From contig DASYUH010000013.1 in the NCBI GenBank assembly GCA_036001465.1, positions 92,554 through 156,553 of the forward strand: DNA of 64,000 bases, read 5' to 3'. The notes under the pieces were generated by a model. The model did not search any database, had not been told where the DNA came from, and was given only the letters and a program-made list of their open reading frames with translations. The translations under genes and the position numbers were made by a program. Positions 1 to 64,000 of the stretch are shown here, piece by piece. Each line of letters starts with the position of its first letter. The first letter of the stretch is position 1. The stretch comes from Candidatus Polarisedimenticolia bacterium. Its GTDB lineage: Bacteria; Acidobacteriota; Polarisedimenticolia; Gp22-AA2.

Positions 1-141
1 CAGGCCAGCGGCAGTCCGACATAACCCAGGCCGATGACCGCCACCCTGGCCTCCCGCGCCCTGAGCCTCTCGAGCAGATCCCCGGCAGCCCCGGGCTCCG
101 CGTCCGGGGAATCTCCCACGACCACCGCGGCCGCGACGGAG

Positions 142-1341
142 CTACGGCTCGGGCGTGGTCCCGGGTTTGGGTCCGCCAGGGGTCGTTTCTTCTTCGTCGG
201 CATCGTCTCCCTGTGCCTCGCCTTCCTTCGCACTCTCTTTCGCTCCCTTCTTGCCGTAATGCCGGATCATCCCCTTGCCCACGCGGCTCTTCTGGATGCC
301 CGCCACGATGTCCTTGAGCCCCAGGTACACCTCGGGATCGTTGACGATCCCGCCGAGAGTTCCCTTGCCGCTGTCGACCTTGCGCAGGATCGAGTCGGCG
401 TGGGCGGCGACGCTGTCGATCTTCCTCAGGAGGCCGCTGGCGTAGGCTTCGTCGTGCATCAGCCGGCCGAGCAGGCCCTGGCCCTGGTTGACTCCCTCGG
501 CCGCCTTGCGCAATGCCGAGGCGCCGGCGCGCAGATCGCCCAGCACTCGCGCGCCCTCCCCGTCGGGCTTGCTGATCTGAGCCAGGAAGCCCTGGTCGGC
601 GTCCAGCTTCTCCATGATGGAACGCGCGTGGGTCAGCGCGGCATCGATGTTCTCGATCTGCTTGCGGGCCAGGGCCTCGTCGTTGATGAGCGCTCCGGCC
701 AGCCCCTTGCCCTTCTCCACGCCCTCGAGTGTGCGCCGCAGAGAGGACAGGCTCCCTTCCAGGTTGGTCACCCCTTGGCGGCCGAACTCCGGGTTGTGGA
801 TCATCTCCTGCACGATTCCCCCGCCTCGATTGATCGCCACCAGCAGATCGCGAAGAGAGGCCGTGATCTCCTTGATGTCGTCCGCGATCCCCTGGCTCTG
901 CAGGATGGTCTCCTCCCAGACGGACACTCCGGGTTCGATGAATCCGTTTTTCTCCAGGGCCGGCCGGTCGGGGTCGCCCGGCGTCAGCTCGATGTATTTG
1001 TCCTGGGAGAGGTAGGTGAGCGATTTCAGGAGGGCCTGGGTTCCGGACCGGATGCGGGCGGCGTAGGCCCGGTCGACGGAGAACACGACCTTGATCTTCG
1101 ATTCACGCAGGTCCTCGGGAAATTCGATTTCCGAGACGGTGCCGATCTGCACTCCCACCAGCCGCACGGGCGAGCCCTCGGCCAGTCCGCTGGTGTTGTC
1201 GAACTGGGTCCAGTACTTCGTCTTCCGGGAGAACAACCGCTGTTCCTTGCTGATCGCCATGACGCCGACGGCGAACAGGATCAACCCGATCGAGACGAAG
1301 GCCCCCACGCTGACTTCCTTGGTCGCCCTAGACAGTCGCAC
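142..1341 (-). CDS. mlaD: MlaD/MCE-family periplasmic substrate-binding component of the Mla phospholipid ABC transporter
   Basis: 399 aa. N-terminal TM helix (VGAFVSIGLILFAVGVMAIS), then an MCE domain (PVRLVGVQIGTVSEIEF...KVVFSVD). Long repetitive alpha-helical C-terminal region with GLLGRL / KGTLGG motifs. The 5' end overlaps mlaF by 14 nt on the same strand, consistent with an operon. Confidence 0.8.
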   Translation of the reverse strand: MRLSRATKEVSVGAFVSIGLILFAVGVMAISKEQRLFSRKTKYWTQFDNTSGLAEGSPVRLVGVQIGTVSEIEFPEDLRESKIKVVFSVDRAYAARIRSGTQALLKSLTYLSQDKYIELTPGDPDRPALEKNGFIEPGVSVWEETILQSQGIADDIKEITASLRDLLVAINRGGGIVQEMIHNPEFGRQGVTNLEGSLSSLRRTLEGVEKGKGLAGALINDEALARKQIENIDAALTHARSIMEKLDADQGFLAQISKPDGEGARVLGDLRAGASALRKAAEGVNQGQGLLGRLMHDEAYASGLLRKIDSVAAHADSILRKVDSGKGTLGGIVNDPEVYLGLKDIVAGIQKSRVGKGMIRHYGKKGAKESAKEGEAQGDDADEEETTPGGPKPGTTPEP

Positions 1342-2086
1342 CGGACACCTCCCTGCCGCCGCTGAGAAAATGCCGCAGGCGCGGCTCCCGGGAAACCTTC
1401 GCCTCCTCGACGGTCCCCACGAAGTGCATGCGACCCTCGTACAGGTAGGCGATCCGATCGCCCACGAGGAAGGCGCTCGCGATGTCGTGCGTCACGACCA
1501 CGGACGTGACCTGGATGCGTCTCTGCAGCCCGCGGATGAGCTCGTTGATGGTATTGGCCGTGACCGGATCGAGGCCGGTCGTCGGCTCATCGTACAGGAT
1601 GCAGCGCGGATCCATGGCGATGGAGCGGGCCAGTGCCACCCGCTTCTTCATCCCGCCCGACAGCTCGGCAGGCATGAGCTCCTCGACGCCTTCCAGCCCC
1701 ACGAGGGCGAGCTTGGCGCGCACGTTGTGGCGGATCCGCTCCTCGTCGAGATCCGTATGCTCCCGCAGGCCATAGGCCACGTTGTCCAGGACGTTCATCG
1801 AATCGAACAGGGCGCTCCCCTGGAAGAGCATCGCCACCTTCTGGCGAACCGGGATGAGCCCCTCCTCATCGTAGTCGACGATGTCCTCCCCTTCCACGAA
1901 CACGTGTCCCCGGTCCGGCCGGTGCAGGCCGATGATGTGCCGGATCAGGACCGATTTCCCGCTGCCGCTGCCTCCGAGGACGACCATCGTCTCGCCCCGC
2001 TGGATGTCGACGCTGATCCCGCCCAGGACCTTCTTCTCCCCGAAAGATTTGTGGACATCCTCGAACCTGACGAAGGGGTCGTCCAC
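1328..2086 (-). CDS. mlaF: ABC transporter ATP-binding protein MlaF
   Basis: 252 aa. Walker A GGSGSGKS, signature LSGGMKKRVALAR, Walker B ILYDEPTTGLD, H-loop VVTHD. GTG start. Sits between mlaE and mlaD. Confidence 0.85.
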   Translation of the reverse strand: MDDPFVRFEDVHKSFGEKKVLGGISVDIQRGETMVVLGGSGSGKSVLIRHIIGLHRPDRGHVFVEGEDIVDYDEEGLIPVRQKVAMLFQGSALFDSMNVLDNVAYGLREHTDLDEERIRHNVRAKLALVGLEGVEELMPAELSGGMKKRVALARSIAMDPRCILYDEPTTGLDPVTANTINELIRGLQRRIQVTSVVVTHDIASAFLVGDRIAYLYEGRMHFVGTVEEAKVSREPRLRHFLSGGREVSGATV

Positions 2087-2094
2087 AGCCGCTC

Positions 2095-2850
2095 TCAGAG
2101 CGCCAGAAAGAATTTGGTCAGAAAGAAGTCCGAGACCAGGACCGAGAGCGAGGCCGCGACGACGGTCTGGGTCGTCGCACGCCCGACCCCGTCCGCTCCA
2201 CCCTCGGCGGACAGACCGCTATGGCAGGCAATGAGTGAGATGAACAGGGCGAAGAAAATCGACTTCCCGACGCCGCTGAGGATGTCCTGGACGCTGAGCG
2301 CCTGGACCACGTGTTGCATGTAGAAGGCCCCGGGCTGGTTCAGGCTCGTCGTGGCCATGGTCAGTCCGCCCAGGATACCGACGAAATCGGCGAAGATCGT
2401 GAGGATCGGCAGCATGATCAGGATCGCCAGGACCTTCGGCACCACCAGCTTGCGCACCGGGTTCGCCGCCATGGCGCGAATGGCGTCGATCTGTTCGGTC
2501 ACCTTCATTGTGCCAATCTCGGCGGTGATCCCGGCCCCCACGCGCCCCCCCACCATGAGGGCGGTCAGGACCGGCCCCAGCTCGCGCACCAGCGACAGCG
2601 CCACGATGTCTCCCACGAACAGCTTGGCCCCGTAGGCCGCCAGTGAGTAGGAGGTCTGCAGTGCCAGCACCATGCCGGTGAACAGCGCCGTGACCGTGGC
2701 GATCGCCAGGGAGCGCACCCCCAGGTGGTGCATCTGGTCGAGAATGACAGACCACTCGGGCTTCTTCCGGACCGTCTCCCTGACGGTCTGGGTGAACAGG
2801 AGCGAGATGGCTCCGAGATGTCCCAGCGCCAGATCCAGAAAACTGTTCAT
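2095..2850 (-). CDS. mlaE: ABC transporter permease MlaE
   Basis: Polytopic permease with typical MlaE N-terminus MNSFLDLALGHLGAISLLF. A GGGGGAG Shine-Dalgarno lies 9 nt upstream of the internal ATG at about 2850. The ORF track extends to a GTG at 2862. Confidence 0.85.
   Translation of the reverse strand: MNSFLDLALGHLGAISLLFTQTVRETVRKKPEWSVILDQMHHLGVRSLAIATVTALFTGMVLALQTSYSLAAYGAKLFVGDIVALSLVRELGPVLTALMVGGRVGAGITAEIGTMKVTEQIDAIRAMAANPVRKLVVPKVLAILIMLPILTIFADFVGILGGLTMATTSLNQPGAFYMQHVVQALSVQDILSGVGKSIFFALFISLIACHSGLSAEGGADGVGRATTQTVVAASLSVLVSDFFLTKFFLAL
2803..2850 (-). repeat. Live 5' end of mlaE. It is the partner of a roughly 79%-identical 48-bp ghost copy at 11741-11788 (direct orientation).
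   Basis: Codon-by-codon nucleotide alignment: ATGAACAGTTTTCTGGATCTGGCGCTGGGACATCTCGGAGCCATC versus GTGAACAGTGTTCTGGACTTGGCGTTGGGGCATCTCGGCGCGATC. Confidence 0.6.
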
Positions 2851-3367
2851 CGAGACAACCACTCCCCCCCTCGATGGCGTTCCGGCTGCGCAAGGGGCCA
2901 GATGCCCTCCTCCCTGGCGGCGGCTCGGGTCTCATTTTCCGCGGTAGCGTACCACAGAGCCGTCGACCAGAGTCGGGCTGGCGGGCGGCTTCACCAGGCT
3001 GGATTCGAGCCATGAGTTCCCGGGCTCTTGTTCCGCTCCGATTCATGAAGGTCTCCTCAGGAACCCGCTGACATCGGGTCCCGGGCGGGAGCCATGTGAA
3101 CTGCGCTTTGGGTCTTCGGATACGGGTCGCTGGTCTGGCGGCCCGCGTTCACCTTCGCCGAGCGCCTCGAACACCGAGAGCGTGCGCGATCGCGCCGCCG
3201 ACCTCGCGGCCCTCGCCCCCGGTTGACGCCACCCGCTCAAGAGCGGACCACAGTTTACCTGCGCAGCCCCTGACCGTGATCCCGCGAGAACCTCCTCGCG
3301 ATCCGGCGGCGAGGACGACTCCGAGCCGCATGCCCAGGAGGGATCGGCTTGGGTTACACTATGTCGG

Positions 3368-4810
3368 ATGCCGGCGGGTCAGGGCCGCCCGTCCGGAACG
3401 GAGCTTCTCGGCGATGCTGTCCGCGTGAAGTCCTCCTCTTGGTACCGATTCGTCAGAGTTACTCTTCGCGTGAAACAGTCGGTTCTTGATCGTTGGGATC
3501 TCGCCGCTCTTCTCTGTCTCGCTGCGAGCTTCCTTCTCGTGGCGAATGTGGGGTTCAAACCAAAGCCGTTTGGCGACACGGACTTCCACATCGAAGCCAA
3601 GGCTCTCTCCGCGGCCCTCCGCGGCGAGATGCCCTGGACCAGCGTCGCCATGACGAAGGCTCCGGCCCCCGTCGTCTACTACGCGATTCCTTATCTGTTC
3701 ATCAAACAAGGTTCGTCCGACGACGACTATTGGCGCGTTGGCGTGTTCTGGACCGCACTGTGGATGGGCGTCTCCCTGCTGTTGCTGCGAAGAGCCGCCG
3801 CTCGCGTTGGAGGGACAACGGCCGGGCTCTTCGCAGTCGTCATCACGTTGCTCAACCCGTTCAACATCTACTACGCGTTTGGCATCAGCGCAGAGAACCC
3901 GGCGTATCTCGGCGCCATATTGATGATCGCCGCATGGTTCTGGGCGAACGACAAGACTCCCGCCGACAAGAGCTCCTGGTCCAGCGCGCTGGCATTGGCG
4001 CTCGGCACCACGGTGTTGATCCTCTCGAGGCCCAACAGTGCGTTGATGCTGCCGCTGATGGTGCTGGGCGCAGTCGTCCTGGCAAGACGTGGTGACCGCG
4101 CGGGTATCCTTCTCGGTCGCAGCGTTCTCGTCGTGGTGCTCGCCCTAGCGGTGACTCGGATGGTGATCGCGCAGCTTCCCGGCCGCCCGGAGATCGCCCG
4201 ACAGGGCTCGTATCTCGCTCACGTGATGTTCCACGGCAGCTTCCAGTACCGCACGGAGACGTGGGATTGGCGCTTCTGGGACATCAAGACCCGCCCGGAC
4301 AGTGTGGACTACATCACCTGGAGCGAAGAGCTCACGTCGCTGGAGCTCGAAGCTGGACGCAAGAACGTGCCGCTCGCGTCTCTCGAATATCAGTGGATTT
4401 GGAACGATTTCCTCAGAAATCCACTCCTCCGACTGAAGATGGTCGCGGTGCGGGCGCTATCGATCCATTTCGCTCGCGTCAACTCGGTCAGTCGTCAGAC
4501 CTTCAAGATTGGTCCTTGGGAAGGACCGGCCGCGTATTGGAGCGTTCATATCGCGATCAATGCGCTGAGCGTCCTCGTTCTTGCCTGCGCACTCATCTTC
4601 ACGTTCCACCACCCGGGAGGTCCCTGGTCGGTTTGGCCGATATGGGTGCCTTGGGTCGCACTGTTGGCGTTTCACACCCTGTTTTACGCCGAGCCGCGCT
4701 ATCTGTTGCCGACGCGGCCCGGCCTGATCGTCGGGGCTGCTGCGCTGATTTCCGGCGTCCTGTCACAGCGGCGCCGATCCAACGTCACGAAGAGCTCAGG
4801 ATCGATCTGA
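3368..4810 (+). CDS. Polytopic membrane protein, probably a GT-C-fold (ArnT/PMT-like) glycosyltransferase
   Basis: 480-aa ORF with at least 9 predicted hydrophobic helices and no soluble catalytic domain. GC is lower (about 60%) than its neighbours. The start is uncertain (ATG 3368 or in-frame GTG at about 3470). Family assignment comes from overall architecture only. Confidence 0.5.
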   Translation: MPAGQGRPSGTELLGDAVRVKSSSWYRFVRVTLRVKQSVLDRWDLAALLCLAASFLLVANVGFKPKPFGDTDFHIEAKALSAALRGEMPWTSVAMTKAPAPVVYYAIPYLFIKQGSSDDDYWRVGVFWTALWMGVSLLLLRRAAARVGGTTAGLFAVVITLLNPFNIYYAFGISAENPAYLGAILMIAAWFWANDKTPADKSSWSSALALALGTTVLILSRPNSALMLPLMVLGAVVLARRGDRAGILLGRSVLVVVLALAVTRMVIAQLPGRPEIARQGSYLAHVMFHGSFQYRTETWDWRFWDIKTRPDSVDYITWSEELTSLELEAGRKNVPLASLEYQWIWNDFLRNPLLRLKMVAVRALSIHFARVNSVSRQTFKIGPWEGPAAYWSVHIAINALSVLVLACALIFTFHHPGGPWSVWPIWVPWVALLAFHTLFYAEPRYLLPTRPGLIVGAAALISGVLSQRRRSNVTKSSGSI

Positions 4811-4915
4811 CCCGCCGGCGTTCATCGGACCTGTAGCCTGCGACCTCGGTGACGACGGCGAACGGCCTCGCCTTGACCTCGTCGAAGATGCGGCCAACGT
4901 ACTCGCCGAGGACAC

Positions 4916-5902
4916 CTAGCGCCCCGCCGCAGGGCGGCGCACACGGGCCTCAACCCCGTTCCCCCCGTATTCGCACCAGATCTCCACCCCGCCGATGCGC
5001 TCGAGAGCGCGGCGGATTTGGTCGCGAGTGCGGAAATGCTTGTACCAGTCCGTCAGCGAATCGTGCGTGTCGAGCAGCGACCATTGGCGCTGCAGATCGT
5101 CGTTGAGCGGCAGCGCGTGGTAGTAGGACAGCACCGGAGATACCCTGCTGAGGAGGGCCTGCGCCACTCGGCTTCGGCGGGCCGCCCGGTGCAGTGGGAA
5201 CAGCCACCGGACCAGGCGGTCGGTCCAGAGCATTCCCTGCTCGGGCGGCAGGTGGCGCAAGACGATGCGGAACAGCGGCGCCGTCTTGGTGAACTGTGAG
5301 AGAGTATAGGTGTAGTGGTCCAGAACGAGCCAACCGCCCGGCTTCACCTGGGCGTACAGTCGCGCCAGTGCCTCCTCGGGGCTGGGTGTGTGCTGCACGA
5401 CACCCAGGCAGAATACGATGTCGTACTGCGCGGGAGCGAAGGGCAGCGAGAGGATGTCCGCCTGGACGACGCGGTGCCGATCGTCCTGCGGGAAGTTCTC
5501 CTGGTTGGCCTCGACGGCGGAGCTCAAGTCCACCGAGGTGACGCAGGCACCCGTCGACAGCAGCACTTCGGTAAATCGTCCCGCCCCGCAACCCACCTCG
5601 AGCACGTGGGTCCTGCCGGGAGCCTGGAGCGCCCGCCAGAGGGACTCTCCCAGACAGCGCCGCGCCCGGTCACGGGAGATAGTCGTGCGGGTGTAGGAGT
5701 CGAGCTGCGTCCTGCGATGAACGTTCCACTGCAAGCCGAAGGCGTCCGCGTACCCTCGTTCGGGCACGAAGCGGGGAATGCCGGCCCGCTCGGCCCAGGC
5801 ATGGCCCCGGCGGCAGGCGAGTCCCGCCGCGGCTCGCTCGAGCGGCTGGGCGTCATCCGGGCAGACGAGGGCCGGCCAGGCATCCGTCAAGAGCGCCGCC
5901 AC
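4916..5902 (-). CDS. Class I SAM-dependent methyltransferase with a Trm112-like N-terminal segment
   Basis: SAM motif I VLEVGCGAGRFTEVL. Acidic motif DLS. Motif IIl YDIVFCLGVVQHTP. The N-terminus LVCPDDAQPLE...YADAFGLQWN resembles the degenerate zinc-ribbon/Trm112 fold seen ahead of some methyltransferases. The ORF track runs on to 6541 in a G/R/P-rich frame that overlaps capA, which is probably spurious. A GTG near 5902 is proposed as the start. Confidence 0.6.
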   Translation of the reverse strand: MAALLTDAWPALVCPDDAQPLERAAAGLACRRGHAWAERAGIPRFVPERGYADAFGLQWNVHRRTQLDSYTRTTISRDRARRCLGESLWRALQAPGRTHVLEVGCGAGRFTEVLLSTGACVTSVDLSSAVEANQENFPQDDRHRVVQADILSLPFAPAQYDIVFCLGVVQHTPSPEEALARLYAQVKPGGWLVLDHYTYTLSQFTKTAPLFRIVLRHLPPEQGMLWTDRLVRWLFPLHRAARRSRVAQALLSRVSPVLSYYHALPLNDDLQRQWSLLDTHDSLTDWYKHFRTRDQIRRALERIGGVEIWCEYGGNGVEARVRRPAAGR

Positions 5903-7044
5903 AACGCCGCGAGCCTGTGCATGGCGAACCGGCCGAGCATTACGAGGTGCTCCGGGCGCGCGCGCGACATGTTCGAGGTCAGCTCCCGCCAGTGACCTTT
6001 GCGAAGGTGAATCCAGAGCCAGCTCAAGAGGTTCCCGGTGTTCAGCGAGGCTCTCTGGCGGGTGAACGCCTCTCGATACCGATCCAGGCGGATGTCCAGG
6101 CTGACCGCCTCGAGATGATCGATGATCCGCCGCGCCTCCGTTTCGACCGCCGGCACGACGCGGTAATCGTCCGTCACCTGGATCGGCACCACGGCGATCG
6201 TGCGGACCCCTTCCTTGTCGATCTCCATGATGAAGATGGCGGATTCCCTCTGCTTTTCGGGCACCGGCGGGACGCCCAGCTCTCCCTCGAAGACATCTGC
6301 GACGAAGTTGCCGAGGTTGTAAACCGCCGCCCGTCCTCCTTCCACGCCATAGCCCTGGAGGACGTGGGCGTGGTGCATGAGGACGACATGCGCGCCGGCG
6401 GCCAGGAGGCGGTCGGCGATCTCCTTGAACTCCGGTTTCGGGTAGTCGAGCCACATCAACCCGATGTGGATCGAGATGATGACGCAATCGACGCGATCCC
6501 GCAGCGCCGCAACCGATCGCATCGCGAGCCCCTCGTCCCATTCGACGAAGCCGGGCACCTCGGGATCGTCCTGCCGCTGCAGCGTCCTGCCGAATCCCAG
6601 CAGGCCGATCCGCAAGCCCTGTGCCTCGATTTCGACGGGCTGCGACGCCTCTTCCTGCGTCCCACCGGCGCCCAGCGGAAGCATCCCCGCGGCCGCCACG
6701 ACGCGACGCGTCTCCTGCAGTCCGCCGGGACCGTACTCCAGGATGTGGTTATTGGCCAGCGACAGCACCGTGAACCCGGCGCGCGACAGAGGCCCGGCCA
6801 TCGCCGGGTCACCCCTGAAGAGCTCCCGTCCCGGTCGCGGGGCGCACAGCGGGGTCTCCAGATTGCCGAAGACGATGTCCCCCGAGCGCAGGATCGGAGC
6901 GACCGCGGCGAACGCTTCGTCCGCGCCGGCCGCTCCCGGGTAGCGCCGGCGCACGCCGCCGGAGAGCATCAGGTCGCCGACTGCGACCAGACGGCAGGAG
7001 GCGCCCGCGGGCGCCCCCGGACGGCGGTAGAGCAGACGCTCCAC
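5887..7044 (-). CDS. CapA-family protein (poly-gamma-glutamate synthesis CapA-like metallophosphoesterase)
   Basis: 385 aa. Calcineurin-like fold motifs VAVGDLML, GNLETPL, LANNHILEYG, ISIHIGLMW...VLMHHAHVLQGY. Confidence 0.75.
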   Translation of the reverse strand: MERLLYRRPGAPAGASCRLVAVGDLMLSGGVRRRYPGAAGADEAFAAVAPILRSGDIVFGNLETPLCAPRPGRELFRGDPAMAGPLSRAGFTVLSLANNHILEYGPGGLQETRRVVAAAGMLPLGAGGTQEEASQPVEIEAQGLRIGLLGFGRTLQRQDDPEVPGFVEWDEGLAMRSVAALRDRVDCVIISIHIGLMWLDYPKPEFKEIADRLLAAGAHVVLMHHAHVLQGYGVEGGRAAVYNLGNFVADVFEGELGVPPVPEKQRESAIFIMEIDKEGVRTIAVVPIQVTDDYRVVPAVETEARRIIDHLEAVSLDIRLDRYREAFTRQRASLNTGNLLSWLWIHLRKGHWRELTSNMSRARPEHLVMLGRFAMHRLAALWRRS

Positions 7045-7340
7045 CTAATGCCTCACAGCGGTCGTGGGGATCGGCATCAGCACAGTTGCCATCAAGGATT
7101 CACCAGGGCTTCCGCGGTTGCGAGGGCCTGAATATACCCCGGCGGCCGGTGTACGGCAATGCTCATTCCGATCACGGATACCGTTCCTTCCGGCCAGCAT
7201 GGCAACCCTAGCCAGGCGCTGGGTCGCCAACTATCTCAGGCGGTGGGAAGCGGTGGAGCGGGTCTCACAAGCATTGGAGCCAGGGGAAACCGGGCGCACG
7301 CCCGAACATGCAGTCCAGGGCCCGCACGGGTACTGATGCG

Positions 7341-9083
7341 TCAGTCTGCACGTTCGTAGATGTCGATGTTCGGTCCGGGCCTCTCGACGTCGTGGAAACC
7401 GGCGAAGGGCAAATAGAACGCGTCCTGTTGATCGAAGAAGTTGTCCTTCCGATCGAGTTCGGTCACGTGGAAGGACCTCGTACGTCTGTAGGATTCTTCC
7501 AATAGGCGTCCTATCCCGGCCGGGATCTCATTGCGCGTTGAAAGCGGTGACGAGGCCGTGATGATGTATCGGGGTCGATCATGTCTGATCTCATGGCCAA
7601 AAGCGAACTTGCGAGATTTCGGATCATAGGCCCATTCCTCGAACACCCGGATCTGCTTCGCCTCTTGATGATCGGCTAGGATGCGGTCCATCTCCGCCCT
7701 CATCTCCCCGATGGCACCGGACGCAGGCTCAGAGGTCCTCTCCAGGGATTCACGAGTTTCGGGCAGCCGCAGGCGCTCCCAGCCGCCGGTTTGATAGACG
7801 GAACTGTGTCCCTCGAGGTGAGCCTGTGCCCAGTTGGTGGCCAGGAGGCGACTATCGGGTCTGTCGAGAAGCGAGTTTGATCGGATTACGTTATGGGCCG
7901 AAGGGAAGACAATGAGGCCCGCGAGGGCCAGGGTCGCACCGTTCTTCAGATAGGAGGAACGACCCCGTGCAATGAGGTCGGCGAGGTCAATGACACTGAC
8001 GGCTGCCGCGATGCAGAGAAAAGGGACGACGGGAATCATGTACCTGAGGAACACGGTCAACCCTTTTCCCGCGATGGCGTAATAGACCATGGGAAAGGAC
8101 CAGAGGACGAGCGCGGTTCTCGGACTTCGGCGTGCGAAAATGAACAATCCGACCAGCGATGCGACCAGCAGGCTCCATCCAAGGCCGTGCCACAAGGTAA
8201 AGCGGAGGTGGTACCACCATCCCCTGCCTAGGTCGATGCGATCGCCCGAAGAGAGATGCCACGCCTCGTAGAGAACCCCGGAAAGGAACGTCCGGAAATC
8301 GATCAACGCGAACGGTGTCCCGGCCAGGAAGGCGAATACCATCCCAAGGACAAAGACCAAGATCCGTCTATCGATCAAGGACCCGAGCACGCTGACGTAC
8401 AACGGGCGGACAAGCGACACGTGGCACAAAAGGAGAGGGACGGCCAGAAAAAGACCACTGTACTTCGTGGACATGGCCAGTCCGGCGAAAATCCCGGCGA
8501 GCAGGTAATTCGTCCGAGTCGGATGAGCATGGATTCTGGATATGAACAGAACGGAGCACATGATCAGAAACGCCAGCGGTACGTCCGTGACGCCAAAGTG
8601 CGAGTCTCGGACATGGAGGTGTGTCAGGGCGAGAAAAAGTGCTGCGACGAGGCCCGTCCTCCGGTCGACGGAGCGCGCGCAAATGCGGTAGACGAGCCAG
8701 ACGGTCGCGATGCCGAGAGTTGCCGAAATGGTTCTGTCAATGAGGTAGAAGTTGGACGGATCGAGCGCGTATTCGGTGAGAAAGTCGGGTCGCGATGAAT
8801 ACCTTCCCGACAGGGTCCCGAGAAGGTAGTAGCAACCATACAAGAAGAACAGGACATACATGTAGAGCGTGGGATAGTTAAACACGTGCGGATTGAAATC
8901 GCCGGAACTGAAGCGAAGCGCCGTTCTGATCAGGTGAGCTTCGTCGGGCCGGCACTCCGGGTTCGGGAGCCCGAAGCCGATTCCCCAGAATCTTACGAAG
9001 GCGGCGACACACAGAACAGCGAGGAGCGCCAGGCGGTGCCCCGTCGAATTCGAGTGCGAGCCCTGGTCACGTTCCGTGGTCAT
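7341..9083 (-). CDS. GT-C-fold glycosyltransferase, family 39/83-like (ArnT / protein O-mannosyltransferase-like)
   Basis: Polytopic membrane protein. N-terminal loop RPDEAHLIRTALRF has a DE-type motif after TM1. Many TM helices, then a C-terminal soluble domain of about 180 aa. GC about 57%. The ATG at 9083 (MTTERDQ...) has a GAGG 10 nt upstream. The ORF track TTG is at 9137. Confidence 0.7.
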   Translation of the reverse strand: MTTERDQGSHSNSTGHRLALLAVLCVAAFVRFWGIGFGLPNPECRPDEAHLIRTALRFSSGDFNPHVFNYPTLYMYVLFFLYGCYYLLGTLSGRYSSRPDFLTEYALDPSNFYLIDRTISATLGIATVWLVYRICARSVDRRTGLVAALFLALTHLHVRDSHFGVTDVPLAFLIMCSVLFISRIHAHPTRTNYLLAGIFAGLAMSTKYSGLFLAVPLLLCHVSLVRPLYVSVLGSLIDRRILVFVLGMVFAFLAGTPFALIDFRTFLSGVLYEAWHLSSGDRIDLGRGWWYHLRFTLWHGLGWSLLVASLVGLFIFARRSPRTALVLWSFPMVYYAIAGKGLTVFLRYMIPVVPFLCIAAAVSVIDLADLIARGRSSYLKNGATLALAGLIVFPSAHNVIRSNSLLDRPDSRLLATNWAQAHLEGHSSVYQTGGWERLRLPETRESLERTSEPASGAIGEMRAEMDRILADHQEAKQIRVFEEWAYDPKSRKFAFGHEIRHDRPRYIITASSPLSTRNEIPAGIGRLLEESYRRTRSFHVTELDRKDNFFDQQDAFYLPFAGFHDVERPGPNIDIYERAD

Positions 9084-9434
9084 CCCGAAGCCTCGGATTC
9101 GGATGGAAGGGGGGCCATTGCGGCGCTCAGAAGTCAAATCGTAAGGGCGCAGCGACCGCGTACAGGGAATGGCAGGATGAGCGTCATCTTCTCGAATTCA
9201 TGGGAGCGGAAGGTCCCCATGCATAGATCGGCCGCGCGGACGCATCACGCCGGCCCCTACGAGGGGTGTCAGGCCGATGGCCATGATGGCCGTGCGTCGT
9301 TCCAGCGATCGCAAGGCTAGGACCATGCCGGCATTCTAGCACTGTCGGGGCCTTGGCCGAGATGGCCTATCCTGCGCGGCGATCGTCCCAAGACAGCCAT
9401 TGGCTGCGTGCGACGGGCCTTCCGCGCGAAGGGT

Positions 9435-9554
9435 CCGGTGGTCCTCATCGACTGCGGCCGGAAGAACAACCAGGTGTGCATGCTCCTGGAGAAGAGCGCG
9501 GAGGGCGGCCAGGGACATCGTCTTCAGGTTGCTGGTGAGGCCTGTCTTGGACAT
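9435..9554 (-). pseudogene. Composite ghost: a carA-internal fragment (plus strand, about 9435-9500) fused to a DUF4388 5'-end fragment (minus strand, about 9490-9554)
   Basis: 40 of 41 nt are identical to carA codons for PVVLIDCGRKNNQ (CCGGTGGTCCTCATCGACTGCGGCCG[G/C]AAGAACAACCAGG). The antisense side encodes MSKTGLTSNLKTMSLAAL, versus the live DUF4388 start MSMKGLTGNLKTMSLPDL. Confidence 0.55.
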
Positions 9555-9692
9555 CGCTCCTCAGGGGCGGTCCGGACGGGGCCGCGGAACGCCCGGTCCT
9601 GGTGGGGAATCACCGGGACCGGGGATGGTTGGCGATTGCATGCCCCGGGCAAACGTCGTATATTCTGAGACCCGGCGGACCCAAGTTACGCG

Positions 9693-10157
9693 ATGAACCC
9701 CTTGGCCAGGAAGGCCCTGCTCTTCGCCCTCTTCTCCCTGCTTCTGGGAGGGGAGACGGCCTACTTCGGGCGCGAGTGCGCCGCCACAGTCCAGCGACAG
9801 CGGGGCGAGCGGGCCTTCTTCTGGAACGATCACCGCACCTCGTGGGGCCACAATCGGGCTGCTCTCGCCTGGGGAAGCAACCCCGAGCGCCTGCGGCGGA
9901 AGAGACCGATCGACCTCCAGGCCCCGTCAGAGGATCCCCGCGAGAACCTGACCCCCGCCCTCATCGAGATCGATGCCGCGCGCCTTTTGGTCGCGCAGGA
10001 CGAGCGCGATTGCACCGTGGAGTTCCGGAAGAAGGCCATCGCGATCGACCCGTGCTCCTACGATGCCCGGTTCCTGCTCGGGCTCCTCGCCCTGAACCCT
10101 GGCGCGAGCGGCCACCGGGAGCAGTGCGCCAGCATGGCGCCGGGGACGGCACGATGA
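9693..10157 (+). CDS. Small secreted protein with signal peptide and TPR-like C-terminus
   Basis: 154 aa. N-terminus MNPLARKALLFALFSLLLGGETAYF looks like a signal peptide. C-terminus AIAIDPCSYDARFLLGLLALNPG is TPR-like. Its TGA overlaps the ATG of the downstream ligase-like gene (ATGA), which suggests translational coupling. Confidence 0.45.
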   Translation: MNPLARKALLFALFSLLLGGETAYFGRECAATVQRQRGERAFFWNDHRTSWGHNRAALAWGSNPERLRRKRPIDLQAPSEDPRENLTPALIEIDAARLLVAQDERDCTVEFRKKAIAIDPCSYDARFLLGLLALNPGASGHREQCASMAPGTAR

Positions 10158-11578
10158 GCACGCTGCGTCGCGACATGAGCCGCCCGATCATGATGCTGAT
10201 CGTGTTGGGCTACCTGACGCTGCTGGCCGTCGGACTGATCCGGATGCACCTCGATCCGGACGTCGTGGCGGCCCTGACGATCGGCGGGATCGGCCTGGTC
10301 ATCCTGGCGCTGCGCCCGTACCTCGGGATCCATGCGTTCATCGCGGTCATGTACCTCGAAAACGTCCTTCCCAGCGAGGGCGGTGTCACGGGCCCGAAGG
10401 TGCTCGGTGCGGTCATCCTCACGGGATGGCTCCTGAGCGCCGCCCTGCGGCGCGGGCTGGGCTTCCGGCTGGGCGCGTTCGTGCTGGTGATGCTCGCGTT
10501 CGTGACCTGGACCGGCGTCTCCTCGGTCTACGCTCTCGACGACGAGCTGGCGCTCGCCCGCGTCTTCAGCTTCGTGCAGCTGGCGGGCGCGACGCTGATG
10601 TTCATCTCGGTCATCGATCGCCCGAGCCGGATGCGGGGAGTGCAGTGGGCCATCGTCCTGTGGACTTGCCTCGCCACCATCTTCGCCCTGGCGGAGTACT
10701 ACCTGGGGTTGACCAACGTCGCCGTGGGATTCATCGGCAACCGGAACGGGCTCGCCAGCGGGATCAGCTTCGCGATCGTCTTCGCCTGCTTGCTCTACCA
10801 GGCGGATCCGGGGCGACTGGCGAGGCTGTTCCTTATCTTCACCCTGCCGGTCTTCTTCCTCGGACTCGCGCTCACCCTGTCGCGCACCGGCTTCATCATG
10901 CTCGCCGTGGGGCTTCTGGCGGTCTGGTACAGGGTCGTCAGGGACAAGGGTCTTCTGATCCTGGCGGGATCGGTGGCCGCGCTCAGTCTGGTTACCGTCC
11001 TGCTACCGGACACCGTCTGGCAGCGCGTCGGCAGCATCGTCCCGGCCATCCGGCAGCAGCGGGACACCTTCGGATTGCGGGTCCGGCTGTGGCAGGCCGG
11101 CATGCGGATGATCGAAGACCGGCCGGTGTTCGGCGTGGGGCCGGGCAACTTCGTCGCGGCCCTGCCGCGTTACTCCCCGGGGGAGCTGACGGGCCGGCAG
11201 CTCGTGGCCCACAACTCGTACGTGAGCGTCGCGGCCGAGATGGGGCTCGTCGGCTTGGCCCTTTTCCTGATGATGTACCTGCTGGCGCTCCGCGAGGCCG
11301 GCTTCGCTTTGCGATGGGGGCGACGGTCGGGATCGAAGGAGTTGGAACTCCACGCGTTCGCGATGGAGATCAGCCTGATCCTGGTGATGACCGGGGCCCT
11401 CGCCGGCAGCCTCGAGAGCCTCAAGTACAACTGGATGTGCCTGGGGCTGGCCGTCGGTGTCGGGCAGGTGGCACGGCAGGCCTCGTCGAGGGCCGGGGCG
11501 CAACTCCGCGGCAGGGCGGTCGGCGCCGTCACGGAGGGTGCGGGCGGCCCAAACGTGGAGCCGCGGCGACTCGGCTGA
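10154..11578 (+). CDS. O-antigen ligase / Wzy_C-family membrane protein (polymerase/ligase-like)
   Basis: About 474 aa from the ATG at 10154. About 10 TM helices. Characteristic periplasmic loop motif RPVFGVGPGNF...AHNSYVSVAAEMGLVGLALF. The ORF-track 5' extension (9602-10153) is G/R/P-rich and overlaps the upstream gene. Confidence 0.75.
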   Translation: MSTLRRDMSRPIMMLIVLGYLTLLAVGLIRMHLDPDVVAALTIGGIGLVILALRPYLGIHAFIAVMYLENVLPSEGGVTGPKVLGAVILTGWLLSAALRRGLGFRLGAFVLVMLAFVTWTGVSSVYALDDELALARVFSFVQLAGATLMFISVIDRPSRMRGVQWAIVLWTCLATIFALAEYYLGLTNVAVGFIGNRNGLASGISFAIVFACLLYQADPGRLARLFLIFTLPVFFLGLALTLSRTGFIMLAVGLLAVWYRVVRDKGLLILAGSVAALSLVTVLLPDTVWQRVGSIVPAIRQQRDTFGLRVRLWQAGMRMIEDRPVFGVGPGNFVAALPRYSPGELTGRQLVAHNSYVSVAAEMGLVGLALFLMMYLLALREAGFALRWGRRSGSKELELHAFAMEISLILVMTGALAGSLESLKYNWMCLGLAVGVGQVARQASSRAGAQLRGRAVGAVTEGAGGPNVEPRRLG

Positions 11579-11740
11579 CGGACCCCCCGGCGCTTCACCG
11601 GCTGGTGCTCGTCGTCGGGCAGCTCACCCTCGCGGGCTCGAGAGACAGGTCGTCCTGCTGGCTTCCGGTCTCGATCGTCGCCCGTTCGAGATCGGCGAGG
11701 TCTCGCTCACCGCCTGTGGCATTTGGGGAAAGGCTCTGGG

Positions 11741-11788
11741 CGAGATCGCGCCGAGATGCCCCAACGCCAAGTCCAGAACACTGTTCAC
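11741..11788 (-). repeat. Ghost copy of the mlaE 5' end (translates VNSVLDLALGHLGAIS)
   Basis: About 79% nucleotide identity to 2803-2850, same strand. ATG is replaced by GTG and there is no SD. Lies in the 590-bp gap between the ligase-like gene and plsC. Confidence 0.55.
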
Positions 11789-12170
11789 GGAACTCGCCGC
11801 ATCATGGCAAGATGGATCAGCCCGCCCAGCAGCACGTGCAGGCCAAGGTTGAGGATTTGGAGAGGGACGGGATTCCGGCCGCAGAGAGCCTGGGCGGCCG
11901 ACGCCGGAACCTTTAAAAAGCCGGATCCGAAGTAAAACTGGAAGTCATCGGAAACGTAGCCGCCGGTCAGCCCCACGCCCTATACGGCCACACAGGCCGC
12001 CGAAAGAAGCGTCAGGCAAAGGCCGGAGGCGTTCCGCGGAGTTGCGTTTTCGGCACGGATGAAAGAGAACGGAAGTCTAACGGAGCGACGTGCTCCGGTC
12101 AAGGAACGGAGCGCACAGTCTATACTTGCCGCCGGAGGGACCGCACCATCCCGCGACCGAGTCTGCGCTG

Positions 12171-12902
12171 ATGAACCTGCTTCGCCTGGCGCTCATTGTC
12201 CTGTACACCTTCGTGATCGGAACGATCACGATTGTCCTCTGTGTTCTGGTCCCTGGGGGTTCGACTCTGAGGCCGCTGGCGCGCCTCTGGTCCTGGCTGG
12301 TGCTGCGGACCTGCCGGGTGCGCTCCCGGGCCATCTACCATCCGCACCTGGATCCTGCCCGACCGAGCATTTACATCGCGAACCACCAGAGCCAGTTCGA
12401 CATCCCCGCGCTCGCACTGGCCATGAAATCCGATTTCCGGATGGTCTCCAAGCGAGAGCTCCTTTACGTGCCCGTTTTCGGTTGGGCTCTCTGGTTCGCG
12501 GGATTCGTCTTCATCGACCGCACCAACCGCGCCAAGGCGATCCAGAGCCTGGATCGGACGGCACGCATGATTCGCAAGGGAACCTCGGTCGTCGTGTTCG
12601 CAGAGGGCACGCGCAGCCCCGACCGCCGGCTCCTCCCCTTCAAGAAGGGAGGGTTCATCCTCGCGTTGCAGGCCGGCGTGCCGATCGTCCCCGTCTCCAT
12701 CCGAGGTGGACACGACGTCCTGCCCAAGGGCAGTCTGCGGATCCGGCCCGGCACCATCGAGGTAGTGTTCGGCGAACCGGTTCCGACCTCCTCCTATTCC
12801 CTGGAGACCAAGGACGATCTGATCGCCGCAGTGCGGGAGCGGATCACGGCGGGACTCGCTCAGACGCCGGACCTGTTCCGCGTCTCCACATCTGCTATTT
12901 GA
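12171..12902 (+). CDS. plsC: 1-acyl-sn-glycerol-3-phosphate acyltransferase family (PlsC/LPLAT)
   Basis: N-terminal TM helix, then HxxxxD catalytic motif (ANHQSQFD), FAEGTRS and PIVPVSI motifs. ATG at 12171 (MNLLRLALIVLY). Confidence 0.75.
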   Translation: MNLLRLALIVLYTFVIGTITIVLCVLVPGGSTLRPLARLWSWLVLRTCRVRSRAIYHPHLDPARPSIYIANHQSQFDIPALALAMKSDFRMVSKRELLYVPVFGWALWFAGFVFIDRTNRAKAIQSLDRTARMIRKGTSVVVFAEGTRSPDRRLLPFKKGGFILALQAGVPIVPVSIRGGHDVLPKGSLRIRPGTIEVVFGEPVPTSSYSLETKDDLIAAVRERITAGLAQTPDLFRVSTSAI

Positions 12903-14814
12903 TGTCGTGCAGCGAATCCTGGCGGCCCAGATCCCCATCCATGAACATACGGAACCACAGCTCGAGCCAGAGGAGCGCCCACAATTTCGAGGACTGGTCC
13001 TCGCCAGCCATGTGGCGAGCGATGAGGCTCCGCACCTCCGACCGATGGAAGTAGCCGCGACTCTCGAAACGCGGGTGCGTGAGCAGCACTTCGAGCGGCT
13101 TTCTCAGGGGTCCGCGCAGCCACGACGCCAGCGGGATGCCGAAGCCCTGTTTGGGGCGGTAGACGACCGAGGGAGGGACCAGTCGCGCGGCCAGGGTCTT
13201 GAGAAGATGCTTCCCCTGCAGCCATTTGAATTTCATCGAGGACGGCAGCGCGGCGGCGAACTCCAGGATGCGGAAATCGAGCAGCGGCGAACGGGTCTCG
13301 AGCGAGTTCGCCATCGACGCGATATCCATTTTCACCAGTAGATCGTCGGGAAGATAGGTCTGGATCACCACCTGCAGCCCCCTGTCCACCTCGTCCGCTC
13401 CATCGGTGCCGAGGTACACCTCATGGCAGTACTCGGCCGGATCGAGGCTGGTCAGCTGCGAACGGAAGGAGGGAAGGTAAAGCCTCTCCAAGTCTAACCT
13501 TTTATACCCCGGCCAGATCCAGAAGAGGTCGGCGGCCGAGCGCTCGGCCCACTCCGGCAGCAGGCCCACCAGGGTCAGGAGCCGGCCGTGGGCCCCCGGC
13601 ACCCGCTTCAATGCGCTCCCGAGAGACTTCAGGGCGGCGCGGCTCAAGCGTCGGCCCGCCAGACGGCGGCACCACTCGATCGTTCGAATCGCGCGGTTCC
13701 AGGGGTAGCCTGCGAAGGGCTCGTCGCCCCCGTCGCCATTCAAGGCGACCTTGACGTGCTTGCGGGCCGCTTCCGACACGTAGTAGCTCGGAACCGCGCT
13801 TGAATCGGCGAAGGGCTCCCCGTAATGCCACACCAGCCTGGGAAGGATGGCCGCGGCGTCCGCCTCGACGCGGATTTCAGTGTGCTCCGTGTGCAGCGCC
13901 TCCGCGACAGCCCGTGCATGGGGCAGCTCGTTGTGGCTCTCTTCGGCGAACCCGACCGAGAACGTCCGCACGGCGCCACCGGCCCGGCTCATCATGGCGA
14001 CGACCGTGCTCGAATCAACTCCGCCGCTGAGGAATGCCCCCAGAGGCACGTCGCCGATGAGGCGCAGCCGGGTCGCGTTCTCGAGGAGTTCATCGAGCCG
14101 CTCGACCGCCTCTTCCTGGGTGCAACGGATTTTTTCTCGAAACGACAGCTTCCAGTAGGAATCGGTGCGCGCTCCTGTCCGCGTGCAGGTCATGACGCTT
14201 CCGGGCGGCACCTTGCGCACGCCCGCGTAGATGGACATGTCACCGGGAACGCACAGGTAGCCGAGGTAGGAGTTCAGGGCGGCCTGGTCGACCGGTGGGA
14301 TGCTCTTCAGTCCCCGGACCAGCGCCCGCACCTCGGAGGCAAAGACGACTTCACCGTCTCCGTCCCGGTAGAAGAGCGGCTTCTTGCCGACCCGGTCCCG
14401 GGCCAGGTAGAGCGTCTGCCGCGGCGCGTCCCACAGGGCGATGGCGAACATGCCGTTGAGGCGCCTGACCACGTCGATCCCCCAGTGCATGTATCCCTGC
14501 AGGATGACCTCGGTATCGCTCTGGGTGAGGAAGCGCCGCCCCTGCGACTCCAGATCGGATCGCAGCTCCCGATAGTTGTAGATCTCGCCGTTGAAAACGA
14601 TCCGGGCGGATCCGTCCTCCGGCCCCATGGGCTGATTCGCCGTGGGGGAAAGATCGATGATGGCGAGACGGTTGAAGGCCAGACCGATGTGCGGCGACGT
14701 GTGCAGGCCTTGGTCATCCGGACCTCGGTGCGCCTGGTCGTCCCTCATCCGCAGGAGACGATTGACCTGGATCGGCGAGTCTCCCCGACTGAAGATCCCA
14801 GCGATGCCGCACAT
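12895..14814 (-). CDS. Asparagine-synthase-family glutamine amidotransferase, paralog 1
   Basis: 639 aa. Starts MCGIAG (Cys2 Ntn nucleophile). Class-II GATase motifs RGPDD, RLAIIDL, GEIYN. Synthetase-domain PP-loop SGGVDSS. 19 nt downstream of the large OM protein gene on the same strand. Confidence 0.85.
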   Translation of the reverse strand: MCGIAGIFSRGDSPIQVNRLLRMRDDQAHRGPDDQGLHTSPHIGLAFNRLAIIDLSPTANQPMGPEDGSARIVFNGEIYNYRELRSDLESQGRRFLTQSDTEVILQGYMHWGIDVVRRLNGMFAIALWDAPRQTLYLARDRVGKKPLFYRDGDGEVVFASEVRALVRGLKSIPPVDQAALNSYLGYLCVPGDMSIYAGVRKVPPGSVMTCTRTGARTDSYWKLSFREKIRCTQEEAVERLDELLENATRLRLIGDVPLGAFLSGGVDSSTVVAMMSRAGGAVRTFSVGFAEESHNELPHARAVAEALHTEHTEIRVEADAAAILPRLVWHYGEPFADSSAVPSYYVSEAARKHVKVALNGDGGDEPFAGYPWNRAIRTIEWCRRLAGRRLSRAALKSLGSALKRVPGAHGRLLTLVGLLPEWAERSAADLFWIWPGYKRLDLERLYLPSFRSQLTSLDPAEYCHEVYLGTDGADEVDRGLQVVIQTYLPDDLLVKMDIASMANSLETRSPLLDFRILEFAAALPSSMKFKWLQGKHLLKTLAARLVPPSVVYRPKQGFGIPLASWLRGPLRKPLEVLLTHPRFESRGYFHRSEVRSLIARHMAGEDQSSKLWALLWLELWFRMFMDGDLGRQDSLHDIK

Positions 14815-14833
14815 GGATCGGTCCTTTACTTCA

Positions 14834-17800
14834 TCAAAAGTATTTCAACAGACCGATCTGGAACTCGGTCCCACCCTTGAGGGGCTCGAAATCTGATTGC
14901 AGGGCCACCCCGACGTCGAACTGCAGGACCGTCTCCCAGGGCCCCATCATGTTGCCCGAGATCCCGAGCCCGGTGAACGAGTGGTAGTCGTCCGAGGTCA
15001 GGACGTCGCGGACCCGGGCCCTGTCGAGGGAGGCGTCGAAGCGGACGACGTTGGCGATGTTGAAGGCGTACTGCGCCCGGACGATCCCTCCGCGGTCGTA
15101 GCGCACGCCCGACCCGGAGAAGCCGCGCACCCGGGTCCCGAAGAACGAAAACTGGAACTCGCTGAACCGGTCCAGGCGCGATCCCGTCTGCCACATCGCC
15201 TCGAACCGCAGCTTCTGGAACAAGGGAAGAAAAACCTGCTTCGCCACGCTGAACTCGTAGGTCTCGTAGTCATTCTGGGCGGCGTCGAAATCCGACAGGC
15301 ACGATCCGGGGGACGGACAGGGCAGGGTCTCATCGCCCCATGCCCCCCATCGGCTGCGGAAGCTCTTCTGGCCGGACGCGACCACGCTCCATGCCGCGCG
15401 ATTGAATTCCCACTGGATTCCCGGCGACTGGATGAACGTGTCCCGGGGCACGACGAACGTCTCGGAGTCAACGTCGCGGCTGTAGTTGACATAGTCCAGT
15501 CCGTAGGTCGCCTTCAATCGCATGAAGCTCCCGAGCGAAGCGCCCAGCGATCCGGACAGGCTCTGGGACCGCGCGTCGACGTTGCTTTCTGCAAGCTCCT
15601 TGCCCTGGACGAAGAGCTGGTCGGTCAGGTTCACGGCCAGCGTCACCACCTGCGCGGTGGCGTCCAGCCGCTTCCCGAAGAGGTGCGGGTCGGTGTAGGA
15701 GAACAGGTTGATCACTCCGCCCAGGAGCGCGGTCGTCTGCACGTTCCGGCCGCCCACGTCGTAGTTGAAGTACCCGGCTCCCAGGAGCGGCAGGACCGGG
15801 TAGTCGAGTCCGGGCTGGCGATAGAGGCCGGCGAGGCCCAGCAGCGCGGATTTCCTGGTCTGTTCCTTCACCTGGCGCTCCCCGCTCTCGGTGCGCTCGA
15901 GGTACCTGAGTCCTTCGCGGGTGTCGCGCAGCATCTGGCGATCGGAGCGGTAGGCCTCCTCCCTCGCCTGCGCGAACCCGGCGTCGTTGATCGACACGTT
16001 CTTGAAGTCGATCTCCCGCGACAGGACCAGGGCCTGGCCCGCCACCGAGAGGATCTGCTGCCCTTCCACCCGAGTCAGGAGCCAGTAGGTCGAGCCGTCC
16101 GGCCCTGCGTGCGGCCTGTAGAAATCGACCTCCTCGTTGGAGGTCAGGGGCGGCGAAAGCTTCGTCTGGACGGTGGACGTCTTCACCGGCGCGAACGTCC
16201 GGGTCTCGATCCAGGCCCGTCCTTCGTACAGGTTCCTGCTGCGATCGATCGGCTTGAACTCGAGGACATGGCAGTCGAACCCGCCCACCTTGTCCTCGCT
16301 GACGTACTCGTAGACGTAGTCCTTGTTCAGGTTGATGTCGAGGGGCAGGGTGAACACCTTCTCGGGCTGCGGGATCGGCAGCTCCGGCAGCTTCTTCCCT
16401 TTCCAGCGGACGCCGTTGTAGTACAGGGCGCGCTGCTCCCACTCGGCCCCCGTCGCCGGATCCCAGAAGAAGGCGTTGTCGAAGCTGACGTCGATGGTGT
16501 TGCTGCCCGCGACCTTCCCGTGGTAGGTCAGGATGGCGTCGGCCCGGTAGTTCTTCAGCCTGAACCTCTGGTCGGCCATGAAGGCCTGGTGGCCGGTGAT
16601 GACCTCCTCGGCGGTGATGAGCCCCTTCCCCTCAATGTGCAGCTGCTCCTTCTCCGCCTCGAACCCCTTGATCGCCACCCGGGAGTACTGCAGGACGAGC
16701 GGGCGGGCGTACAGGGGGACGGGGACGCGGGTCGTGTTGCTCTTGAAGTCCGGCTCGACGGCCCCTCCCGGCGGGCCGGCCGCCCCCCCGATGATGTCGT
16801 AGATCGCCGCGCCCCGTACCGCGGCGGTTGGAATCACCACCCTCGCGCCCCGCTCGGGCAGCGGACCGCGGGCGAAGAAGCCGACAAGCCCCTGGTAGGC
16901 CCCGGCGTCGAAGAACGCATAGGACGTGATCCCTTCGATCCGCCGGCCCGCCCCCTCGCCGGTCGCCTCGAACGCCAGGGCGCCGCTCACCGGCGCGTAG
17001 GTCGGCAGAAACAGCTTGTGCAGGTCCAGGAGCACGCCGGGGAATTCCGGCTGCCCGTTCACGTCGGTCTCGAGATCGAAGCTGACCACCGCCGCCCCCT
17101 CCCCCTGGGCCGTGATGAACCGGCCGAGGAGATCGGAGGCCCGTTCGCGATCGGTGACTCCCTCCGCCGCCACGCGGACCGCCCAGAGCTGGGCCGAGGG
17201 GTCCTGATCCAGGAGCAGCGCCGAGGCCTTGGCTATCGCGCGCTCGATCGGGAGGCCGGCTGGCGGGCGCACCGGCAGGACATCGACGTACGTTGCGATC
17301 CCCTGGTCGTAGAGGGCCTTTTGCCAGTCCAAGTCGGCCTCCAGAGACTCGGCTCCGAGGTCGAGGGCTCCCTGGGCGATCCGGCCCTCGGGGTCCGCGG
17401 ACCGGATGACCACCGAGGTGTTCTTGAGCACGTAGGCGAAGTCCATCACCCCGGCGGCCGCCCATCCCTGCTCCCGGTTGGGCGCGTCCGCGATCTCGTA
17501 GTAGCGCACCCGGCCCTTGAAGTGCAGCGCTGCCGCGCGGGTGAACCCGAGCCAGGCCTTCAGGACGGCCGGCCGGCCGGGAGAAGGCATCGAACCACCC
17601 GGGTCGATGGCGGGGTTGGGCCCGTACAGGCATAGCGTCACGACGAAGTGCGCCGCCCGATAGGGATCGACGATCCGGTCCACCTCGCTCCAGTCGTACG
17701 TCCCCTCGCCCGGTTCCAGAAGGGACCACGGGGCGCGGATACGGACGTAGAGCGGATGGTCCGGGGCGATGGACGGATCCAGGACGGGATCCGGCAGCAG

Positions 17801-17965
17801 GAATTCTTCGCGTCCCGACCCCAGGTCGTATTCGTAGCCGAGACCGAGAGTGGGCGGCCGGGGCGCCGCCCCGCCTGCCGGCGCCGCCGGGGCAAATGTC
17901 GGAACCGCGATCGTCAGAAGCAGCCAGCCGGCCGCATCGCGGACGCTCCGGAGCGCTCGTCGCAT
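14834..17965 (-). CDS. Large secreted/outer-membrane protein with an N-terminal glycosyl-hydrolase-like TIM-barrel domain, a LolA-like middle domain and a C-terminal beta-barrel
   Basis: 1043 aa. Signal peptide MRRALRSVRDAAGWLLLTIAVPTFAPA. N-terminal region WSLLEPGEGTYDWSEVDRIV...RYYEIADAPN resembles the GH5/GH39-type (W..EP..G.YDW ... YEI.NEPN) pattern, but with DAP in place of NEP. Middle region DKVGGFDCHVLEFKPIDRS...STYWLLTRVEG is LolA-like. C-terminal about 400 aa show alternating hydrophobic beta-strand periodicity, ending LLKYF with a terminal aromatic. Confidence 0.65.
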   Translation of the reverse strand: MRRALRSVRDAAGWLLLTIAVPTFAPAAPAGGAAPRPPTLGLGYEYDLGSGREEFLLPDPVLDPSIAPDHPLYVRIRAPWSLLEPGEGTYDWSEVDRIVDPYRAAHFVVTLCLYGPNPAIDPGGSMPSPGRPAVLKAWLGFTRAAALHFKGRVRYYEIADAPNREQGWAAAGVMDFAYVLKNTSVVIRSADPEGRIAQGALDLGAESLEADLDWQKALYDQGIATYVDVLPVRPPAGLPIERAIAKASALLLDQDPSAQLWAVRVAAEGVTDRERASDLLGRFITAQGEGAAVVSFDLETDVNGQPEFPGVLLDLHKLFLPTYAPVSGALAFEATGEGAGRRIEGITSYAFFDAGAYQGLVGFFARGPLPERGARVVIPTAAVRGAAIYDIIGGAAGPPGGAVEPDFKSNTTRVPVPLYARPLVLQYSRVAIKGFEAEKEQLHIEGKGLITAEEVITGHQAFMADQRFRLKNYRADAILTYHGKVAGSNTIDVSFDNAFFWDPATGAEWEQRALYYNGVRWKGKKLPELPIPQPEKVFTLPLDINLNKDYVYEYVSEDKVGGFDCHVLEFKPIDRSRNLYEGRAWIETRTFAPVKTSTVQTKLSPPLTSNEEVDFYRPHAGPDGSTYWLLTRVEGQQILSVAGQALVLSREIDFKNVSINDAGFAQAREEAYRSDRQMLRDTREGLRYLERTESGERQVKEQTRKSALLGLAGLYRQPGLDYPVLPLLGAGYFNYDVGGRNVQTTALLGGVINLFSYTDPHLFGKRLDATAQVVTLAVNLTDQLFVQGKELAESNVDARSQSLSGSLGASLGSFMRLKATYGLDYVNYSRDVDSETFVVPRDTFIQSPGIQWEFNRAAWSVVASGQKSFRSRWGAWGDETLPCPSPGSCLSDFDAAQNDYETYEFSVAKQVFLPLFQKLRFEAMWQTGSRLDRFSEFQFSFFGTRVRGFSGSGVRYDRGGIVRAQYAFNIANVVRFDASLDRARVRDVLTSDDYHSFTGLGISGNMMGPWETVLQFDVGVALQSDFEPLKGGTEFQIGLLKYF

Positions 17966-18095
17966 GGACGAGGGACGTTATCAGACAGACCGGTGGCAGT
18001 CAAACCACGGTGTCGTCCCGCAGCCAGCCATCCGTGCTATGGTATACGCCCCCGTCGAGGGCGCGAGGCGCAAGGGATTCAACGAGATCGACCGG

Positions 18096-19289
18096 ATGAG
18101 AATCGCAGCCGAATTGCTGATCGCGGGCTCGGTCCGCACGCCTCTGGGAAAGTTCGGTGGCGCCCTGGCGTCGCTCAGCGCCCCGGAGCTGGGGGCCGCG
18201 GCCTCGCGCGCCGCTCTCGAGCGGGCCGGTATCCGGCCGGACGATGTCCAGGAGACCATCATGGGGAACGCCCGGCCGGCGGGCACCGGACCGAATCCCG
18301 CCCGCCAGATCGCCCACAGGGCCGGGATTCCGGACAGCGCCCCCGCCTACACGGTCAACATGGCCTGCGGCTCCTCGCTCCGCGCCATCCTGAACGCCTG
18401 CCAGAGCATCGCGGCCGGCGACCGCGAGGTCGTGCTGGTCGGGGGGGCCGAGTCGATGAGCCGCGTCCCCTACCTGCTGGAGGGGGCCCGCTTCGGGTAC
18501 AAGATGGGCCACCAGCGCCTCACCGACGCCATGTACCGGGACGGATTTCTCTGCCCCCTGTGCGACCAGGTCATGGGGGAGACCGCCGAAACGCTGGCGG
18601 AACGCTACGAGATTTCCCGCGTCGAGCAGGATGCCTTCGCCGCGGAGTCCCAGCAGCGCTGCGAGCGGGCCAGGACATCGGGTAGCTTCACCGCTGAAAT
18701 CGTCCCGTTGACGGTCGCGGGACCCAAGGGCTCCGCCCTGGTTTCCGAGGACGAGCACCCTCGGGACGGCGTGACCGCCGAATCCCTCGCAAGCCTGCCG
18801 CCGGTGTTCAGGAAGAACGGGACGGTCCACGCCGGCTCGTCCTCCGGGCTGGTCGACGGCGCTTCGGCGATGGTCCTGCTGTCCTCCGACGCCGCCCGCC
18901 GGCTCGGGGTGCAGCCCCAGGCCCGCGTGGTGGCCTACTCCACGGCGGGCGTCGATCCCGCGGTCATGGGGATCGGGCCCGTTCCGGCGGTCCGGGATCT
19001 CCTGCGCCGAACGGGTCTCACCCTCGAGGAGATTGACCTGATCGAGATCAACGAGGCGTTCGCCGCACAGGTCCTGGCGTGCCAGCGCGATCTCCGGTTC
19101 GATCTGTCACGCACCAACGTCAACGGCGGGGCCATCGCCCTCGGACACCCGATCGGCGCGACCGGGGCCCGCATCACGACCACCCTGATCCACGAGATGC
19201 TGCGGCGCAAGGCCCGCCGGGGCCTGGCCACCCTGTGCATCAGCGGCGGTCTGGGGATCGCGCTCCTCGTCGAGCCGGTTTCCTCGTGA
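18096..19289 (+). CDS. Acetyl-CoA C-acetyltransferase (thiolase II family)
   Basis: VRTPLGKFGG and NMACGSSL (active-site Cys). C-terminal motifs NGGAIALGHPIGATGARI and CISGGLGIALLV. ATG at 18096. Confidence 0.85.
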   Translation: MRIAAELLIAGSVRTPLGKFGGALASLSAPELGAAASRAALERAGIRPDDVQETIMGNARPAGTGPNPARQIAHRAGIPDSAPAYTVNMACGSSLRAILNACQSIAAGDREVVLVGGAESMSRVPYLLEGARFGYKMGHQRLTDAMYRDGFLCPLCDQVMGETAETLAERYEISRVEQDAFAAESQQRCERARTSGSFTAEIVPLTVAGPKGSALVSEDEHPRDGVTAESLASLPPVFRKNGTVHAGSSSGLVDGASAMVLLSSDAARRLGVQPQARVVAYSTAGVDPAVMGIGPVPAVRDLLRRTGLTLEEIDLIEINEAFAAQVLACQRDLRFDLSRTNVNGGAIALGHPIGATGARITTTLIHEMLRRKARRGLATLCISGGLGIALLVEPVSS

Positions 19290-19296
19290 CGCCGGC

Positions 19297-20469
19297 ATGA
19301 AGCGCCCTTACCAGGCTCTCGACTTCTTCGCGGTGGACGCCCTCCTGAGCGACGAGGAGCTCATGGTCCGCGATACCGCGCGGGCGTTCGTCACCGACAG
19401 GGTGCTCCCCATCATCGAGGCGCACTTCCGCGACGGCACGTTCCCGTCCGAGCTCGTGCCTGAGATGGCGTCGATGGGCCTGCTCGGCGCCAACCTCGAA
19501 GGGTACGGCTGCGCCGGGCTCAACAGCGTCGCCTACGGCCTGATCATGCAGGAGCTGGAGCGCGGCGACAGCGGGATCCGGTCGTTCGTCTCGGTGCAGG
19601 GCGCGCTGTGCATGTATCCGATCCACGCGTTCGGCTCGCCCGAGCAGAAGGAGCGCTGGATCCCGGCCATGGCGAAGGGAAAGGCCGTCGGCTGCTTCGG
19701 CCTGACCGAGCCGGACGCCGGCAGCGACCCGGCGAGCCTCCGGACGCGGGCGGCCAGGAAGGGCGGGCGCTACGTTCTCAACGGCGCGAAGGCCTGGATC
19801 ACCAACGGATCGATCGCCGATGTCGCGGTGGTCTGGGCCCGTTGCGAGGACGGCGTGATCCGCGGCTTCCTGGTGGAGCGCGGAACCGCGGGTTTCTCCG
19901 CCCGGGATCACGGGGGCAAGTTCTCGCTGCGGGCGTCGGTCACCTCCGAGCTCATCCTTCAGGATTGCGAGGTTCCGGCCGCGGCGCTGCTTCCGGGGAC
20001 CGGGGGATTGAGATCACCGCTGATGTGCCTCAGCCAGGCGCGGTATGGCATTGCGTGGGGCGGCATCGGTTCGGCGCAGGCCGTGTTCGATGAGGCCCTG
20101 GGCTACGCAAAAGCCCGCATCGCCTTCGGCAAGCCGATCGCCGCGTTTCAGATCCAGCAGGAGAAGCTCGTCTGGATGGCCAGCGAGATCACCAAGGCGC
20201 AGATCCTGGCCCTGCGCCTGGGACGGCTCAAGGATGAAGGCAAGGCGACCCCGGCGCAGATCTCCATGGGCAAGCGGAACAACATCTGGGTGGCGCGGGA
20301 GTGCGCCCGACTGGCCCGGGAGATCCTGGGCGCCAACGGGATCACCGATGAATACCAGGTGGGGCGCCACCTGTGCAACATCGAGTCGGTCTACACTTAC
20401 GAGGGAACGCACGACATTCATACCCTCATCCTGGGCGAGGCCCTGACGGGACTCTCCGCGTTTTCCTGA
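19297..20469 (+). CDS. Acyl-CoA dehydrogenase, glutaryl-CoA dehydrogenase-like
   Basis: 390 aa. CFGLTEPDAGSD, YVLNGAKAWITNG, and C-terminal YTYEGTHDIHTLILGEALTG typical of the GCDH subfamily. 7 nt after the thiolase stop. Confidence 0.85.
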   Translation: MKRPYQALDFFAVDALLSDEELMVRDTARAFVTDRVLPIIEAHFRDGTFPSELVPEMASMGLLGANLEGYGCAGLNSVAYGLIMQELERGDSGIRSFVSVQGALCMYPIHAFGSPEQKERWIPAMAKGKAVGCFGLTEPDAGSDPASLRTRAARKGGRYVLNGAKAWITNGSIADVAVVWARCEDGVIRGFLVERGTAGFSARDHGGKFSLRASVTSELILQDCEVPAAALLPGTGGLRSPLMCLSQARYGIAWGGIGSAQAVFDEALGYAKARIAFGKPIAAFQIQQEKLVWMASEITKAQILALRLGRLKDEGKATPAQISMGKRNNIWVARECARLAREILGANGITDEYQVGRHLCNIESVYTYEGTHDIHTLILGEALTGLSAFS

Positions 20470-20514
20470 GGAAGGCCGAGTGCCGACCATGCCACCTTCC
20501 CCTTCAGGCCCGAC

Positions 20515-21654
20515 ATGGTGAACCCGGCCCCGAGCGCCGTTCCGGGAATGAACCCGCCGTCCGAGCGGGCGTCTCCGGACTCGCTCCCGCGCCTCTGCTT
20601 CATCGGGCCCCTGATGGCGGAGCGTCATTCCGGGTACGTGGTGACCCAGGGCGTGGTCCTGTCGGGTCGCTTCCGAAGCGCCGGCTACCCGGTTGTGACC
20701 GCCTCGGCGTCCCCCAACCGGTATCTCCGGCTCCTCGACGTCGCCCGCACGATCGTCCAGCGCCGAGGGGCCATCGACATCCTGATCGTCCATGTTTACA
20801 GCGGCCCGAGCTTCGTCGTGGAGGACGTCGCAAGCTGGCTCGGCCGGCGCTTCGGCCTGCGGATCATCCTGCTGCTCCACGGGGGCGCCATGCCGGAGTT
20901 CATGGCGAAATTTCCGGACTGGACGCGCCGGGTCCTCGGCCGCGCCGACGCCATCGTCGCCCCCTCCCCGTTTCTCGCCCGATCCGCGGCCGCGCACGGC
21001 TTCGAGTGCCAGGTCATCCCGAACCTCATCGACTTGAATCGCTACCCCCATCGACGGCGCGGCACGCTCGAGCCCCGCCTCTTCTGGATGCGCTCCTTCC
21101 ACCCCGTGTACAACCCTATCCTGGCGGTCCGCGTGCTGGAACGCCTGCGGGCCACGCATCCGCGCGCCACTCTGGTCATGGGGGGACCGGACAAGGGGAT
21201 GCAGTCCGAGGTCCAGGCGCTCGCGCGGCGAATCGGTCTGGGGGACGCGGTGCGGTTTCCGGGCTTCCTGGACATGGCGGGCAAGGCGCGGGAGGGCCAG
21301 GCGGCCGATGTTTTCATCAACACGAGCCGCGTCGACAACATGCCCGTGTGCGTCGTCGAGGCCGCCGCCATGGGGATCCCCGTGGTGAGCACGGCCGTGG
21401 GAGGCGTCACGGACCTGGTGCAGGACGGGGAGACGGCGCTGCTCGTCCCCGACGACGACGTCGAGGCGATGGCGGGGTCGATCCAGCGCCTGCTGCGCGA
21501 TCCGGATCTGGCCGGCCGGCTGTCCGAGAAGGGTCGCAGGCTCGCCGAGCGATCCGCCTGGGAGCAGGTCCATCCCCTCTGGGAGGCGCTTTTCGCCCGC
21601 CTGCAGTCCCACCCCTCTCCCACCCCGCGCCGAGGCACCGATGTGCGGCATTAG
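20515..21654 (+). CDS. Glycosyltransferase family 4 (GT-B, retaining)
   Basis: N-terminal domain RLCFIGP. C-terminal domain VRFPGFLD...ADVFINTSRVDNMPVCVVEAAAMGIPVVST (E-x7-E-like). 45 nt after the dehydrogenase. 3' end overlaps the next AsnB paralog by 14 nt. Confidence 0.8.
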   Translation: MVNPAPSAVPGMNPPSERASPDSLPRLCFIGPLMAERHSGYVVTQGVVLSGRFRSAGYPVVTASASPNRYLRLLDVARTIVQRRGAIDILIVHVYSGPSFVVEDVASWLGRRFGLRIILLLHGGAMPEFMAKFPDWTRRVLGRADAIVAPSPFLARSAAAHGFECQVIPNLIDLNRYPHRRRGTLEPRLFWMRSFHPVYNPILAVRVLERLRATHPRATLVMGGPDKGMQSEVQALARRIGLGDAVRFPGFLDMAGKAREGQAADVFINTSRVDNMPVCVVEAAAMGIPVVSTAVGGVTDLVQDGETALLVPDDDVEAMAGSIQRLLRDPDLAGRLSEKGRRLAERSAWEQVHPLWEALFARLQSHPSPTPRRGTDVRH

Positions 21655-23482
21655 CGGCGTCGGCGGGTCGCGCGCGGTCGCCGAGATGGAACTCGTCGCG
21701 ATGCGCGATTCCCTGGCCCACCGCGGACCGGACGATGCCGCCCATGTCATGTCGCCCGGGGTGGCCCTGGCATCCCGGCGGCTCGCGATTCTCGATCTCT
21801 CGAGCCGCGGACGGATGCCGATGTCCACGCCGGACGGCCGGTACTGCATCACGTACAACGGCGCGGTCTACAACTTCCGGGAGCTGCGCTCCTTTCTGGA
21901 GGGGCGCGGCCATACGTTCCGGACCCAGACCGACACCGAAGTGATCCTCCAGCTGTATGCGGAGGAGGGCCCCGCCATGCTGGGGCGGCTGAACGGCATG
22001 TTCGCCCTGGCCATCTGGGATGCCCGCGAGCGTTCGCTGTTCCTCGCCCGTGATCGGCTGGGCGTGAAGCCCCTCTTCTACGCGGAGCACGACGGGCGGC
22101 TGTACTTTGCCTCCGAGCAGAAGGCGCTGTTCGCCGCCGGCGTTCCGATCCGTTTCGACCCCGCTGCATGGGAGGAGCTCCTGTGCTTCCGCTACGTCAG
22201 CGGCACGAAGACCCCCTACTCCGGGGTCGAGAAACTCCTCCCCGGCCATTACATGATCTGGAAGGACGGGCACACCGCGATTCATCGCTGGTGGATCCTC
22301 GCCGATCGCGCCCGCTCTCTCAGGGATTCCCTCCCCGCCGACCCCGTCCGCTGGTACCGAGAGACCCTCGACAGCGCCGTGGACCTGCGATGCATCAGCG
22401 ATGTTCCGGTCGGCGTCCTCTTGAGCGGCGGACTGGACTCTTCGAGCATCGCCTCATCTCTGGCGCAGCACGAGCGCTCGGGCCTCGCCAGCTTCACCGT
22501 CCGCTTCTCGGAATCAGGATACGACGAGGGACCCCTGGCGCGAGAGGTCGCGTCGCGCTTCGGGCTGGAGTACAACGAGACGACGGTCGGCACCGACCTC
22601 CTGGTCGACAGGATCCTGGAGGCTTCCCATCTCAACGACGAGCCCCTGGCGCACGACAGCGACCTGCACCTCCTCGCCATCTCGAGGTATGCCAGGCCGC
22701 GGGTCACGGTGCTGCTCTCAGGGGAAGGAGCGGATGAGACGCTCGGCGGCTACGTCCGCTACCGGCCGCTTCGCAGCCCCCAGCTGCTGGCGGTCGCGCG
22801 GCCCGTCTATCCCGCCGCCGCCATGCTGTTCGGGGCGGGCGGGAGGCTGCGCAAGCTCGCGCGCTTCCTCGACCTGGGGGGGCTGCGCTCGTACATCCTG
22901 TACAACGCCTGCAATGTCCTGCCGTGCGACCTGCGCGCGCTGGGGATGACGCCGACCTGCGACTTTCCCTACCGTCAGGCCGTTCTCGAGGAGGCGGAGA
23001 CTCTCTACCCCACGGAACCGGTCCGGCAGGCGATGTACGCCGACCAGCACACGTTCCTCTGCTCGGTCCTCGATCGAAACGATCGGATGACCATGGGAGC
23101 CTCGATCGAGTGTCGCGTCCCCTTTCTCGACTACCGCCTCGTGGAAGCCCTCGCGGCCATGCCATCCTCCGTTCTGGGCCCGGGGCGGCGCGGCAAGCCC
23201 CTCCTGCAGCGCTCCATGAGCGACCGGCTGCCTCCCGCCGTTCGTCACAACAGGAAATGGGGCTTCGGGGTACCCTGGGGCTCCTACCTGAGAGACTGTC
23301 CACCGCTGCGCGGCCTGGTCCAGGATCTTCCGGACCTCGAGCCGATCCGGAGCGGACCGCTCGATCGCGGCCGGCTGGCGACGGCGATCCGGGAGTTCCT
23401 CGCCGGGGACGAGGCCCACGTGGCGCTGGTGCGGCAACTCGTGATGATCGCGGCCTGGCACCGTGCGTGCGTCAAGTCCTGA
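21641..23482 (+). CDS. Asparagine-synthase-family glutamine amidotransferase, paralog 2
   Basis: 613 aa. MCGISG start, RGPDD, RLAILDL, GAVYNF, PP-loop SGGLDSS. Confidence 0.85.
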   Translation: MCGISGVGGSRAVAEMELVAMRDSLAHRGPDDAAHVMSPGVALASRRLAILDLSSRGRMPMSTPDGRYCITYNGAVYNFRELRSFLEGRGHTFRTQTDTEVILQLYAEEGPAMLGRLNGMFALAIWDARERSLFLARDRLGVKPLFYAEHDGRLYFASEQKALFAAGVPIRFDPAAWEELLCFRYVSGTKTPYSGVEKLLPGHYMIWKDGHTAIHRWWILADRARSLRDSLPADPVRWYRETLDSAVDLRCISDVPVGVLLSGGLDSSSIASSLAQHERSGLASFTVRFSESGYDEGPLAREVASRFGLEYNETTVGTDLLVDRILEASHLNDEPLAHDSDLHLLAISRYARPRVTVLLSGEGADETLGGYVRYRPLRSPQLLAVARPVYPAAAMLFGAGGRLRKLARFLDLGGLRSYILYNACNVLPCDLRALGMTPTCDFPYRQAVLEEAETLYPTEPVRQAMYADQHTFLCSVLDRNDRMTMGASIECRVPFLDYRLVEALAAMPSSVLGPGRRGKPLLQRSMSDRLPPAVRHNRKWGFGVPWGSYLRDCPPLRGLVQDLPDLEPIRSGPLDRGRLATAIREFLAGDEAHVALVRQLVMIAAWHRACVKS

Positions 23483-23490
23483 CCCAAGGC

Positions 23491-25419
23491 CTACCACCCG
23501 AGCTTCCGGTCCCGCAGCCAGAGCTCCAGGGCGAGGAGCATGAGCACCCTCTGGTAGAGCCCGCCCCGGCTGATCGTGCCCACCCTGCGCCCCGCTCCCG
23601 CCGCGCGAAACCACTCCAGCCAGCGGTCCACCAGAGCGCCGCTCAGGAACCCCCGGATCCGCGCGCCGCCCGACCGGAGCAGATCGTCGAGCATGGCGTG
23701 GAACGCGGGACCGACCATGCGATCGAGAGGGATGGAGAAGCCCTGCTTCCGGTGCTCCGCCACCTTCCGGGGAAGCCAGCGCCTGGCCAGGGCGCGAAGC
23801 ACGAGTTTGCCCTCGCGCCCGTCCGTCTTCAGTCGATGCGGGAGCCGGAGCCCGCAGCGGACGACCTCCTCATCCAGCATCGGCACCCGCACCTCGATGC
23901 TGGCGCGCATGCTCATCATGTCGACCTTGCGCAACATGTCCCCCGGGAGGCTCGCGGCGAAGATGGCCTCCGTCAGCCGCCGCGACAGGGGCTCGAGGTC
24001 CATGACCCCGGCCGGATCGTACGGTCCGAACATGCGGTCGACCGGCAAGAGCCCCGCCCGCGCGTCGGGCAGGACCAGCTCCTCCTTCTGGGATTCGCTC
24101 AGATAGCTGTAGAACCTTGCGAACAGACGGGCGGTGCTCTCCCCTCCCGTCCCGGCCAGCCGGACGATCTTGGCGGCCTGCCTTCCCAGATCGGCCGTCC
24201 ACGGCTCGAGAAGGTCCCCTCCCCGTGCCAGGAGTTCGCGGAGCGGACCCGGAAGGCGGCTCAGCCGGTGGAGGAGATTGAGCCGCCAGAAGGATGCATA
24301 CCCCCCGAAGCCCTCGTCGCCCCCGTCGCCGGACACCGTGCAGATGATCCCGTTGTCACGGATTGCGCGGCTCACGGCGTAGGTGGGCAGGAGGCTGGAG
24401 TCGGCAAACGGCTGATCGAAGTGCCGCAGCAGGTCGTTCACTGAATCGGGAGCGAGCACGCGGTCGTCCACCTCGATCGAGCGATGCCGGGTTCCGTAGT
24501 GGCTCGCCACGGCGAGCGCCATCTCGGTCTCGTCGTACCCGGATTCCGGAAAGCGGACGTTGAACGTCGAGGGGGTCCCGGAGGTCGTCCGGCAGAGCGC
24601 GGCCACCACCAGGGACGAGTCGATGCCGCCGCTCAGGAGCGCGGCCACGGGCACATCGGCGCGCGATTGCTCCGCCGCGGCGCGCAGGAGAGCCGCCTCT
24701 GCGGCGTCGACCGCCTCCTCCAGGGTCAGGCCGTCCTCCGGCTCGGGATGGACGGTATGGAATCTCTTCGGGATCCGCCCCTTGCAGTCGACGAGGAGAG
24801 TGGTGCCGGTGGGCAGCATCTCGATCCCGAGGAAGCCGGTCGCCGGCTCCGGCACGTATCCGAGCGCCAGGAAGTCGTAGCAGGCCTGGCGATCCACGCC
24901 CGCCTCGATCACCGCCGACGTGAGGATCGCCTTGATCTCGCTGGCGAAGACGAGATGGTCGCCCCGCACCGCGTAGTAGAGCGGCTTGATGCCGAAGCGA
25001 TCGCGCCCCAGAAGGAGCGACCGCCTGTTCCGGTCGTAGATGGCGAAGGCGAACATGCCCCGCAGCCGCCCGGCGAGGGCGGCGCCTTCCTCCTCGTACA
25101 GATGGGCGAGGACTTCGGTATCCGAGGTCCCTCGAAACCTGTGACCCCGTTGCTGCAGCTCCCGCCGGAGCTCGGGATGGTTGTAGATCTCCCCGTTGAA
25201 CACCACCTGGACGCTGCCATCCTCGTTGGGCATGGGCTGATTGCCGGTCGGCGTCAGATCGATGATGGCCAGGCGCCGAAACACGAGCTCGCAGGTGCCG
25301 TCGTGGAAGTGCCCGCCTCCGTCGGGTCCGCGGTGCTGCAGGAGAGCGTCGGCATGGACCCGCCAGGCGGGATCGGGAGGCAGTTGGTTCGGGTGAAAAC
25401 GGCCGGCAATCCCGCACAT
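23491..25419 (-). CDS. Asparagine-synthase-family glutamine amidotransferase, paralog 3
   Basis: Start trimmed to the ATG at 25419 so the product begins MCGIAG (the ORF track begins 17 codons earlier). RGPDG, RLAIIDL, GEIYNH, PP-loop SGGIDSS. Convergent with paralog 2, 8 nt apart. Confidence 0.85.
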   Translation of the reverse strand: MCGIAGRFHPNQLPPDPAWRVHADALLQHRGPDGGGHFHDGTCELVFRRLAIIDLTPTGNQPMPNEDGSVQVVFNGEIYNHPELRRELQQRGHRFRGTSDTEVLAHLYEEEGAALAGRLRGMFAFAIYDRNRRSLLLGRDRFGIKPLYYAVRGDHLVFASEIKAILTSAVIEAGVDRQACYDFLALGYVPEPATGFLGIEMLPTGTTLLVDCKGRIPKRFHTVHPEPEDGLTLEEAVDAAEAALLRAAAEQSRADVPVAALLSGGIDSSLVVAALCRTTSGTPSTFNVRFPESGYDETEMALAVASHYGTRHRSIEVDDRVLAPDSVNDLLRHFDQPFADSSLLPTYAVSRAIRDNGIICTVSGDGGDEGFGGYASFWRLNLLHRLSRLPGPLRELLARGGDLLEPWTADLGRQAAKIVRLAGTGGESTARLFARFYSYLSESQKEELVLPDARAGLLPVDRMFGPYDPAGVMDLEPLSRRLTEAIFAASLPGDMLRKVDMMSMRASIEVRVPMLDEEVVRCGLRLPHRLKTDGREGKLVLRALARRWLPRKVAEHRKQGFSIPLDRMVGPAFHAMLDDLLRSGGARIRGFLSGALVDRWLEWFRAAGAGRRVGTISRGGLYQRVLMLLALELWLRDRKLGW

Positions 25420-25674
25420 GGGTTGCGGCACAGTACGCCATGGTGCATCCAAATGCAATGGCGAATGCACGACGACCGTATGGATTTGGCGGTGCGCCAG
25501 GCACCGTAATCCGCGGGTCTAGCGCCCTGCGCTCCGCCCTCACGGTCTCGGCGGTGCGCGTTCTCAACATGCTGCTGTATCTCGTGTTCGCTCTCGGTGA
25601 CTTACTTCGGGACGAGCGTGCAGCGCGCGAGCATTTTATTGAGACACCTCGATCGGCACCCTTGAAATTCGGCT

Positions 25675-26355
25675 TTGAATGCTGACGTGACCAGGTCTGG
25701 AGGTGGCGATGAAGGCGACGAAGAAGGGCGCTTCCATGCAATGCGGAAAGATGCGCTCCGCCTGCTGTTCATGCGGCACGGGGCGCCTTTGGTGCTGAAG
25801 TCGGACAACGGCGCGTGCTTCACCTCGGCGGATGTCCGCTCTCCATGCGAACAGAACGGTGTGCTACAGTTGTTCACCGGAGGGCACCTCCGCCCACAAC
25901 GTCAGCGTCGAGGCCGGCATTGGGTCACTTCAGACACGCGCGCACTATGAATCAGCCCGGCACGGACGTCTTCTGGAATGGACCTGAGATGACTGGAGGC
26001 GATGCGCCTAAGCTACAAAACAGCCCATCCTCAGAGGCGCTTCGGCCCGACCCCGGAGCAGGCTTGGGCGTCGCACCCCGCTATCACCGCCGCCCAGCGT
26101 CATTGGTTCAGGGCCAGCCGTGTGCATCACGCCGAGCGCGAACGCGCCGACCGGAGCATCCCTCCCGGCCTCCAGTTCGGCCATCGGGCGCGGGCATTGA
26201 TCAACCGTTTCGTCGACAGGAAACAGCTGCGGCTCCGCTACGAGGCCTACTGTCGGCAACCGGCGCACAAAAGTTCCCTCTCCTTCAAATTCCGCGGACT
26301 GGCGCTGGAGATCTGGGCGCGACGATTCGAGTCTTGTCTGCGGCTCGGCGGATGA
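25675..26355 (+). pseudogene. Decayed DDE transposase/integrase-core (rve) remnant
   Basis: The frame at 25675-25950 encodes PLVLKSDNGACFTS...CEQNGV, which resembles the rve-core second-Asp region (hSDNGsqFts). The following frames carry possible C-terminal remnants. Multiple frame breaks. GC is visibly lower than the flanks. Confidence 0.35.
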
Positions 26356-26386
26356 AAGAACGTTCGCGGGACGGGCATCCGTTACG

Positions 26387-27313
26387 ATGAAGTGGACCAC
26401 GAAAGCGCTCATCCAGCGAACGCTCTCACGGACCCCGGCCGGAGGGACCGTGTACTTTTGGGGGCAGAAATGGTTCGGCGGCTACCGGCACTTCACGATC
26501 GACCAGAAGGTTCAGCAGGGAATGGTCCTTGCGGAAAGCCTGTTCCAGTCAGGCCAGACCTTTTCAGGTCGCCGAACCGTCGAGATCGGTTGTGGCTGGA
26601 CGCCGGTGGTGCCGCTGCTCTTCTGGATGTACGGACAGGAGGAGTGTCACACTTACGATGTATCCCGGTTGCTCCGGCGCTCACTGATGCTTGAAACAGT
26701 CCGGCAGATCGGGGAGTTTCACGGACTGGATCGCGATCTGCCGGACGGGGAACACCGGGAACGGCTTCGGAAGCGCGCTGCGATTCTGGCCGACCTGGCG
26801 CGGTTACGGGCCGCCACAGGGGACATCCTGGCACGCTGCAGCATCGTCTACCACGCGCCGCACGACGCGTCGGCCACGGGTCTGGCGAACGGCTCGATCG
26901 ATGTCGTGTACTCAAACACCGTTCTCGAGCACATCCCCGAGGAAGCTCTCGCCGGCCTGTTTGCCGAGGCGCATCGGGTCCTCCGTCCCGGAGGTCACAT
27001 GCTTCACCTCATCGACCTGAGCGATCATTTCTCGCATGGTGATCCCACCATCTCGTCCATCAACTTCCTGCGCTTCTCGGAAGCGTCCTTCTCGAAATAC
27101 AACACGACATTTCTCTATCAGAACCGCCTGCGCTCCCATCAGTGGCGGCGGATCTTCGAAGACTCGGGGTTCGAGATCCGGGTCTGGCAGGAGATTCGTG
27201 ACGCCGGGATCCGCTCTTTGTTGCCCCGGTTTCCGCTCGATCGGGCGTTTGCCCATTTGAGCGAGGAAGAGCTATGCATCGGCTCCATTCGCGTGGTCGC
27301 GACCCGGGCGTGA
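26387..27313 (+). CDS. Class I SAM-dependent methyltransferase
   Basis: 308 aa. Motif I VEIGCGWTP. Motif post-I/II IDVVYSNTVLEHIPEE. LRPGGHMLHL. ATG at 26387. Confidence 0.7.
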   Translation: MKWTTKALIQRTLSRTPAGGTVYFWGQKWFGGYRHFTIDQKVQQGMVLAESLFQSGQTFSGRRTVEIGCGWTPVVPLLFWMYGQEECHTYDVSRLLRRSLMLETVRQIGEFHGLDRDLPDGEHRERLRKRAAILADLARLRAATGDILARCSIVYHAPHDASATGLANGSIDVVYSNTVLEHIPEEALAGLFAEAHRVLRPGGHMLHLIDLSDHFSHGDPTISSINFLRFSEASFSKYNTTFLYQNRLRSHQWRRIFEDSGFEIRVWQEIRDAGIRSLLPRFPLDRAFAHLSEEELCIGSIRVVATRA

Positions 27314-27470
27314 TGCCCGCATCATCGAGCCCTGGCAGGCGGCCTGAAGAGGCGGCCGCACGCGGGACACTGGAATGGGGAATGGTGGTGATCCCGGGGC
27401 CGGACCTGCGGAGACGGTAGAATAGGCGCAGGCCAGGGCTTTCGGTGCGTTGGGAGAGCGGGAACAGGCG

Positions 27471-29447
27471 ATGTGCGGCATTTTCGGAATTGTGGGAGAC
27501 CCGGTGCCTGCCGGGATCGATCGAGCCTGCGACGCCATGCGCCACCGCGGCCCCGACGACCGGGGCACCTACCTCGACGCCGGCGCCGGGCTGGGAATGA
27601 CCCGGCTGGCGATCCTCGACCTGTCCCGGGCCGGCCACCAGCCGATGGGCACCGAAGACGACTCCCTGTGGATCGTCCACAACGGCGAGGTCTACAACTT
27701 CGGGGAGGAGCGACGCCGGCTGGAGGCGAAGGGTCTACGATTCCGATCACACACGGACACCGAGGTGATCCTGCGCCTGTACGAAGAGCTGGGCCCGGCG
27801 TGCATCGATCGCCTGCGGGGGATGTTCGCTTTCGCGGTCTGGGATGCCCGGAATCGGCGCCTGTTTGCGGCACGGGACCGCCTGGGCATCAAGCCCCTTT
27901 ATTATGCGTGGGACAGCCACCGGCTCGTCTTCGCTTCCGAGCTGAAGGCCCTGCTGGCCAGTGGCCTGGTGGAGGGCCGCCTCTCCATGGAGGGGCTGGC
28001 GCTGTACCTGACCTTTGGCTACGTCCCCTCACCCTGCACGCTGATCGAAGGGGTGCAGGCGCTGCAGCCCGGGCATCACCTGACCCTGGAGAAGGGGCGC
28101 TTGACGGTGAGGCGCTACTGGGATCTGCCGACGGGCAGCGATCGGCACGCCTCGCGGTCGGCAGACGAGAGGGAGGCTGCCGCGGAACTCCGCGCCCTCC
28201 TGACGGAGAGCGTCCGCCTCCGGCTGATCAGCGACGTGCCGATTGGCGCCTTCTTGAGCGGGGGGATCGACTCGGCGGCCGTGGTCGCCCTCATGGCCGA
28301 GGCCCGCTCGGGGCCGGTCAAGACTTTCTCCATCGGCTTCGATGCCGACGGGAAAACCCTGGACGAGACCGACGACGCGGGCTTTCTCGCCAAGCACCTG
28401 GGAACCGACCACACGCGGCGCATCGTGACGGGCCGCGAGGTCGCCGACCTCGTCGATCGTCTCGGCCGGGCCCTCGACCAGCCGTCATTCGATGGAATCA
28501 ACAGCTATATCGTGTCGCAAGTGGCACGCACTGGCGTGACCGTGGCCCTGACGGGACTCGGAGGAGACGAGCTGTTCGCGGGCTACCCTCATTTCTGGCG
28601 TCTCCATTGGGAATACCGGAATGGAGGATGGCCGCACACGATCCAGAGGTCGATCAAGACGGCCCTCGCGGGGGCAGGCACCTTGATCCAGCCCTGGTTT
28701 CGGGGGACGCCTCTGGATCGGTATGCGGACTGGGCCCGCGTGCAGCACGGTTTCGTCACCCGCTACGGTCTATCTCACACCCTTTTCCCGCCGGCGCAAC
28801 AGCACGCCCTCTGCACCCCCGGATTGGCCGCATCGGCCCCGATCGGGCGGCTTGCCTCCGACTACCTGGGAGCCCTCGACGACCCGCGCGCCCATGATCT
28901 GATCGCGCGCGTCAGCCGCCTCGACCTCAAGGGGTACATGGCGCACCGGCTGCTGAGAGACATGGATGCCATGAGCATGGCCCACTCCCTCGAGGTGAGG
29001 GTGCCTCTCATCGACCATCGGCTCGTCGAGTTCGCCTACGCCCTGCCGGCTTCCTACAAGTATCAACCCGGGAGCGCCGCCCCGCCCGGCGGCGAACGGG
29101 AGGCCAGCTATCGTCAGTTGGGGGCGAAGAGGATTCTCATCGATTCGGTTCGGGATCTGCTGCCAGTCGGCTACGAGGACCGCCCCAAGACCGGATTCCA
29201 CCTTCCCATGGCCTCCTGGATGAAGAGCGACCTCCGACCCGCCGTGGACGACCTGCTGAGCCGGGAGTCCGTGCGGCGGCGAGGGCTGTTCCGCCCGGAG
29301 GCCGTTGCGCGGCTTTTGGCGGGGTTCCATGGAGGCGCGGTTCCGTGGCACCAGGTCTGGGCGCTCGCGGCGCTCGAGTTGTGGCAGCGCCAGGTTCTTT
29401 ACTCGGGCGCCGCCGCCCCGGCGGGCGACCAGCGGGCGACCGCGTGA
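27471..29447 (+). CDS. Asparagine-synthase-family glutamine amidotransferase, paralog 4
   Basis: Start set at the ATG at 27471 so the product begins MCGIFG. RGPDD, RLAILDL, GEVYNF, PP-loop SGGIDSA. Its TGA overlaps the GTG of the downstream GT4 (GTGA). Confidence 0.85.
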   Translation: MCGIFGIVGDPVPAGIDRACDAMRHRGPDDRGTYLDAGAGLGMTRLAILDLSRAGHQPMGTEDDSLWIVHNGEVYNFGEERRRLEAKGLRFRSHTDTEVILRLYEELGPACIDRLRGMFAFAVWDARNRRLFAARDRLGIKPLYYAWDSHRLVFASELKALLASGLVEGRLSMEGLALYLTFGYVPSPCTLIEGVQALQPGHHLTLEKGRLTVRRYWDLPTGSDRHASRSADEREAAAELRALLTESVRLRLISDVPIGAFLSGGIDSAAVVALMAEARSGPVKTFSIGFDADGKTLDETDDAGFLAKHLGTDHTRRIVTGREVADLVDRLGRALDQPSFDGINSYIVSQVARTGVTVALTGLGGDELFAGYPHFWRLHWEYRNGGWPHTIQRSIKTALAGAGTLIQPWFRGTPLDRYADWARVQHGFVTRYGLSHTLFPPAQQHALCTPGLAASAPIGRLASDYLGALDDPRAHDLIARVSRLDLKGYMAHRLLRDMDAMSMAHSLEVRVPLIDHRLVEFAYALPASYKYQPGSAAPPGGEREASYRQLGAKRILIDSVRDLLPVGYEDRPKTGFHLPMASWMKSDLRPAVDDLLSRESVRRRGLFRPEAVARLLAGFHGGAVPWHQVWALAALELWQRQVLYSGAAAPAGDQRATA

Positions 29448-30757
29448 GCCAGGGCACCCCCCTCTCCCTTATCTATCTACAAAACGGCAGCGGCACGGGA
29501 GGGGCCGGATTCAGCCTGGACGTCCTGCTGGCCCATCTGGACGCCGGCCGGTTCCGGCCGATCGTCTGGACCTGCGACGACGGACTCATGGTGCGGCGGT
29601 GGGAAGGGCGAGGGGCCCGGGTGGTGGTCCGCCGCATGCATCTCTTCGAGGGGCTCGACACGCACTTCGTGCAGGGCGCCATCGAACGCGATCCATCGGG
29701 ATGGCGCCGATCCAGCCTCCAGGCTCTCACGGCCGCCAGGGCTGCGGCCGCCCTGCCGGGCGAGATCGCCTTCCTGCGGCGCCTGCGGGCCCGTCAGGGG
29801 GTCGTCGTGCATGTGAACTCAATCGTCGCGTTGAGCGCGGGCCTTGCGGCTCGGCTCCTCGGCCTGCCGATCGTCTGGCATGTCCGCGAAATCCTCGCCC
29901 CGGGCGTCTGGGGGCGCATCGCCCGCCGGATCATCCTCTATTCGGCCTCCCGTATCGTCGCCGTGTCCGCTGCGGCCGCCGCCCCCTTTCAGGACGCGGG
30001 CGTTCCGGTGCAGGTCGTTCATAACGCGATCGAACTGAAGGCGTTCGATCCGTCCCTCGACGGCGCCCCCGTCCGCCGCGAGCTGGGTCTCCCCCCGGAC
30101 ACGCCCGTCGTCGGCTTCGTCGGGAGGCTGTTCCCGAGCAAGGGGACCTTCGATCTCCTACAGGCCATGTCAATCGTCTCCCGGGAGTTTCCCGGCGCTC
30201 ACCTCCTGATCGTGGGGGGGGACGATCCTCCGCAGGCCCACTCGTCAGGGGCGACCTGGAAAGGCAGGCTCCGCCGTCGTCTCGGTTTCGGGCAGGCGCC
30301 CGACTACCTGCCGCTCCTCCGGTCGGAGGCGGACCGTCTGGGCCTGGGGGACCGCGTCCATCTCCTCGGGCCGCGGCACGACACGCCCCGGCTCCTGGCG
30401 GCCATGGACGTCGTCGCGCTGCCGTCGCGCACGGAGGCGTTCGGCAGGACCATCATCGAGGCGATGGCCATGGCCAGGCCGGTCGTGTCCGTCGCCGTCG
30501 AGGGAATTCTCGATCTGATCCGGCACGACGAGAACGGGATCCTGATCCCGCCCCCCTCCCGGGTGGAGGATCTGGCCGTCGCCATCGCTGCGCTCCTCAA
30601 GGACCCGGGCCGCCGGGAGGCCCTGGGGCGGGAAGGTCGTCTATCCGTGGTCGATCGGTTCTCGGCGGAGCGTCACGCGCGGGCGATCATGGCCGTCTAC
30701 GAGGATCTGGCGGCCGGTCACATCGGACGCCAGGTCCAGATGCCGCGGGCGTATTGA
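29444..30757 (+). CDS. Glycosyltransferase family 4
   Basis: GTG at 29444 overlaps the paralog-4 stop. N-terminal domain SLIYLQNGSGTGGAGFS. C-terminal domain VHLLGPRHD...MDVVALPSRTEAFGRTIIEAMAMARPVVS. Confidence 0.8.
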   Translation: MSQGTPLSLIYLQNGSGTGGAGFSLDVLLAHLDAGRFRPIVWTCDDGLMVRRWEGRGARVVVRRMHLFEGLDTHFVQGAIERDPSGWRRSSLQALTAARAAAALPGEIAFLRRLRARQGVVVHVNSIVALSAGLAARLLGLPIVWHVREILAPGVWGRIARRIILYSASRIVAVSAAAAAPFQDAGVPVQVVHNAIELKAFDPSLDGAPVRRELGLPPDTPVVGFVGRLFPSKGTFDLLQAMSIVSREFPGAHLLIVGGDDPPQAHSSGATWKGRLRRRLGFGQAPDYLPLLRSEADRLGLGDRVHLLGPRHDTPRLLAAMDVVALPSRTEAFGRTIIEAMAMARPVVSVAVEGILDLIRHDENGILIPPPSRVEDLAVAIAALLKDPGRREALGREGRLSVVDRFSAERHARAIMAVYEDLAAGHIGRQVQMPRAY

Positions 30758-31656
30758 AACCGCAGGCGCAGGTCGCCGAGCGGCAGCGCCCCCAGGATCG
30801 ACTTGATCAGGCCGATGAGCACCGTGGCCGGGACGTCCACCACCTGGAGCGCGAGGCGGTAGAGTCGCGCAGGCCGGCGGCCGAAGCAGCGCTCGAGGTA
30901 GCGCTGAATACTGATGGCTCCGTTCACCAGTGTCCGGACCGGCGCCTGGCGGGCGCTCCGCCCTCCCAGGTGGGCAACCCTGGCTTCCGGCACGAAGTAG
31001 ATCTTCCATCCATCGCGGCGGATTCGGAAGCAGAGATCCAGGTCCTCGCCGCAGTGGATGAAGCATTCGCCGAACCCTCCCCCCTTCTCGAACAGGTCGC
31101 GGCGGAGCAGCATGGCGGCCCCCGAAATCGCCTGGACCTCCTGGACCACCTGGGGGTCGTAGGGTGAGACCAGCCGCTTCCTGAACCATGGTCCTACGAG
31201 AGGGAGCTTCTGGAGCCTGAACACGTCGATGGCCACGAGCCGCGCCGCGGTCGGCTGGACGCGGGCCGAGGTCTCCTGGAAGGTGCCGTCCTCGTTCCAC
31301 AGGGAGGGGCCCAGCATGCCCGCATCCGGGTGCTCCTGAAGGAAACGGATCAGGATCCCGAGGGCGCCCGGCATCACGATCGTATCCGGGTTCAGGAGCA
31401 GGACGAATCGTGCCGTCGCCAGGCGGAGGCCCAGGTTGCTCGCCCGGGCGAACCCCAGGTTGGCGCCGTTGACGATCACCTGGACCGATGGAAATTCGCC
31501 GCGCAGCATCGCGACGCTGTCGTCCGAGGACGCGTTGTCGACCACGATCAACTGCAGCGACAGGCTCGACGCGTCGGCGACCAGCGAGCGGATGCACTGC
31601 CGGAGGAGCGGCGCCACATTCCAGCTGACGATGATGACGGAGACGTCGGGGATCAT
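30718..31656 (-). CDS. Glycosyltransferase family 2
   Basis: 312 aa. VSVIIVSWN, VVDNASSDDS (DxD-type), LLLNPD, HCGEDLDLCFR. Convergent with the GT4 and overlaps it by about 40 nt. Confidence 0.8.
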   Translation of the reverse strand: MIPDVSVIIVSWNVAPLLRQCIRSLVADASSLSLQLIVVDNASSDDSVAMLRGEFPSVQVIVNGANLGFARASNLGLRLATARFVLLLNPDTIVMPGALGILIRFLQEHPDAGMLGPSLWNEDGTFQETSARVQPTAARLVAIDVFRLQKLPLVGPWFRKRLVSPYDPQVVQEVQAISGAAMLLRRDLFEKGGGFGECFIHCGEDLDLCFRIRRDGWKIYFVPEARVAHLGGRSARQAPVRTLVNGAISIQRYLERCFGRRPARLYRLALQVVDVPATVLIGLIKSILGALPLGDLRLRFQYARGIWTWRPM

Positions 31657-31668
31657 GAGCGTCCGGTC

Positions 31669-32628
31669 CTAGGTCGAGGGTCGAAGCACCGCGTGCCCGT
31701 ACTCGGGAATCGACGTCATCGGGCGGTGGGGAGGATCCAGCTCGCAAAGATCATAACCGACGCTCGCCAGGAAACCGCGCAGGGCCGCTTCGGTCGTGTC
31801 GAACAGCCGCCAAGCAAAGGAGTGCACCTCGAGGAAGATCCACGGACGGGCCGTCCGGAGCGTCTCGGCGGCGCCCTGCAGGGCCCAGAGCTCGGCCCCC
31901 TCCACGTCGATCTTCATGACTGAGGGCGGCGGCCCCCCGGCACGGACGAACTCGTCGAGCCGGATCGCGCAGATCGGCACCCAGGACGGTTGCGCGTCTT
32001 CCTGAGGATAGACGTTGCGCAACGCGTTGCCCGACGCCCAGGTCGTGGCGAGGGTCGGCCAGACGGGCATCGACACCACGCCGGCAGTGTTGGAGCAGGC
32101 TGCCTCCATGACCCGGATGCGATCGTCGAGGCCGTTCAGGGCGCAGTGTCGCCTGAGCAGACGGACCGTCTCGGGAACCGGTTCGAAGGCGACGACGCGC
32201 CCGTGCTCCTCCACGCGCCGGCAGGCGGCGATGGCGTACCAGCCGACGAAGCTGCCCACGTCATAGAACACGTGTCCCGGCTCGAGGTGCGCCAGCAGGG
32301 CGGCCAGCAGCCGATCGTCGCGCGGCACGGGGTAGCCGACCAGGAAATCGAAGTCCAGCCACAACGACTCCTCAACCGACGGCAGCTTGCAGCGGGCACG
32401 GCCGCGTCGCAGCGCGCGCTCCACGGCGAGGCTTGCCGCCTTGACGTTCCGGGCGCAGCGCCGTGCCGGCGCCTCGAGGGTTGAGCCTCGAATCCATGCG
32501 GGCATGGCCCAACGCGCGACCCATCCCGGACGGTTCATCGCTTCGTCACCTGGAACTCCCCGTTCCCTTTGCGCCCGGCGCGGAGCCTCAGCAACCCTCC
32601 GATGACCACGCGCGCATCGTCGATTCAC
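31669..32628 (-). CDS. FkbM-family methyltransferase
   Basis: Motifs FYDVGSFVGWY, VVAFEPVPE, MKIDVEGAEL. The 5' end is uncertain. The first 30-60 codons are R-rich and abut the flippase-fragment repeat. ATG candidates lie at about 32538 and 32502. Confidence 0.65.
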   Translation of the reverse strand: MNRRCARGHRRVAEAPRRAQRERGVPGDEAMNRPGWVARWAMPAWIRGSTLEAPARRCARNVKAASLAVERALRRGRARCKLPSVEESLWLDFDFLVGYPVPRDDRLLAALLAHLEPGHVFYDVGSFVGWYAIAACRRVEEHGRVVAFEPVPETVRLLRRHCALNGLDDRIRVMEAACSNTAGVVSMPVWPTLATTWASGNALRNVYPQEDAQPSWVPICAIRLDEFVRAGGPPPSVMKIDVEGAELWALQGAAETLRTARPWIFLEVHSFAWRLFDTTEAALRGFLASVGYDLCELDPPHRPMTSIPEYGHAVLRPST

Positions 32629-32867
32629 AGGCCGTGCAACTGGGCGGCGTAGATTCCAATCCCGAGAGTGCGCCCCGTCATGACCTGCACGATCCGCGGC
32701 CCCTCCCTTCCAAGCTCGGCTAGGCGCTCGAAAACGCCTGCCCAGGCCAGAAGGGGCACCCCCATGACGACGGCAGCCGCGAGGACCCTGGCGGCGAATA
32801 GGGTATCACCCGGGCCCCAAACTGTCCCGACCCCTCGGAGCACCAGGAGAAGCAGGATGAGGAGGAA
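32625..32867 (-). pseudogene. Duplicated 3'-end fragment of the MurJ/Wzx-like flippase gene (repeat copy A)
   Basis: Encodes ...LLILLLLVLRGVGTVWGPGDTLFAARVLAAAVVMGVPLLAWAGVFERLAELGREGPRIVQVMTGRTLGIGIYAAQLHGL*. This is about 65% identical to the C-terminus of the intact flippase at 35834-36077. It shares an exact 28-mer GCGGCGAATAGGGTATCACCCGGGCCCC (32791-32818 versus 36000-36027). Confidence 0.6.
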
Positions 32868-32879
32868 ACCACGCACGTA

Positions 32880-33108
32880 CGCCTCTCCCGAGGCTCTCGC
32901 GGATACCATCGTGTCCGTCATGAAGAATGACGCAAAACGTGCGGCAATCGGGCGCACTGCCCGCCATGCGGTGTTGCAGCGGTTCTACGCGGCGTATCGC
33001 GCGGATCGAATGATGGCCGTCGGCTCCGGCTCGAAGGCAGGCGTGACACCTGGGGGAACCGATCCTAGCCGCCTCAAAGCGCTCCTGAACCTTGGCTCAA
33101 ATCTCTGA
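32880..33108 (+). pseudogene. GT4 glycosyltransferase 3'-end fragment
   Basis: Encodes ...PEALADTIVSVMKNDAKRAAIGRTARHAVLQRFYAAYRADRMMAV, which parallels the C-terminus of the GT4 at 29444-30757 (VEDLAVAIAALLKDPGRREALGREGRLSVVDRFSAERHARAIMAV). No N-terminal domain is present. Confidence 0.35.
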
Positions 33109-34783
33109 CGAAGATGGAATACGCCCCGAACGTCGCCGAGTGACGATAGTTTCGCGTGAGATAGGCATCGAGTAGAGCCGCTCCCTCTTCCCGGTTGGCT
33201 GCGGTCGTCGACTCGGCATCGGCTCCCGACCAGAGAACGACGTACCGCACATCGCGTGCTGCAAGATCCTTCGCAATCTCACCCTGTACGCGCTCCGTGG
33301 TAGCGACGCCGGGGTGCAGCTCGTGATATCGGGTGGCGCTGTCCCTGTCCGCGAGAAAATAGAAGAGCACATCGTTTGTCTCGACCCTGCGGTGTGTCCA
33401 GAGTCCCACAAAGATACGCTCGCCCGGTCCCACGTGATCAACGATGTATCCGACAGCGGCCAATTCGTCCGGGTCGGCCACCGCGTACCCCAACCGACGC
33501 TCCGGCAAGGTCGACCAATCCCCGCTCCGCGGGAGAGCTTCCGTCGGAGGTCCCAGGATCACGCGTGCCTTGACGTAGACGGGCTCGACGAGCATGGGGA
33601 GTAACAGAACCAGCGCCGCGACTGCCGGCAGATAGGACGCCCCGCCGGAAGGTCGCTTCAGGATCCCCTGCCCCAGAGGCAGGAGGAGGAGCACGGGGAC
33701 GGAGAAGACAAGCAGATGAGGCAGGTCCGCTCGGACGAGTATTTGAGGAAACAGAGCTCCCGCGAGCAGCGTAAGGTGCAGGATTGTCCATCGTCGGGCC
33801 CGGTCGAGGGAGTCCTGAACGTGAGGTCGCCCCACAAGGAGCAACATGGACAGCACAAACACCAGCGGAACGACATAGTAGGGAAGGGCGGTCAGTGAGT
33901 ACGAGAGATACGAGCGAAGCGAGAGAGAACCATTGAGGAAGAGAGAGAGGCCCGGCGGACGAGGATACGGGAGGGCGCGCACGGAGGGAAATACATGGGC
34001 CGGGAAGATGATCAGATCCTCTATTACTTCCTTCAGAGGAACGGCTATCACGAGACAGAGTGCGACTGGGAGCACGATAATCGCAACCCCTAACACATAG
34101 AGGAGGATTCCCTGCATCCTGCTGGCAACCCGCGCCCATGAGCCCGACTCGGTGACAGTTCCGGTGGATGCCGAGAAAGTCAGGACAATCAGTCCTGCGA
34201 GGGACGCGTAGAATCCCACGTCATGACGGAATACTGCTGTAGCTCCGGCAGCCATACCTCCGAGAAGCAGTCTGAGCGGGCTCGTCGGATCGATGCTGTG
34301 GCGCTCGAGCAGCAGGACGGATGTCATGCTGAGAAGAAGGGCTATCAGCACGGAGGAGCCGAAGGGCGAGAACCTACCGAGCCAGACGGTCCCCACGAGC
34401 CAGCACAGGAGGGCTGTGCTCCGGGAGACGAAGGGCGCCGTGATTCTCCAGGCGAGCAGCACCAAGGATGAGCGGATGAGGATGTTCGAAACACGCTCCA
34501 CCAGGAGGGACGGCCCGAACAGCTTGAAGAGTGCCGCCAGGAGGTAGAACTGGCCGGGCGGGTACATCGTCCACCAGTCCCGGTAAGGGAGTTCTCCTCT
34601 CAACACCCTGAGGGCCCCGTAGACGATGACACCTTCGTCATACGGATTGGCGTGGAGGGTCACATCGGGAAGAAAGTAAAGCACCGAAAGTATCGCCAGC
34701 GATGGATAGAGCCACGCCTCATTCAGGGGCTGCCTCCACCTCCGGGTGCGTTCCAGCCGTAGATCCACCAGGCGCGCCTCCAC
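33074..34783 (-). CDS. GT-C-fold glycosyltransferase, ArnT/PMT-like (family 39/83-like)
   Basis: 569 aa. First periplasmic loop YDEGVIVYGALRVLRGELPYRDWWTMYPPGQFYLLAALFKLFG is the ArnT/PMT DE-motif region. 10 or more TM helices, then a C-terminal soluble domain. GC about 58-60%. Confidence 0.65.
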   Translation of the reverse strand: MEARLVDLRLERTRRWRQPLNEAWLYPSLAILSVLYFLPDVTLHANPYDEGVIVYGALRVLRGELPYRDWWTMYPPGQFYLLAALFKLFGPSLLVERVSNILIRSSLVLLAWRITAPFVSRSTALLCWLVGTVWLGRFSPFGSSVLIALLLSMTSVLLLERHSIDPTSPLRLLLGGMAAGATAVFRHDVGFYASLAGLIVLTFSASTGTVTESGSWARVASRMQGILLYVLGVAIIVLPVALCLVIAVPLKEVIEDLIIFPAHVFPSVRALPYPRPPGLSLFLNGSLSLRSYLSYSLTALPYYVVPLVFVLSMLLLVGRPHVQDSLDRARRWTILHLTLLAGALFPQILVRADLPHLLVFSVPVLLLLPLGQGILKRPSGGASYLPAVAALVLLLPMLVEPVYVKARVILGPPTEALPRSGDWSTLPERRLGYAVADPDELAAVGYIVDHVGPGERIFVGLWTHRRVETNDVLFYFLADRDSATRYHELHPGVATTERVQGEIAKDLAARDVRYVVLWSGADAESTTAANREEGAALLDAYLTRNYRHSATFGAYSIFVRDLSQGSGAL

Positions 34784-34853
34784 AGCCTCGGTAGGTCAAT
34801 CTTCCTGCTTCTAAACCCGATCGCTGGTCCTTCGAGCGTTCGGTCTGGGTCGT

Positions 34854-35420
34854 TTACCCTCGACAGCCATTCCTGCGGAGCACCACCGTGCCCTTTTCAC
34901 TCGGGATGCGTTCGACATCGAGGGCGACGAATTCGTGCAGCCAGCGACCAAGGACGATCGCCTCGTCTTCGCGACTCCCATCGTCGAGGACGACCACGGC
35001 GCCCGGACTCAGTGTCTCGACGATCAGGGGAAGCGCCGGATACCGAACCAACCTGCGCGCCTGTCCATGCTGGAGGGGGCCATCCACGATCAGCACGTCG
35101 ATCGGAGCGAACTTCGCCAGAGCCGTGGTGTCATACCATTCCCAGGTCCGCGGTCCCAGCGCCACGGACCGGAGCGGGGCGTGGACAACCCTCGCGACAT
35201 CCGCGAGTCCGTGATCCTCCAGGTACTCCGTCGGCAGCCTCGCGTAGCGCTCCTCCTGCTCGAGCGACAGGATTCGACCCTGGCCCACCTCCCTGAGACA
35301 GGAGGCGGCAATCAGCGTGGACACACCGCTGCCCGCTTCCACGATCAGGCCAGGTCTGTGCCGGCGGATCAGGGTGACCAGGTTGGTTGCAAAGTCCGGA
35401 GAGATGGCGGCGGCTCTCAT
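34854..35420 (-). CDS. Class I SAM-dependent methyltransferase (Methyltransf_24 / TylF-MycF-like)
   Basis: 188 aa. LIVEAGSGVSTL (motif I). VLIVDGP...VVVLDD. Confidence 0.6.
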   Translation of the reverse strand: MRAAAISPDFATNLVTLIRRHRPGLIVEAGSGVSTLIAASCLREVGQGRILSLEQEERYARLPTEYLEDHGLADVARVVHAPLRSVALGPRTWEWYDTTALAKFAPIDVLIVDGPLQHGQARRLVRYPALPLIVETLSPGAVVVLDDGSREDEAIVLGRWLHEFVALDVERIPSEKGTVVLRRNGCRG

Positions 35421-35764
35421 GGGCGGCAGTGGGTGGGTGGATCTTCAGGGACACGAAAAGCGACGGGAGCGCTTCCATCTGACGGTAATTCGCCGTGGGG
35501 TTGGTCGCGCTGTTCAGCACGATGCTCTGGATCCGACGGTAGATTTCAATCTGGGTTGTCAGGATGATGATCAGGGCGAACACGATGGAGCACTCAAGGG
35601 ACCAGTCTGGAACCAACCACCGCGTGAGGGACGAGCCGACGATGACGAGCAGGAGAAGGCCGACAATGCAGACGACGTCTTTCCTCGAAAGGCTCATCGG
35701 ATCGGTCCTTCCTTCGCAGTCGCAGCGGGCATGGATCTCGAGGCTCGGAACGAGGAGAACACGT

Positions 35765-37348
35765 TCATGGCCGCCGAACCAAACCGGTGGCGGACGAGAG
35801 GACCCGCGCCAAAATGTCACGCGCCTCATCGACGCGCAGAAGGTGCAGAAGGGCGAGATAGGTTCCAACTCCGAGCGCGAGTCCCGACATGACCTGAATG
35901 ATCCGCGGCCCCTCTTTCCCCAGATCAGCGAGGTTCCCGAAAAACCCTGCCCACACCAGAAGGACCGCCCCCATGATGGTGGCGGACACGAGAACCCTCG
36001 CGGCGAATAGGGTATCACCCGGGCCCCGGATCGCCCCGACCTCCCGGCGCACCAGGGGAATGAGGACGAGGAGGGAGACGAGCGACACGGCGGTCGTGGC
36101 GAGGGCTATTCCGGCAAGGCCGAACGGCTTGACCAGGAGTGAATTCAATACGGCATTCGCCGCAATGGCGCCCGCAGAGGACCAGGCGAGCGCGGCGAGA
36201 CAGCGCCGCGCGAACAGAACTCGAGCCAGGATGACCTGATGGCCCATGAAAAGGATTTCGGGTGCATAACAGGCGATGAGCCGCGCCACCATCGCGGTCG
36301 ATTCGGGAGGGAATGCGCCCCGCTCGAAGAGGAGGCGCGCCAGCGGGGTGCCGAACGTCAGGGCTCCGGCACACAAGGGCGCGGTCAGGATGAGCATGTG
36401 ACGCTGGCTCGACCGGAGGATCCCGGCGAGCTCCCCCCGGCCAGCCTGCGCCGCGGCCGCCAGTCGCGGGAAGACGACCTCGGCGAGAGAGAGGGACGTC
36501 AGCAATTCCGCGTTGGAGATGATGACGAAGGCGAACCCCAGAGTCGTGATGCTGCCGGACGGCAGGAAGGACGCGAAGGCATTGTCCACCAGGAGATTGA
36601 TCGTTCCGGTGTTCGCGGCGAGGCTCATCGGCAGGAACGCGACCCAGAAGTCCCGCCGGTGCTCCGCGTGCAAGCCTCCGGCTTCCGCCTGGGGGGAGAA
36701 TCCCGCAGGGTCGCGGAGCATTCGGGCGGCGGCCAGTGAGAGCAGCCCGACCGCGATGACCGCGCCCAGGAGCGATCCGAGCGGCAGGGCGAAAATCCCC
36801 AGCCGGCCTACCAGGAGAACCAAGACGATCACGGACACCAGGTTGATCAGGACGTGCGTGAGGTTCGATACCCCGAAGCGGCCACGGACCTCGAACAGGC
36901 AGCGCGTCACCGTGAAGTAGACGCCTCCGGCCAGCCCGAAAATTGAGATGCGCAGCAGGCTGGCGCTCAGCGCGGCACGGTCGGGTGTGAACCCCGGTGC
37001 AATCAAGGCGGTGAAGTGGCGCGCTCCGGCGAGAACGACCAAAATGCACGGGGTGAGCCACAGCGTCACCTGCCAGAGAGTCCGGCGGGCGAAGCGTTTC
37101 TGTCCTGAAATCCCGTCCCGACGACCAACCGCAGCCAGCGAGACGAGCAGATTGCCGTACAGGCCGCCCATCAGGAACGTGGAGATGAGGTTGGGGATAG
37201 TCTGGGCCACCAGGTAACAGTCCTTCGCCACGCTGGTCCCGAAATAGGTCGCCGAGAGCATCCCGAGGGCCAGCGCGAGACCGGCGTTCGTCAGGCGGCA
37301 CGCCGAAACGACAAGAGTGGCGCGGAACGCGCTGGCGTTCTGGCTCAC
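35765..37348 (-). CDS. MurJ/MviN-family (MOP superfamily) flippase, Wzx-like
   Basis: 527 aa with 12-14 TM helices. N-terminal region YFGTSVAKDCYLVAQTIPNLISTFLMGG matches the MurJ family pattern. The C-terminal 80 aa are duplicated at 32625-32867. Confidence 0.8.
   Translation of the reverse strand: MSQNASAFRATLVVSACRLTNAGLALALGMLSATYFGTSVAKDCYLVAQTIPNLISTFLMGGLYGNLLVSLAAVGRRDGISGQKRFARRTLWQVTLWLTPCILVVLAGARHFTALIAPGFTPDRAALSASLLRISIFGLAGGVYFTVTRCLFEVRGRFGVSNLTHVLINLVSVIVLVLLVGRLGIFALPLGSLLGAVIAVGLLSLAAARMLRDPAGFSPQAEAGGLHAEHRRDFWVAFLPMSLAANTGTINLLVDNAFASFLPSGSITTLGFAFVIISNAELLTSLSLAEVVFPRLAAAAQAGRGELAGILRSSQRHMLILTAPLCAGALTFGTPLARLLFERGAFPPESTAMVARLIACYAPEILFMGHQVILARVLFARRCLAALAWSSAGAIAANAVLNSLLVKPFGLAGIALATTAVSLVSLLVLIPLVRREVGAIRGPGDTLFAARVLVSATIMGAVLLVWAGFFGNLADLGKEGPRIIQVMSGLALGVGTYLALLHLLRVDEARDILARVLSSATGLVRRP
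35834..36077 (-). repeat. Repeat copy B (live 3' end of the flippase gene), direct repeat of 32625-32867
   Basis: See copy A. The two copies bracket a lower-GC segment of about 3 kb. Confidence 0.6.
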
Positions 37349-37879
37349 GTTCCTGGCGGCATGGGGCGCGGGATAGCCGCGCTTGCGGCGGTGCGGGCGT
37401 GGAATGCCCTTCGCGCCCGCGGCATCGAGGTGAACGACCGGAGGCTACTCTCGCCACACTCAGACATTTCGCCCTCACCCGGGCGTCTCTTCGCCGCTGC
37501 AGGAAGCAGATTCTCACTTCATCGATTTGTGGCTTAGATCAGTGGCGATTTTCGCGAGGGAGCACAGGCTCTCGTCGCGGGCCTCTCAGCTCCCACCGCT
37601 CGCGGGCACTCGTCCACGGCAGGAGCCGCCTTCTTCCCGCCCCTATCGAGGCAGATGATCGGATGGCCTGACAACTCGGTGGATTCAGCATTTGCAGGAT
37701 GCCCCCGCTCAACGAAGAGCACAAAGTACGCTAGACGGTCCGCAATTGCAACGCCTTTCAGGGGGACGACCGGGGGGGGCGGGTTGGGTGCACAGCGACG
37801 CCGCCGCCAGGCCCCGGCTTGCACCGCCTCGAGCGGCTCCCTATATTCAAGCGGGCTTCTGACGGTGTTCGTCCGCGCA

Positions 37880-37897
37880 CTGTCAGCCGCCTGACAG
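37880..37897. promoter_or_regulatory. Perfect palindrome CTGTCAG-CCGC-CTGACAG about 65 nt upstream of the DUF4388 gene
   Basis: 7-bp inverted repeat with a 4-nt spacer in the divergent MurJ / DUF4388 intergenic region. Candidate operator or small hairpin. Confidence 0.3.
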
Positions 37898-37961
37898 CGG
37901 GCGGCGTGGTGGCCAGCCCGGAAACTGGACCTGTCCCGGCCCGAGCGGCCCACGAGCGCCG

Positions 37962-39110
37962 ATGTCGATGAAGGGTCTGACCGGCAACCTGAAAACCATG
38001 TCCCTCCCGGACCTTCTTCAGTGGGCCGGGGCCGGCCGAAAGACCGGGACGCTCGCCCTGAAGAGCGGCCCACTTCACAAGAAAATCTATTTCCAGGACG
38101 GGGCGATCATCGGATCGTCCAGCGACGACAGCCGGGAATACCTCGGTCAGTTCATGCTCAGCGAGGGGATCATTACCGAGCAGCAGCTCAAAGACGCCTT
38201 CGACCTGCAGTCGCAGACCAAGGTCATGCTGGGGCGAATCCTGGTCAAGAAGGGCCTCGTGTCGGAAGCCAAGGTCGGCGAGGTTCTGCGACTGAAGGCC
38301 GAGGAAACGATCTACTCGCTCTTCCTGTGGATGGAAGCCGATTTCGAATTCCTGGAGGCCGAGCTTCCGCCGGGGGACCAGGTGCTGATCTCCATCAAAG
38401 TCGAAGACGTGCTGATGGAGGGGCTGCGACGCTACGACACCTCGAAGAAGATCCGCCAGGTCCTGCCGCACAACGGGGTCGTGCTGCGCCGCTGTCCCAG
38501 GCCGCTTCCGTCCGACATCGCCGCGAAGAAGTTCCCGCGGCGGATCTACGACCTGGTGGACGGCCGGAGAACGCTGGCCCAGATCGTCCTCGAGGCGCAC
38601 GCCTCCGAGTACAACGTCTGCCAGGTGCTCTTCGTCATGGTCCAGAAGAAGTTCCTGGAAATCGTCCAGGCGGAGTCCGTGGCGCCGTCTCCCGCCCGTC
38701 CACCTGCCGACAGCCCGCAGGCGCTGATGGATGCGGCCAAGGAGCTCATCAAGAGCGGCGATTCGGAAGGAGCGCTGGTGATCCTGGAAAAGGCGCGCAA
38801 GAGCGCGGGCAAGAACCCCGAGATGAACGCCTTGATTCAGGTCGCCGAGGAGCACTTCATCGACAAGGCCTACCGCCACTACCTGCCGCCCAAGAAGATC
38901 CCCGTTCTGAAGAAGCCGCTGGAATCGCTGATGAGCCAGGATCTCAGCCCGGAGGAGGGCTTCCTGGTCAGCCGGGTCAACGGCTCCTGGGATCTGCGGT
39001 CGATCATCAGCATCTCGCCGTTGCGCGAAGTGGACGCGCTGCGCGCCTTCAAGAAGCTGCGCGAGCGCGGCATCCTCGACCTGATCGACGCTCAGGCCAG
39101 GACGGCCTGA
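37962..39110 (+). CDS. DUF4388 domain-containing protein
   Basis: 382 aa. N-terminus GNLKTMSLPDLLQWAGAGRKTGTLAL...IYFQDGAIIGSSSD is the DUF4388 signature. K/E-rich, GC about 60%. 3' end overlaps carB convergently by about 19 nt. Confidence 0.75.
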   Translation: MSMKGLTGNLKTMSLPDLLQWAGAGRKTGTLALKSGPLHKKIYFQDGAIIGSSSDDSREYLGQFMLSEGIITEQQLKDAFDLQSQTKVMLGRILVKKGLVSEAKVGEVLRLKAEETIYSLFLWMEADFEFLEAELPPGDQVLISIKVEDVLMEGLRRYDTSKKIRQVLPHNGVVLRRCPRPLPSDIAAKKFPRRIYDLVDGRRTLAQIVLEAHASEYNVCQVLFVMVQKKFLEIVQAESVAPSPARPPADSPQALMDAAKELIKSGDSEGALVILEKARKSAGKNPEMNALIQVAEEHFIDKAYRHYLPPKKIPVLKKPLESLMSQDLSPEEGFLVSRVNGSWDLRSIISISPLREVDALRAFKKLRERGILDLIDAQARTA

Positions 39111-42100
39111 GCCTCCGGCCCGACGCGGATCCGCCGGCGACCGGGCTTCCGTCCCACGGCCAGGGGGCTCGGGCCGTCGCGACCCGCGCCCGATTCCCCC
39201 TCGCGCGCGGCCTCCCGGGCGAACGCCGGCCCCCGGCTCTCCCCCGCTCCGCTCCGACTCCATCCCGCGGCGGGGGCCACGTAGTGATCGTACGGCTCAA
39301 TTTTCAAGTCGTCCCATTTCGTGCTCGCGATCGACTTCACGAACAGCTCGGCCAGCTGGAGGTTGGTGAACAGCGGAATCCCCACGTCGGTGGCCCGGCG
39401 GCGGATGATGTAGCCGTCGGTCAGCTCCTTCCGGTCGTAGCCGGCAGGCACGTTGATGATCAGGTCCAGCCGGTTCGGCGTGATGTAGTCGAGAAGGGAG
39501 GGCTTGCGCCGCTCGTGGATCTTGTAGAGCCGCACGTTCGGAACGCCGTTGTCCTCCAGGAAGCGCGAGGTGTAACGCGTCGCGTAAAGCGTGAAGCCCA
39601 AGTCGTGGAGGGCGCGGGCCGAGGGCAGGAAGCGCGTCTTGTCCCGCAGCGACCCGATCGTCAGGAGCACCTGCTTGCGTGTCGGGGGCTTGAAACCGGC
39701 GGCCAGGATCGCTTTCAGGAAGGCGTCCGGAAGGTCATGCCCCAGGCAGGCCACCTCCCCGGTCGAGGCCATCTCGACCCGCAGCGCCGGGTCCGCCCCC
39801 TTGATGCGCGAGAACGAGAACTGCGGCGCCTTCACGCCGATGTGATCGAGGTCGAGGAGCGAGGCCGGCATAGGGCGCACTTCGGCTCCCATCATGGCCC
39901 GGGTCGCCAGGTCCACGAAATCGACGCCGCTCACCTTGGAGATGAACGGGAACGAGCGCGAGGCGCGCAGGTTGCATTCGATGACCATGACCTGGTTGTC
40001 CACCGCCAGGAACTGGACGTTGAACGGCCCGGTGATTCTCAAGCCCCGGGCCAGCTCGGCGGTGATCGACCGGATGCGCCGCACCGTCTCGAGGTAGATC
40101 TTCTGGGGCGGCAGGACCACGGTGGCGTCCCCCGAGTGGACACCGGCGTTCTCCACGTGCTCCGTCACCGCGACCGCCAGGACCCTTCCCCGCACTGCCA
40201 CCGCGTCCGCTTCCAGCTCTTTGGCGCCCTCCACGAATTTTGAAAGCACCACCGGGTGCCGGCGCGACACCTCCTCCGCCCCCTTCAAGGCGGCCGCGAG
40301 CCCCGCACCGTCCGAGGCGATGCGCATCGCGGCGCCGGACAGGACATAGGACGGGCGGACCAGGACCGGAAAGCCGACGCGGGCGGCGAAACGCAGCGCC
40401 TCGCGGCGCGAGGTCACCTCGGCCCAGGCCGGTTGTGGCACGCCGAGCCGATCCAGAAGCGAGGAAAACTTGTGGCGATCTTCGGCCCGGTCGATGTCCT
40501 CCGGCCGGGTGCCGAACACCCGGATTCCGGCCGCGGCGCACGCCAGGGCGTGGTTGTTCGGAATCTGTCCCCCGAACGCCAGCAGGACCCCGAGGGGCCT
40601 CTCCTTCAGGTAGATGTCGTGGATGCGCTCGAAGGTCAGCTCCTCGAAGTAGAGGGTGTGCCCCATGTCGTAGTCGGTGGAGACCGTCTCCGGATTGCAG
40701 TTGATCACGATCGGCGAGTAGCCGAGGCGGCGCAGCGCCTCGGTGGCCGACACGCAGCACCAGTCGAACTCGACCGACGAGCCGATGCGATAGGCCCCCG
40801 ACCCCAGGACCAGGACCTTCCGTTCTCCGTCGGCCGGGACCAGGTCGTCCTCGGTCCCGTGGTAAGTTGTGTACAGGTAGTTCGTCTTCACCGGCCACTC
40901 GGCGGCGAGCGTGTCGATCTGCTTCACCACCGGGACGACGCCGGCAGCCGCGCGGCGCCGCGCCACCGCTGCGGCGGAGCGCCCAGTGAACGCGGCAATC
41001 TGCTCGTCGGCGAAGCCGGCCTCCTTGACCAGTCGCAGCAGTGCCGCGGGGAGGGGGCCGCGCCCGCCCCGGCGGCGACCGGCGGCCCCGAGGACGCCGC
41101 GCAGCGCCACGATCCGCTTCATCTTCTCGAGGAACCAGGGGTCGATCCCCGTCCGGGCATGCAGCTCGGAGACGGGCCGGCCGCGCGCCAGGGACTCCGC
41201 CAGGGCGAAGACGCGGCGCGGCGTCGGCTGCGAGACGTCCCGGAGCGACTGGCGGATGTTGAAGTCGTTGCCCACCAGACCCTGGATGCCGTCGCCCAGC
41301 ATCCGGCAGCCCTTCTGCAGCGCCTCTTCGAAGCTGCGGCCGATCGCCATCACCTCTCCGACCGATTTCATTTCGCTGCCGATGAAGTGGGAGGCGCCCT
41401 GGAACTTCTCCAGGTCCCATTTCGGCATCTTGACCACCATGTAGTCGAGGGCCGGCTCGAAGCAGGCGGTCGTGGTGTCGTTCATCGAGTTCTTCAGATC
41501 CGGCAGGAGGTGCCCGAGAGCCAGCTTGGCGGCGATGCGGGCGAGCGGGTAGCCGGTCGCCTTGCTCGCCAGGGCGGACGACCGGGACAGCCGGGCGTTC
41601 ACCTCGATGACGCGATAGCGGTTCGAGCGCGGGTCGAGGGCGAACTGGATGTTGCATTCGCCGACGATCCCGAAGTGGCGGATCACCTTGAACGCCAGCG
41701 CGCGCAGGAAGAAGTACTCCTCGTCGGTCAGGGTCTGCGACGGCGCCACCACGATCGACTCGCCGGTATGCACGCCGAGCGGGTCGACGTTTTCCATGTT
41801 GCACACCGTGATGCAGTTGTCGGCCGCGTCGCGCACGACTTCGTACTCGACCTCCTTCCACCCCGTCAGGTCCTCCTCGACCAGCACCTGGGGGGAAGTG
41901 GTGAACGCCTCCGCGGCCATGCGCCTGAGCTCGCCTTCGCTCCGGGCGATGCCCGAACCGCGCCCGCCCAGCGTGAAGGCGGTGCGCATCATGACCGGGT
42001 ACCCGATGCGCCGCGACTCGGCCAGCGCCCCGGACACGTCGCGGGCGGCGCCGCTGCGCGGCACGTCGACGCCGATCGAGCGCAGCTCGCGCGCGAACCG

Positions 42101-42514
42101 GGCACGGTCTTCGGTCTTCTCGATCGCCGCGATCGGCGTGCCCAGGACCCGCACGCCGTGCCTTCGCAGCACCCCTTCCCGGTGCAGGGCCAGCCCGCAG
42201 TTGAGCGCCGTCTGGCCTCCGAACGACAGGAGGATGCCGTCGGGCTTCCCGCGGGCGATCACCCGGGACACGAAGTGCGGGGTGACGGGCAGCAGGAAGA
42301 TCCGGTCGGCGAGCCCCGGGGAAGTCTGGATCGTGGCGATGTTCGGGTTGACCAGCCAGACCTCGACCCCCTCCTCCTTGAGCGCCTTGATCGCCTGCGA
42401 TCCGGAGTAGTCGAACTCCCCGGCCTCGCCGATCTTGAGCGCCCCGGAGCCCAGGACGAGGACGCGCGTCGGATGGTCGCGGTGCGCGCGCCGCCGCTCC
42501 GTCGGGCGCTTCAC
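39092..42514 (-). CDS. carB: Carbamoyl-phosphate synthase large subunit
   Basis: Two ATP-grasp halves (RVLVLGSGALKIGEAGEFDYSGSQAIKALKEEG... and KVLVLGSGAYRIGSSVEFDWCCVSA...), an oligomerisation domain and an MGS-like C-terminus. GTG start at 42514 overlaps the carA TGA (GTGA). There is a C-terminal extension of about 70 aa past IEPYDHYV. The ORF-track 5' extension to 43642 lies in the carA antisense-shifted frame and is spurious. Confidence 0.9.
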   Translation of the reverse strand: MKRPTERRRAHRDHPTRVLVLGSGALKIGEAGEFDYSGSQAIKALKEEGVEVWLVNPNIATIQTSPGLADRIFLLPVTPHFVSRVIARGKPDGILLSFGGQTALNCGLALHREGVLRRHGVRVLGTPIAAIEKTEDRARFARELRSIGVDVPRSGAARDVSGALAESRRIGYPVMMRTAFTLGGRGSGIARSEGELRRMAAEAFTTSPQVLVEEDLTGWKEVEYEVVRDAADNCITVCNMENVDPLGVHTGESIVVAPSQTLTDEEYFFLRALAFKVIRHFGIVGECNIQFALDPRSNRYRVIEVNARLSRSSALASKATGYPLARIAAKLALGHLLPDLKNSMNDTTTACFEPALDYMVVKMPKWDLEKFQGASHFIGSEMKSVGEVMAIGRSFEEALQKGCRMLGDGIQGLVGNDFNIRQSLRDVSQPTPRRVFALAESLARGRPVSELHARTGIDPWFLEKMKRIVALRGVLGAAGRRRGGRGPLPAALLRLVKEAGFADEQIAAFTGRSAAAVARRRAAAGVVPVVKQIDTLAAEWPVKTNYLYTTYHGTEDDLVPADGERKVLVLGSGAYRIGSSVEFDWCCVSATEALRRLGYSPIVINCNPETVSTDYDMGHTLYFEELTFERIHDIYLKERPLGVLLAFGGQIPNNHALACAAAGIRVFGTRPEDIDRAEDRHKFSSLLDRLGVPQPAWAEVTSRREALRFAARVGFPVLVRPSYVLSGAAMRIASDGAGLAAALKGAEEVSRRHPVVLSKFVEGAKELEADAVAVRGRVLAVAVTEHVENAGVHSGDATVVLPPQKIYLETVRRIRSITAELARGLRITGPFNVQFLAVDNQVMVIECNLRASRSFPFISKVSGVDFVDLATRAMMGAEVRPMPASLLDLDHIGVKAPQFSFSRIKGADPALRVEMASTGEVACLGHDLPDAFLKAILAAGFKPPTRKQVLLTIGSLRDKTRFLPSARALHDLGFTLYATRYTSRFLEDNGVPNVRLYKIHERRKPSLLDYITPNRLDLIINVPAGYDRKELTDGYIIRRRATDVGIPLFTNLQLAELFVKSIASTKWDDLKIEPYDHYVAPAAGWSRSGAGESRGPAFAREAAREGESGAGRDGPSPLAVGRKPGRRRIRVGPEAQAVLA

Positions 42515-43623
42515 CGGATCTCCCCCAGGAACTCCTCCAGGATCCATTCCGTTCCGGTCGGGCCCGGGGCCGCCTCGGGGTGGAACTGGACCGATCGCCA
42601 CGGGCCGCTCTGGTGCCTGATCCCCTCGTTGGTCCCGTCGTTGGCGTTCCGGAACCACGCCTCCCAGCCGCGCGGCAGGCTTGCGCCGTCGACGGCGTAG
42701 CCGTGGTTCTGGCTCGTCTGGTAGCAGCGGCCCCCGCGCGTCTCGACGCATGGCTGGTTGTGCGCCCGGTGGCCGAATTTCATCTTGTACGTGCGCGCCC
42801 CGGCGGCCAGCGCCAGGAGCTGGTGCCCGAGGCAGATTCCCAGGATCGGAACCCTGCGGCGCATGAGCCAGCGGGCGGTCGCGACGGTCCGCGCGGCGAG
42901 CCGGGGATCGCCGGGCCCGTTGCTGATGACCACGCCGGCGCACTGGCGCGCCAGGGATCGGAGGTCGTGGTCCCACGGGACGACGATCACCTCCGCCCCC
43001 ATCCTGACCAGCATCCTCGCCTGGTTGTTCTTGCGGCCGCAGTCGATGAGGACCACCGGCACGCCGCCCCGGCCGTATCGGGCCACCTGGCGTGCCGACA
43101 CCTCCTCGACCAGGTTGCGCTCGTTCGGATCGACGAACTCCGGCGCCACGCGCCCCTCGATCTCGATCCGGCCGAGAAGGGCGCCGTGAATTCTGATCTT
43201 CTTGGTGAGCGCCCGCGTGTCGACCCCGGTCAGCCCGGGGACGCTCTCGCCGGCGAGCCAGTCTCCCAGGCTGGTGGCCGCCGTGTGGTGCGAGAAGCTC
43301 TCCGAGTACGCGGCGCAGACGACTCCTGAGGCATGGATCCGATCCGATTCCCAGGGGCGATCCGTCAGGCCGTCCTCGCCGGCCGGCCGCGGCCGGGGGA
43401 CGCCGTAGTTTCCCAGGGACGGATAGGTGAACAGGAGGATCTGGCCGCGATAGGAGGGGTCGGTGAGGGCCTCCGGATAGCCGACCATCCCCGTGGTGAA
43501 CACCACCTCGCCGGCGACCGGCTGCGGAGATCCGAAGGACACGCCGGGGAACACGGTGCCGTCCTGGAGGACCAGCCGGCCTCGCGTCGTCTGGCGCCGC
43601 ACCCCTCGGGTTCCGTCCCGCAT
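42511..43623 (-). CDS. carA: Carbamoyl-phosphate synthase small subunit (glutaminase)
   Basis: N-terminal LVLQDGTVFPG. GATase-1 triad region ILGICLGHQLL (Cys), with H and E downstream. Start trimmed to MRDGTRG. Confidence 0.85.
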   Translation of the reverse strand: MRDGTRGVRRQTTRGRLVLQDGTVFPGVSFGSPQPVAGEVVFTTGMVGYPEALTDPSYRGQILLFTYPSLGNYGVPRPRPAGEDGLTDRPWESDRIHASGVVCAAYSESFSHHTAATSLGDWLAGESVPGLTGVDTRALTKKIRIHGALLGRIEIEGRVAPEFVDPNERNLVEEVSARQVARYGRGGVPVVLIDCGRKNNQARMLVRMGAEVIVVPWDHDLRSLARQCAGVVISNGPGDPRLAARTVATARWLMRRRVPILGICLGHQLLALAAGARTYKMKFGHRAHNQPCVETRGGRCYQTSQNHGYAVDGASLPRGWEAWFRNANDGTNEGIRHQSGPWRSVQFHPEAAPGPTGTEWILEEFLGEIR

Positions 43624-43719
43624 CGGGCGCGCAGAATAGCACACCAGGAGTGTGCCCGAGCGTTCGGCCGGGCTGACGGAGAGTGCTACAATGCCTGGGT
43701 GCGTTGAGAGGTCCGTCCG

Positions 43720-44391
43720 ATGCCCAGGCCCGTCCGGACTGTGATCCTGGCGTTCTCCATGTCAGCGCTCGTCCCCCTGCTCGCCGACCCCGGGCCTTCG
43801 GCCTGGGCTGCGCCGCCCGCTGAAGAGACGATCTACCAGTCGAGCGATCTTCGGATCTACCGCACGGTCAACCGCGACGGGGCGCCGGTCGTGGTGCTCA
43901 CCAACGTCGACGCCGAGGGCCAGTACTTCCCCGGCCGGCCCGCGGACTCCCCGCGACGGGAGGAACGGGCTTTCCCCCCGTACGCGCCGCCCCCCGCGGC
44001 CCCGGTCGGAGCGCCGGAACGGCCGCAGCCGCCACCGGTCAAGGTGGTGGTGAACCGGGGAGAGGGCGAGGATCCCGCCGCCGAGGCCGAAGTCGCGAGC
44101 GACACCGGCGGAGGAACGACGGTGATCATCAACATCCATCCTCCGGCGCCGCCACCCCGCGAGACGGCCGTCCTTCCGGTCGCCTATGTGCCGGTTTCCT
44201 ACGGCGGCCTCGTCGGCCCGTTCCGGTATCCCGACCACCAGTACTTCCTAGGATACGCGCCCGGCACGGCGTCGCCGTCCTTCTTCGGCGGGCTGGGACT
44301 CAACGCGGGCAACGGTTTTGGGCTGAAGACCGGCGCCTCATGCGATCGCGGCTACGACTGCATGTTCGGCCCGACGGGCGATCACCCCTGA
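43720..44391 (+). CDS. Secreted proline-rich hypothetical protein
   Basis: Signal peptide MPRPVRTVILAFSMSALVPLLADPGPSAWA. PPxP-rich middle. Gly-rich C-terminus. Confidence 0.45.
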   Translation: MPRPVRTVILAFSMSALVPLLADPGPSAWAAPPAEETIYQSSDLRIYRTVNRDGAPVVVLTNVDAEGQYFPGRPADSPRREERAFPPYAPPPAAPVGAPERPQPPPVKVVVNRGEGEDPAAEAEVASDTGGGTTVIINIHPPAPPPRETAVLPVAYVPVSYGGLVGPFRYPDHQYFLGYAPGTASPSFFGGLGLNAGNGFGLKTGASCDRGYDCMFGPTGDHP

Positions 44392-44428
44392 CAAGCCGCC
44401 CTCCTCTCGGGGGGCGCGGGATGTTCCG

Positions 44429-45325
44429 GTGTCCGAGCGGATCAACGTCAACGGCGTCCTCGGCCCGCCCGACCGGGCGGTGGTGTCCCCCCTGGATCGG
44501 GGCTTCCTCTACGGTGATGGCGTCTACGAGACCCTCCGCACGTATGGCGGCCGACCGTTCCTCCTGCGGGAGCACCTCGATCGCCTGCGCCGCTCCGCCG
44601 AGCGGCTGGATATTCCCTACGAGGGAACCCCGGTCGACGTCGGGAGGGAGATTCTCCGCACCATCGCCGACACCGGCGCGGCCGAAGCCGCCGTGCGGGT
44701 CGTCCTGACGCGCGGCCCCGGACCGATCGGCTACGACCCGGTGCCGTGCGGCCCGCCGACCGTCGTGATCTACGCCCGCCCCTGCCCGGAGATCCCGGAA
44801 GCCTGGCTGCGCGAGGGGGTGGACGTCGCCATCGTGGACGTGACGCGCAACGCCCCGACGGCGCTCGATCCGGCCATCAAATCGGGCAATCTGCTCAACA
44901 ACTTCCTGGCATGGCAGGAGTCCAGGCGCCTGGGAGCCTACGAGCCGATCCTGCTCAACGCCTCCGGGCGCCTGGCCGAGGGGGCCACGAGCAACGTGTT
45001 CCTGGTGCGGAAGAACCGGCTGACGACCCCCCGCCTCGAGGAGGGGCTCCTCGAGGGAATCACGCGCGGTGCGGTCCTCGGGCTGGCGCGGCGCGACGGA
45101 ATCGAGACCACGGAAGAGGCGCTCGGACCGGATGACCTGCGTCAGGCCGACGAGGCGTTTCTGACCGGCACGCTGAAAGGCGTCCTGCCGATTCGCCGCT
45201 GCGACGGCTGGCCGATCCGCCACGGCCGGCCCGGGGCGATCACGCTCAGGATCATGGGCCTCTTCCAGGATCTCGCTCAGGCCGAGGCGAAGGCCGGCTC
45301 GGCCCCCGGATCGATCCTCAGGTAG
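44429..45325 (+). CDS. Class IV (fold type IV) PLP aminotransferase: branched-chain/D-amino-acid aminotransferase or aminodeoxychorismate lyase family
   Basis: 298 aa. FLYGDGVYETLRTY, and the EGATSNVF region typical of IlvE/PabC/Dat. Confidence 0.7.
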   Translation: MSERINVNGVLGPPDRAVVSPLDRGFLYGDGVYETLRTYGGRPFLLREHLDRLRRSAERLDIPYEGTPVDVGREILRTIADTGAAEAAVRVVLTRGPGPIGYDPVPCGPPTVVIYARPCPEIPEAWLREGVDVAIVDVTRNAPTALDPAIKSGNLLNNFLAWQESRRLGAYEPILLNASGRLAEGATSNVFLVRKNRLTTPRLEEGLLEGITRGAVLGLARRDGIETTEEALGPDDLRQADEAFLTGTLKGVLPIRRCDGWPIRHGRPGAITLRIMGLFQDLAQAEAKAGSAPGSILR

Positions 45326-46011
45326 CGGTGGCCGGTGCGCCAGGCCGGCAGGACGAACACCGACCCGCGGCTCTCCCCCACCCTGTAGTCGATCCGGCGC
45401 TCGTCGTGGAAGTGGCCGAACACCAGGATCTCGTCCCCGACCCCGATCCGACGGCGCGCATACGCCTCGCATTCGGAAAACGGGAAGCCGCCGCGAAACT
45501 CGACGTTGGTCTTCGCGAGCCGCGTCTCCAGCCGATCGGCGATGGCCAGCCGGGCACCCGCCGGCAGCAGGCTGAAGCAGGAGAAAAACAGACGACTCTT
45601 GGACAGGCGGCGCCACGCCAGGTACTGGCGGTCGCGCGAGTTGACCAGGTCGCCGTGCGCCAGGTGGACCCGGCGTCCCGACTCCGTGATCTCGAGGGAG
45701 TCCGGGGCAAGCCGGTCGAACGGCCGGCCCCCATCCATCCGCTCCAGGAAGAAATCGTGGTTCCCCTCGATGTACAGCAGGACGCAACCTCGCGCGCGCA
45801 GGCGCTCGAGCGCCGCGATGACGCGTCGATGGTGCGGACGCTGGAGATCGGGCGAACCGATCCAGACGGCGAACAGGTCTCCCAGGATGGCCAGCGTGCG
45901 GATGTCGCCCGGCAGGGCGTCGAGAAACCGGACGAATGCGGCGATCTCGGGGTCGTCCTCGCGCAGGTGGGCGTCTCCCAGGAGGACGATCGGCGCATCA
46001 GGCGACGCCAT
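45277..46011 (-). CDS. lpxH: UDP-2,3-diacylglucosamine hydrolase-like metallophosphoesterase
   Basis: LLGDAHL, ILGDLF, YIEGNHD, FGHFH calcineurin-like motifs, in the LpxH order. Confidence 0.65.
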   Translation of the reverse strand: MASPDAPIVLLGDAHLREDDPEIAAFVRFLDALPGDIRTLAILGDLFAVWIGSPDLQRPHHRRVIAALERLRARGCVLLYIEGNHDFFLERMDGGRPFDRLAPDSLEITESGRRVHLAHGDLVNSRDRQYLAWRRLSKSRLFFSCFSLLPAGARLAIADRLETRLAKTNVEFRGGFPFSECEAYARRRIGVGDEILVFGHFHDERRIDYRVGESRGSVFVLPAWRTGHRYLRIDPGAEPAFASA

Positions 46012-46050
46012 GCACCTTCCGGCCGGGAGCCGGGCCTGGCCGCCGGGCGT

Positions 46051-47172
46051 TCAGCGGCGCACCAGGTCGGCGATCCCCTCCTTGAGCGTGAACTCCTGCA
46101 TGGCCCTCATGCGCAGAAAGTACTCGATCAGCAGAGCCACGAAACGCTTCTGGTGGAGGGCCACCTCGGCCGGCAGCGAATCGCCCGGCTGGTAGGAATT
46201 CTTGACGCGCGCCGCCCTGAAGTCTTTGGCGGTCTCCTTGACCCGCGCCGCAAGGACCTCGTCCGGAAGCCTTTGGATCAGGCTGCCGTCGACGTCCTTG
46301 TCGTCCAGGGGCTCGACGGCCTTGGCCTTCTTCGCCAGGTCGCCGCCGTACTGGGACTCGGTGGAGGTCTCGCCCTTGTCCTCGCCGAAACGCGCGATCG
46401 CATCCTCGTAGCGGTGGACCGCCAGGAGCGCCAGGGCATGGTGGAACGGCCTGATCTGATTGTTGGGAGGGTACAGCTTCAGGGCCTCGTCGAATTCCTC
46501 GGCCGCGTTGGGAAAGTGGCCGGCGGCCAGGTCGTAATCGGCCACGCGGGCCAGCGCCAGGGAGCGGTAGGAGGCCGCGCCTCCCTTCGCCTTGGAGAAG
46601 GCCGACACCGAACGGCGGTAGGCCGCCTCGGCGAGAGAGGCTTCCGACAGAAAATCGTGCAGGCGTCCCAGGCGGAACCAGTCCTCGCCGCCCAGGCCGT
46701 TCGGGTTGGGGCCTTTCTCGAATTGCTCCACCGCCTGGCGGGCATACTTGGTCATGTCGTCGAAACGGTCGGTGTCGGAGTGGATCACGGTCAGGTAGTA
46801 GAGGCGCTCGAGGGTCGCCCCTCCCGTCTGGACGATTTCCTGCGCCAGGAGCGGCTCCGCCTCACGCCACGTCTCGCGCCGCGGCTCCGGGCTGTGTTCC
46901 ACGACTTCGCGGCAGAAGCCGAGCTGGTAGAGCAGCGTGCCGTCCTTCAGCCCCGATTCGCGGGCCTTCTGGAGCACGGGCAGCGCCTCGGCGTATTTTC
47001 CCTCGTTGTACAGCGCCATGCCCTGCGCCAGGGTCCGACGCGCGGCGCTCTCCTTCGAGCAGGACGCGCAGGCCATCGCGACGAGCACGATCGGGATCGA
47101 GCGCAACAGGGCGGCGCCGCGGCGCACGGCGGTCTTCGAGAAGGCGTCCGGCATCGCGCGCGATGATATCAC
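46051..47172 (-). CDS. TPR-repeat lipoprotein
   Basis: Possible lipobox VAMACASCS. Multiple TPR-like helices (YNEGKYAEALPVLQKA...). Start overlaps the tgt stop by 4 nt. Confidence 0.55.
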   Translation of the reverse strand: MISSRAMPDAFSKTAVRRGAALLRSIPIVLVAMACASCSKESAARRTLAQGMALYNEGKYAEALPVLQKARESGLKDGTLLYQLGFCREVVEHSPEPRRETWREAEPLLAQEIVQTGGATLERLYYLTVIHSDTDRFDDMTKYARQAVEQFEKGPNPNGLGGEDWFRLGRLHDFLSEASLAEAAYRRSVSAFSKAKGGAASYRSLALARVADYDLAAGHFPNAAEEFDEALKLYPPNNQIRPFHHALALLAVHRYEDAIARFGEDKGETSTESQYGGDLAKKAKAVEPLDDKDVDGSLIQRLPDEVLAARVKETAKDFRAARVKNSYQPGDSLPAEVALHQKRFVALLIEYFLRMRAMQEFTLKEGIADLVRR

Positions 47173-48308
47173 CCGATTTCCTCGCTCGCAATCTTCGCGT
47201 CCCCCATGGCACGCCTGCCGGCGGCGAACTCGGCATAGCGGCCGGCCTCGATCGCGGCGCGCGCGCCCCGCATCAGATCCGCGTAGACATGCAGGTTGTG
47301 CAGAGTGTTAAGCCGCATGGCCAGGATCTCCCCCGCCATGAAGAGGTGGCGCAGGTAGGCGCGCGAAAAGCGCCGGCAGACGGGGCACGTGCACGACTCG
47401 TCCACCGGTCGTGGGTCGTCCGCAAACTCCCGCCGCTTGATCGACAGGCGTCCCGCGGAGGTGAACAGGCTCCCGTTGCGCGCGTTGCGTGTCGGCAGGA
47501 CACAGTCGAACAGGTCGCACCCCAGCCCGATCATCTCGACCAGGTCGTCCGGCGTGCCCATGCCCATCAGGTAGCGCGGGCGGTCCGCCGGCAGGAGCGG
47601 CACGGTGAGATCCACGATGGCTCGGCTGAGCCCGACGGATTCGCCCACCGAGACGCCGCCGATGGCGTGCCCCTCGAACCCGACGGCGGTGATCTCCGCC
47701 GCGCTCTGCTCCCGCAGCGCGCGATCGTCGCCGCCCTGGACGATGCCGAACAGCGCCCGTCCCTCGCTCCGGAACGCGTCGCGGCTCCGCCGCGCCCACA
47801 GGGTCGTCCGTCTGACGGCCGCCTCGATCCGGGGCGGATCGGAAGGCAGGGCCGGGCAGTCGTCGAAGACCATCGCGATGTCGCTGCCGAGCGCCTCCTG
47901 GATCTGCATGCTGCGCTCCGGTGTCATCGACAGAAGGGATCCGTCCAGGTGCGAGCGGAAATCGACCCCGTCGTCGGACACGGTCCGCAGGTCGGCGAGG
48001 CTCAGCACCTGGAAGCCGCCGCTGTCGGTCAGGATGGCGCGCTCCCATCCCATGAAGCGGTGCAGGCCGCCGAGACGCCGCACCACGTCTTCGCCGGGAC
48101 GGAGGGCAAGGTGATAGGTGTTGCCGAGAATCATCTCGAACCCGAGGGCCTCGAGCTCCTCGGGCGCCATCGCCTTCACCGCCCCGGCCGTGCCCACCGG
48201 CATGAACGCCGGCGTCTCGATGGTGCCGTGGGGCGTGGTGATCCGGCCGCGCCGCGCCGCCGATCCGGGGTCGCGCGCCAGCGTGTGGAACGAGAAGGCC
48301 GCGCTCAC
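47169..48308 (-). CDS. tgt: Queuine tRNA-ribosyltransferase
   Basis: ITTPHGTIETPAFMPVGT, Zn-site CTCPVC. GTG at 48308 overlaps the queA TGA (GTGA). The ORF-track extension to 49394 is G/R/P-rich antisense of queA. Confidence 0.85.
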   Translation of the reverse strand: MSAAFSFHTLARDPGSAARRGRITTPHGTIETPAFMPVGTAGAVKAMAPEELEALGFEMILGNTYHLALRPGEDVVRRLGGLHRFMGWERAILTDSGGFQVLSLADLRTVSDDGVDFRSHLDGSLLSMTPERSMQIQEALGSDIAMVFDDCPALPSDPPRIEAAVRRTTLWARRSRDAFRSEGRALFGIVQGGDDRALREQSAAEITAVGFEGHAIGGVSVGESVGLSRAIVDLTVPLLPADRPRYLMGMGTPDDLVEMIGLGCDLFDCVLPTRNARNGSLFTSAGRLSIKRREFADDPRPVDESCTCPVCRRFSRAYLRHLFMAGEILAMRLNTLHNLHVYADLMRGARAAIEAGRYAEFAAGRRAMGDAKIASEEIG

Positions 48309-49357
48309 AGGATCAGCATCGCGTCGCCGTACGAGTAGAAACGCAGGCCCCGCGCGATGGCTTCCTCGTAGGCGGCCAGGATGCGCTCCCGTCCCGCGAA
48401 GGCGGCGACCAGGATCAGCAGCGAGGTCCGCGGCAGGTGGAAATTCGTCAGGAGCGCGTCCACGGCCCGGAACCGGTGCCCCGGCGTGATATAGGCTCCG
48501 CACCATCCCTCGCCCGGCTCGACCCTTCCGTCGCCGCGGGCCCGCTCCTCCAGCACCCTGACGACCGTCGTCCCCACGGCCACGACGCGCCCGCCGCGCG
48601 CCCGGCAGCCCGCGACGGCCGCGGCCGTTTCCTCCGGCAGCCGGAAGGCCTCCGGCAGCAGCCGGTGCTCCTCGACGATCGCGGAGCGCACCGGCTGAAA
48701 CGTTCCCGGGCCAACATGGAGCGTCAGGGCGGCGGTGCCGATTCCCCGGGCGCGCAGCCCTTCCAGAAGCTCCTCCGTGAAGTGGAGCCCCGCCGTCGGC
48801 GCCGCGATGGCGCCGTTCGCCCGCGCGTACACCGTCTGGTACCGCTCCCGGTCGATCGCGTCCCGCGCGTCCGCGCCGTCCCGCCGGATATAGGGAGGCA
48901 GCGGGACCGTCCCGTGCCGCTCGATCGCACCTTCGAGGTCTCCGCCTTCGGCGTGGAGCCGCACACGCACGCGTCCTCCCGCGGCCTCGCCCAGGAATTC
49001 CGCCTCGAATCCGGGGGCGATGCCGAGCCGCGATCCCGATTTCAGGCCGCGAGACGCGGACGCCAGGCAGATCCAGGTCCGGCCAAGGGGATCGGACCCC
49101 TCGCGCGCCACCAGCAGGAGCTCCACCAGCCCCCCCGTGGACTTCCGGCAACGCAGTCGCGCCGGGATCACGCGCGTGTCGTTCAGGACCAGCAGGTCCC
49201 CCGCGGCGAGGTGATCGCCAATCGAGGCGAAGGCCGCCTCCTCGACTCCCGGGCTCCCCCGGTCGAGCACCAGCAGGCGGGAGGCGTCCCGCCGCGCGGC
49301 CGGCACCTGCGCCACGCGGTCCGGCGGCAGGCGGTAGTCGAACTCTTCGAGCTTCAT
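48305..49357 (-). CDS. queA: S-adenosylmethionine:tRNA ribosyltransferase-isomerase
   Basis: MKLEEFDYRLPPDRVAQ... and full-length QueA pattern (GTVPLPPYI, FHLPRTSLLILVAAF). Confidence 0.9.
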   Translation of the reverse strand: MKLEEFDYRLPPDRVAQVPAARRDASRLLVLDRGSPGVEEAAFASIGDHLAAGDLLVLNDTRVIPARLRCRKSTGGLVELLLVAREGSDPLGRTWICLASASRGLKSGSRLGIAPGFEAEFLGEAAGGRVRVRLHAEGGDLEGAIERHGTVPLPPYIRRDGADARDAIDRERYQTVYARANGAIAAPTAGLHFTEELLEGLRARGIGTAALTLHVGPGTFQPVRSAIVEEHRLLPEAFRLPEETAAAVAGCRARGGRVVAVGTTVVRVLEERARGDGRVEPGEGWCGAYITPGHRFRAVDALLTNFHLPRTSLLILVAAFAGRERILAAYEEAIARGLRFYSYGDAMLIL

Positions 49358-50040
49358 GGTGGGTACGGAATCGGGTCGCGGGCGCCGGCCTCACGGAACC
49401 CTTTCAGGCGCAGCGCGCAGGATTCGCAGCGGCCGCAGGCGATCTCCTGCCGCGTGTAGCAGGACCAGGTCAGATGCAGAGGAGCCTCGAGCCGCAGCCC
49501 CTCCCTGACGATGTCCGCCTTGCTCATGTGGATGAGCGGGGTCACGACGTGGAGCCGCGCCTCCGGCCGCGCCGCCACGCTGAGGAGCCGGTTGAACTCC
49601 CGGTAATACTCCTCCCGGCAGTCGGGGTAGCCGCTGCCGTCCTCCTCGACCGCGCCGATGTAGATCGGGCGAGCCCCCAGGACCTCGGCCCAGGAGGCGG
49701 CCATGGCGAGCAGGTGGGTGTTGCGCAGGGGGACGTACGTGTCGGGGATCGTCGAGTCGGGGCGGCGGGCGTTCACGGCATCGCGGGTGTCGTCGGTCAG
49801 CGCCGATCCACCGATCGCCTTCAGGTGCTCGAGCCGGGCGACGAGCCGCCGGGCGATCCCGTAGTGGTCGGCGATGGCGTGAAAGGCCCGGAGCTCGCGC
49901 GCCTCCGTCCTCTGACCATACGAGACGTGCAGCAGCGCAGGCTCGCACGTCTGGCGGGCGATGGCGGCGGCCACGCACGAGTCCATGCCGCCGCTCAAGA
50001 GCACGACGGCCAGACGCCTGTCGCCGGCTGCTGGGTGCAT
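49354..50040 (-). CDS. queC: 7-cyano-7-deazaguanine synthase
   Basis: PP-loop LLSGGMDS. C-terminal Zn-binding CGRCESC. Confidence 0.85.
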   Translation of the reverse strand: MHPAAGDRRLAVVLLSGGMDSCVAAAIARQTCEPALLHVSYGQRTEARELRAFHAIADHYGIARRLVARLEHLKAIGGSALTDDTRDAVNARRPDSTIPDTYVPLRNTHLLAMAASWAEVLGARPIYIGAVEEDGSGYPDCREEYYREFNRLLSVAARPEARLHVVTPLIHMSKADIVREGLRLEAPLHLTWSCYTRQEIACGRCESCALRLKGFREAGARDPIPYPP

Positions 50041-50052
50041 GGGCGGCCCGCG

Positions 50053-50730
50053 TCACACCCCCCGCAGATCGGGGGGCCAGATGTACTTGTGGATCTGCAG
50101 CTGCACGCGCACCGGGAGTCGATCGGCCAGGACCCACTCGGACAGGGGCCGCGGGTGAAGCACCCCGTGCACCGGGGAAAAGAGGACGCCGACGCGCTCA
50201 TCCAGGCGCAGGCGGGTGACGACGTCCCGGGCCCATTCGTAGTCGCTCCGGCCCGCGAGGACGAATTTCACCTCGTCGGAAGGCTTGAGGAGCTCCAGGT
50301 TCTCCCAGCGGTTCTGCCCGCTCATGCCGCTTCCGGGACACTTCAAGTCCATCACCACCATCACCCGCCTGTCGAGCGGCGAGAGGTCGAGGCTTCCTCC
50401 CGTTTCCATCGCGACCTCGTGGCCGCGGTCGCACAACTCGCCGGTCAGATCATGGACGCTTTCCTGGGCCAGCGGCTCGCCGCCCGTCACCAGGACGTAC
50501 CGCGTGCCGTACGCCGCGATCCGCTCGAGGATGGCGGCGATCGGGAGGTCGATTCCCTCCTCGAAGGCGTAGGCAGTGTCGCACCACGCGCAGCGCAGGT
50601 TGCAGCCAGTCAGCCGGACGAACACGCACGGCCGCCCCGCGTGGCGCGACTCCCCCTGGATCGAGTGGAAGATCTCGTTGATCCTGAGGAGCGTCGTCGC
50701 GCGCTCCGGCCGGACCGACGCCGCGCTCAC
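50053..50730 (-). CDS. queE: 7-carboxy-7-deazaguanine synthase (radical SAM)
   Basis: IFHSIQGESRHAGRPCVFVRLTGCNLRCAWCDT. Cx14CxxC variant typical of QueE. Confidence 0.85.
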   Translation of the reverse strand: MSAASVRPERATTLLRINEIFHSIQGESRHAGRPCVFVRLTGCNLRCAWCDTAYAFEEGIDLPIAAILERIAAYGTRYVLVTGGEPLAQESVHDLTGELCDRGHEVAMETGGSLDLSPLDRRVMVVMDLKCPGSGMSGQNRWENLELLKPSDEVKFVLAGRSDYEWARDVVTRLRLDERVGVLFSPVHGVLHPRPLSEWVLADRLPVRVQLQIHKYIWPPDLRGV

Positions 50731-51677
50731 GGCCGCCTTCCGGCGGCCGCGGCGATCCTCCCGAGCGGCCGGCAGCCGGGGCGCCGCGCCACAAGGCCGA
50801 TGAGCCGGTCGAGGTTCTCCACGTCCTCCTGGAGCGTTGTTTCGTCCTTCGGCGTCTCCAGGACCAACGGAACGCTCAGGAAACGCGCGTCGTTCATCAG
50901 GAGCCGGAACGCCTCCCTTCCCAGGAAGCCCTTGCCGATGTGTTCGTGCCGGTCGACCCGCGATCCGAGGTCACGCTTGGAGTCGTTGACGTGGACGGCC
51001 CGCAGGCGCGCCAGTCCGATCTCCCCCTCGAACATGCGCAGCGTCTCCTCATACGCCGGCGGCGTCCTGAGATCGTAACCGGCGGCGAACACGTGGCAGG
51101 TGTCGAAGCAGACCCCCACGCGATCGGGATCGCGGGTCAGGGCGATGACCCGGGCGATCTGATCAAAGCGGTGGCCGATCACGGTCCCCTGGCCCGCCAT
51201 GGTCTCGAGGGCGATCGAGGCCCCGGCACGCGGCACCCGGTCGTGGATCCGATCGATCGCACCGGCCAGCCGGCGGATGGCGAAATCCTCACCCTGCCCC
51301 ATGTGGCCCCCCGGGTGGACGACGAGCGTCTCGATGCCGAGACGGGCGCAGCGTTCGAGCTCGAGAAGGCAGGACTCGATCGATTTCTCGTACAGGCGGT
51401 CGTCCGGTGAGCAGAGGTTGATGAGGTACGAGTCGTGGGCCACCACGGGAAGGTCTCCGTGACGTGCCCGCTCGGCCCTGAAGCGCAGGACTTCGTCCTC
51501 CGGGAGCGGCCTGGCGGCCCACTGGTTGTTGCTCTTGGTGAAAATCTGGATCGCCGCACAGCCGATGGAAAAACCGCGTCCGATCGCCCGGTCCACGCCG
51601 CCGGCGATGGACATGTGGGCGCCCAGGGGCCGACGCGGAATGACCCAGGAAACCTGCTTCAGTCGGGGCTTCTGCAC
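50727..51677 (-). CDS. nfo: Endonuclease IV (AP endonuclease family 2)
   Basis: GAHMSIAGG, HDSYLINL, HPG, CFDTCH, HVNDSK motifs. Overlaps the queE start by 4 nt. Confidence 0.8.
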   Translation of the reverse strand: MQKPRLKQVSWVIPRRPLGAHMSIAGGVDRAIGRGFSIGCAAIQIFTKSNNQWAARPLPEDEVLRFRAERARHGDLPVVAHDSYLINLCSPDDRLYEKSIESCLLELERCARLGIETLVVHPGGHMGQGEDFAIRRLAGAIDRIHDRVPRAGASIALETMAGQGTVIGHRFDQIARVIALTRDPDRVGVCFDTCHVFAAGYDLRTPPAYEETLRMFEGEIGLARLRAVHVNDSKRDLGSRVDRHEHIGKGFLGREAFRLLMNDARFLSVPLVLETPKDETTLQEDVENLDRLIGLVARRPGCRPLGRIAAAAGRRP

Positions 51678-51710
51678 GAATCGTAGACTACCACTCGCGG
51701 ATCGGAGGGG

Positions 51711-52799
51711 TCAATCGCACCAGGCCCACGGCGGCACGCTCCTCACGGAATGGCGGCGCGGACGGACGGCGCGCGCCATGGCCCTGCCGAGTGCCTTCCA
51801 TCCCAGCCGCAGGGCGTCCCCCGGGCCGTCCATGGTCAGGGGACGGAGCGGGAACCGCCAGGCCGACTCGTTCGACACGCGGAAGAGCTCGAGCGGCTCC
51901 TCGCTGCGGTAGAGCCCGTACAAGGCGCGCTGCAGGCGCCCGGGGGCCAGGGCCTCGATCCAACCCGACGGGACCTCGCCGGGGAACAGCCTCGCGACAT
52001 GAGTCAGCGCGAGAGACGTGGCGGTACGAGCCCGCCACGAGCCGCACCCATCCGACACGGTCCCCAGGTCCGGCCGCCACCGTCGGAGCATCTCCCGCAG
52101 GTCGACGACCCATTTCAACTGGGGGCCGAAGTAGTGCGCCGCCAAGTGCGCGGTGTGATAGGGGATCGCGTCGACCGGGGCCAGCCTGCGGCAGGGCACC
52201 CCTTCGAGGCTGCCGGGCACCGATCGCGCCCACAGCCCTTTCGCCAGGGACTCCGGCCTCTCGTCCAGGATGTCCCAGTGCAACTCGAAACGGCAGGCGC
52301 CCTCGACCGGGCGCCACATCTCGAAGCGGCGGTTCCAGGGGTAATCGACCGCAATCTCCCCGCGGTAGCCGGCGTCCAGGAGCCGCCGGGCTATGCGACC
52401 CGCGTCCTCGCGACGCATGAGGAGATCGATGTCGGTCAGCCGGCGCGTCCCGGGGTCCACGTACAGATCGTTCAGGTATGCCCCCCCCTTCAGGACGATG
52501 ACCGACACCCCCAAGTCGACGAGGAACCGGCCCAGCAGCCGGAATTCAGCCAGTGCCGCCAGGCTGTCCACAGCCGTCTTGCGATGCGCGCGGCGCAGCG
52601 CCTCCTGCCAGGCCCCTGGGAGATACTCGAGCCGCCCGGCTTCCGACCATCTGGCGTGCAGGTAGCCGCCGAGCTCGTATCGATTCAGCGACGCGTCGAT
52701 AGCCTCGCGCGCGGGCGTGACTGTGGGGTCCTCGACGCGCAGGAGCGACAGCACCGACGCGGCAAGACGCGGATCGACGGCGATCTCCGATGACGACAA
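51711..52799 (-). CDS. Uncharacterised nucleotidyltransferase-family protein (NTP_transf_5-like)
   Basis: VIVLKGGAYLNDLYVDPGTRRLTDIDLLM is a GS/GG...D.D minimal nucleotidyltransferase-like motif. 362 aa. Confidence 0.5.
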   Translation of the reverse strand: MSSSEIAVDPRLAASVLSLLRVEDPTVTPAREAIDASLNRYELGGYLHARWSEAGRLEYLPGAWQEALRRAHRKTAVDSLAALAEFRLLGRFLVDLGVSVIVLKGGAYLNDLYVDPGTRRLTDIDLLMRREDAGRIARRLLDAGYRGEIAVDYPWNRRFEMWRPVEGACRFELHWDILDERPESLAKGLWARSVPGSLEGVPCRRLAPVDAIPYHTAHLAAHYFGPQLKWVVDLREMLRRWRPDLGTVSDGCGSWRARTATSLALTHVARLFPGEVPSGWIEALAPGRLQRALYGLYRSEEPLELFRVSNESAWRFPLRPLTMDGPGDALRLGWKALGRAMARAVRPRRHSVRSVPPWAWCD

Positions 52800-52896
52800 G
52801 GTGCTTGGGCCTCCGGCGGCATTATATCCGCCGTGAAACGCTTGCGCCGCGCCTTCCCGCGGCGCGGTTCACCCCGGCGGACGCCCCACCGTTTCC

Positions 52897-53463
52897 TTGA
52901 CTTGCCCCGGGGCCGGCGGTAGACTCCCCGTTTCTGTCAGGATATCGAAAGCAAGAAGGAGAGCCCCAGTGCCGATCGCGCGCGGACACATCAATCTCGT
53001 CGTCGCAAGCCTTGTCATTCTGCTCACGGCCGTCACCTGCTCCAAGGGGGACACGTCCGTGGTCTCCGCGCCGAAGGACGAGCCCGCGGCGCAGGCGACC
53101 CCGGCACCCGCCGAGCCCGAAGCGAAGAAGGACGCGGCCGCCGGGGAGGACGAGGCGGACACCGCGCAGGCCCCGGAGCTCCTCCCGCAGAACGCCGCCG
53201 GGGCGGTCCAGGGCGAGCCGGCGCCGACGAATACCGTGCCCATCGTCGCGGTTGCCAATTACTTCACCGAGCTGCCGGGGATCGACATCGCGGGGCTGAA
53301 GCGCGGGCAGAAGGAGAAGTTCCTGCAGCGCGTCAACAGCGAGATTTGCTCCTGCGGCTGCAAGAACGACACGCTGGCCCGCTGTTACGTCAACGACCCG
53401 CGCTGCCCCCTCGTGAAGCCCGTCGTGCAGAAGATCTACGAGGACATCAAAGCCGGGAAGTGA
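52897..53463 (+). CDS. Secreted/lipoprotein-like hypothetical protein with a Cys-rich C-terminus
   Basis: Hydrophobic leader LVVASLVILLTAVTCS. Acidic/Ala-Pro-rich linker. C-terminal CSCGCKNDTLARCYVNDPRCP. Start uncertain (internal GTG at about 52969 is possible). Confidence 0.45.
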   Translation: MTCPGAGGRLPVSVRISKARRRAPVPIARGHINLVVASLVILLTAVTCSKGDTSVVSAPKDEPAAQATPAPAEPEAKKDAAAGEDEADTAQAPELLPQNAAGAVQGEPAPTNTVPIVAVANYFTELPGIDIAGLKRGQKEKFLQRVNSEICSCGCKNDTLARCYVNDPRCPLVKPVVQKIYEDIKAGK

Positions 53464-53489
53464 CGTGCGCGGGTTGAGGGAACCCACGC

Positions 53490-55598
53490 ATGAAGGTCTA
53501 TGAGATCTCGGAAATCCGCAACCTGGCCGTCATCGGCCACGGCTCCTCCGGCAAGACCTCCCTCACCTCCTCCCTCCTGTTCTCCTCCGGCGCGGTCAAC
53601 CGTCTCGGCCGCGTCGACCAGGGGACGACCGTCACCGATTTCGAGGAGGAGGAGATTGCCCGCAAGGTCAGCATTTCGTCCGCCCTCTGCCATCTCGAGT
53701 GGAAGAGGGTCAAGCTCAACCTGATCGACACGCCCGGGTACGGGGCGTTCATCGCCGACGCCAAGGCGGCGCTTCGCGTGGTGGACGGCGCCCTGGTGGT
53801 CGTGGACGCCGTGTCAGGCGTCGAGGTGCAGACCGAGGAGGCCTGGGGCTACGCGGAGGGGTTCGACCTCCCCCGGCTCCTGGTCATCAACAAGCTGGAC
53901 CGTGAGAACGCCTCGTTCACACGCGCCCTCGAGTCAATCACCGGGACGTTCGGCCGCCAGGCGGTACCCGTGCAGGTCCCGATCGGCGCGGAGAAGGGGT
54001 TCTCGGGAGTCGTGGACCTGGTCGCCAACAAGGCCTTCGTCTATGAGAAGGACGAGAGCGGCAGCCACAAGGTCCAGGACGTCCCCGCCGACCTGGCGGC
54101 CGAGGTGAAGGAGGCGCGCGACCGGCTGATGGAGATGGTCGCCGAGGTGGACGACTCCCTGATGGAGAAGTTCTTCGAGAGCGGCGCCCTGTCGCAGGAG
54201 GATCTGAGCCAGGGGCTGGCACGGGGGGTGAAGCAGCGCCGCCTGTATCCGGTTCTCGCCGCCTCCGGGCTCCTCAACATCGGCGCGCACCCGCTCCTCG
54301 ACACCCTGGTGGCCTGCCTGCCCCATCCGGGCGAGCGCGCCCCCTACAAGGGCGAGGCCCCCAAGGATCACGCTCCCGTGGAGCGCCAGGGGAAGGCGGA
54401 CGAGCCGTCCTCGGCGTTCGTCTTCAAGACAATCGCCGATCCGTACTCCGGCAAGATCTCGCTGTTCCGGGTCTACTCCGGGGTGATCAAGTCCGACTCG
54501 ACCGTGCACAATGCCAGCCGCGACATTCAGGAACGATTCGGCGCCATCCTGGTCCTGCAGGGGAAGGAATCGGAGAGCGTCACCGAGGTGCGTGCCGGGG
54601 ACATCGCCGCCATTCCCAAGCTGAAGGAGACCGAGACCGGCGACACCCTGGCCGACAAGGCGCACCCGATCCTCTATCCCAAGGTGACCTATCCCGAGCC
54701 TTCGATCACCTTCGCGCTGCAGCCGAAGTCGCGCGCCGACGAGGAGAAGATCTCCCAGGTGCTGCACCGACTGGCGGAGGAGGACCCGACGATCCAGTTC
54801 CGCCGCGATGCGCAGACGCACGAGCTGATCATCGCCGGGAACAGCGACCTGCACGTCGAGGTCTCCCTGGCGCGCATGAAGAAGAAATTCGGCGTCGAGG
54901 CGATCCTGCACGCCCCCAAGGTCCCCTATTTCGAGACGATCAAGCGCAAGGCGGAGGCGCAGGGCCGGCACAAGAAGCAGACGGGCGGCCACGGCCAGTT
55001 CGGCGACTGCTGGATAAGGCTCGAGCCGCTGCAGCGCGGCGCGGGGTTCGAGTTCAAGGACGACATCCACGGCGGCGCCATCCCCAAGAACTTCATCCCG
55101 TCCGTCGAGAAGGGGATCCAGGAGGCCCGGGTGCACGGGTTCCTGGCCGGCTACCCGGTGGTCGATTTCCGCGTCGTCCTGTTCGACGGCTCGTACCACA
55201 CCGTCGATTCCTCGGACATCGCGTTCAAGATCGCCGGCTCCCTGGGGTTCAAGAAGGCGATGGAGGAGGCCGGGGCGACCCTGCTCGAGCCCATCATGAA
55301 CGTGGAGATCAACTCCCCCGAGCAGTACATGGGAGACATCATGGGGGACCTGAACTCACGGCGCGGGCGGGTCCAGGGGATGAACTCCCAGGGATCTCAG
55401 CAGGTGATCAAGGCTCAGGTGCCGATGTCCGAGATGCTCACCTACGCCTCGACGCTCAAGTCGATCACCGGGGGGCGCGGCTCCTACCACATGGCGATGT
55501 CGCACTACGAGGAAGTCCCCGCCCACCAGCAGACCAAGATCATCGCGGCGCACAAGGCGGCCAAGGAAGGGACCGGCGCCGCCGCACCACACCACTGA
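53490..55598 (+). CDS. Elongation factor G family GTPase (EF-G2-like paralog)
   Basis: 702 aa. G1 AVIGHGSSGKTS, G3 DTPGY, G4 NKLD, domains II-V present. The P-loop HGSSGKTS differs from the canonical AHIDAGKTT. Confidence 0.85.
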   Translation: MKVYEISEIRNLAVIGHGSSGKTSLTSSLLFSSGAVNRLGRVDQGTTVTDFEEEEIARKVSISSALCHLEWKRVKLNLIDTPGYGAFIADAKAALRVVDGALVVVDAVSGVEVQTEEAWGYAEGFDLPRLLVINKLDRENASFTRALESITGTFGRQAVPVQVPIGAEKGFSGVVDLVANKAFVYEKDESGSHKVQDVPADLAAEVKEARDRLMEMVAEVDDSLMEKFFESGALSQEDLSQGLARGVKQRRLYPVLAASGLLNIGAHPLLDTLVACLPHPGERAPYKGEAPKDHAPVERQGKADEPSSAFVFKTIADPYSGKISLFRVYSGVIKSDSTVHNASRDIQERFGAILVLQGKESESVTEVRAGDIAAIPKLKETETGDTLADKAHPILYPKVTYPEPSITFALQPKSRADEEKISQVLHRLAEEDPTIQFRRDAQTHELIIAGNSDLHVEVSLARMKKKFGVEAILHAPKVPYFETIKRKAEAQGRHKKQTGGHGQFGDCWIRLEPLQRGAGFEFKDDIHGGAIPKNFIPSVEKGIQEARVHGFLAGYPVVDFRVVLFDGSYHTVDSSDIAFKIAGSLGFKKAMEEAGATLLEPIMNVEINSPEQYMGDIMGDLNSRRGRVQGMNSQGSQQVIKAQVPMSEMLTYASTLKSITGGRGSYHMAMSHYEEVPAHQQTKIIAAHKAAKEGTGAAAPHH

Positions 55599-55618
55599 GC
55601 CGGAAGGACTCCCGATCG

Positions 55619-56584
55619 TCACTCCGTCCACTGCGTCGACGGGTCCGGCATTCCCATGAGCACCTGCAAGGCGATCGGGCCGGGGCGCGCGAGAAACGTC
55701 CGGGGAAGCCCGCGGAGATCGAGGATGGCTTCGCGCCGGGCACCCAGGGCCGTGAGCTGCAGCGCCACTCTGGCCAGGAGGGCCGCGTCGCAGGCCGCCG
55801 GATCGGCGAAGAAGGTCAGCGACTCCCTCTCCCAGACGACCAGCCCCGACGGCCCGAGCGGCCCGCCGCCCGCCTCGGCCGGGCCGCCGTACCGCTCCGC
55901 ATCCCTGGCCTTCGCCAGGAGCACCACCCGGAAGCCGGCGACCCGAAGCGGCAGGAACCGTCGCGCCCGCAGCCCGGGGAAGAGCCGGAACCACAGGCTT
56001 CCCATCGACCGCGCGTAGAGGCCGAAGAGCAGGGATCGGTCTCTCCACCCGGCCGGCTCGAGCCGGAGCGCCGGGGTGGCGGCGCCGATGGTGGTCAGGA
56101 CGGAGAGCGGGGCGCTGCCGTGGAGGGTTCGCCCGGCTTCGAAGCCGCACCTCTCGTGCGCCGCCAGCGACGCCTCGTTTCCCCAGTCGACGTACGAGTA
56201 GAGGCGCGCCCCGGCGGGGAGGAGGCCGGCCCCCTCGCGCAGGAGCCGCCTGCCGATTCCTTCCCGGCGGCGGCCCGCGGCGATCCGCCAGTGACCGAAC
56301 ATCCAGGTCCCCCGGTCACGGCGGGAACGCAGGAACTGGACGCTCCCCAGGACGCCTCCCGGCCGCCCCTCGAGCGCCAGCGCCGTCCGCGACAGCGTGC
56401 CTCGCAGCCCCCAGCCGATCCGCCGTGCCAGGGGGGGGCACAGGATATCGACGACGCCGGGCGGATGGCCGAGGCGCATGAGCGCGTTCCGGTCGGCGGA
56501 CCGGCAGAGCCTGACCTCGACCTCCGGCCTTGGGGCCGGTCCTCCCCCTCCCTCGACGGGCATTCGATCCCCCATCCAAAGCAA
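55619..56584 (-). CDS. GNAT-family N-acetyltransferase domain protein with a C-terminal uncharacterised region
   Basis: N-terminal half has an acetyl-CoA-binding-like R/Q-x-x-G-x-G/A segment (RREGIGRRLL) and ERCGFE. Arg/Gly-rich overall. Confidence 0.45.
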   Translation of the reverse strand: MLWMGDRMPVEGGGGPAPRPEVEVRLCRSADRNALMRLGHPPGVVDILCPPLARRIGWGLRGTLSRTALALEGRPGGVLGSVQFLRSRRDRGTWMFGHWRIAAGRRREGIGRRLLREGAGLLPAGARLYSYVDWGNEASLAAHERCGFEAGRTLHGSAPLSVLTTIGAATPALRLEPAGWRDRSLLFGLYARSMGSLWFRLFPGLRARRFLPLRVAGFRVVLLAKARDAERYGGPAEAGGGPLGPSGLVVWERESLTFFADPAACDAALLARVALQLTALGARREAILDLRGLPRTFLARPGPIALQVLMGMPDPSTQWTE

Positions 56585-56672
56585 CGCTCTTTATATCATT
56601 CGGCCGACTCGGGGGATTCCGCGGCAGGCCGGGCCCGAACTGCTATAATTCCCGCCTCTTACCGGAGATCGA

Positions 56673-57995
<1,323 letters not shown>

Positions 57996-58008
57996 GAGCG
58001 ATCCCCCG

Positions 58009-59367
58009 ATGATCAAGGTCGGCATGGTCAGCCTGGGCTGCCCCAAGAACCTGGTGGACAGCGAGGTGATGCTGGGCACGCTCAAGCAGAGCGGCTACGA
58101 GCTGACGCCGGACCCGGCGTCCGCCGACGTCATCGTGGTCAACACCTGCACGTTCATCGAGCCGGCACGGCGCGAGTCGATCGACACCATCCTGGAGATG
58201 GCCGGGCACAAGAAGTCGGGCCGCTGCCGGAGGCTCGTGGTCGCGGGCTGCATGGTGCAGCGCAATCACGACGAGCTGCGCGAGGCCATTCCCGAAATCG
58301 ACGCCCTGGTCGGCCTGAACGACATCGAGCGGATCGCCGAGGCCTGCGCGCTGGAGGCCGGGTCCCGATTCGAGGCCGGCCGGGAGCGCGCGACCTATCT
58401 CTACACCCATGCGTCGCCGCGTCTCCTGACGACGCCCCGGCACACGGCGTACATCAAGATTTCCGAAGGCTGCGACCACACCTGCTCCTTCTGCGCCATT
58501 CCCTCGTTCCGCGGCCTGCAGCGCTCCCGCTCCATCGAATCGATCGTCGAGGAGGCCCGGGCCCTGGCGGGCTCGGGGGTGGTCGAGATCAGTTTGATCG
58601 CCCAGGACACCACCGACTACGGGCGCGATCGATCGGACGGGGCCAGTCTGGCGGGCCTCCTGCGAGCGCTCGACGCCGTCGGCGGGATCCGCTGGATCCG
58701 TGTCCTGTATGCCTATCCAAACCGCATCACTCCCGAATTCGTCGAGGCGCTCGGGTCGTCCGCCCGGGCCGCGCGCTACCTGGACGTGCCGCTGCAGCAT
58801 GCCGACGCGGCCATGCTCAAGACGATGCGCCGGGGCGGCAGCGCCGAGACGCACCGGAAGCTGATCGAGTCCCTGCGTCGCGGGGTCCCGGGAATCGCCC
58901 TCCGGACGACCTTCATCGTCGGCTTCCCGGGAGAGACGGCCCAGCAGTTCCAGGCCCTCTGCGCGTTCGCGCGCGAGGCCGAGTTCGACCATCTGGGCGT
59001 GTTCACCTATTCGGAGGAGAAGGGGACCGAGGCGGCCGGGCGGCCCGACGATGTGCCGGCCGAGGTCAAGGAGGAGAGGCGCATGACCTTGATGGCGATC
59101 CAGGAAGGGATCGCGGCGCGCCGCAACCGGTCCCTCGTCGGTCGCGAGATCGAAGTGCTGGTCGACGGCGCGCCCGAGGACAGCGACCTGGTCCTCTGCG
59201 GCCGCACGGAGGGCCAGGCACCGGAGATCGACGGCCGCGTGATCCTCACGGACGCGCCGGGGCCGCTCTCCGCCGGAACCTTCGTCCGGGCGCGCATCGA
59301 CGAGGCGCACCCGTTCGACCTGGTCGGGTCCGCCGTCGAGGTCCTTCCCGCGGGCCGTCCGGCGTGA
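58009..59367 (+). CDS. rimO: Ribosomal protein S12 methylthiotransferase
   Basis: MTTase N-domain SLGCPKNLVDSE...VNTCTF. Radical-SAM CDHTCSFC. C-terminal TRAM domain. Confidence 0.9.
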   Translation: MIKVGMVSLGCPKNLVDSEVMLGTLKQSGYELTPDPASADVIVVNTCTFIEPARRESIDTILEMAGHKKSGRCRRLVVAGCMVQRNHDELREAIPEIDALVGLNDIERIAEACALEAGSRFEAGRERATYLYTHASPRLLTTPRHTAYIKISEGCDHTCSFCAIPSFRGLQRSRSIESIVEEARALAGSGVVEISLIAQDTTDYGRDRSDGASLAGLLRALDAVGGIRWIRVLYAYPNRITPEFVEALGSSARAARYLDVPLQHADAAMLKTMRRGGSAETHRKLIESLRRGVPGIALRTTFIVGFPGETAQQFQALCAFAREAEFDHLGVFTYSEEKGTEAAGRPDDVPAEVKEERRMTLMAIQEGIAARRNRSLVGREIEVLVDGAPEDSDLVLCGRTEGQAPEIDGRVILTDAPGPLSAGTFVRARIDEAHPFDLVGSAVEVLPAGRPA

Positions 59368-59852
59368 CCCGCCGATCGTTCGGAGCCGCCTCCGCGATCC
59401 TCGCAGCGACCCTGTTCGGCGCCGGCCGCTCGCCGTACGTCCCCGGCACCGTCGGCACGCTCGCGGCGATGCCCCTGGCGATCCTGGCGCAGCGGCTCCT
59501 GCAGCCCTGGTGGTTCTTCGCGGCGGCCGTCGGCCTGACGGTGATCGCCGTCTGGTCGGCCCACGTGGCGGCGATCGAGCTGGCGCGGCACGATCCGGGG
59601 CCGGTGGTCATCGACGAGGCCGCGGGTCTGTTCGTGACCCTGCTGTTCCAGCCGCCTGGATCGTGGACGCTCCCCTTCTACGTTCTGGCCTTCGTCCTGT
59701 TCCGGGCCATGGACATCGTCAAGCCCCCTCCGGCTCGAAGGGCCGAGCGGCTCCCGGGGGGATGGGGGATCGTGACGGACGACCTGGTGGCGGGCGTGTA
59801 TGCCAACGTGGCGCTTCGGCTCCTGGGGTGGCTCGTCCTCCGTCCCGCCTGA
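59364..59852 (+). CDS. pgpA: Phosphatidylglycerophosphatase A
   Basis: GRSPYVPGTVGTLAAMPLA...VIDEAAG...GWGIVTDDLVAGVYA, the PgpA family pattern. Start overlaps the rimO stop. Confidence 0.75.
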   Translation: MTRRSFGAASAILAATLFGAGRSPYVPGTVGTLAAMPLAILAQRLLQPWWFFAAAVGLTVIAVWSAHVAAIELARHDPGPVVIDEAAGLFVTLLFQPPGSWTLPFYVLAFVLFRAMDIVKPPPARRAERLPGGWGIVTDDLVAGVYANVALRLLGWLVLRPA

Positions 59853-59877
59853 CGGAGTCGGGGGATCCTGTCTCGCG

Positions 59878-60837
59878 ATGAGAATCTTCGACGACATCCC
59901 GACGCTCAGGGCGCACTTGAAGACTCCGGTGGCGACCGTCGGAAATTTCGACGGCCTGCACCGCGGTCACCAGGCTATCGTGGCGACCGTTCTCGATCGC
60001 AGCCGCGCCACGGGCGGCAGCAGCCTCCTCATCACCTTCGAACCGCACCCGCTCAAGATCCTGGCGCCCGAGCGCGCGCCGCTCATGCTCACGACCCGGA
60101 AGCAGAAGCTGGCCCTGATCGAGGCCGCGGGGATCGAATTCCTGCTCGTCCTGCCCTTCACCATGGAGCTGGCGGAGGTTGCCGCCGAGCAGTTCGTCAA
60201 CGAGCACCTGGCCGCGGGCCTCGGTGTGCGGGAGGTCTACGTCGGGGCCAATTTCAACTTCGGCCGCCACCGCAAGGGGGACGCCGAGCTCCTGGTCCGA
60301 TTGTGCGGCGATCTCGGGATCCGGGCGGCCCAGGTGGCGGAAGTCCGCTGTCTGGACAGCCCGGTCAGCAGCAGCCGCATCCGCCGCGCCCTGCAGGCGG
60401 GAGAGGTGGAGCTGGCGCGCGAGCTCCTCGGCCGCCCGTACGCGGTCCAGGGGACCGTCATCCACGGCGAATCGCGCGGCGCGTCCCTGGGATTTCCCAC
60501 CGCGAACCTGGCGACCGAGAACGAGCTCGTTCCACGGGATGGCGTCTACGTGACCGAAGCCATCCTCGAGGGCGCGACGCGACCGGCCGTGACCAACATC
60601 GGCGGCCGGCCGACGTTCGAAGGGGCGAACTTCGCCGTCGAGACCCACATCCTGGACGGCGGAGGCGACCTCTACGACAGGCCCCTCGAGGTGCGTTTCC
60701 TGGCGCGCCTCAGGCTGGAGCTCAGGTTCGCATCCCCCCAGGCGCTCGTCGACCAGGTTCGCAGGGACATCCAGCGGGCGCGCGACTATTTCGCGGGCCG
60801 CTGGGCGCCTCCTCCACCGGCCCCGGCCGAGCGCTGA
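59878..60837 (+). CDS. ribF: Bifunctional riboflavin kinase / FMN adenylyltransferase
   Basis: GNFDGLHRGHQ. C-terminal kinase GESRGASLGFPTANL. ATG at 59878 (MRIFDDIPTL). Confidence 0.85.
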   Translation: MRIFDDIPTLRAHLKTPVATVGNFDGLHRGHQAIVATVLDRSRATGGSSLLITFEPHPLKILAPERAPLMLTTRKQKLALIEAAGIEFLLVLPFTMELAEVAAEQFVNEHLAAGLGVREVYVGANFNFGRHRKGDAELLVRLCGDLGIRAAQVAEVRCLDSPVSSSRIRRALQAGEVELARELLGRPYAVQGTVIHGESRGASLGFPTANLATENELVPRDGVYVTEAILEGATRPAVTNIGGRPTFEGANFAVETHILDGGGDLYDRPLEVRFLARLRLELRFASPQALVDQVRRDIQRARDYFAGRWAPPPPAPAER

Positions 60838-60976
60838 GATCGGGAGGGGCGATGGCCGGACCGGCTCGTGCCGGACCGGCTCGCGGTGTCGCCACGTCGG
60901 TCTGTGCTACCATGCGCTCCCTGCACTCCGCCGCGGCCCGCCGCAGCGTTCACGAACGCGAACGACCCCGGAGACC

Positions 60977-61641
60977 ATGAGCGAAACGCCCCGGACCAGC
61001 CGATTCATCACCTTCGAGGGAGTCGAGGGGTCGGGCAAGACGACCCAGATCCAGATGCTCTCCAACCACCTCGAAGAGCGCGGCATCGATCATCTCCTGA
61101 CGCGCGAGCCGGGCGGCACGCCGATTGGCGATCAGATCCGGAGACTGGTGCTCGACCCCCGGAACGCCGACATGACCCCGATCTGCGAGCTGCTCCTGTA
61201 CGCCGCCGCCCGGGCCCAGCACATCGAGCAGGTCATCCGGCCGGCCCTCCTTTCCGGAAGGCTCGTCCTGTGCGATCGGTTCAAGGACGCGACCATGGCC
61301 TACCAGGGATCGGGACGCGGCATCCGTCTCGACCTGATCGACGCGCTGCACGGGCTCGAGAACCTGGCGATCCAGCCGGACCTGACCATCCTGTTCGATC
61401 TTGAGGAGGACACCGCCCTGAAGCGGGCGCGCGTCCGCGACCACACCCGGACGAACGACGAGACCCGCTTCGAGCGGGAGTCCCTGGAATTTCACAAGCG
61501 CGTCCGCTCCGGTTATCTCGACATGGCCCGCCAGGAGCCGGGACGCTTCGTCGTGGTGGACGCGCACGGCACCGTGGAGGAGGTGCATCACCGGGTCATC
61601 GAATCGATGGACCGCTTCCTCACCACGCGGGGGGCGCCGGA

Positions 61642-61645
<4 letters not shown>
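60977..61645 (+). CDS. tmk: Thymidylate kinase
   Basis: FITFEGVEGSGKTTQ P-loop, DRF motif, LID region. Confidence 0.9.
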
Positions 61646-62775
<1,130 letters not shown>

Positions 62776-62779
62776 ACGC

Positions 62780-64000
62780 GTGTCCCTGATCCTCCGACAC
62801 CTGCGAGCCAACCTCCGGGCCTTCGTCCTGGGGTTGCTCTGTCTGGTCGCGACCAGCGCCCTCACGCTGTACGTTCCCTGGCTCCTCAAGGAGGCCATCG
62901 AAGCGCTGCACCGCGGCTCGCCGATGCGCCAGGTGACCCTCGACGTCGTGCTGATCGTGGGGGTGGCTGCGGTCCTGTGCGTGATCCGGACGTGGTCCAG
63001 GCTCCACATCCTGGGCGCGTCGCGGCGCATCGTCTGCGACATCCGGAACGACGTCTACGCCCACCTGCTCACGCTCCCCGCGTCGTTCTACGCCCGCAGG
63101 CGGACGGGCGAGATCATGTCGCTCATGGTGAACGATCTCATGCTCGTCCGCTCCCTCTTCGGTCCCGGAATCCTGAACGTCCTCAACGTCGTCCTTCTCT
63201 ATTCGGCCGGATTGACGCTCATGGCCCTGCTCGACCCTGTCCTGACCCTGGTCGCCGTCCTCCCCTATCCGTTCCTTCTCGCCGGCGTGTTCAGGGTGAG
63301 CCGATCGATTCACAAGCGCAGCAACGCCACGCAGGAGCAGCTCGCGGAGATCAGCAACAAGGCCCAGGAGACGCTCAGCGGCATCAACATGGTGAAGGCG
63401 TTCGCGCGCGAGTCGGGGGAGGCCGACGCCTTCGATCGCCTCAGCCTCGAGTACCGCCGCCGGTCGCTCCGGCTGGCCAGGAGCCGCGGCCTGATCGTCA
63501 CTCTCATGGGAGGCCTGGGGGGCGTGAGCACGATCGCGGTCCTGTGGCTGGGGGGACGGCACGTGATCGAAGGCTCGCTGAGCCTCGGCGGCCTGGTCGC
63601 GTTCACGTCGTACCTCGCCCTCCTGGCCGGCCCGACCGTCATGATGGGCTGGGTCCTCGGCGTGTTCCAGCGCGGCCTGGGTGCCATCGCGCGGATCGAG
63701 CAGATCCGGGCGATTCGAACCGATCTGCCGAGCGATCTCGCCCCCGGCCCCGGCCCCGAGGTGCGCGGGACGGTGTCGTTCAGCGGCCTGGATTTCTCCT
63801 ACCCTCAGGGCGACGGGCCGGCGCGACCGGTCCTGCGCCGCATCGACCTCGAGGTCCCGGCCGGCACGACCCTGGGGATCGTCGGTCGCGTCGGATCGGG
63901 GAAGTCGACCCTGGTGCACCTGGTGGCGGCGGTGCACCCGGTCAAGGACGGGATGATCCGGATCGACGGCCGCGATCTGAACGGCATCCCCACGGGTCAC
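62780..64000 (+). CDS. ABC transporter permease/ATPase fusion (MsbA/lipid-exporter-like), 3'-truncated by the window edge
   Basis: GTG at 62780, 5 nt after the holB stop. Six-TM domain with RRTGEIMSLMVNDL. Then Walker A GRVGSGKST near the window end. Not in the ORF track, probably because the frame has no in-window stop and no early ATG. Confidence 0.75.
   Translation, partial: MSLILRHLRANLRAFVLGLLCLVATSALTLYVPWLLKEAIEALHRGSPMRQVTLDVVLIVGVAAVLCVIRTWSRLHILGASRRIVCDIRNDVYAHLLTLPASFYARRRTGEIMSLMVNDLMLVRSLFGPGILNVLNVVLLYSAGLTLMALLDPVLTLVAVLPYPFLLAGVFRVSRSIHKRSNATQEQLAEISNKAQETLSGINMVKAFARESGEADAFDRLSLEYRRRSLRLARSRGLIVTLMGGLGGVSTIAVLWLGGRHVIEGSLSLGGLVAFTSYLALLAGPTVMMGWVLGVFQRGLGAIARIEQIRAIRTDLPSDLAPGPGPEVRGTVSFSGLDFSYPQGDGPARPVLRRIDLEVPAGTTLGIVGRVGSGKSTLVHLVAAVHPVKDGMIRIDGRDLNGIPTGH

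Follow-up and report, generated by a model that had tools for sequence, protein, structure and literature searches.

Four predicted AsnB-type amidotransferases from separate subfamilies in a surface-glycan island of an uncultured Candidatus Polarisedimenticolia bacterium

Overview of the locus

The window analysed here, a 64-kb stretch of a metagenome-assembled genome (MAG) from an uncultured Candidatus Polarisedimenticolia bacterium (Acidobacteriota), carries four genes whose products are assigned by sequence to the AsnB superfamily, as amidotransferases that pair a Cys2 nucleophile with a PP-loop and are distinct from E. coli-type AsnB. We consider it probable, at about 60%, that these enzymes carry out WbpS-like, glutamine-dependent amidation of glycan carboxylates, with uronic acids as the likeliest acceptors. 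The original prediction had placed four AsnB-fold paralogs here, in agreement with the open reading frames, tblastn and TIGR01536; tblastn finds exactly four AsnB-like genes and no fifth copy or remnant in the 64 kb. Four copies in one locus is an unusual number. Among 58 comparison loci, each at least 15 kb long with an AsnB-like gene at its centre, 40 contain one copy, 13 two, one three and none four, with copies counted at a 400-aa alignment threshold at which 4 of the 58 register zero. The kind of enzyme and its arrangement are already known, and the copy number alone is out of the ordinary.

The paralogs represent four old subfamilies rather than recent duplicates. They are 34–37% identical in pairwise comparison (36–40% by MAFFT), compared with 45–88% identity to their orthologs. 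Each falls in a well-supported clade of its own (support of 82–92, 100, 100 and 98 for paralogs 1–4), and the four are accordingly read as non-redundant. In related genomes, the corresponding flank genes enclose one, two or two AsnB genes, and the surface-glycan island is a mosaic that varies among strains. Its neighbours include two GT4, one GT2 and two GT-C glycosyltransferases, a Wzy_C protein, a MurJ-like flippase and several methyltransferases (Table 1), which confirms the proposed placement in a glycan-assembly locus. The gene junctions described originally are also present: the overlap of paralog 2 with a GT4 gene, the convergence of paralogs 2 and 3, the GTGA overlap, and paralog 1 behind the gene for a 1043-aa protein.

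Table 1. Features of the island, in window coordinates (L068 coordinate = window coordinate + 6633).
Feature	Position	Strand	Remarks
NDP-sugar 6-dehydrogenase, first codons	1–44	-	421 aa; runs on left of the window
Second variable glycan block	3368–11578	both	GT-C to Wzy_C
GT-C	3368–4810	+	
Methyltransferase	4916–5902	-	
PGA_cap	5887–7044	-	
PMT_2 GT-C	7341–9137	-	
Wzy_C ligase or polymerase	10154–11578	+	154-aa ORF between PMT_2 GT-C and Wzy_C
Paralog 1	12895–14814	-	639 aa; Asp-348 type, putative AsnB-family amidotransferase
Secreted or outer-membrane-type protein	14834–17965	-	1043 aa; directly upstream of paralog 1
Thiolase and acyl-CoA dehydrogenase	17850–20469	+	thiolase probable start 18039; acyl-CoA dehydrogenase 19297–20469
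GT4_a glycosyltransferase	20515–21654	+	stop overlaps paralog 2 start by 14 bp
Paralog 2	21641–23482	+	613 aa; Glu-348 type, Glu76 to Ala in glutamine pocket
Paralog 3	23491–25419	-	642 aa; Asp-348 type, RGPDG; inverted here
191-aa protein and class I SAM methyltransferase	25815–27313	+	methyltransferase 26387–27313; 4-bp overlap
Paralog 4	27471–29447	+	658 aa; Leu at Glu348 position (TGLGGDE)
GT4_b glycosyltransferase	29444–30757	+	GTG start overlaps paralog 4 TGA stop
Rest of glycan block with paralog 4 and GT4_b	30718–37348	-	five genes
GT2	30718–31656	-	
FkbM methyltransferase	31669–32628	-	
569-aa protein	33074–34783	-	function unnamed
Methyltransferase	34854–35420	-	
MurJ-family flippase	35765–37348	-	

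Family membership and conserved residues

All four proteins match TIGR01536 over their full length (406–452 bits; cut-off 267), a broad model that also takes in enzymes other than asparagine synthetases. They do not reach the cut-off of the E. coli-type AsnB equivalog NF006949 (244–274 bits; cut-off 499), of TIGR03104, which describes N-acetylglutaminylglutamine amidotransferase (315–418 bits; 570.1), or of two models compared for the group of lasso-peptide cyclases, beta-lactam synthetase and carbapenam synthetase, NF033535 (180–231 bits; 525) and NF033561 (46–77 bits; 300). Of the NCBIfam models, TIGR03108, the XrtA/PEP-CTERM amidotransferase family of EPS loci, gives the highest scores with paralogs 1, 3 and 4; paralogs 1–4 score 562.6, 391.8, 413.2 and 460.0 bits, all far under its cut-off of 816.9. 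The Pfam and NCBIfam scan found no exosortase or PEP-CTERM gene among the window genes, and the GT4 and Wzy_C neighbours give weak matches to PEP-CTERM-associated models. The comparison with the AsnB, TIGR03104 and TIGR03108 models that had been proposed as a check thus leaves the paralogs below all three cut-offs and apart from E. coli-type AsnB.

The N-termini of paralogs 1–4 read MCGI(A/S/A/F)G, so that a cysteine directly follows the initiator methionine in every paralog, as it does in their orthologs. The PP-loops are SGGVDSS, SGGLDSS, SGGIDSS and SGGIDSA, and the R-L-A-I-(I/L)-D-L motif is present throughout. These features agree with the first reading of the sequence; the RGPDD motif had likewise been ascribed to all four and reads RGPDG in paralog 3. 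In E. coli AsnB numbering, which also applies to positions 76 and 348 below, equivalents of Cys1, Arg49, Asn74, Gly75, Asp98, the SGGxDS loop, Asp351, Glu352, Tyr357, Lys429 and Lys449 are kept in the four paralogs and their orthologs, and the loop and both lysines are invariant across the four and 43 aligned relatives. Asp384 and Arg387 are aligned only ambiguously. Since the glutaminase nucleophile is intact, amino-acid linkage, one of the activities first suggested, is unlikely.

The paralogs differ at two positions of functional interest. The glutamine pocket formed by Arg49, Asn74, Gly75, Glu76 and Asp98 is complete in paralogs 1, 3 and 4, and in paralog 2 an Ala replaces Glu76, within the sequence NGAVYN. 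Position 348, a known site of functional divergence, is Asp in the first and third paralogs, Glu in the second and Leu in the fourth. Glu348 (Glu364 in the human enzyme) belongs to an acidic pocket that binds the α-amino group of aspartate (PMC6748925). The acceptor-pocket residues had been expected to differ from those of AsnB; at this one position paralogs 1, 3 and 4 differ, and paralog 2 keeps Glu348. To call all four enzymes catalytically competent, as had been done, is too strong in view of the Leu348 of paralog 4 and the Ala76 of paralog 2, the candidate sites that a check for overlooked inactivating substitutions found in two paralogs.

Supply of uronic acids

Leftwards from window base 44, the same contig encodes two NDP-sugar 6-dehydrogenases of 421 and 441 aa, the second Ugd/TuaD-like, each followed by an SDR epimerase; the epimerase after the second is TviC-like (262 bits). 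Next on this side come genes for a GT2, for ManC and for a Wzy_C protein. A uronic-acid supply, in line with the acidic sugars of the original prediction, is encoded just outside the window. Within 10 kb, 1 of 44 loci of the paralog-2 type has an NDP-sugar dehydrogenase gene, as do 2 of 14 paralog-4-like loci. Because such genes are rare near related loci, the uronate link belongs to the neighbourhood in this genome and not to the modules generally.

Paralogs 2 and 3 in one conserved cassette

Paralogs 2 and 3 converge, with 8 bp between their stop codons. The paralog 3 reading frame reaches upstream to a GTG at 25470; we place its start at the ATG at 25419 because the Ntn-type cysteine requires this codon as the start. 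Orthologs of paralog 2 (45–68% identity) occur in at least 8 phyla, and orthologs of GT4_a (44–64% identity) lie directly upstream of them in 33 of 48 loci. Paralog 3 orthologs (58–61% identity) adjoin the GT4_a and paralog 2 pair in 9 loci. Judged by these comparisons, paralogs 2 and 3 with GT4_a are a fragment of a widespread AsnB-GT4-AsnB cassette, found in at least 8 phyla and usually including a CapK-like ligase. Each paralog had been tied to a different glycan-assembly gene. This stands for the GT4 partners of paralogs 2 and 4 and fails for paralog 3, which shares the cassette of paralog 2.

The composition of the cassette bears on the nature of the acceptor. A CapK/PaaK-like adenylating enzyme is encoded near paralog-2 orthologs in 45 of 56 loci, and other cassette genes encode DegT aminotransferases, a GNAT protein, a PglF/CapD-like dehydratase and a PglC-like transferase. 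Together with the single NDP-sugar 6-dehydrogenase among the 44 loci, these companions would fit acceptors for at least paralogs 2 and 3 that are carboxylates of non-sugar substituents (amino-acid or dicarboxylic-acyl groups on an amino sugar) rather than uronic acids, giving glutaminyl-, isoglutaminyl-type or similar amide decorations. The present window, however, has no CapK-like, DegT, GNAT or CapD genes, and two dehydrogenases adjoin it; other genomes may encode their dehydrogenases elsewhere, and the literature consulted describes no characterised AsnB-family enzyme of such a type. We regard non-sugar acceptors as unlikely. The absence of the CapK-like ligase, the usual companion of paralog 2, also counts against the function that we propose.

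Paralog 1 and its flank genes

The gene for the 1043-aa protein ends 19 bp before paralog 1 begins. The protein has a signal-like N-terminus and a C-terminal Phe; it gives a weak LolA-like/TP_0789-like match in Pfam and none in NCBIfam. Homologs of this gene (1051 and 1098 aa) hold the equivalent position in loci L065 and L150. The thiolase and acyl-CoA dehydrogenase pair occupies the same chromosomal slot in L065, L066, L067 and L150, although the glycan genes differ, and is found in none of 58 paralog-2-type loci. These are conserved flank genes outside the glycan system, and the idea of an N-acyl linkage, which had been drawn from the adjacent acyl-CoA enzymes, is therefore without support.

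Orthologs of paralog 1 are 54–84% identical to it, and Asp is found at position 348 in 118 of the 120 matches listed. This paralog is the most plausible candidate if one of the four is a housekeeping asparagine synthetase that lies in a glycan region by chance. Long-form TIGR01536 proteins of about 630 aa are the housekeeping enzymes of many bacteria, and paralog 1 has the highest TIGR01536 score of the four (451.8 bits), an acidic residue at 348 together with Asp351 and Glu352, and orthologs that hold the same chromosomal slot in relatives even though other glycan genes vary. A 'real asnS' at 56673 had been cited against a housekeeping AsnB; the gene encodes an asparagine--tRNA ligase (NF003037, 540.8 bits; cut-off 414). 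Such an enzyme consumes asparagine and is no argument against a housekeeping AsnB; it would rather point to a need for free asparagine, and thus for an asparagine synthetase. Against this role, paralog 1 scores higher with the EPS-type TIGR03108, to which it is the nearest of the four, than with TIGR01536, and is far under the E. coli-type AsnB cut-off. The outer-membrane-type gene immediately before it also argues for a different function, as do its relatives of 54–67% identity, which lie between GT4 genes in L066 or, in L067, beside genes for an AMP-ligase and a DUF3473 polysaccharide deacetylase. This last arrangement has been discussed for linking-sugar pathways of the VimA/VimE/PGN_1234 kind (PMC7468200). 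A housekeeping role for paralog 1 seems doubtful on this evidence.

Paralog 4 and its coupling to a glycosyltransferase

Paralog 4 is translationally coupled to GT4_b through the GTGA overlap at 29444–29447. Its orthologs are 54–88% identical, and the overlapping pair recurs in L150 and L151; in L150 the paralog-4 ortholog is followed by the same GT2-FkbM-MurJ order as here. The methyltransferase upstream, which had been named as a partner, and the 191-aa protein, for which no family match was found, are not conserved beside paralog 4 elsewhere. Natural AsnB::GT4 fusion proteins occur in the AsnB clade of this paralog. The best 120 clusters retrieved with a fusion query all have a GATase+Asn_synthase+Glycos_transf_1 architecture (977–1062 aa), and 118 of them share with paralog 4 a Leu in place of Glu348. 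The fusion GT4 domains are about 30% identical to GT4_a and GT4_b, so the coupling holds at the level of the family and not of orthology. Paralog 4 is the sole paralog with an AF2 model (pLDDT 88.9, pTM 0.91), which predicts a two-domain AsnB fold, with target-normalised TM-scores of 0.83 to TsnB9 and 0.77–0.80 to E. coli AsnB and Foldseek E-values of 1e-33 to 7ylz and 3e-27 to 1ct9.

The replacements at positions 348 and 76 raise the question of whether paralog 4, paralog 2 or both are impaired, and serve as ammonia-dependent enzymes or as non-catalytic partners of the GT4 proteins, such as scaffolds or substrate binders. In E. coli AsnB, Larsen et al. 1999 reportedly found glutamine to be held in place by four side chains, that of Glu76 among them. 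Among 51 paralog-2 orthologs, paralog 2 has the sole Ala76, one (L027) has Gly and the rest have Glu. At the other site, Glu364 is essential in the human enzyme, as is its equivalent in E. coli, and the human ASNS variants E364A and E364Q are inactive (PMC6748925). The missing Glu348 of paralog 4 and Glu76 of paralog 2 count against the amidation reading too. On the other side, the clade of paralog 4 is large and lacks an acidic residue at 348 throughout (Leu, Thr or Val; 63 Leu and 48 Thr among the best 120 matches), while it retains Cys2, the PP-loop, Asp351, Glu352 and the two lysines. Such a pattern is what one would expect if the enzyme were active and its acceptor site had changed. Beta-lactam synthetase has Tyr at the equivalent of position 348 and is active, and Ala76 is found in 4 of 29 paralog-4-like relatives as well. 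We think impairment distinctly improbable.

Other envelope acceptors, such as the meso-DAP or D-Glu of peptidoglycan (LtsA/AsnB1-like) or a lipid head group, are very improbable: AsnB-family enzymes do amidate meso-DAP in Corynebacterium, Lactobacillus and Bacillus, and PlsC and Mla genes lie near the island, but the latter are conserved flank genes, GT4 genes accompany three of the four paralogs in various phyla, the island has no mur or peptidoglycan genes, and its MurJ-family gene has GT2 and FkbM genes beside it, the setting expected of a glycan flippase.

Comparison with known systems and proposed function

The closest functional parallels are the uronamide-forming AsnB-like amidotransferases WbpS of P. 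aeruginosa O6, WbqG of E. coli O121, PGN_1234 of P. gingivalis and WbpS of H. pullorum. Like the present paralogs, these enzymes are encoded in glycan loci that also have genes for an NDP-sugar 6-dehydrogenase and an epimerase. Genetic evidence supports residue-specific conversion of HexNAcA or GlcA-type sugars to amides by such enzymes, a precedent for uronamide formation in this family (PMC7468200, PMC6025236). Their loci have one copy, compared with four from four subfamilies here, and the likeness is one of context and family. Multiple paralogs per polysaccharide locus are also known, from the Bordetella wbm locus (wbmC, wbmI, wbmZ) and from psc1 of Rubrivivax gelatinosus, which is syntenic with loci of Thauera MZ1T and Rhodoferax and has three 'wbpS' genes set among genes for GT4 enzymes and CapK as well as wzy. 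Those loci belong to different phyla and spread three copies over larger regions; here four lie within 17 kb.

E. coli AsnB and human ASNS share with the paralogs the fold, Cys1, glutamine-pocket residues apart from position 76 of paralog 2, the PP-loop, Asp351/Glu352 and Lys449. Apart from the NF006949 scores and position 348, the paralogs, unlike E. coli AsnB, have about 100 extra residues behind the SGxGxDE..GGY block and lack the TTIR segment. The closest solved structure, both by sequence (E = 4e-71 with paralog 1) and by fold, is the hydroxyamidotransferase TsnB9 (PDB 7ylz), an AsnB homolog of the long form whose acceptor is not an amino acid. TsnB9 is 26% identical, has Glu at position 348 and transfers hydroxylamine in secondary metabolism. 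Beta-lactam synthetase, carbapenam synthetase and the lasso-peptide cyclases have the synthetase fold and acyl-adenylate chemistry in common with the paralogs, but they use an intramolecular amine and lack the Cys nucleophile that all four paralogs keep.

The comparisons above establish the family, its motifs and subfamilies, the synteny, the fusions and the presence of dehydrogenase genes next to the island. We propose the following mechanism, in which the acceptor, the stage of amidation and the activity are inferred. Each enzyme pairs an N-terminal Cys2 Ntn glutaminase domain with a PP-loop ATP-pyrophosphatase domain. A carboxylate on a glycan building block would be adenylated, and AMP would then be displaced by ammonia channelled from glutamine to give a primary amide, at the stage of either the nucleotide sugar or the lipid-linked glycan. 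The same chemistry has been proposed for the uronamide enzymes WbpS, WbqG and PGN_1234. The likeliest acceptors would be uronic acids made by the two adjacent nucleotide-sugar 6-dehydrogenases and the epimerases. The four paralogs were probably gathered in the island as modules, with paralog 4 and GT4_b as a split form of the pairing that occurs elsewhere in single AsnB::GT4 polypeptides. This organisation suggests that amidation is coupled to one particular glycosyl transfer, which would explain residue-specific amidation.

Four AsnB-type genes in one glycan island

The window contains four AsnB-family genes at the predicted positions (paralogs 1–4, numbered from left to right), each an open reading frame that starts M-C-G-I. 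Searching the window by tblastn with all four paralogs revealed no fifth AsnB copy or pseudogene remnant; the G+C content of the window is 62–72%. The R-L-A-I-(I/L)-D-L motif and the SGG(V/L/I)DS(S/A) PP-loop are found in all four proteins as expected, and the RGPDD motif that had been attributed to all of them reads RGPDG in paralog 3. The paralog 3 frame is open upstream as far as a GTG at 25470, and its start is placed at 25419 because an Ntn amidotransferase requires Cys straight after Met. The predicted junctions are present: GT4_a, the GT4 gene before paralog 2, overlaps it by 14 bp; paralog 4 and the following GT4 gene, GT4_b, share GTGA at 29444–29447; and the stops of the convergent paralogs 2 and 3 lie 8 bp apart. 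A promoter and terminator scan of 12–31 kb gave one site each, at or below shuffle expectation. JGI contig Ga0376049_0000604 encodes identical proteins, as does an NCBI Candidatus Polarisedimenticolia record, where they are labelled "asparagine synthase (glutamine-hydrolyzing)".

Four copies mark the extreme end of the range among related loci. Of 58 loci, each 15 kb or longer with an AsnB-like gene at the center, 40 have one copy, 13 have two, one has three and none has four; in the remaining four, no copy passed the 400-aa alignment threshold.

Neighboring genes were annotated by Pfam and NCBIfam scans. The 191-aa and 569-aa reading frames of the island have no match in Pfam or NCBIfam; in the related locus L065, the PatA_N gene adjoins a 570-aa gene that likewise lacks a family match. 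The 1043-aa protein matched no NCBIfam family. A weak LolA-like/TP_0789-like match covers its middle, and it ends in ...LLKYF, as outer-membrane β-barrels typically do; homologs of 1051 and 1098 aa adjoin the thiolase and acyl-CoA dehydrogenase (ACAD) genes in related genomes. The PGA_cap gene has no PgsB/PgsC partner in the window; homologs lie near paralog 2 orthologs in L055 and L059.

Features of the window, of the adjoining contig and of comparison loci (window positions unless a locus is named)
Feature	Position	Strand	Details
GT2, ManC, Wzy_C protein			further leftward on the same contig
SDR epimerase; 441-aa Ugd/TuaD-like UDP-glucose dehydrogenase (554 bits); TviC-like uronate 4-epimerase (262 bits)			next leftward from the 421-aa gene
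Segment left of the window with the two dehydrogenases, each followed by an epimerase	-4443 to 44		same contig, L068 2190-6677 (window = L068 - 6633)
421-aa NDP-sugar 6-dehydrogenase, WecC/TviB-like	first codons 1-44		closest to UDP-ManNAc/UDP-GlcNAc dehydrogenases
MlaD/F/E	142-2862	-	Pfam/NCBIfam
GT-C, methyltransferase, PGA_cap, PMT_2 GT-C, Wzy_C	3368-11578		Pfam/NCBIfam
PGA_cap (CapA-like)	5887-7044	-	in glycan block
PlsC-type acyltransferase	12090-12902		precedes paralog 1
Paralog 1	12895-14814	-	639 aa (ORF listing and translation)
1043-aa protein	14834-17965	-	signal-like N-terminus, C-terminal Phe
Thiolase, then ACAD			
GT4_a	20515-21654	+	
Paralog 2	21641-23482	+	613 aa (ORF listing and translation)
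Paralog 3	23491-25419	-	642 aa (ORF listing and translation)
191-aa ORF	25815-26390	+	in island
Methyltransferase			
Paralog 4	27471-29447	+	658 aa (ORF listing and translation)
GT4_b	29444-30757	+	
GT2, then FkbM methyltransferase		-	
569-aa ORF	33074-34783	-	in island
Methyltransferase, then MurJ-family flippase		-	
DUF4388/PatA_N protein, CarB			beyond flippase
QueA-like (Queuosine_synth), QueC, QueE-like radical-SAM, then AP-endonuclease-2 TIM-barrel and NTP_transf_5	48305-50730	-	queuosine genes first
Asparagine--tRNA ligase	56673-57995	+	NF003037 540.8 vs 414 bits; TIGR00457 458.5 vs 342.6 bits
queA/queC/queE, EF-G, AsnRS, MiaB-like, RibF, HolB			housekeeping, rest of window
Fusion ORF, AsnB + GT4	L073 4047-7073		metagenomic
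Fusion ORF, AsnB + GT4	L123 5131-8358		metagenomic
Fusion ORF, AsnB + GT9-like	L070 5960-9091		metagenomic
EPS cassette, example	L013 1742-13608		see text

Family, fold and phylogeny

All four paralogs match the broad model TIGR01536 end to end (406–452 bits, cut-off 267), and none reaches the cut-off of a specific NCBIfam family. They score 244–274 bits against 499 for NF006949 (E. coli-type AsnB), 392–563 against 816.9 for TIGR03108 (XrtA/PEP-CTERM amidotransferase), 315–418 against 570 for TIGR03104 and 180–231 against 525 for the lasso-peptide cyclase model. The nearest solved structure by sequence is the TsnB9 hydroxyamidotransferase (7ylz, E = 4e-71), followed by E. coli AsnB, human ASNS and beta-lactam synthetase. 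Paralog 4 was modeled with AlphaFold2 from an alignment of 54 sequences (pLDDT 88.9, pTM 0.91); the model superposes on TsnB9, 1ct9 and human ASNS with target-normalized TM-scores of 0.83, 0.77–0.80 and 0.74–0.77, respectively, and scores 0.69–0.73 with beta-lactam and carbapenam synthetases. The AsnB fold that had been assigned is therefore correct.

Mutual identity of the four proteins is 34–37% by tblastn against the whole window and 36–40% in a MAFFT alignment. In a neighbor-joining tree (76 sequences, 608 columns, 50 bootstraps, rooted on E. coli AsnB) they fall in four separate clades, with support of 82–92 for paralog 1, 100 each for paralogs 2 and 3, and 98 for paralog 4, whose clade includes the N-domains of the AsnB::GT4 fusions described below. 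E. coli AsnB (NC_000913) and NCBIfam scores stood in for WbpS, LtsA, WbqG, PGN_1234 and the B. subtilis and M. tuberculosis AsnB proteins as references in this comparison. On this tree the four paralogs are old subfamilies assembled together, not local duplicates.

Active-site residues

E. coli asnB (NC_000913) was aligned with the four paralogs and 39 orthologs; positions below follow E. coli AsnB, in which Cys1 is Cys2 of the gene. Cys1, His29-Arg-Gly-Pro-Asp33, Arg49, Leu50, Asn74, Gly75, Asp98, the PP-loop, Gly347, Asp351, Glu352, Tyr357, Lys429 and Lys449 are common to all groups. In each of the four paralogs the SGxGxDE..GGY block is followed by an insertion of ~100 residues, and the E. 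coli TTIR segment is absent. MAFFT and gapless alignments conflict over the Asp384/Arg387 segment. Paralog 2 of the window has Ala in place of the glutamine-positioning residue Glu76 (codons 74–76 at 21860–21868). It is the sole Ala among 51 sequences, with Gly in L027 and Glu in all others, and could either genuinely attenuate the enzyme or be a variant within the population.

Position 348 separates the subfamilies. It is Asp in 118 of the best 120 database matches of paralog 1 and in 9/9 of the paralog 3 group, and Glu in 50/51 of the paralog 2 group. Paralog 4 has Leu, and its best 120 matches include 63 Leu, 48 Thr and just 2 Glu; its clade has no acidic residue here. The equivalent Glu364 of human ASNS forms, with Asp367, Glu368 and Asp400, an acidic pocket for the aspartate α-amino group, and the E364A, E364Q and D367A enzymes are inactive (PMC6748925). 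A hydrophobic residue or Thr throughout the clade, where the other residues are intact, has the look of a changed acceptor site, not of decay. The Cys and the PP-loop are kept in each paralog, but the original prediction of four competent enzymes is too strong, given Ala76 of paralog 2 and Leu348 of paralog 4, a substitution that it overlooked.

Paralogs 2 and 3 share a cassette

A scan with one genome per species found 61 loci with paralog 2 relatives, most at 45–68% identity, in Acidobacteriota (several classes), Gemmatimonadota, Verrucomicrobiota, Planctomycetota, Chloroflexota, Bacteroidota/Ignavibacteria, Bdellovibrionota and a "delta proteobacterium" MAG. Window proteins were mapped onto the loci and all locus ORFs were clustered. 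A GT4_a ortholog (44–64% identity) on the same strand ends no more than 400 bp before the paralog 2 start in 33 of the 48 loci with sufficient upstream sequence. A CapK/PaaK-like adenylating enzyme with an FHSSGSTG motif is present in 45/56 loci, directly 3' in 35. Paralog 3 orthologs (58–61% identity) occur in nine loci, in the order AsnB(3)-GT4_a-AsnB(2) in seven; in the other two, paralog 3 is on the other strand, beyond the CapK gene. Since they always sit in the cassette of paralog 2, paralogs 2 and 3 form one module, and paralog 3 has no separate assembly gene of the kind predicted.

The wider cassette adds two GT4, a Wzy-like protein, GNAT, GT2, DegT aminotransferases, a PglC-like transferase and a CapD/PglF-like dehydratase. 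Only its three-gene core is present in the window; paralog 3 is inverted there, and the window has no CapK-like ligase. In at least eight phyla (L005–L064, e.g. L013) the conserved EPS cassette has the order GT4-GT4-Wzy-(CapK-like ligase)-AsnB-GT4-AsnB-GNAT-GT2, with DegT, PglC-like and CapD-like genes nearby and almost never a uronic-acid dehydrogenase.

Paralog 4 is coupled to a GT4

A protein search recovered paralog 4 orthologs at 77–88% (P0122–P0127) and 54–58% identity (P0128–P0129); in a metagenome scan, identity was at most 43% among the matches listed. In L150 (79% identity) the ortholog and a 438-aa GT4 overlap by 4 bp and are followed by GT2, FkbM and MurJ genes as in the window, and in L151 (58% identity) the ortholog again overlaps a GT4. 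The upstream methyltransferase, which had been proposed as a second partner, is conserved in neither locus.

Metagenomic ORFs of 1009–1043 aa fuse a paralog-4-like AsnB to a GT4 (L073, L123) or a GT9-like domain (L070). Searching with the L073 fusion gave at least 120 clusters at the 90% identity level (P0241–P0360; 977–1062 aa). The best 120 clusters are mostly from Opitutaceae and other Verrucomicrobiota, some on 6.5- and 8.9-Mb contigs; GATase, Asn_synthase and Glycos_transf_1 are found together in 120/120, and Leu348 in 118/120, along with MCGI and SGGLDS. The link between this branch and GT4 appears as translational coupling in the window and as a single ~1000-aa polypeptide in the Verrucomicrobiota. 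At the family level, the fusions are Rosetta-stone evidence. They do not prove orthology, because their GT4 domains are ~30% identical to GT4_a and GT4_b, and at this level were ruled out as orthologs of either.

A more specific proposal, which we consider less likely than not, is that paralog 4 is a GT-coupled amidotransferase of a large AsnB branch that has Leu, Thr or Val instead of the otherwise essential Glu348 and keeps the glutaminase and adenylation machinery. On a lipid-linked intermediate, it would amidate the residue most recently transferred by its partner GT, or the one to be transferred next, by a catalytic arrangement unlike that of asparagine synthetase. If true, this would give a simple structural explanation for residue-specific uronamide patterns, for example in the glycans of P. 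aeruginosa O6 and H. pullorum.

Conserved flanks and a variable interior

In related genomes carrying paralog 1 relatives and, in one case, a paralog 4 ortholog, the region is framed by MlaE/F/D, PlsC, the ~1050-aa protein, thiolase and ACAD, the PatA_N protein and CarA/B. Inside these flanks the glycan genes vary, with one AsnB copy in L065 and two each in L066 and L067. With conserved flanks around an interior that is modular and exchangeable, the island behaves as an O-antigen or capsule locus does. Because the flanks persist as the glycan genes change, the thiolase and ACAD are residents of the slot and not partners of paralog 2, as had been suggested; no homolog of either was found in the 58 paralog 2 loci. 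L065 and L150 are two contigs of one MAG (GCA_040961615.1) and carry the same thiolase-ACAD/PatA_N/~1050-aa flank set around different glycan genes, pointing to a bin of mixed strains or to a duplication of the region.

Acceptors and products

The 'asnS' gene at 56673 had been used to argue against housekeeping AsnB. It encodes the asparagine--tRNA ligase AsnRS, which charges tRNA and makes no asparagine. Its presence means that the organism uses free asparagine and needs an asparagine synthetase somewhere; it is therefore no argument that the four paralogs are non-housekeeping, and other evidence must carry that conclusion. We assign a probability of roughly 0.7 to the reading that the four are glycan amidotransferases and not housekeeping enzymes. 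As a whole, the original prediction keeps its observation and the favored glycan amidation, and loses the asnS argument, the thiolase/ACAD partnership and a separate partner for paralog 3.

That the acceptors in this genome are uronic acids has somewhat less than an even chance. The glycan region continues well past the left edge of the window, where two dehydrogenases and epimerases adjoin the island; the means to make at least two kinds of uronic acid therefore lie beside it. This resembles the WbpO/WbpP/WbpS paradigm of uronic-acid supply genes by an amidotransferase. The AsnB homolog PGN_1234 of P. gingivalis is genetically linked to uronamides (PMC7468200), and HexNAcA replaces HexNAcAN in an H. 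pullorum wbpS mutant (PMC6025236); for P. aeruginosa O6 and E. coli O121, both papers refer to King et al. 2010. A serious alternative is that paralogs 2 and 3 act on a non-uronate carboxylate. It remains because dehydrogenases are rare near related loci: an NDP-sugar dehydrogenase lies within 10 kb in 1/44 paralog-2-type and 2/14 paralog-4-like loci, and the conserved neighbors are instead the CapK-like ligase and amino-sugar genes.

For either acceptor, all four paralogs keep the glutaminase nucleophile, and ammonia derived from glutamine is therefore the expected nitrogen donor. The reaction would yield primary amides and not the amino-acid conjugates also suggested originally. N-acyl or acyl-CoA chemistry through the thiolase and ACAD finds no support in the synteny and was rejected.

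Implications for AsnB-type enzymes in glycan loci

Several AsnB-type paralogs in one polysaccharide locus, as in the window, have been described. The Bordetella wbm locus contains the amidotransferase paralogs wbmC, wbmI and wbmZ (PMC2615507), and Rubrivivax psc1 has three "wbpS" genes among GT4, CapK and wzy genes, with synteny to Thauera and Rhodoferax (PMC3684757). TIGR03108 genes are associated with exosortase EPS loci (PMC7468200). With multi-paralog loci already on record, the window locus is an unusually dense example of a known arrangement, and for the organism itself it adds nothing past a known type of glycan tailoring. What this analysis adds is the modular structure, the subfamily-specific residue 348 and the abundance of AsnB::GT4 fusions, for which we found no earlier description in open-access literature text.

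Amidation strips negative charge from surface polysaccharides and so alters antigenicity, cation binding and recognition by phage or the immune system. The blanket annotation "asparagine synthase" misleads metabolic reconstruction of uncultured Acidobacteriota and other soil phyla. Such genes move as GT-linked modules, and their subfamilies differ in acceptor-pocket residues, which offer a rational way to divide the huge TIGR01536 annotation and to pick candidates for biochemistry. The best entry points are the Leu/Thr-348 clade and the AsnB::GT4 fusions.

Follow-up and report, generated by a model that had tools for sequence, protein, structure and literature searches.

The window analysed here, 64,000 nt of a contig of Candidatus Polarisedimenticolia bacterium, carries an intact gene for a MurJ-family flippase and, downstream on the same strand, a second copy of the 3′ end of such a gene (Table 1). 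The two copies (32611–32865 and 35820–36074, minus strand) form a direct repeat of 255 nt each, 76% identical and spaced 3209 nt apart, bearing out the repeat that a sequence-only reading of this DNA had described, including its longest exact run of 28 nt. Their core agrees at 184/243 positions, and the most similar 100-nt segment shows 81% identity, close to the approximately 80% over approximately 100 bp given by that reading. At the protein level, 49/77 residues (64%) are identical (BLASTP E = 3e-29). The intact flippase, referred to as MurJ_A, scores 199.6 bits against TIGR01695, under the cut-off of 235.55, and is 64–78% identical to its counterparts in relatives.

Table 1 Features of the flippase locus, with positions in the window.
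Feature	Position	Strand	Remarks
GT2 glycosyltransferase	30718..31656	-	PF00535
FkbM-family methyltransferase, first gene of B-type cassette	31669..32538	-	PF05050, TIGR01444
3′-end relic of second, B-type MurJ	32535..32867	-	~81 core + 29 tail codons
Non-homologous junction where truncated 5′ sides of GT4 and MurJ relics meet	32866..32878	.	
GT4 glycosyltransferase 3′-end relic, ~75 codons	32872..33108	+	convergent with GT-C gene
Glycosyltransferase of GT-C fold (569 aa), seemingly intact	33074..34783	-	
Membrane-anchored Methyltransf_24 gene	34854..35697	-	split by +1 frameshift at ~35431–35442
A-type tail and stop of intact MurJ	35765..35819	-	type common to relatives with MurJ then Methyltransf_24
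Intact MurJ-family flippase gene (MurJ_A), 527 aa	35765..37348	-	PF03023, 182 bits (cut-off 27.4)
Right repeat copy, last two transmembrane segments	35820..36074	-	~MurJ codons 425–509

The left copy is a truncated pseudogene, a dead and apparently displaced 3′ terminus of an alternative flippase gene. The sequence-only reading had ended it at 32625, the last base of an in-frame premature TGA (32627–32625), but 29 further codons homologous to the MurJ of relatives follow, down to the original TGA at 32537–32535. This stop codon overlaps the ATG of the FkbM gene, and the resulting ATGA is the ancestral arrangement, kept in the left copy as in the related locus L003. Alignment with L002 is continuous across 32865–32400 (blastn, 80.7% identity), and damaging changes are not clearly over-represented in the core of the relic. 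At the other side the junction is sharp: MurJ homology stops at approximately 32865–32870 and homology to a GT4 glycosyltransferase begins at approximately 32872–32878, the two relics adjoining 5′-to-5′. The second relic is a GT4-family C-terminus (Glyco_trans_1_2, 22.7 bits, below the Pfam cut-off of 25; E = 1e-4), and the GT4 proteins of L003 and L007 match it in tblastn searches (1.3e-6). Such a fragment had been recognized before, but its kinship with the GT4 gene at 29444 amounts to 39% identity over 51 aa (BLASTP 5e-7), and it is not a recent copy of that neighbour. A degraded rve fragment is present approximately 7 kb from the junction.

The 3.2-kb block between the copies has a GC content of 61.9%, against 68–69% in the flanks; the 58–60% reported earlier holds for parts of it only. 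Of the genes previously assigned to the block, the GT-C glycosyltransferase and the Methyltransf_24 methyltransferase were confirmed, whereas the separate small membrane ORF (35697–35431) proved to be the 5′ part of the methyltransferase gene, the 3′ part of which spans 35435–34854 (ORF 35420–34854). Compared with L006, the split corresponds to a 1-nt insertion in CCACCCACCCAC. In L006, L008 and L009, the gene is a single 279-aa ORF whose tblastn matches in the window fall in two frames, and homologues of 277–297 aa cover 97–100% of the repaired window sequence; L001 and L094 carry the identical frameshift. The 569-aa glycosyltransferase itself has no Pfam match, its homologues match PF13231 (PMT_2) above the cut-off, and structure modelling confirmed the predicted GT-C fold (AlphaFold, pLDDT 86.8, pTM 0.89), the top 26 PDB matches of the model all being GT-C enzymes, including ArnT, STT3, DPY19, AftA and EmbB. 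Neither this gene, whose nearest non-self homologue is only 37% identical, nor the GT4 stub has a close homologue; their GC3 is 0.69–0.71 (0.71 for GT-C) against 0.82–0.89 in the flanks, and the GT-C gene looks foreign.

Public data hold few close relatives. Relatives lacking the block, a comparison proposed in the sequence-only reading, do exist: in L002, L003/L004 and L007, a full-length MurJ gene is followed directly by FkbM-GT2-GT4-AsnB (L002 without GT2), and blastn alignments of these loci to the window run along MurJ down to 35820 and resume at 32865 through FkbM. In the A-type relatives L006, L008 and L009, MurJ is instead followed directly by a membrane-anchored Methyltransf_24 gene, as at the intact copy in the window. 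The PatA_N-MurJ-Methyltransf_24 side of the window is collinear with its closest relative, L008 (37349–34871, 79.7%), and likewise with L006 and L009; after Methyltransf_24 comes an AsnB-like gene in L008 and a GT2 gene in L009. A relative resembling the donor, in which GT-C and a convergent GT4 come after Methyltransf_24, was not found.

Homology between the versions of the locus ends near MurJ codon 505, beyond which the copies carry different tails, the last approximately 20 codons being of two unrelated types. The left (B-type) tail shares 76% identity with L002 and L003 and the right (A-type) tail 67–77% with L008, L006 and L009, with cross-type identity of 39–47% (43–47% for the right tail against the left copy, L002 and L003); at codons 506–527, 16/17 informative sites match L008. 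Codons 1–505 are equidistant from both cassette types and contain no detectable recombination breakpoint, so a chimeric MurJ was not demonstrated. The copies did not arise by duplication upon integration, since their mutual core identity (76%) matches that of the copies to orthologues of other species (66–78%) and their tails are unrelated. Judged from the sequences compared, tail type sorts with the downstream gene, A with Methyltransf_24 and B with FkbM, and the association of the intact gene's tail with Methyltransf_24 in L006, L008 and L009 fits the earlier suggestion that an inserted module brings a replacement 3′ end. Because the copies carry one tail of each kind, the window stacks two alternative cassettes in series: MurJ with tail A, the frameshifted Methyltransf_24, GT-C, the GT4 3′ stub and the last approximately 110 codons of a B-type MurJ, and then FkbM-GT2-GT4-AsnB. 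The FkbM protein is 85% identical to that of L002, 81% to L003 and 76% to L007. For GT2, which in some relatives sits after FkbM or after Methyltransf_24, the values are 71% (L003), 70% (L007), 73% (L009) and 75% (L092). Another relic in the window is a MurJ N-terminal stub at 25506–25641.

The repeat is an evolutionary recombination scar, not a working device or a genetic switch. On/off variation of a glycan modification, as proposed earlier, would require homologous recombination between the copies to excise the block, and a crossover between these direct repeats, which do include a 28-nt identical stretch, would indeed recreate the MurJ-FkbM order of L002 and L003. However, no exact run is longer than that, and recombination at this level of divergence (76% identity) happens orders of magnitude less often than when repeats are identical. 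The recombinant gene would also inherit the premature TGA of the relic, and the methyltransferase of the block is already frameshifted, indicating that the block is decaying and not maintained as a switchable unit. Two sequencing runs yielded the insert-bearing form alone (SRR11742962, 100% identical over 12.9 kb; SRR11742948, 2 mismatches in 14.9 kb), and the excised form was not found; we therefore regard a switch as highly unlikely. The likelihood of a metagenome assembly chimera of A-type and B-type strains is practically nil, even though the source of the window is a metagenome-assembled genome and both locus types exist in related organisms: the two runs independently assembled the identical structure, identical proteins are on record from JGI and NCBI, and joining via the shared MurJ would yield one hybrid MurJ, not a junction of GT4 and MurJ stubs without shared sequence. 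A mobile island inserted site-specifically into the flippase 3′ end, with the repeats as attL and attR, would explain why the 3′ end of the target gene recurs in direct orientation on either side of a lower-GC block while the gene itself stays intact, as with islands and prophages that integrate at, and restore, 3′ ends. Yet no gene for an integrase, recombinase, transposase or excisionase lies in the block, no att-like identical repeats or notable terminal inverted repeats were found at it, and the whole window is free of tRNA genes, which makes site-specific integration unlikely. Moreover, the repeats are long, 24% diverged and differently tailed, unlike att sites; on its left the block terminates in a truncated GT4 gene and not in the end of an element; and L006, L008 and L009 have the MurJ tail with Methyltransf_24 as a normal part of the chromosome. 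The earlier idea of integration into the flippase 3′ end is partly supported, by the block-free relatives and by the replacement 3′ end, but an island of this kind is extremely improbable.

The best explanation, which we consider probable, is a scar left by one-step homology-facilitated illegitimate recombination (HFIR). A single event would be the most economical origin: one crossover would have been homologous, within or upstream of MurJ, and the other end would have joined illegitimately at codon ~425 of a resident B-type MurJ. The outcome would be a 'C-terminal displacement', with the old 3′ end and the genes behind it pushed downstream. The stub later acquired a nonsense codon and now forms a non-coding spacer. 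We infer co-transcription here, the stub probably lying inside what is still one transcription unit. With regard to direction, an A-type resident and a newly arrived B-type block would fit at least as well, given the match to L008. A longer history, possible but on balance doubtful, starts from tandem modules, MurJ_A-Methyltransf_24-GT-C with a divergent GT4 and then MurJ_B-FkbM-GT2 onward, from which one later deletion, spanning the 5′ portions of GT4 and MurJ_B that faced each other, took out the redundant second flippase and left the 3′ stubs. Adjoining 5′-to-5′ stubs are exactly what deletion across two divergently transcribed genes would equally be expected to produce; tandem modules with their own MurJ, one of them decaying (split at codon ~141), are seen in L092 and L093; and the N-terminal MurJ stub and the frameshifted methyltransferase are similar relics in the window. 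This history needs at least two events, module acquisition and then deletion, against one for HFIR, and the two MurJ genes of L092, at 48% identity, are paralogues and do not form an A/B pair. The sequence-only reading had named full-length paralogous flippases in relatives as the contrary outcome, and no relative was found in which the A and B copies are both full-length genes.

Loci for rhs, CDI and T6SS effectors are known to show C-terminal displacement, which orphans 3′ fragments (Kirchberger et al. 2017, PMC5361080) and has been attributed to HFIR (PMC5361080, citing Jackson et al. 2009). As in those loci, a conserved 5′ gene body would serve here as the homologous anchor, the variable 3′ end would arrive with partner genes, the old 3′ end and downstream genes would be pushed downstream with a stub kept, and the far-side junction is non-homologous. 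Unlike those toxins, the gene product here is a flippase of the MurJ family that acts on lipid-linked glycans, and the gene lies within a polysaccharide locus; the displaced FkbM and GT2 genes appear undamaged and probably remain in use, and there is one displaced stub, not an array, with a mechanism that we infer. Experiments in Acinetobacter, Streptococcus pneumoniae, Pseudomonas stutzeri and E. coli have demonstrated HFIR (PMC3240628; references in PMC5361080), with one end homologous, the other illegitimate and foreign DNA inserted beside the anchor, as proposed here, although our event was pieced together from one genome and a few relatives. Salmonella O-antigen clusters of groups B1 and D1 retain wzy remnants, and that of group D2 is a D1/E recombinant (PMC3715488). 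Like enterobacterial O-antigen loci, the present locus is a mosaic surface-glycan cluster whose blocks have different relatives, with non-functional fragments of processing genes at block junctions and functionally equivalent alternative genes at the same position in different clusters; it differs in belonging to an uncultured acidobacterium, in having a MurJ-type flippase rather than Wzx and in having no IS or H-repeat at the junction of the GT4 and MurJ relics. The scar is of a known kind, one that polysaccharide loci and cases of C-terminal displacement also show, and the MurJ-family gene marks the conserved edge of a variable locus for glycan synthesis in this Candidatus Polarisedimenticolia (Acidobacteriota) clade.

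A repeat search of the 30-38 kb part of the window returned, as its largest direct repeat and far above chance, the pair 32611-32865 and 35820-36074 (255 nt, 76% identity, spacing 3209), bearing out the direct repeat of the flippase 3′ end that the sequence-only reading had described. The two copies aligned without gaps across the core, with 28 nt as the longest exact run and 81% identity in the best 100-nt window, and their minus-strand translations were identical at 49 of 77 residues (BLASTP E = 3e-29). The minus strand carries all relevant genes. The block between the copies was correctly seen as lower in GC, at 61.9% rather than the 58-60% first put forward, the flanks having 68-69%. In composition, GC3 deviated most, at 0.71 in the GT-C gene and 0.69 in the GT4 stub against 0.82-0.89 in the flanking genes. 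One source record names the host Candidatus Polarisedimenticolia, within Acidobacteriota.

Genes and gene remnants around the two flippase 3′ ends
Feature	Coordinates	Strand	Basis or remark
MurJ-family gene (MurJ_A), intact, 527 aa	37348-35765	-	PF03023, 182 bits
Methyltransf_24 gene, membrane-anchored	35697-34854	-	split by frameshift
Membrane protein, 569 aa, GT-C fold	34783-33074	-	predicted structure
GT4 glycosyltransferase stub, last ~75 codons	about 32872-33108	+	sub-threshold but consistent matches
MurJ relic, last ~110 codons	32867-32535	-	homology to MurJ
FkbM methyltransferase	32538-31669	-	downstream of MurJ relic
GT2	31656-30718	-	downstream of FkbM
GT4, convergent	29444-30757	convergent with GT2	beyond GT2
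Asparagine-synthase-like amidotransferase (AsnB)	27471-29447		after GT4

For every MurJ gene available, we aligned the 3′ end at the nucleotide level and compared the left copy, the right copy and the genes on contigs L002, L003, L006, L008 and L009 of relatives. Within the 243-nt core, identity was 70-78% for all pairs of the two copies, L008, L002, L006 and L009 (left copy to right copy 76%, left copy to L002 78%) and 66-70% for pairs with L003; over this core neither copy is closer to the other than to the orthologues of other organisms. In-situ duplication was rejected as their origin, as they are as diverged as orthologues. The 95 nt after the core fell into two unrelated tail types, with identities of 67-77% inside a type and 39-47% across types, the tail of the left copy going with L002 and L003 (76%) and that of the right copy with L008, L006 and L009 (67-77%), and the protein alignment agreed with the nucleotide alignment on this division. 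Across codons 506-527, 16 of the 17 informative sites had the L008 state (permutation p = 0.007).

In the left copy, an in-frame TGA at 32627-32625 is followed by IDDARVVIGGLLRLRAGRKGNGEFQVTKR, which matches the L003 tail IEEARVVIGRFLRPRAVRQENGEDQGETR, and the final TGA overlaps the FkbM ATG (ATGA), as it does in L003. Because of this tail match and shared overlap, the left copy is the original 3′ end of a second, B-type MurJ, with its FkbM partner still attached. It is truncated at codon ~425 and bears a nonsense mutation, and it was called a pseudogene on these two grounds, the pN/pS ratio and invariant-residue violations over 81 codons having given no clear signal of decay or age. The tail of the right copy, VDEARDILARVLSSATGLVRRP, matches homologous proteins P0002, P0003 and P0005 as well as L008, and this copy is the 3′ end native to an A-type MurJ, joined to its Methyltransf_24 partner. 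By these alignments the new 3′ end differs in type from the displaced end and belongs with the new downstream genes.

A MurJ protein search yielded relatives at 64-78% identity, whose contigs have two layouts. In the B-type layout, MurJ is followed directly by FkbM (L002, 75%; L003/L004, 70%; L007, 64%) and, beyond it, by GT2, a convergent GT4 and AsnB, with GT2 missing from L002; in the A-type layout it is followed directly by a 279-aa Methyltransf_24 protein (L006, 74%; L008, 78%; L009, 72%). The view of the 3.2-kb block as an added module is matched by relatives that do without it, as L002, L003/L004 and L007 have the left-hand gene order of the window. At the DNA level, L008 aligned continuously with 37349-34871 at 79.7%, and L002 aligned with 37361-35820 at 79.5% and then, unbroken, with 32865-32400 at 80.7%, showing the displaced fragment to be contiguous with FkbM; the 255-nt overlap of L002 matches both repeat copies. 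For 34870-32868, which holds the GT-C gene and the GT4 stub, DNA alignment found no counterpart in any relative. In L009, the same GT2 (73%) comes after Methyltransf_24 as after FkbM in the window and the B-type loci, and therefore both methyltransferases occupy one slot. No extra MurJ fragments were found in the loci of the relatives. A scan of genome contigs with the MurJ alignment gave a best match of 50% identity and no close relatives, and a scan of metagenome contigs with the FkbM alignment gave two weak loci only. L005, another contig on which a Methyltransf_24 gene follows MurJ, was rejected as a donor-like relative, that gene being unrelated at the BLAST level to the one in the window.

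Nearly every relative has the locus rearranged. The glycan block of the window lies between thiolase/acyl-CoA dehydrogenase and PatA_N/carB genes (18066-20466 and 37962-43642), likewise in L003, relative to which it is inverted (L005 was also compared); the PatA_N-MurJ adjacency is common to L008 and the window. On two further contigs, L092 and L093, two MurJ genes lie in tandem modules on one contig (L092 104-7493). The second MurJ of L092 (70% identical to the window MurJ) is split near codon 141 into ORFs of 153 and 380 aa, a split also seen in a second sample, and a 79-codon 5′ GT2 fragment at 3733-3981 is 81% identical to the window GT2. Between MurJ and GT2 of L092 (7561-7644), only 27 codons of Methyltransf_24 are left, in frame, which correspond to the initial 21 and the final 6 of the L009 gene; this is a second, independent loss of Methyltransf_24.

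At the left end of the block, MurJ homology stops at about 32865-32870 and GT4 homology starts at about 32872-32878 on the opposite strand, so that the two stubs meet at their truncated 5′ sides within about 10 nt (32866-32878). This far junction, which joins unrelated genes on opposite strands with no shared sequence, is non-homologous. Searches of the block for an integrase, a transposase or notable terminal inverted repeats found none, nor was any tRNA or tmRNA found in the whole window; family matches in the block came from two ORFs only, Methyltransf_24 and the GT4 stub, and the GT-C protein was assigned by its fold. Instead of short, (near-)identical repeats of att type, the block is flanked by copies of 255 nt at 76% identity whose longest exact run is 28 nt. 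Site-specific integration of an island or prophage at an att-type site was rejected, there being no integrase or recombinase in the block and the repeats being long and diverged. An assembly chimera was also considered as the source of the structure and rejected, because independent assemblies of two runs agree on it.

The sequences that the sequence-only reading had listed as a small membrane ORF and a methyltransferase are both present, but they are one gene in relatives rather than two. L006, L008 and L009 encode one 279-aa protein whose N- and C-terminal parts match the window in two frames, and comparison with L006 located one extra base in a CCACCCACCCAC tract of the window at about 35431-35442 (minus strand), a +1 frameshift that separates the 5′ membrane portion of Methyltransf_24 from a 3′ portion of 188 aa. 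The repaired protein had 39 homologues, most of 270-300 aa, covering most of its length; its Methyltransf_24 domain scored 44 bits (cut-off 26.3), and an intact frame of family length (277-297 aa) was not found. The frameshift was present, in identical sequence, in the Logan assemblies of two different runs, and the gene is probably inactive. Databases annotate the 188-aa part as a complete methyltransferase.

The 569-aa protein next to it had no Pfam or NCBIfam match, and its nearest homologue in a protein database of about 5.8 billion sequences was 37% identical; its homologues (36-37% identity) match PF13231 PMT_2 above the cut-off. Its predicted structure (pLDDT 86.8, pTM 0.89) had only GT-C proteins among its top 26 PDB matches, with STT3, DPY19, AftA, AglB, ArnT and EmbB among them, and TM-scores of 0.56 and 0.58 to ArnT (5f15). 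The first outer loop contains a conserved acidic motif, D49 and E50 being the same in all of 30 homologues. The model identifies this 'hypothetical protein' as a putative GT-C enzyme, which would add a sugar at the outer face from a polyprenyl-phosphate donor because this is a general property of GT-C enzymes. The GT4 stub scored 22.7 bits for Glyco_trans_1_2, below the 25-bit cut-off, and it matched the GT4 at 29444 (BLASTP, 5e-7) and the GT4 proteins of L003 and L007 (tblastn, 1.3e-6).

The intact MurJ_A matched PF03023 over its full length (residues 33-469) at 182.2 bits against a gathering score of 27.4, and we infer that it is the flippase in use. Because its score for the lipid II flippase equivalog TIGR01695 (199.6 bits) was below the curated cut-off of 235.55, its substrate may be either lipid II or another lipid-linked glycan. 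FkbM and GT2 are intact and lie on the same strand as the GT-C gene, 535 nt downstream. A sequence scan of 32300-36100 found no promoter or terminator above shuffled expectation, and since no terminator signal above chance lies between the GT-C gene and FkbM, read-through transcription into FkbM and GT2 is likely.

Taking the possible routes together, we consider it highly probable that two alternative cassettes, an A-type one (tail A and Methyltransf_24) and a B-type one (tail B and FkbM), ended up stacked, with a displaced and now dead 3′ end of a flippase gene as the remnant. This could have happened in a single event, in which a homologous crossover in or upstream of MurJ would be accompanied by illegitimate joining to the other MurJ at codon ~425, that is, homology-facilitated illegitimate recombination resulting in C-terminal displacement. 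Alternatively, in at least two events, two complete modules would have come to lie in tandem, an arrangement that occurs in the group on L092 and L093, and both the divergent GT4 and the second MurJ would later have lost their facing 5′ parts through a deletion. The data fit both routes, with side A or side B as the resident alike, and the sequence comparisons could not discriminate between them; we prefer the single event on grounds of parsimony. If MurJ combined a resident 5′ part with an imported 3′ end, it should contain a breakpoint, but a search of codons 1-505 by sliding amino-acid identity and max-chi-square (on informative sites against L008, L006, L002 and L003) detected none: informative sites there split roughly 50/50 between L008 and L002, and the last ~20 codons alone discriminate. 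MurJ neighbour-joining trees were weakly discordant (bootstrap 69% and 55%), and the PatA_N-MurJ-Methyltransf_24 side of the window is collinear with its closest relative, L008. A drop in GC3 (0.75 in the right copy, 0.83 in codons 1-425) was rejected as a marker of import because most relatives drop likewise in the last 102 codons.

The sequence-only reading had also proposed an on/off switch, in which the block would be lost by crossing-over between the two copies. When MurJ and FkbM were looked up as exact proteins in the assemblies of two sequencing runs, the insert-bearing form alone was recovered, 100% identical across 12.9 kb in SRR11742962 and, in SRR11742948, with 2 mismatches over 14.9 kb. 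Moreover, the copies differ at 24% of positions and share no identical run longer than 28 bases, the recombinant gene would stop at the nonsense codon of the relic, and the methyltransferase inside the block is already broken; the switch was thus not borne out, and excision may at most be rare.

Other remnants lie nearby. On the plus strand at 25506-25641, an internally frameshifted stub preserves ~47 codons from the start of a different type of MurJ. Its identity to the N-terminal ends of P0040 and P0030, members of a paralogue group at 48-50%, is 63-70%, and the stub is a second flippase relic of the locus. Next to it, at about 25700-26100 (+), lies a decayed fragment, interrupted by in-frame stops, that contains the motif LVLKSDNGACFTS and looks like the C-terminal portion of an rve (DDE integrase/transposase) core; its Pfam rve match (E = 5.7e-4) misses the cut-off. 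The position of this fragment beside the MurJ N-terminal stub suggests past IS activity in the locus. Four asparagine-synthase-like amidotransferase paralogues occur within 17 kb (12895-14814, 21641-23482, 23491-25470 and 27471-29447); their identity to the orthologues that the fourth copy has in L003/L007 is 34-38%, and they resemble XrtA/PEP-CTERM-system amidotransferases, scoring below the cut-off of that model. The gene at 37962-39110 (+) encodes a PatA_N-domain protein whose c-di-GMP-binding motif is MshE-like (NF053729, 52.9 bits, cut-off 38). This neighbour of the locus is conserved in L003, L005, L006 and L008, and the protein could regulate the locus.

Displaced 3′ ends and C-terminal displacement like the flippase scar of the window are known from rhs, CDI and T6SS loci (PMC5361080; PMC3240628), and the same pattern of gene remnants and hybrid clusters from Salmonella O-antigen loci (PMC3715488). 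The kind of event is already known; what is new here is the taxon and a MurJ-family flippase as the anchor. A wider proposal, which we regard as possible but doubtful, is that the MurJ 3′ end near codon 505 serves throughout the clade as a recurrent exchange point for cassettes of glycan-modification genes. New tails with methyltransferase or glycosyltransferase cassettes would be stacked ahead of the old, as in C-terminal displacement at toxin loci, and the old cassettes would decay, as the stub and frameshifted methyltransferase of the window and the 27-codon remnant of L092 may illustrate. If this were true, flippase genes would be an unrecognised anchor for the diversification of surface glycans in uncultured bacteria of soil and sediment.

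For annotation, the 110-codon and 83-codon ORFs can be recorded as relics and the 188-aa methyltransferase as a fragment. The locus offers neither a new mechanism nor a switch but a small, clean case of displacement-type recombination beyond toxin loci, in which outgroup evidence shows how, in an acidobacterial lineage about which little is known, recombination rebuilds a locus for surface glycans. The conserved flippase gene forms the border of the variable region, alternative methyltransferase cassettes share one slot across genomes and, where they are stacked, the redundant parts decay.
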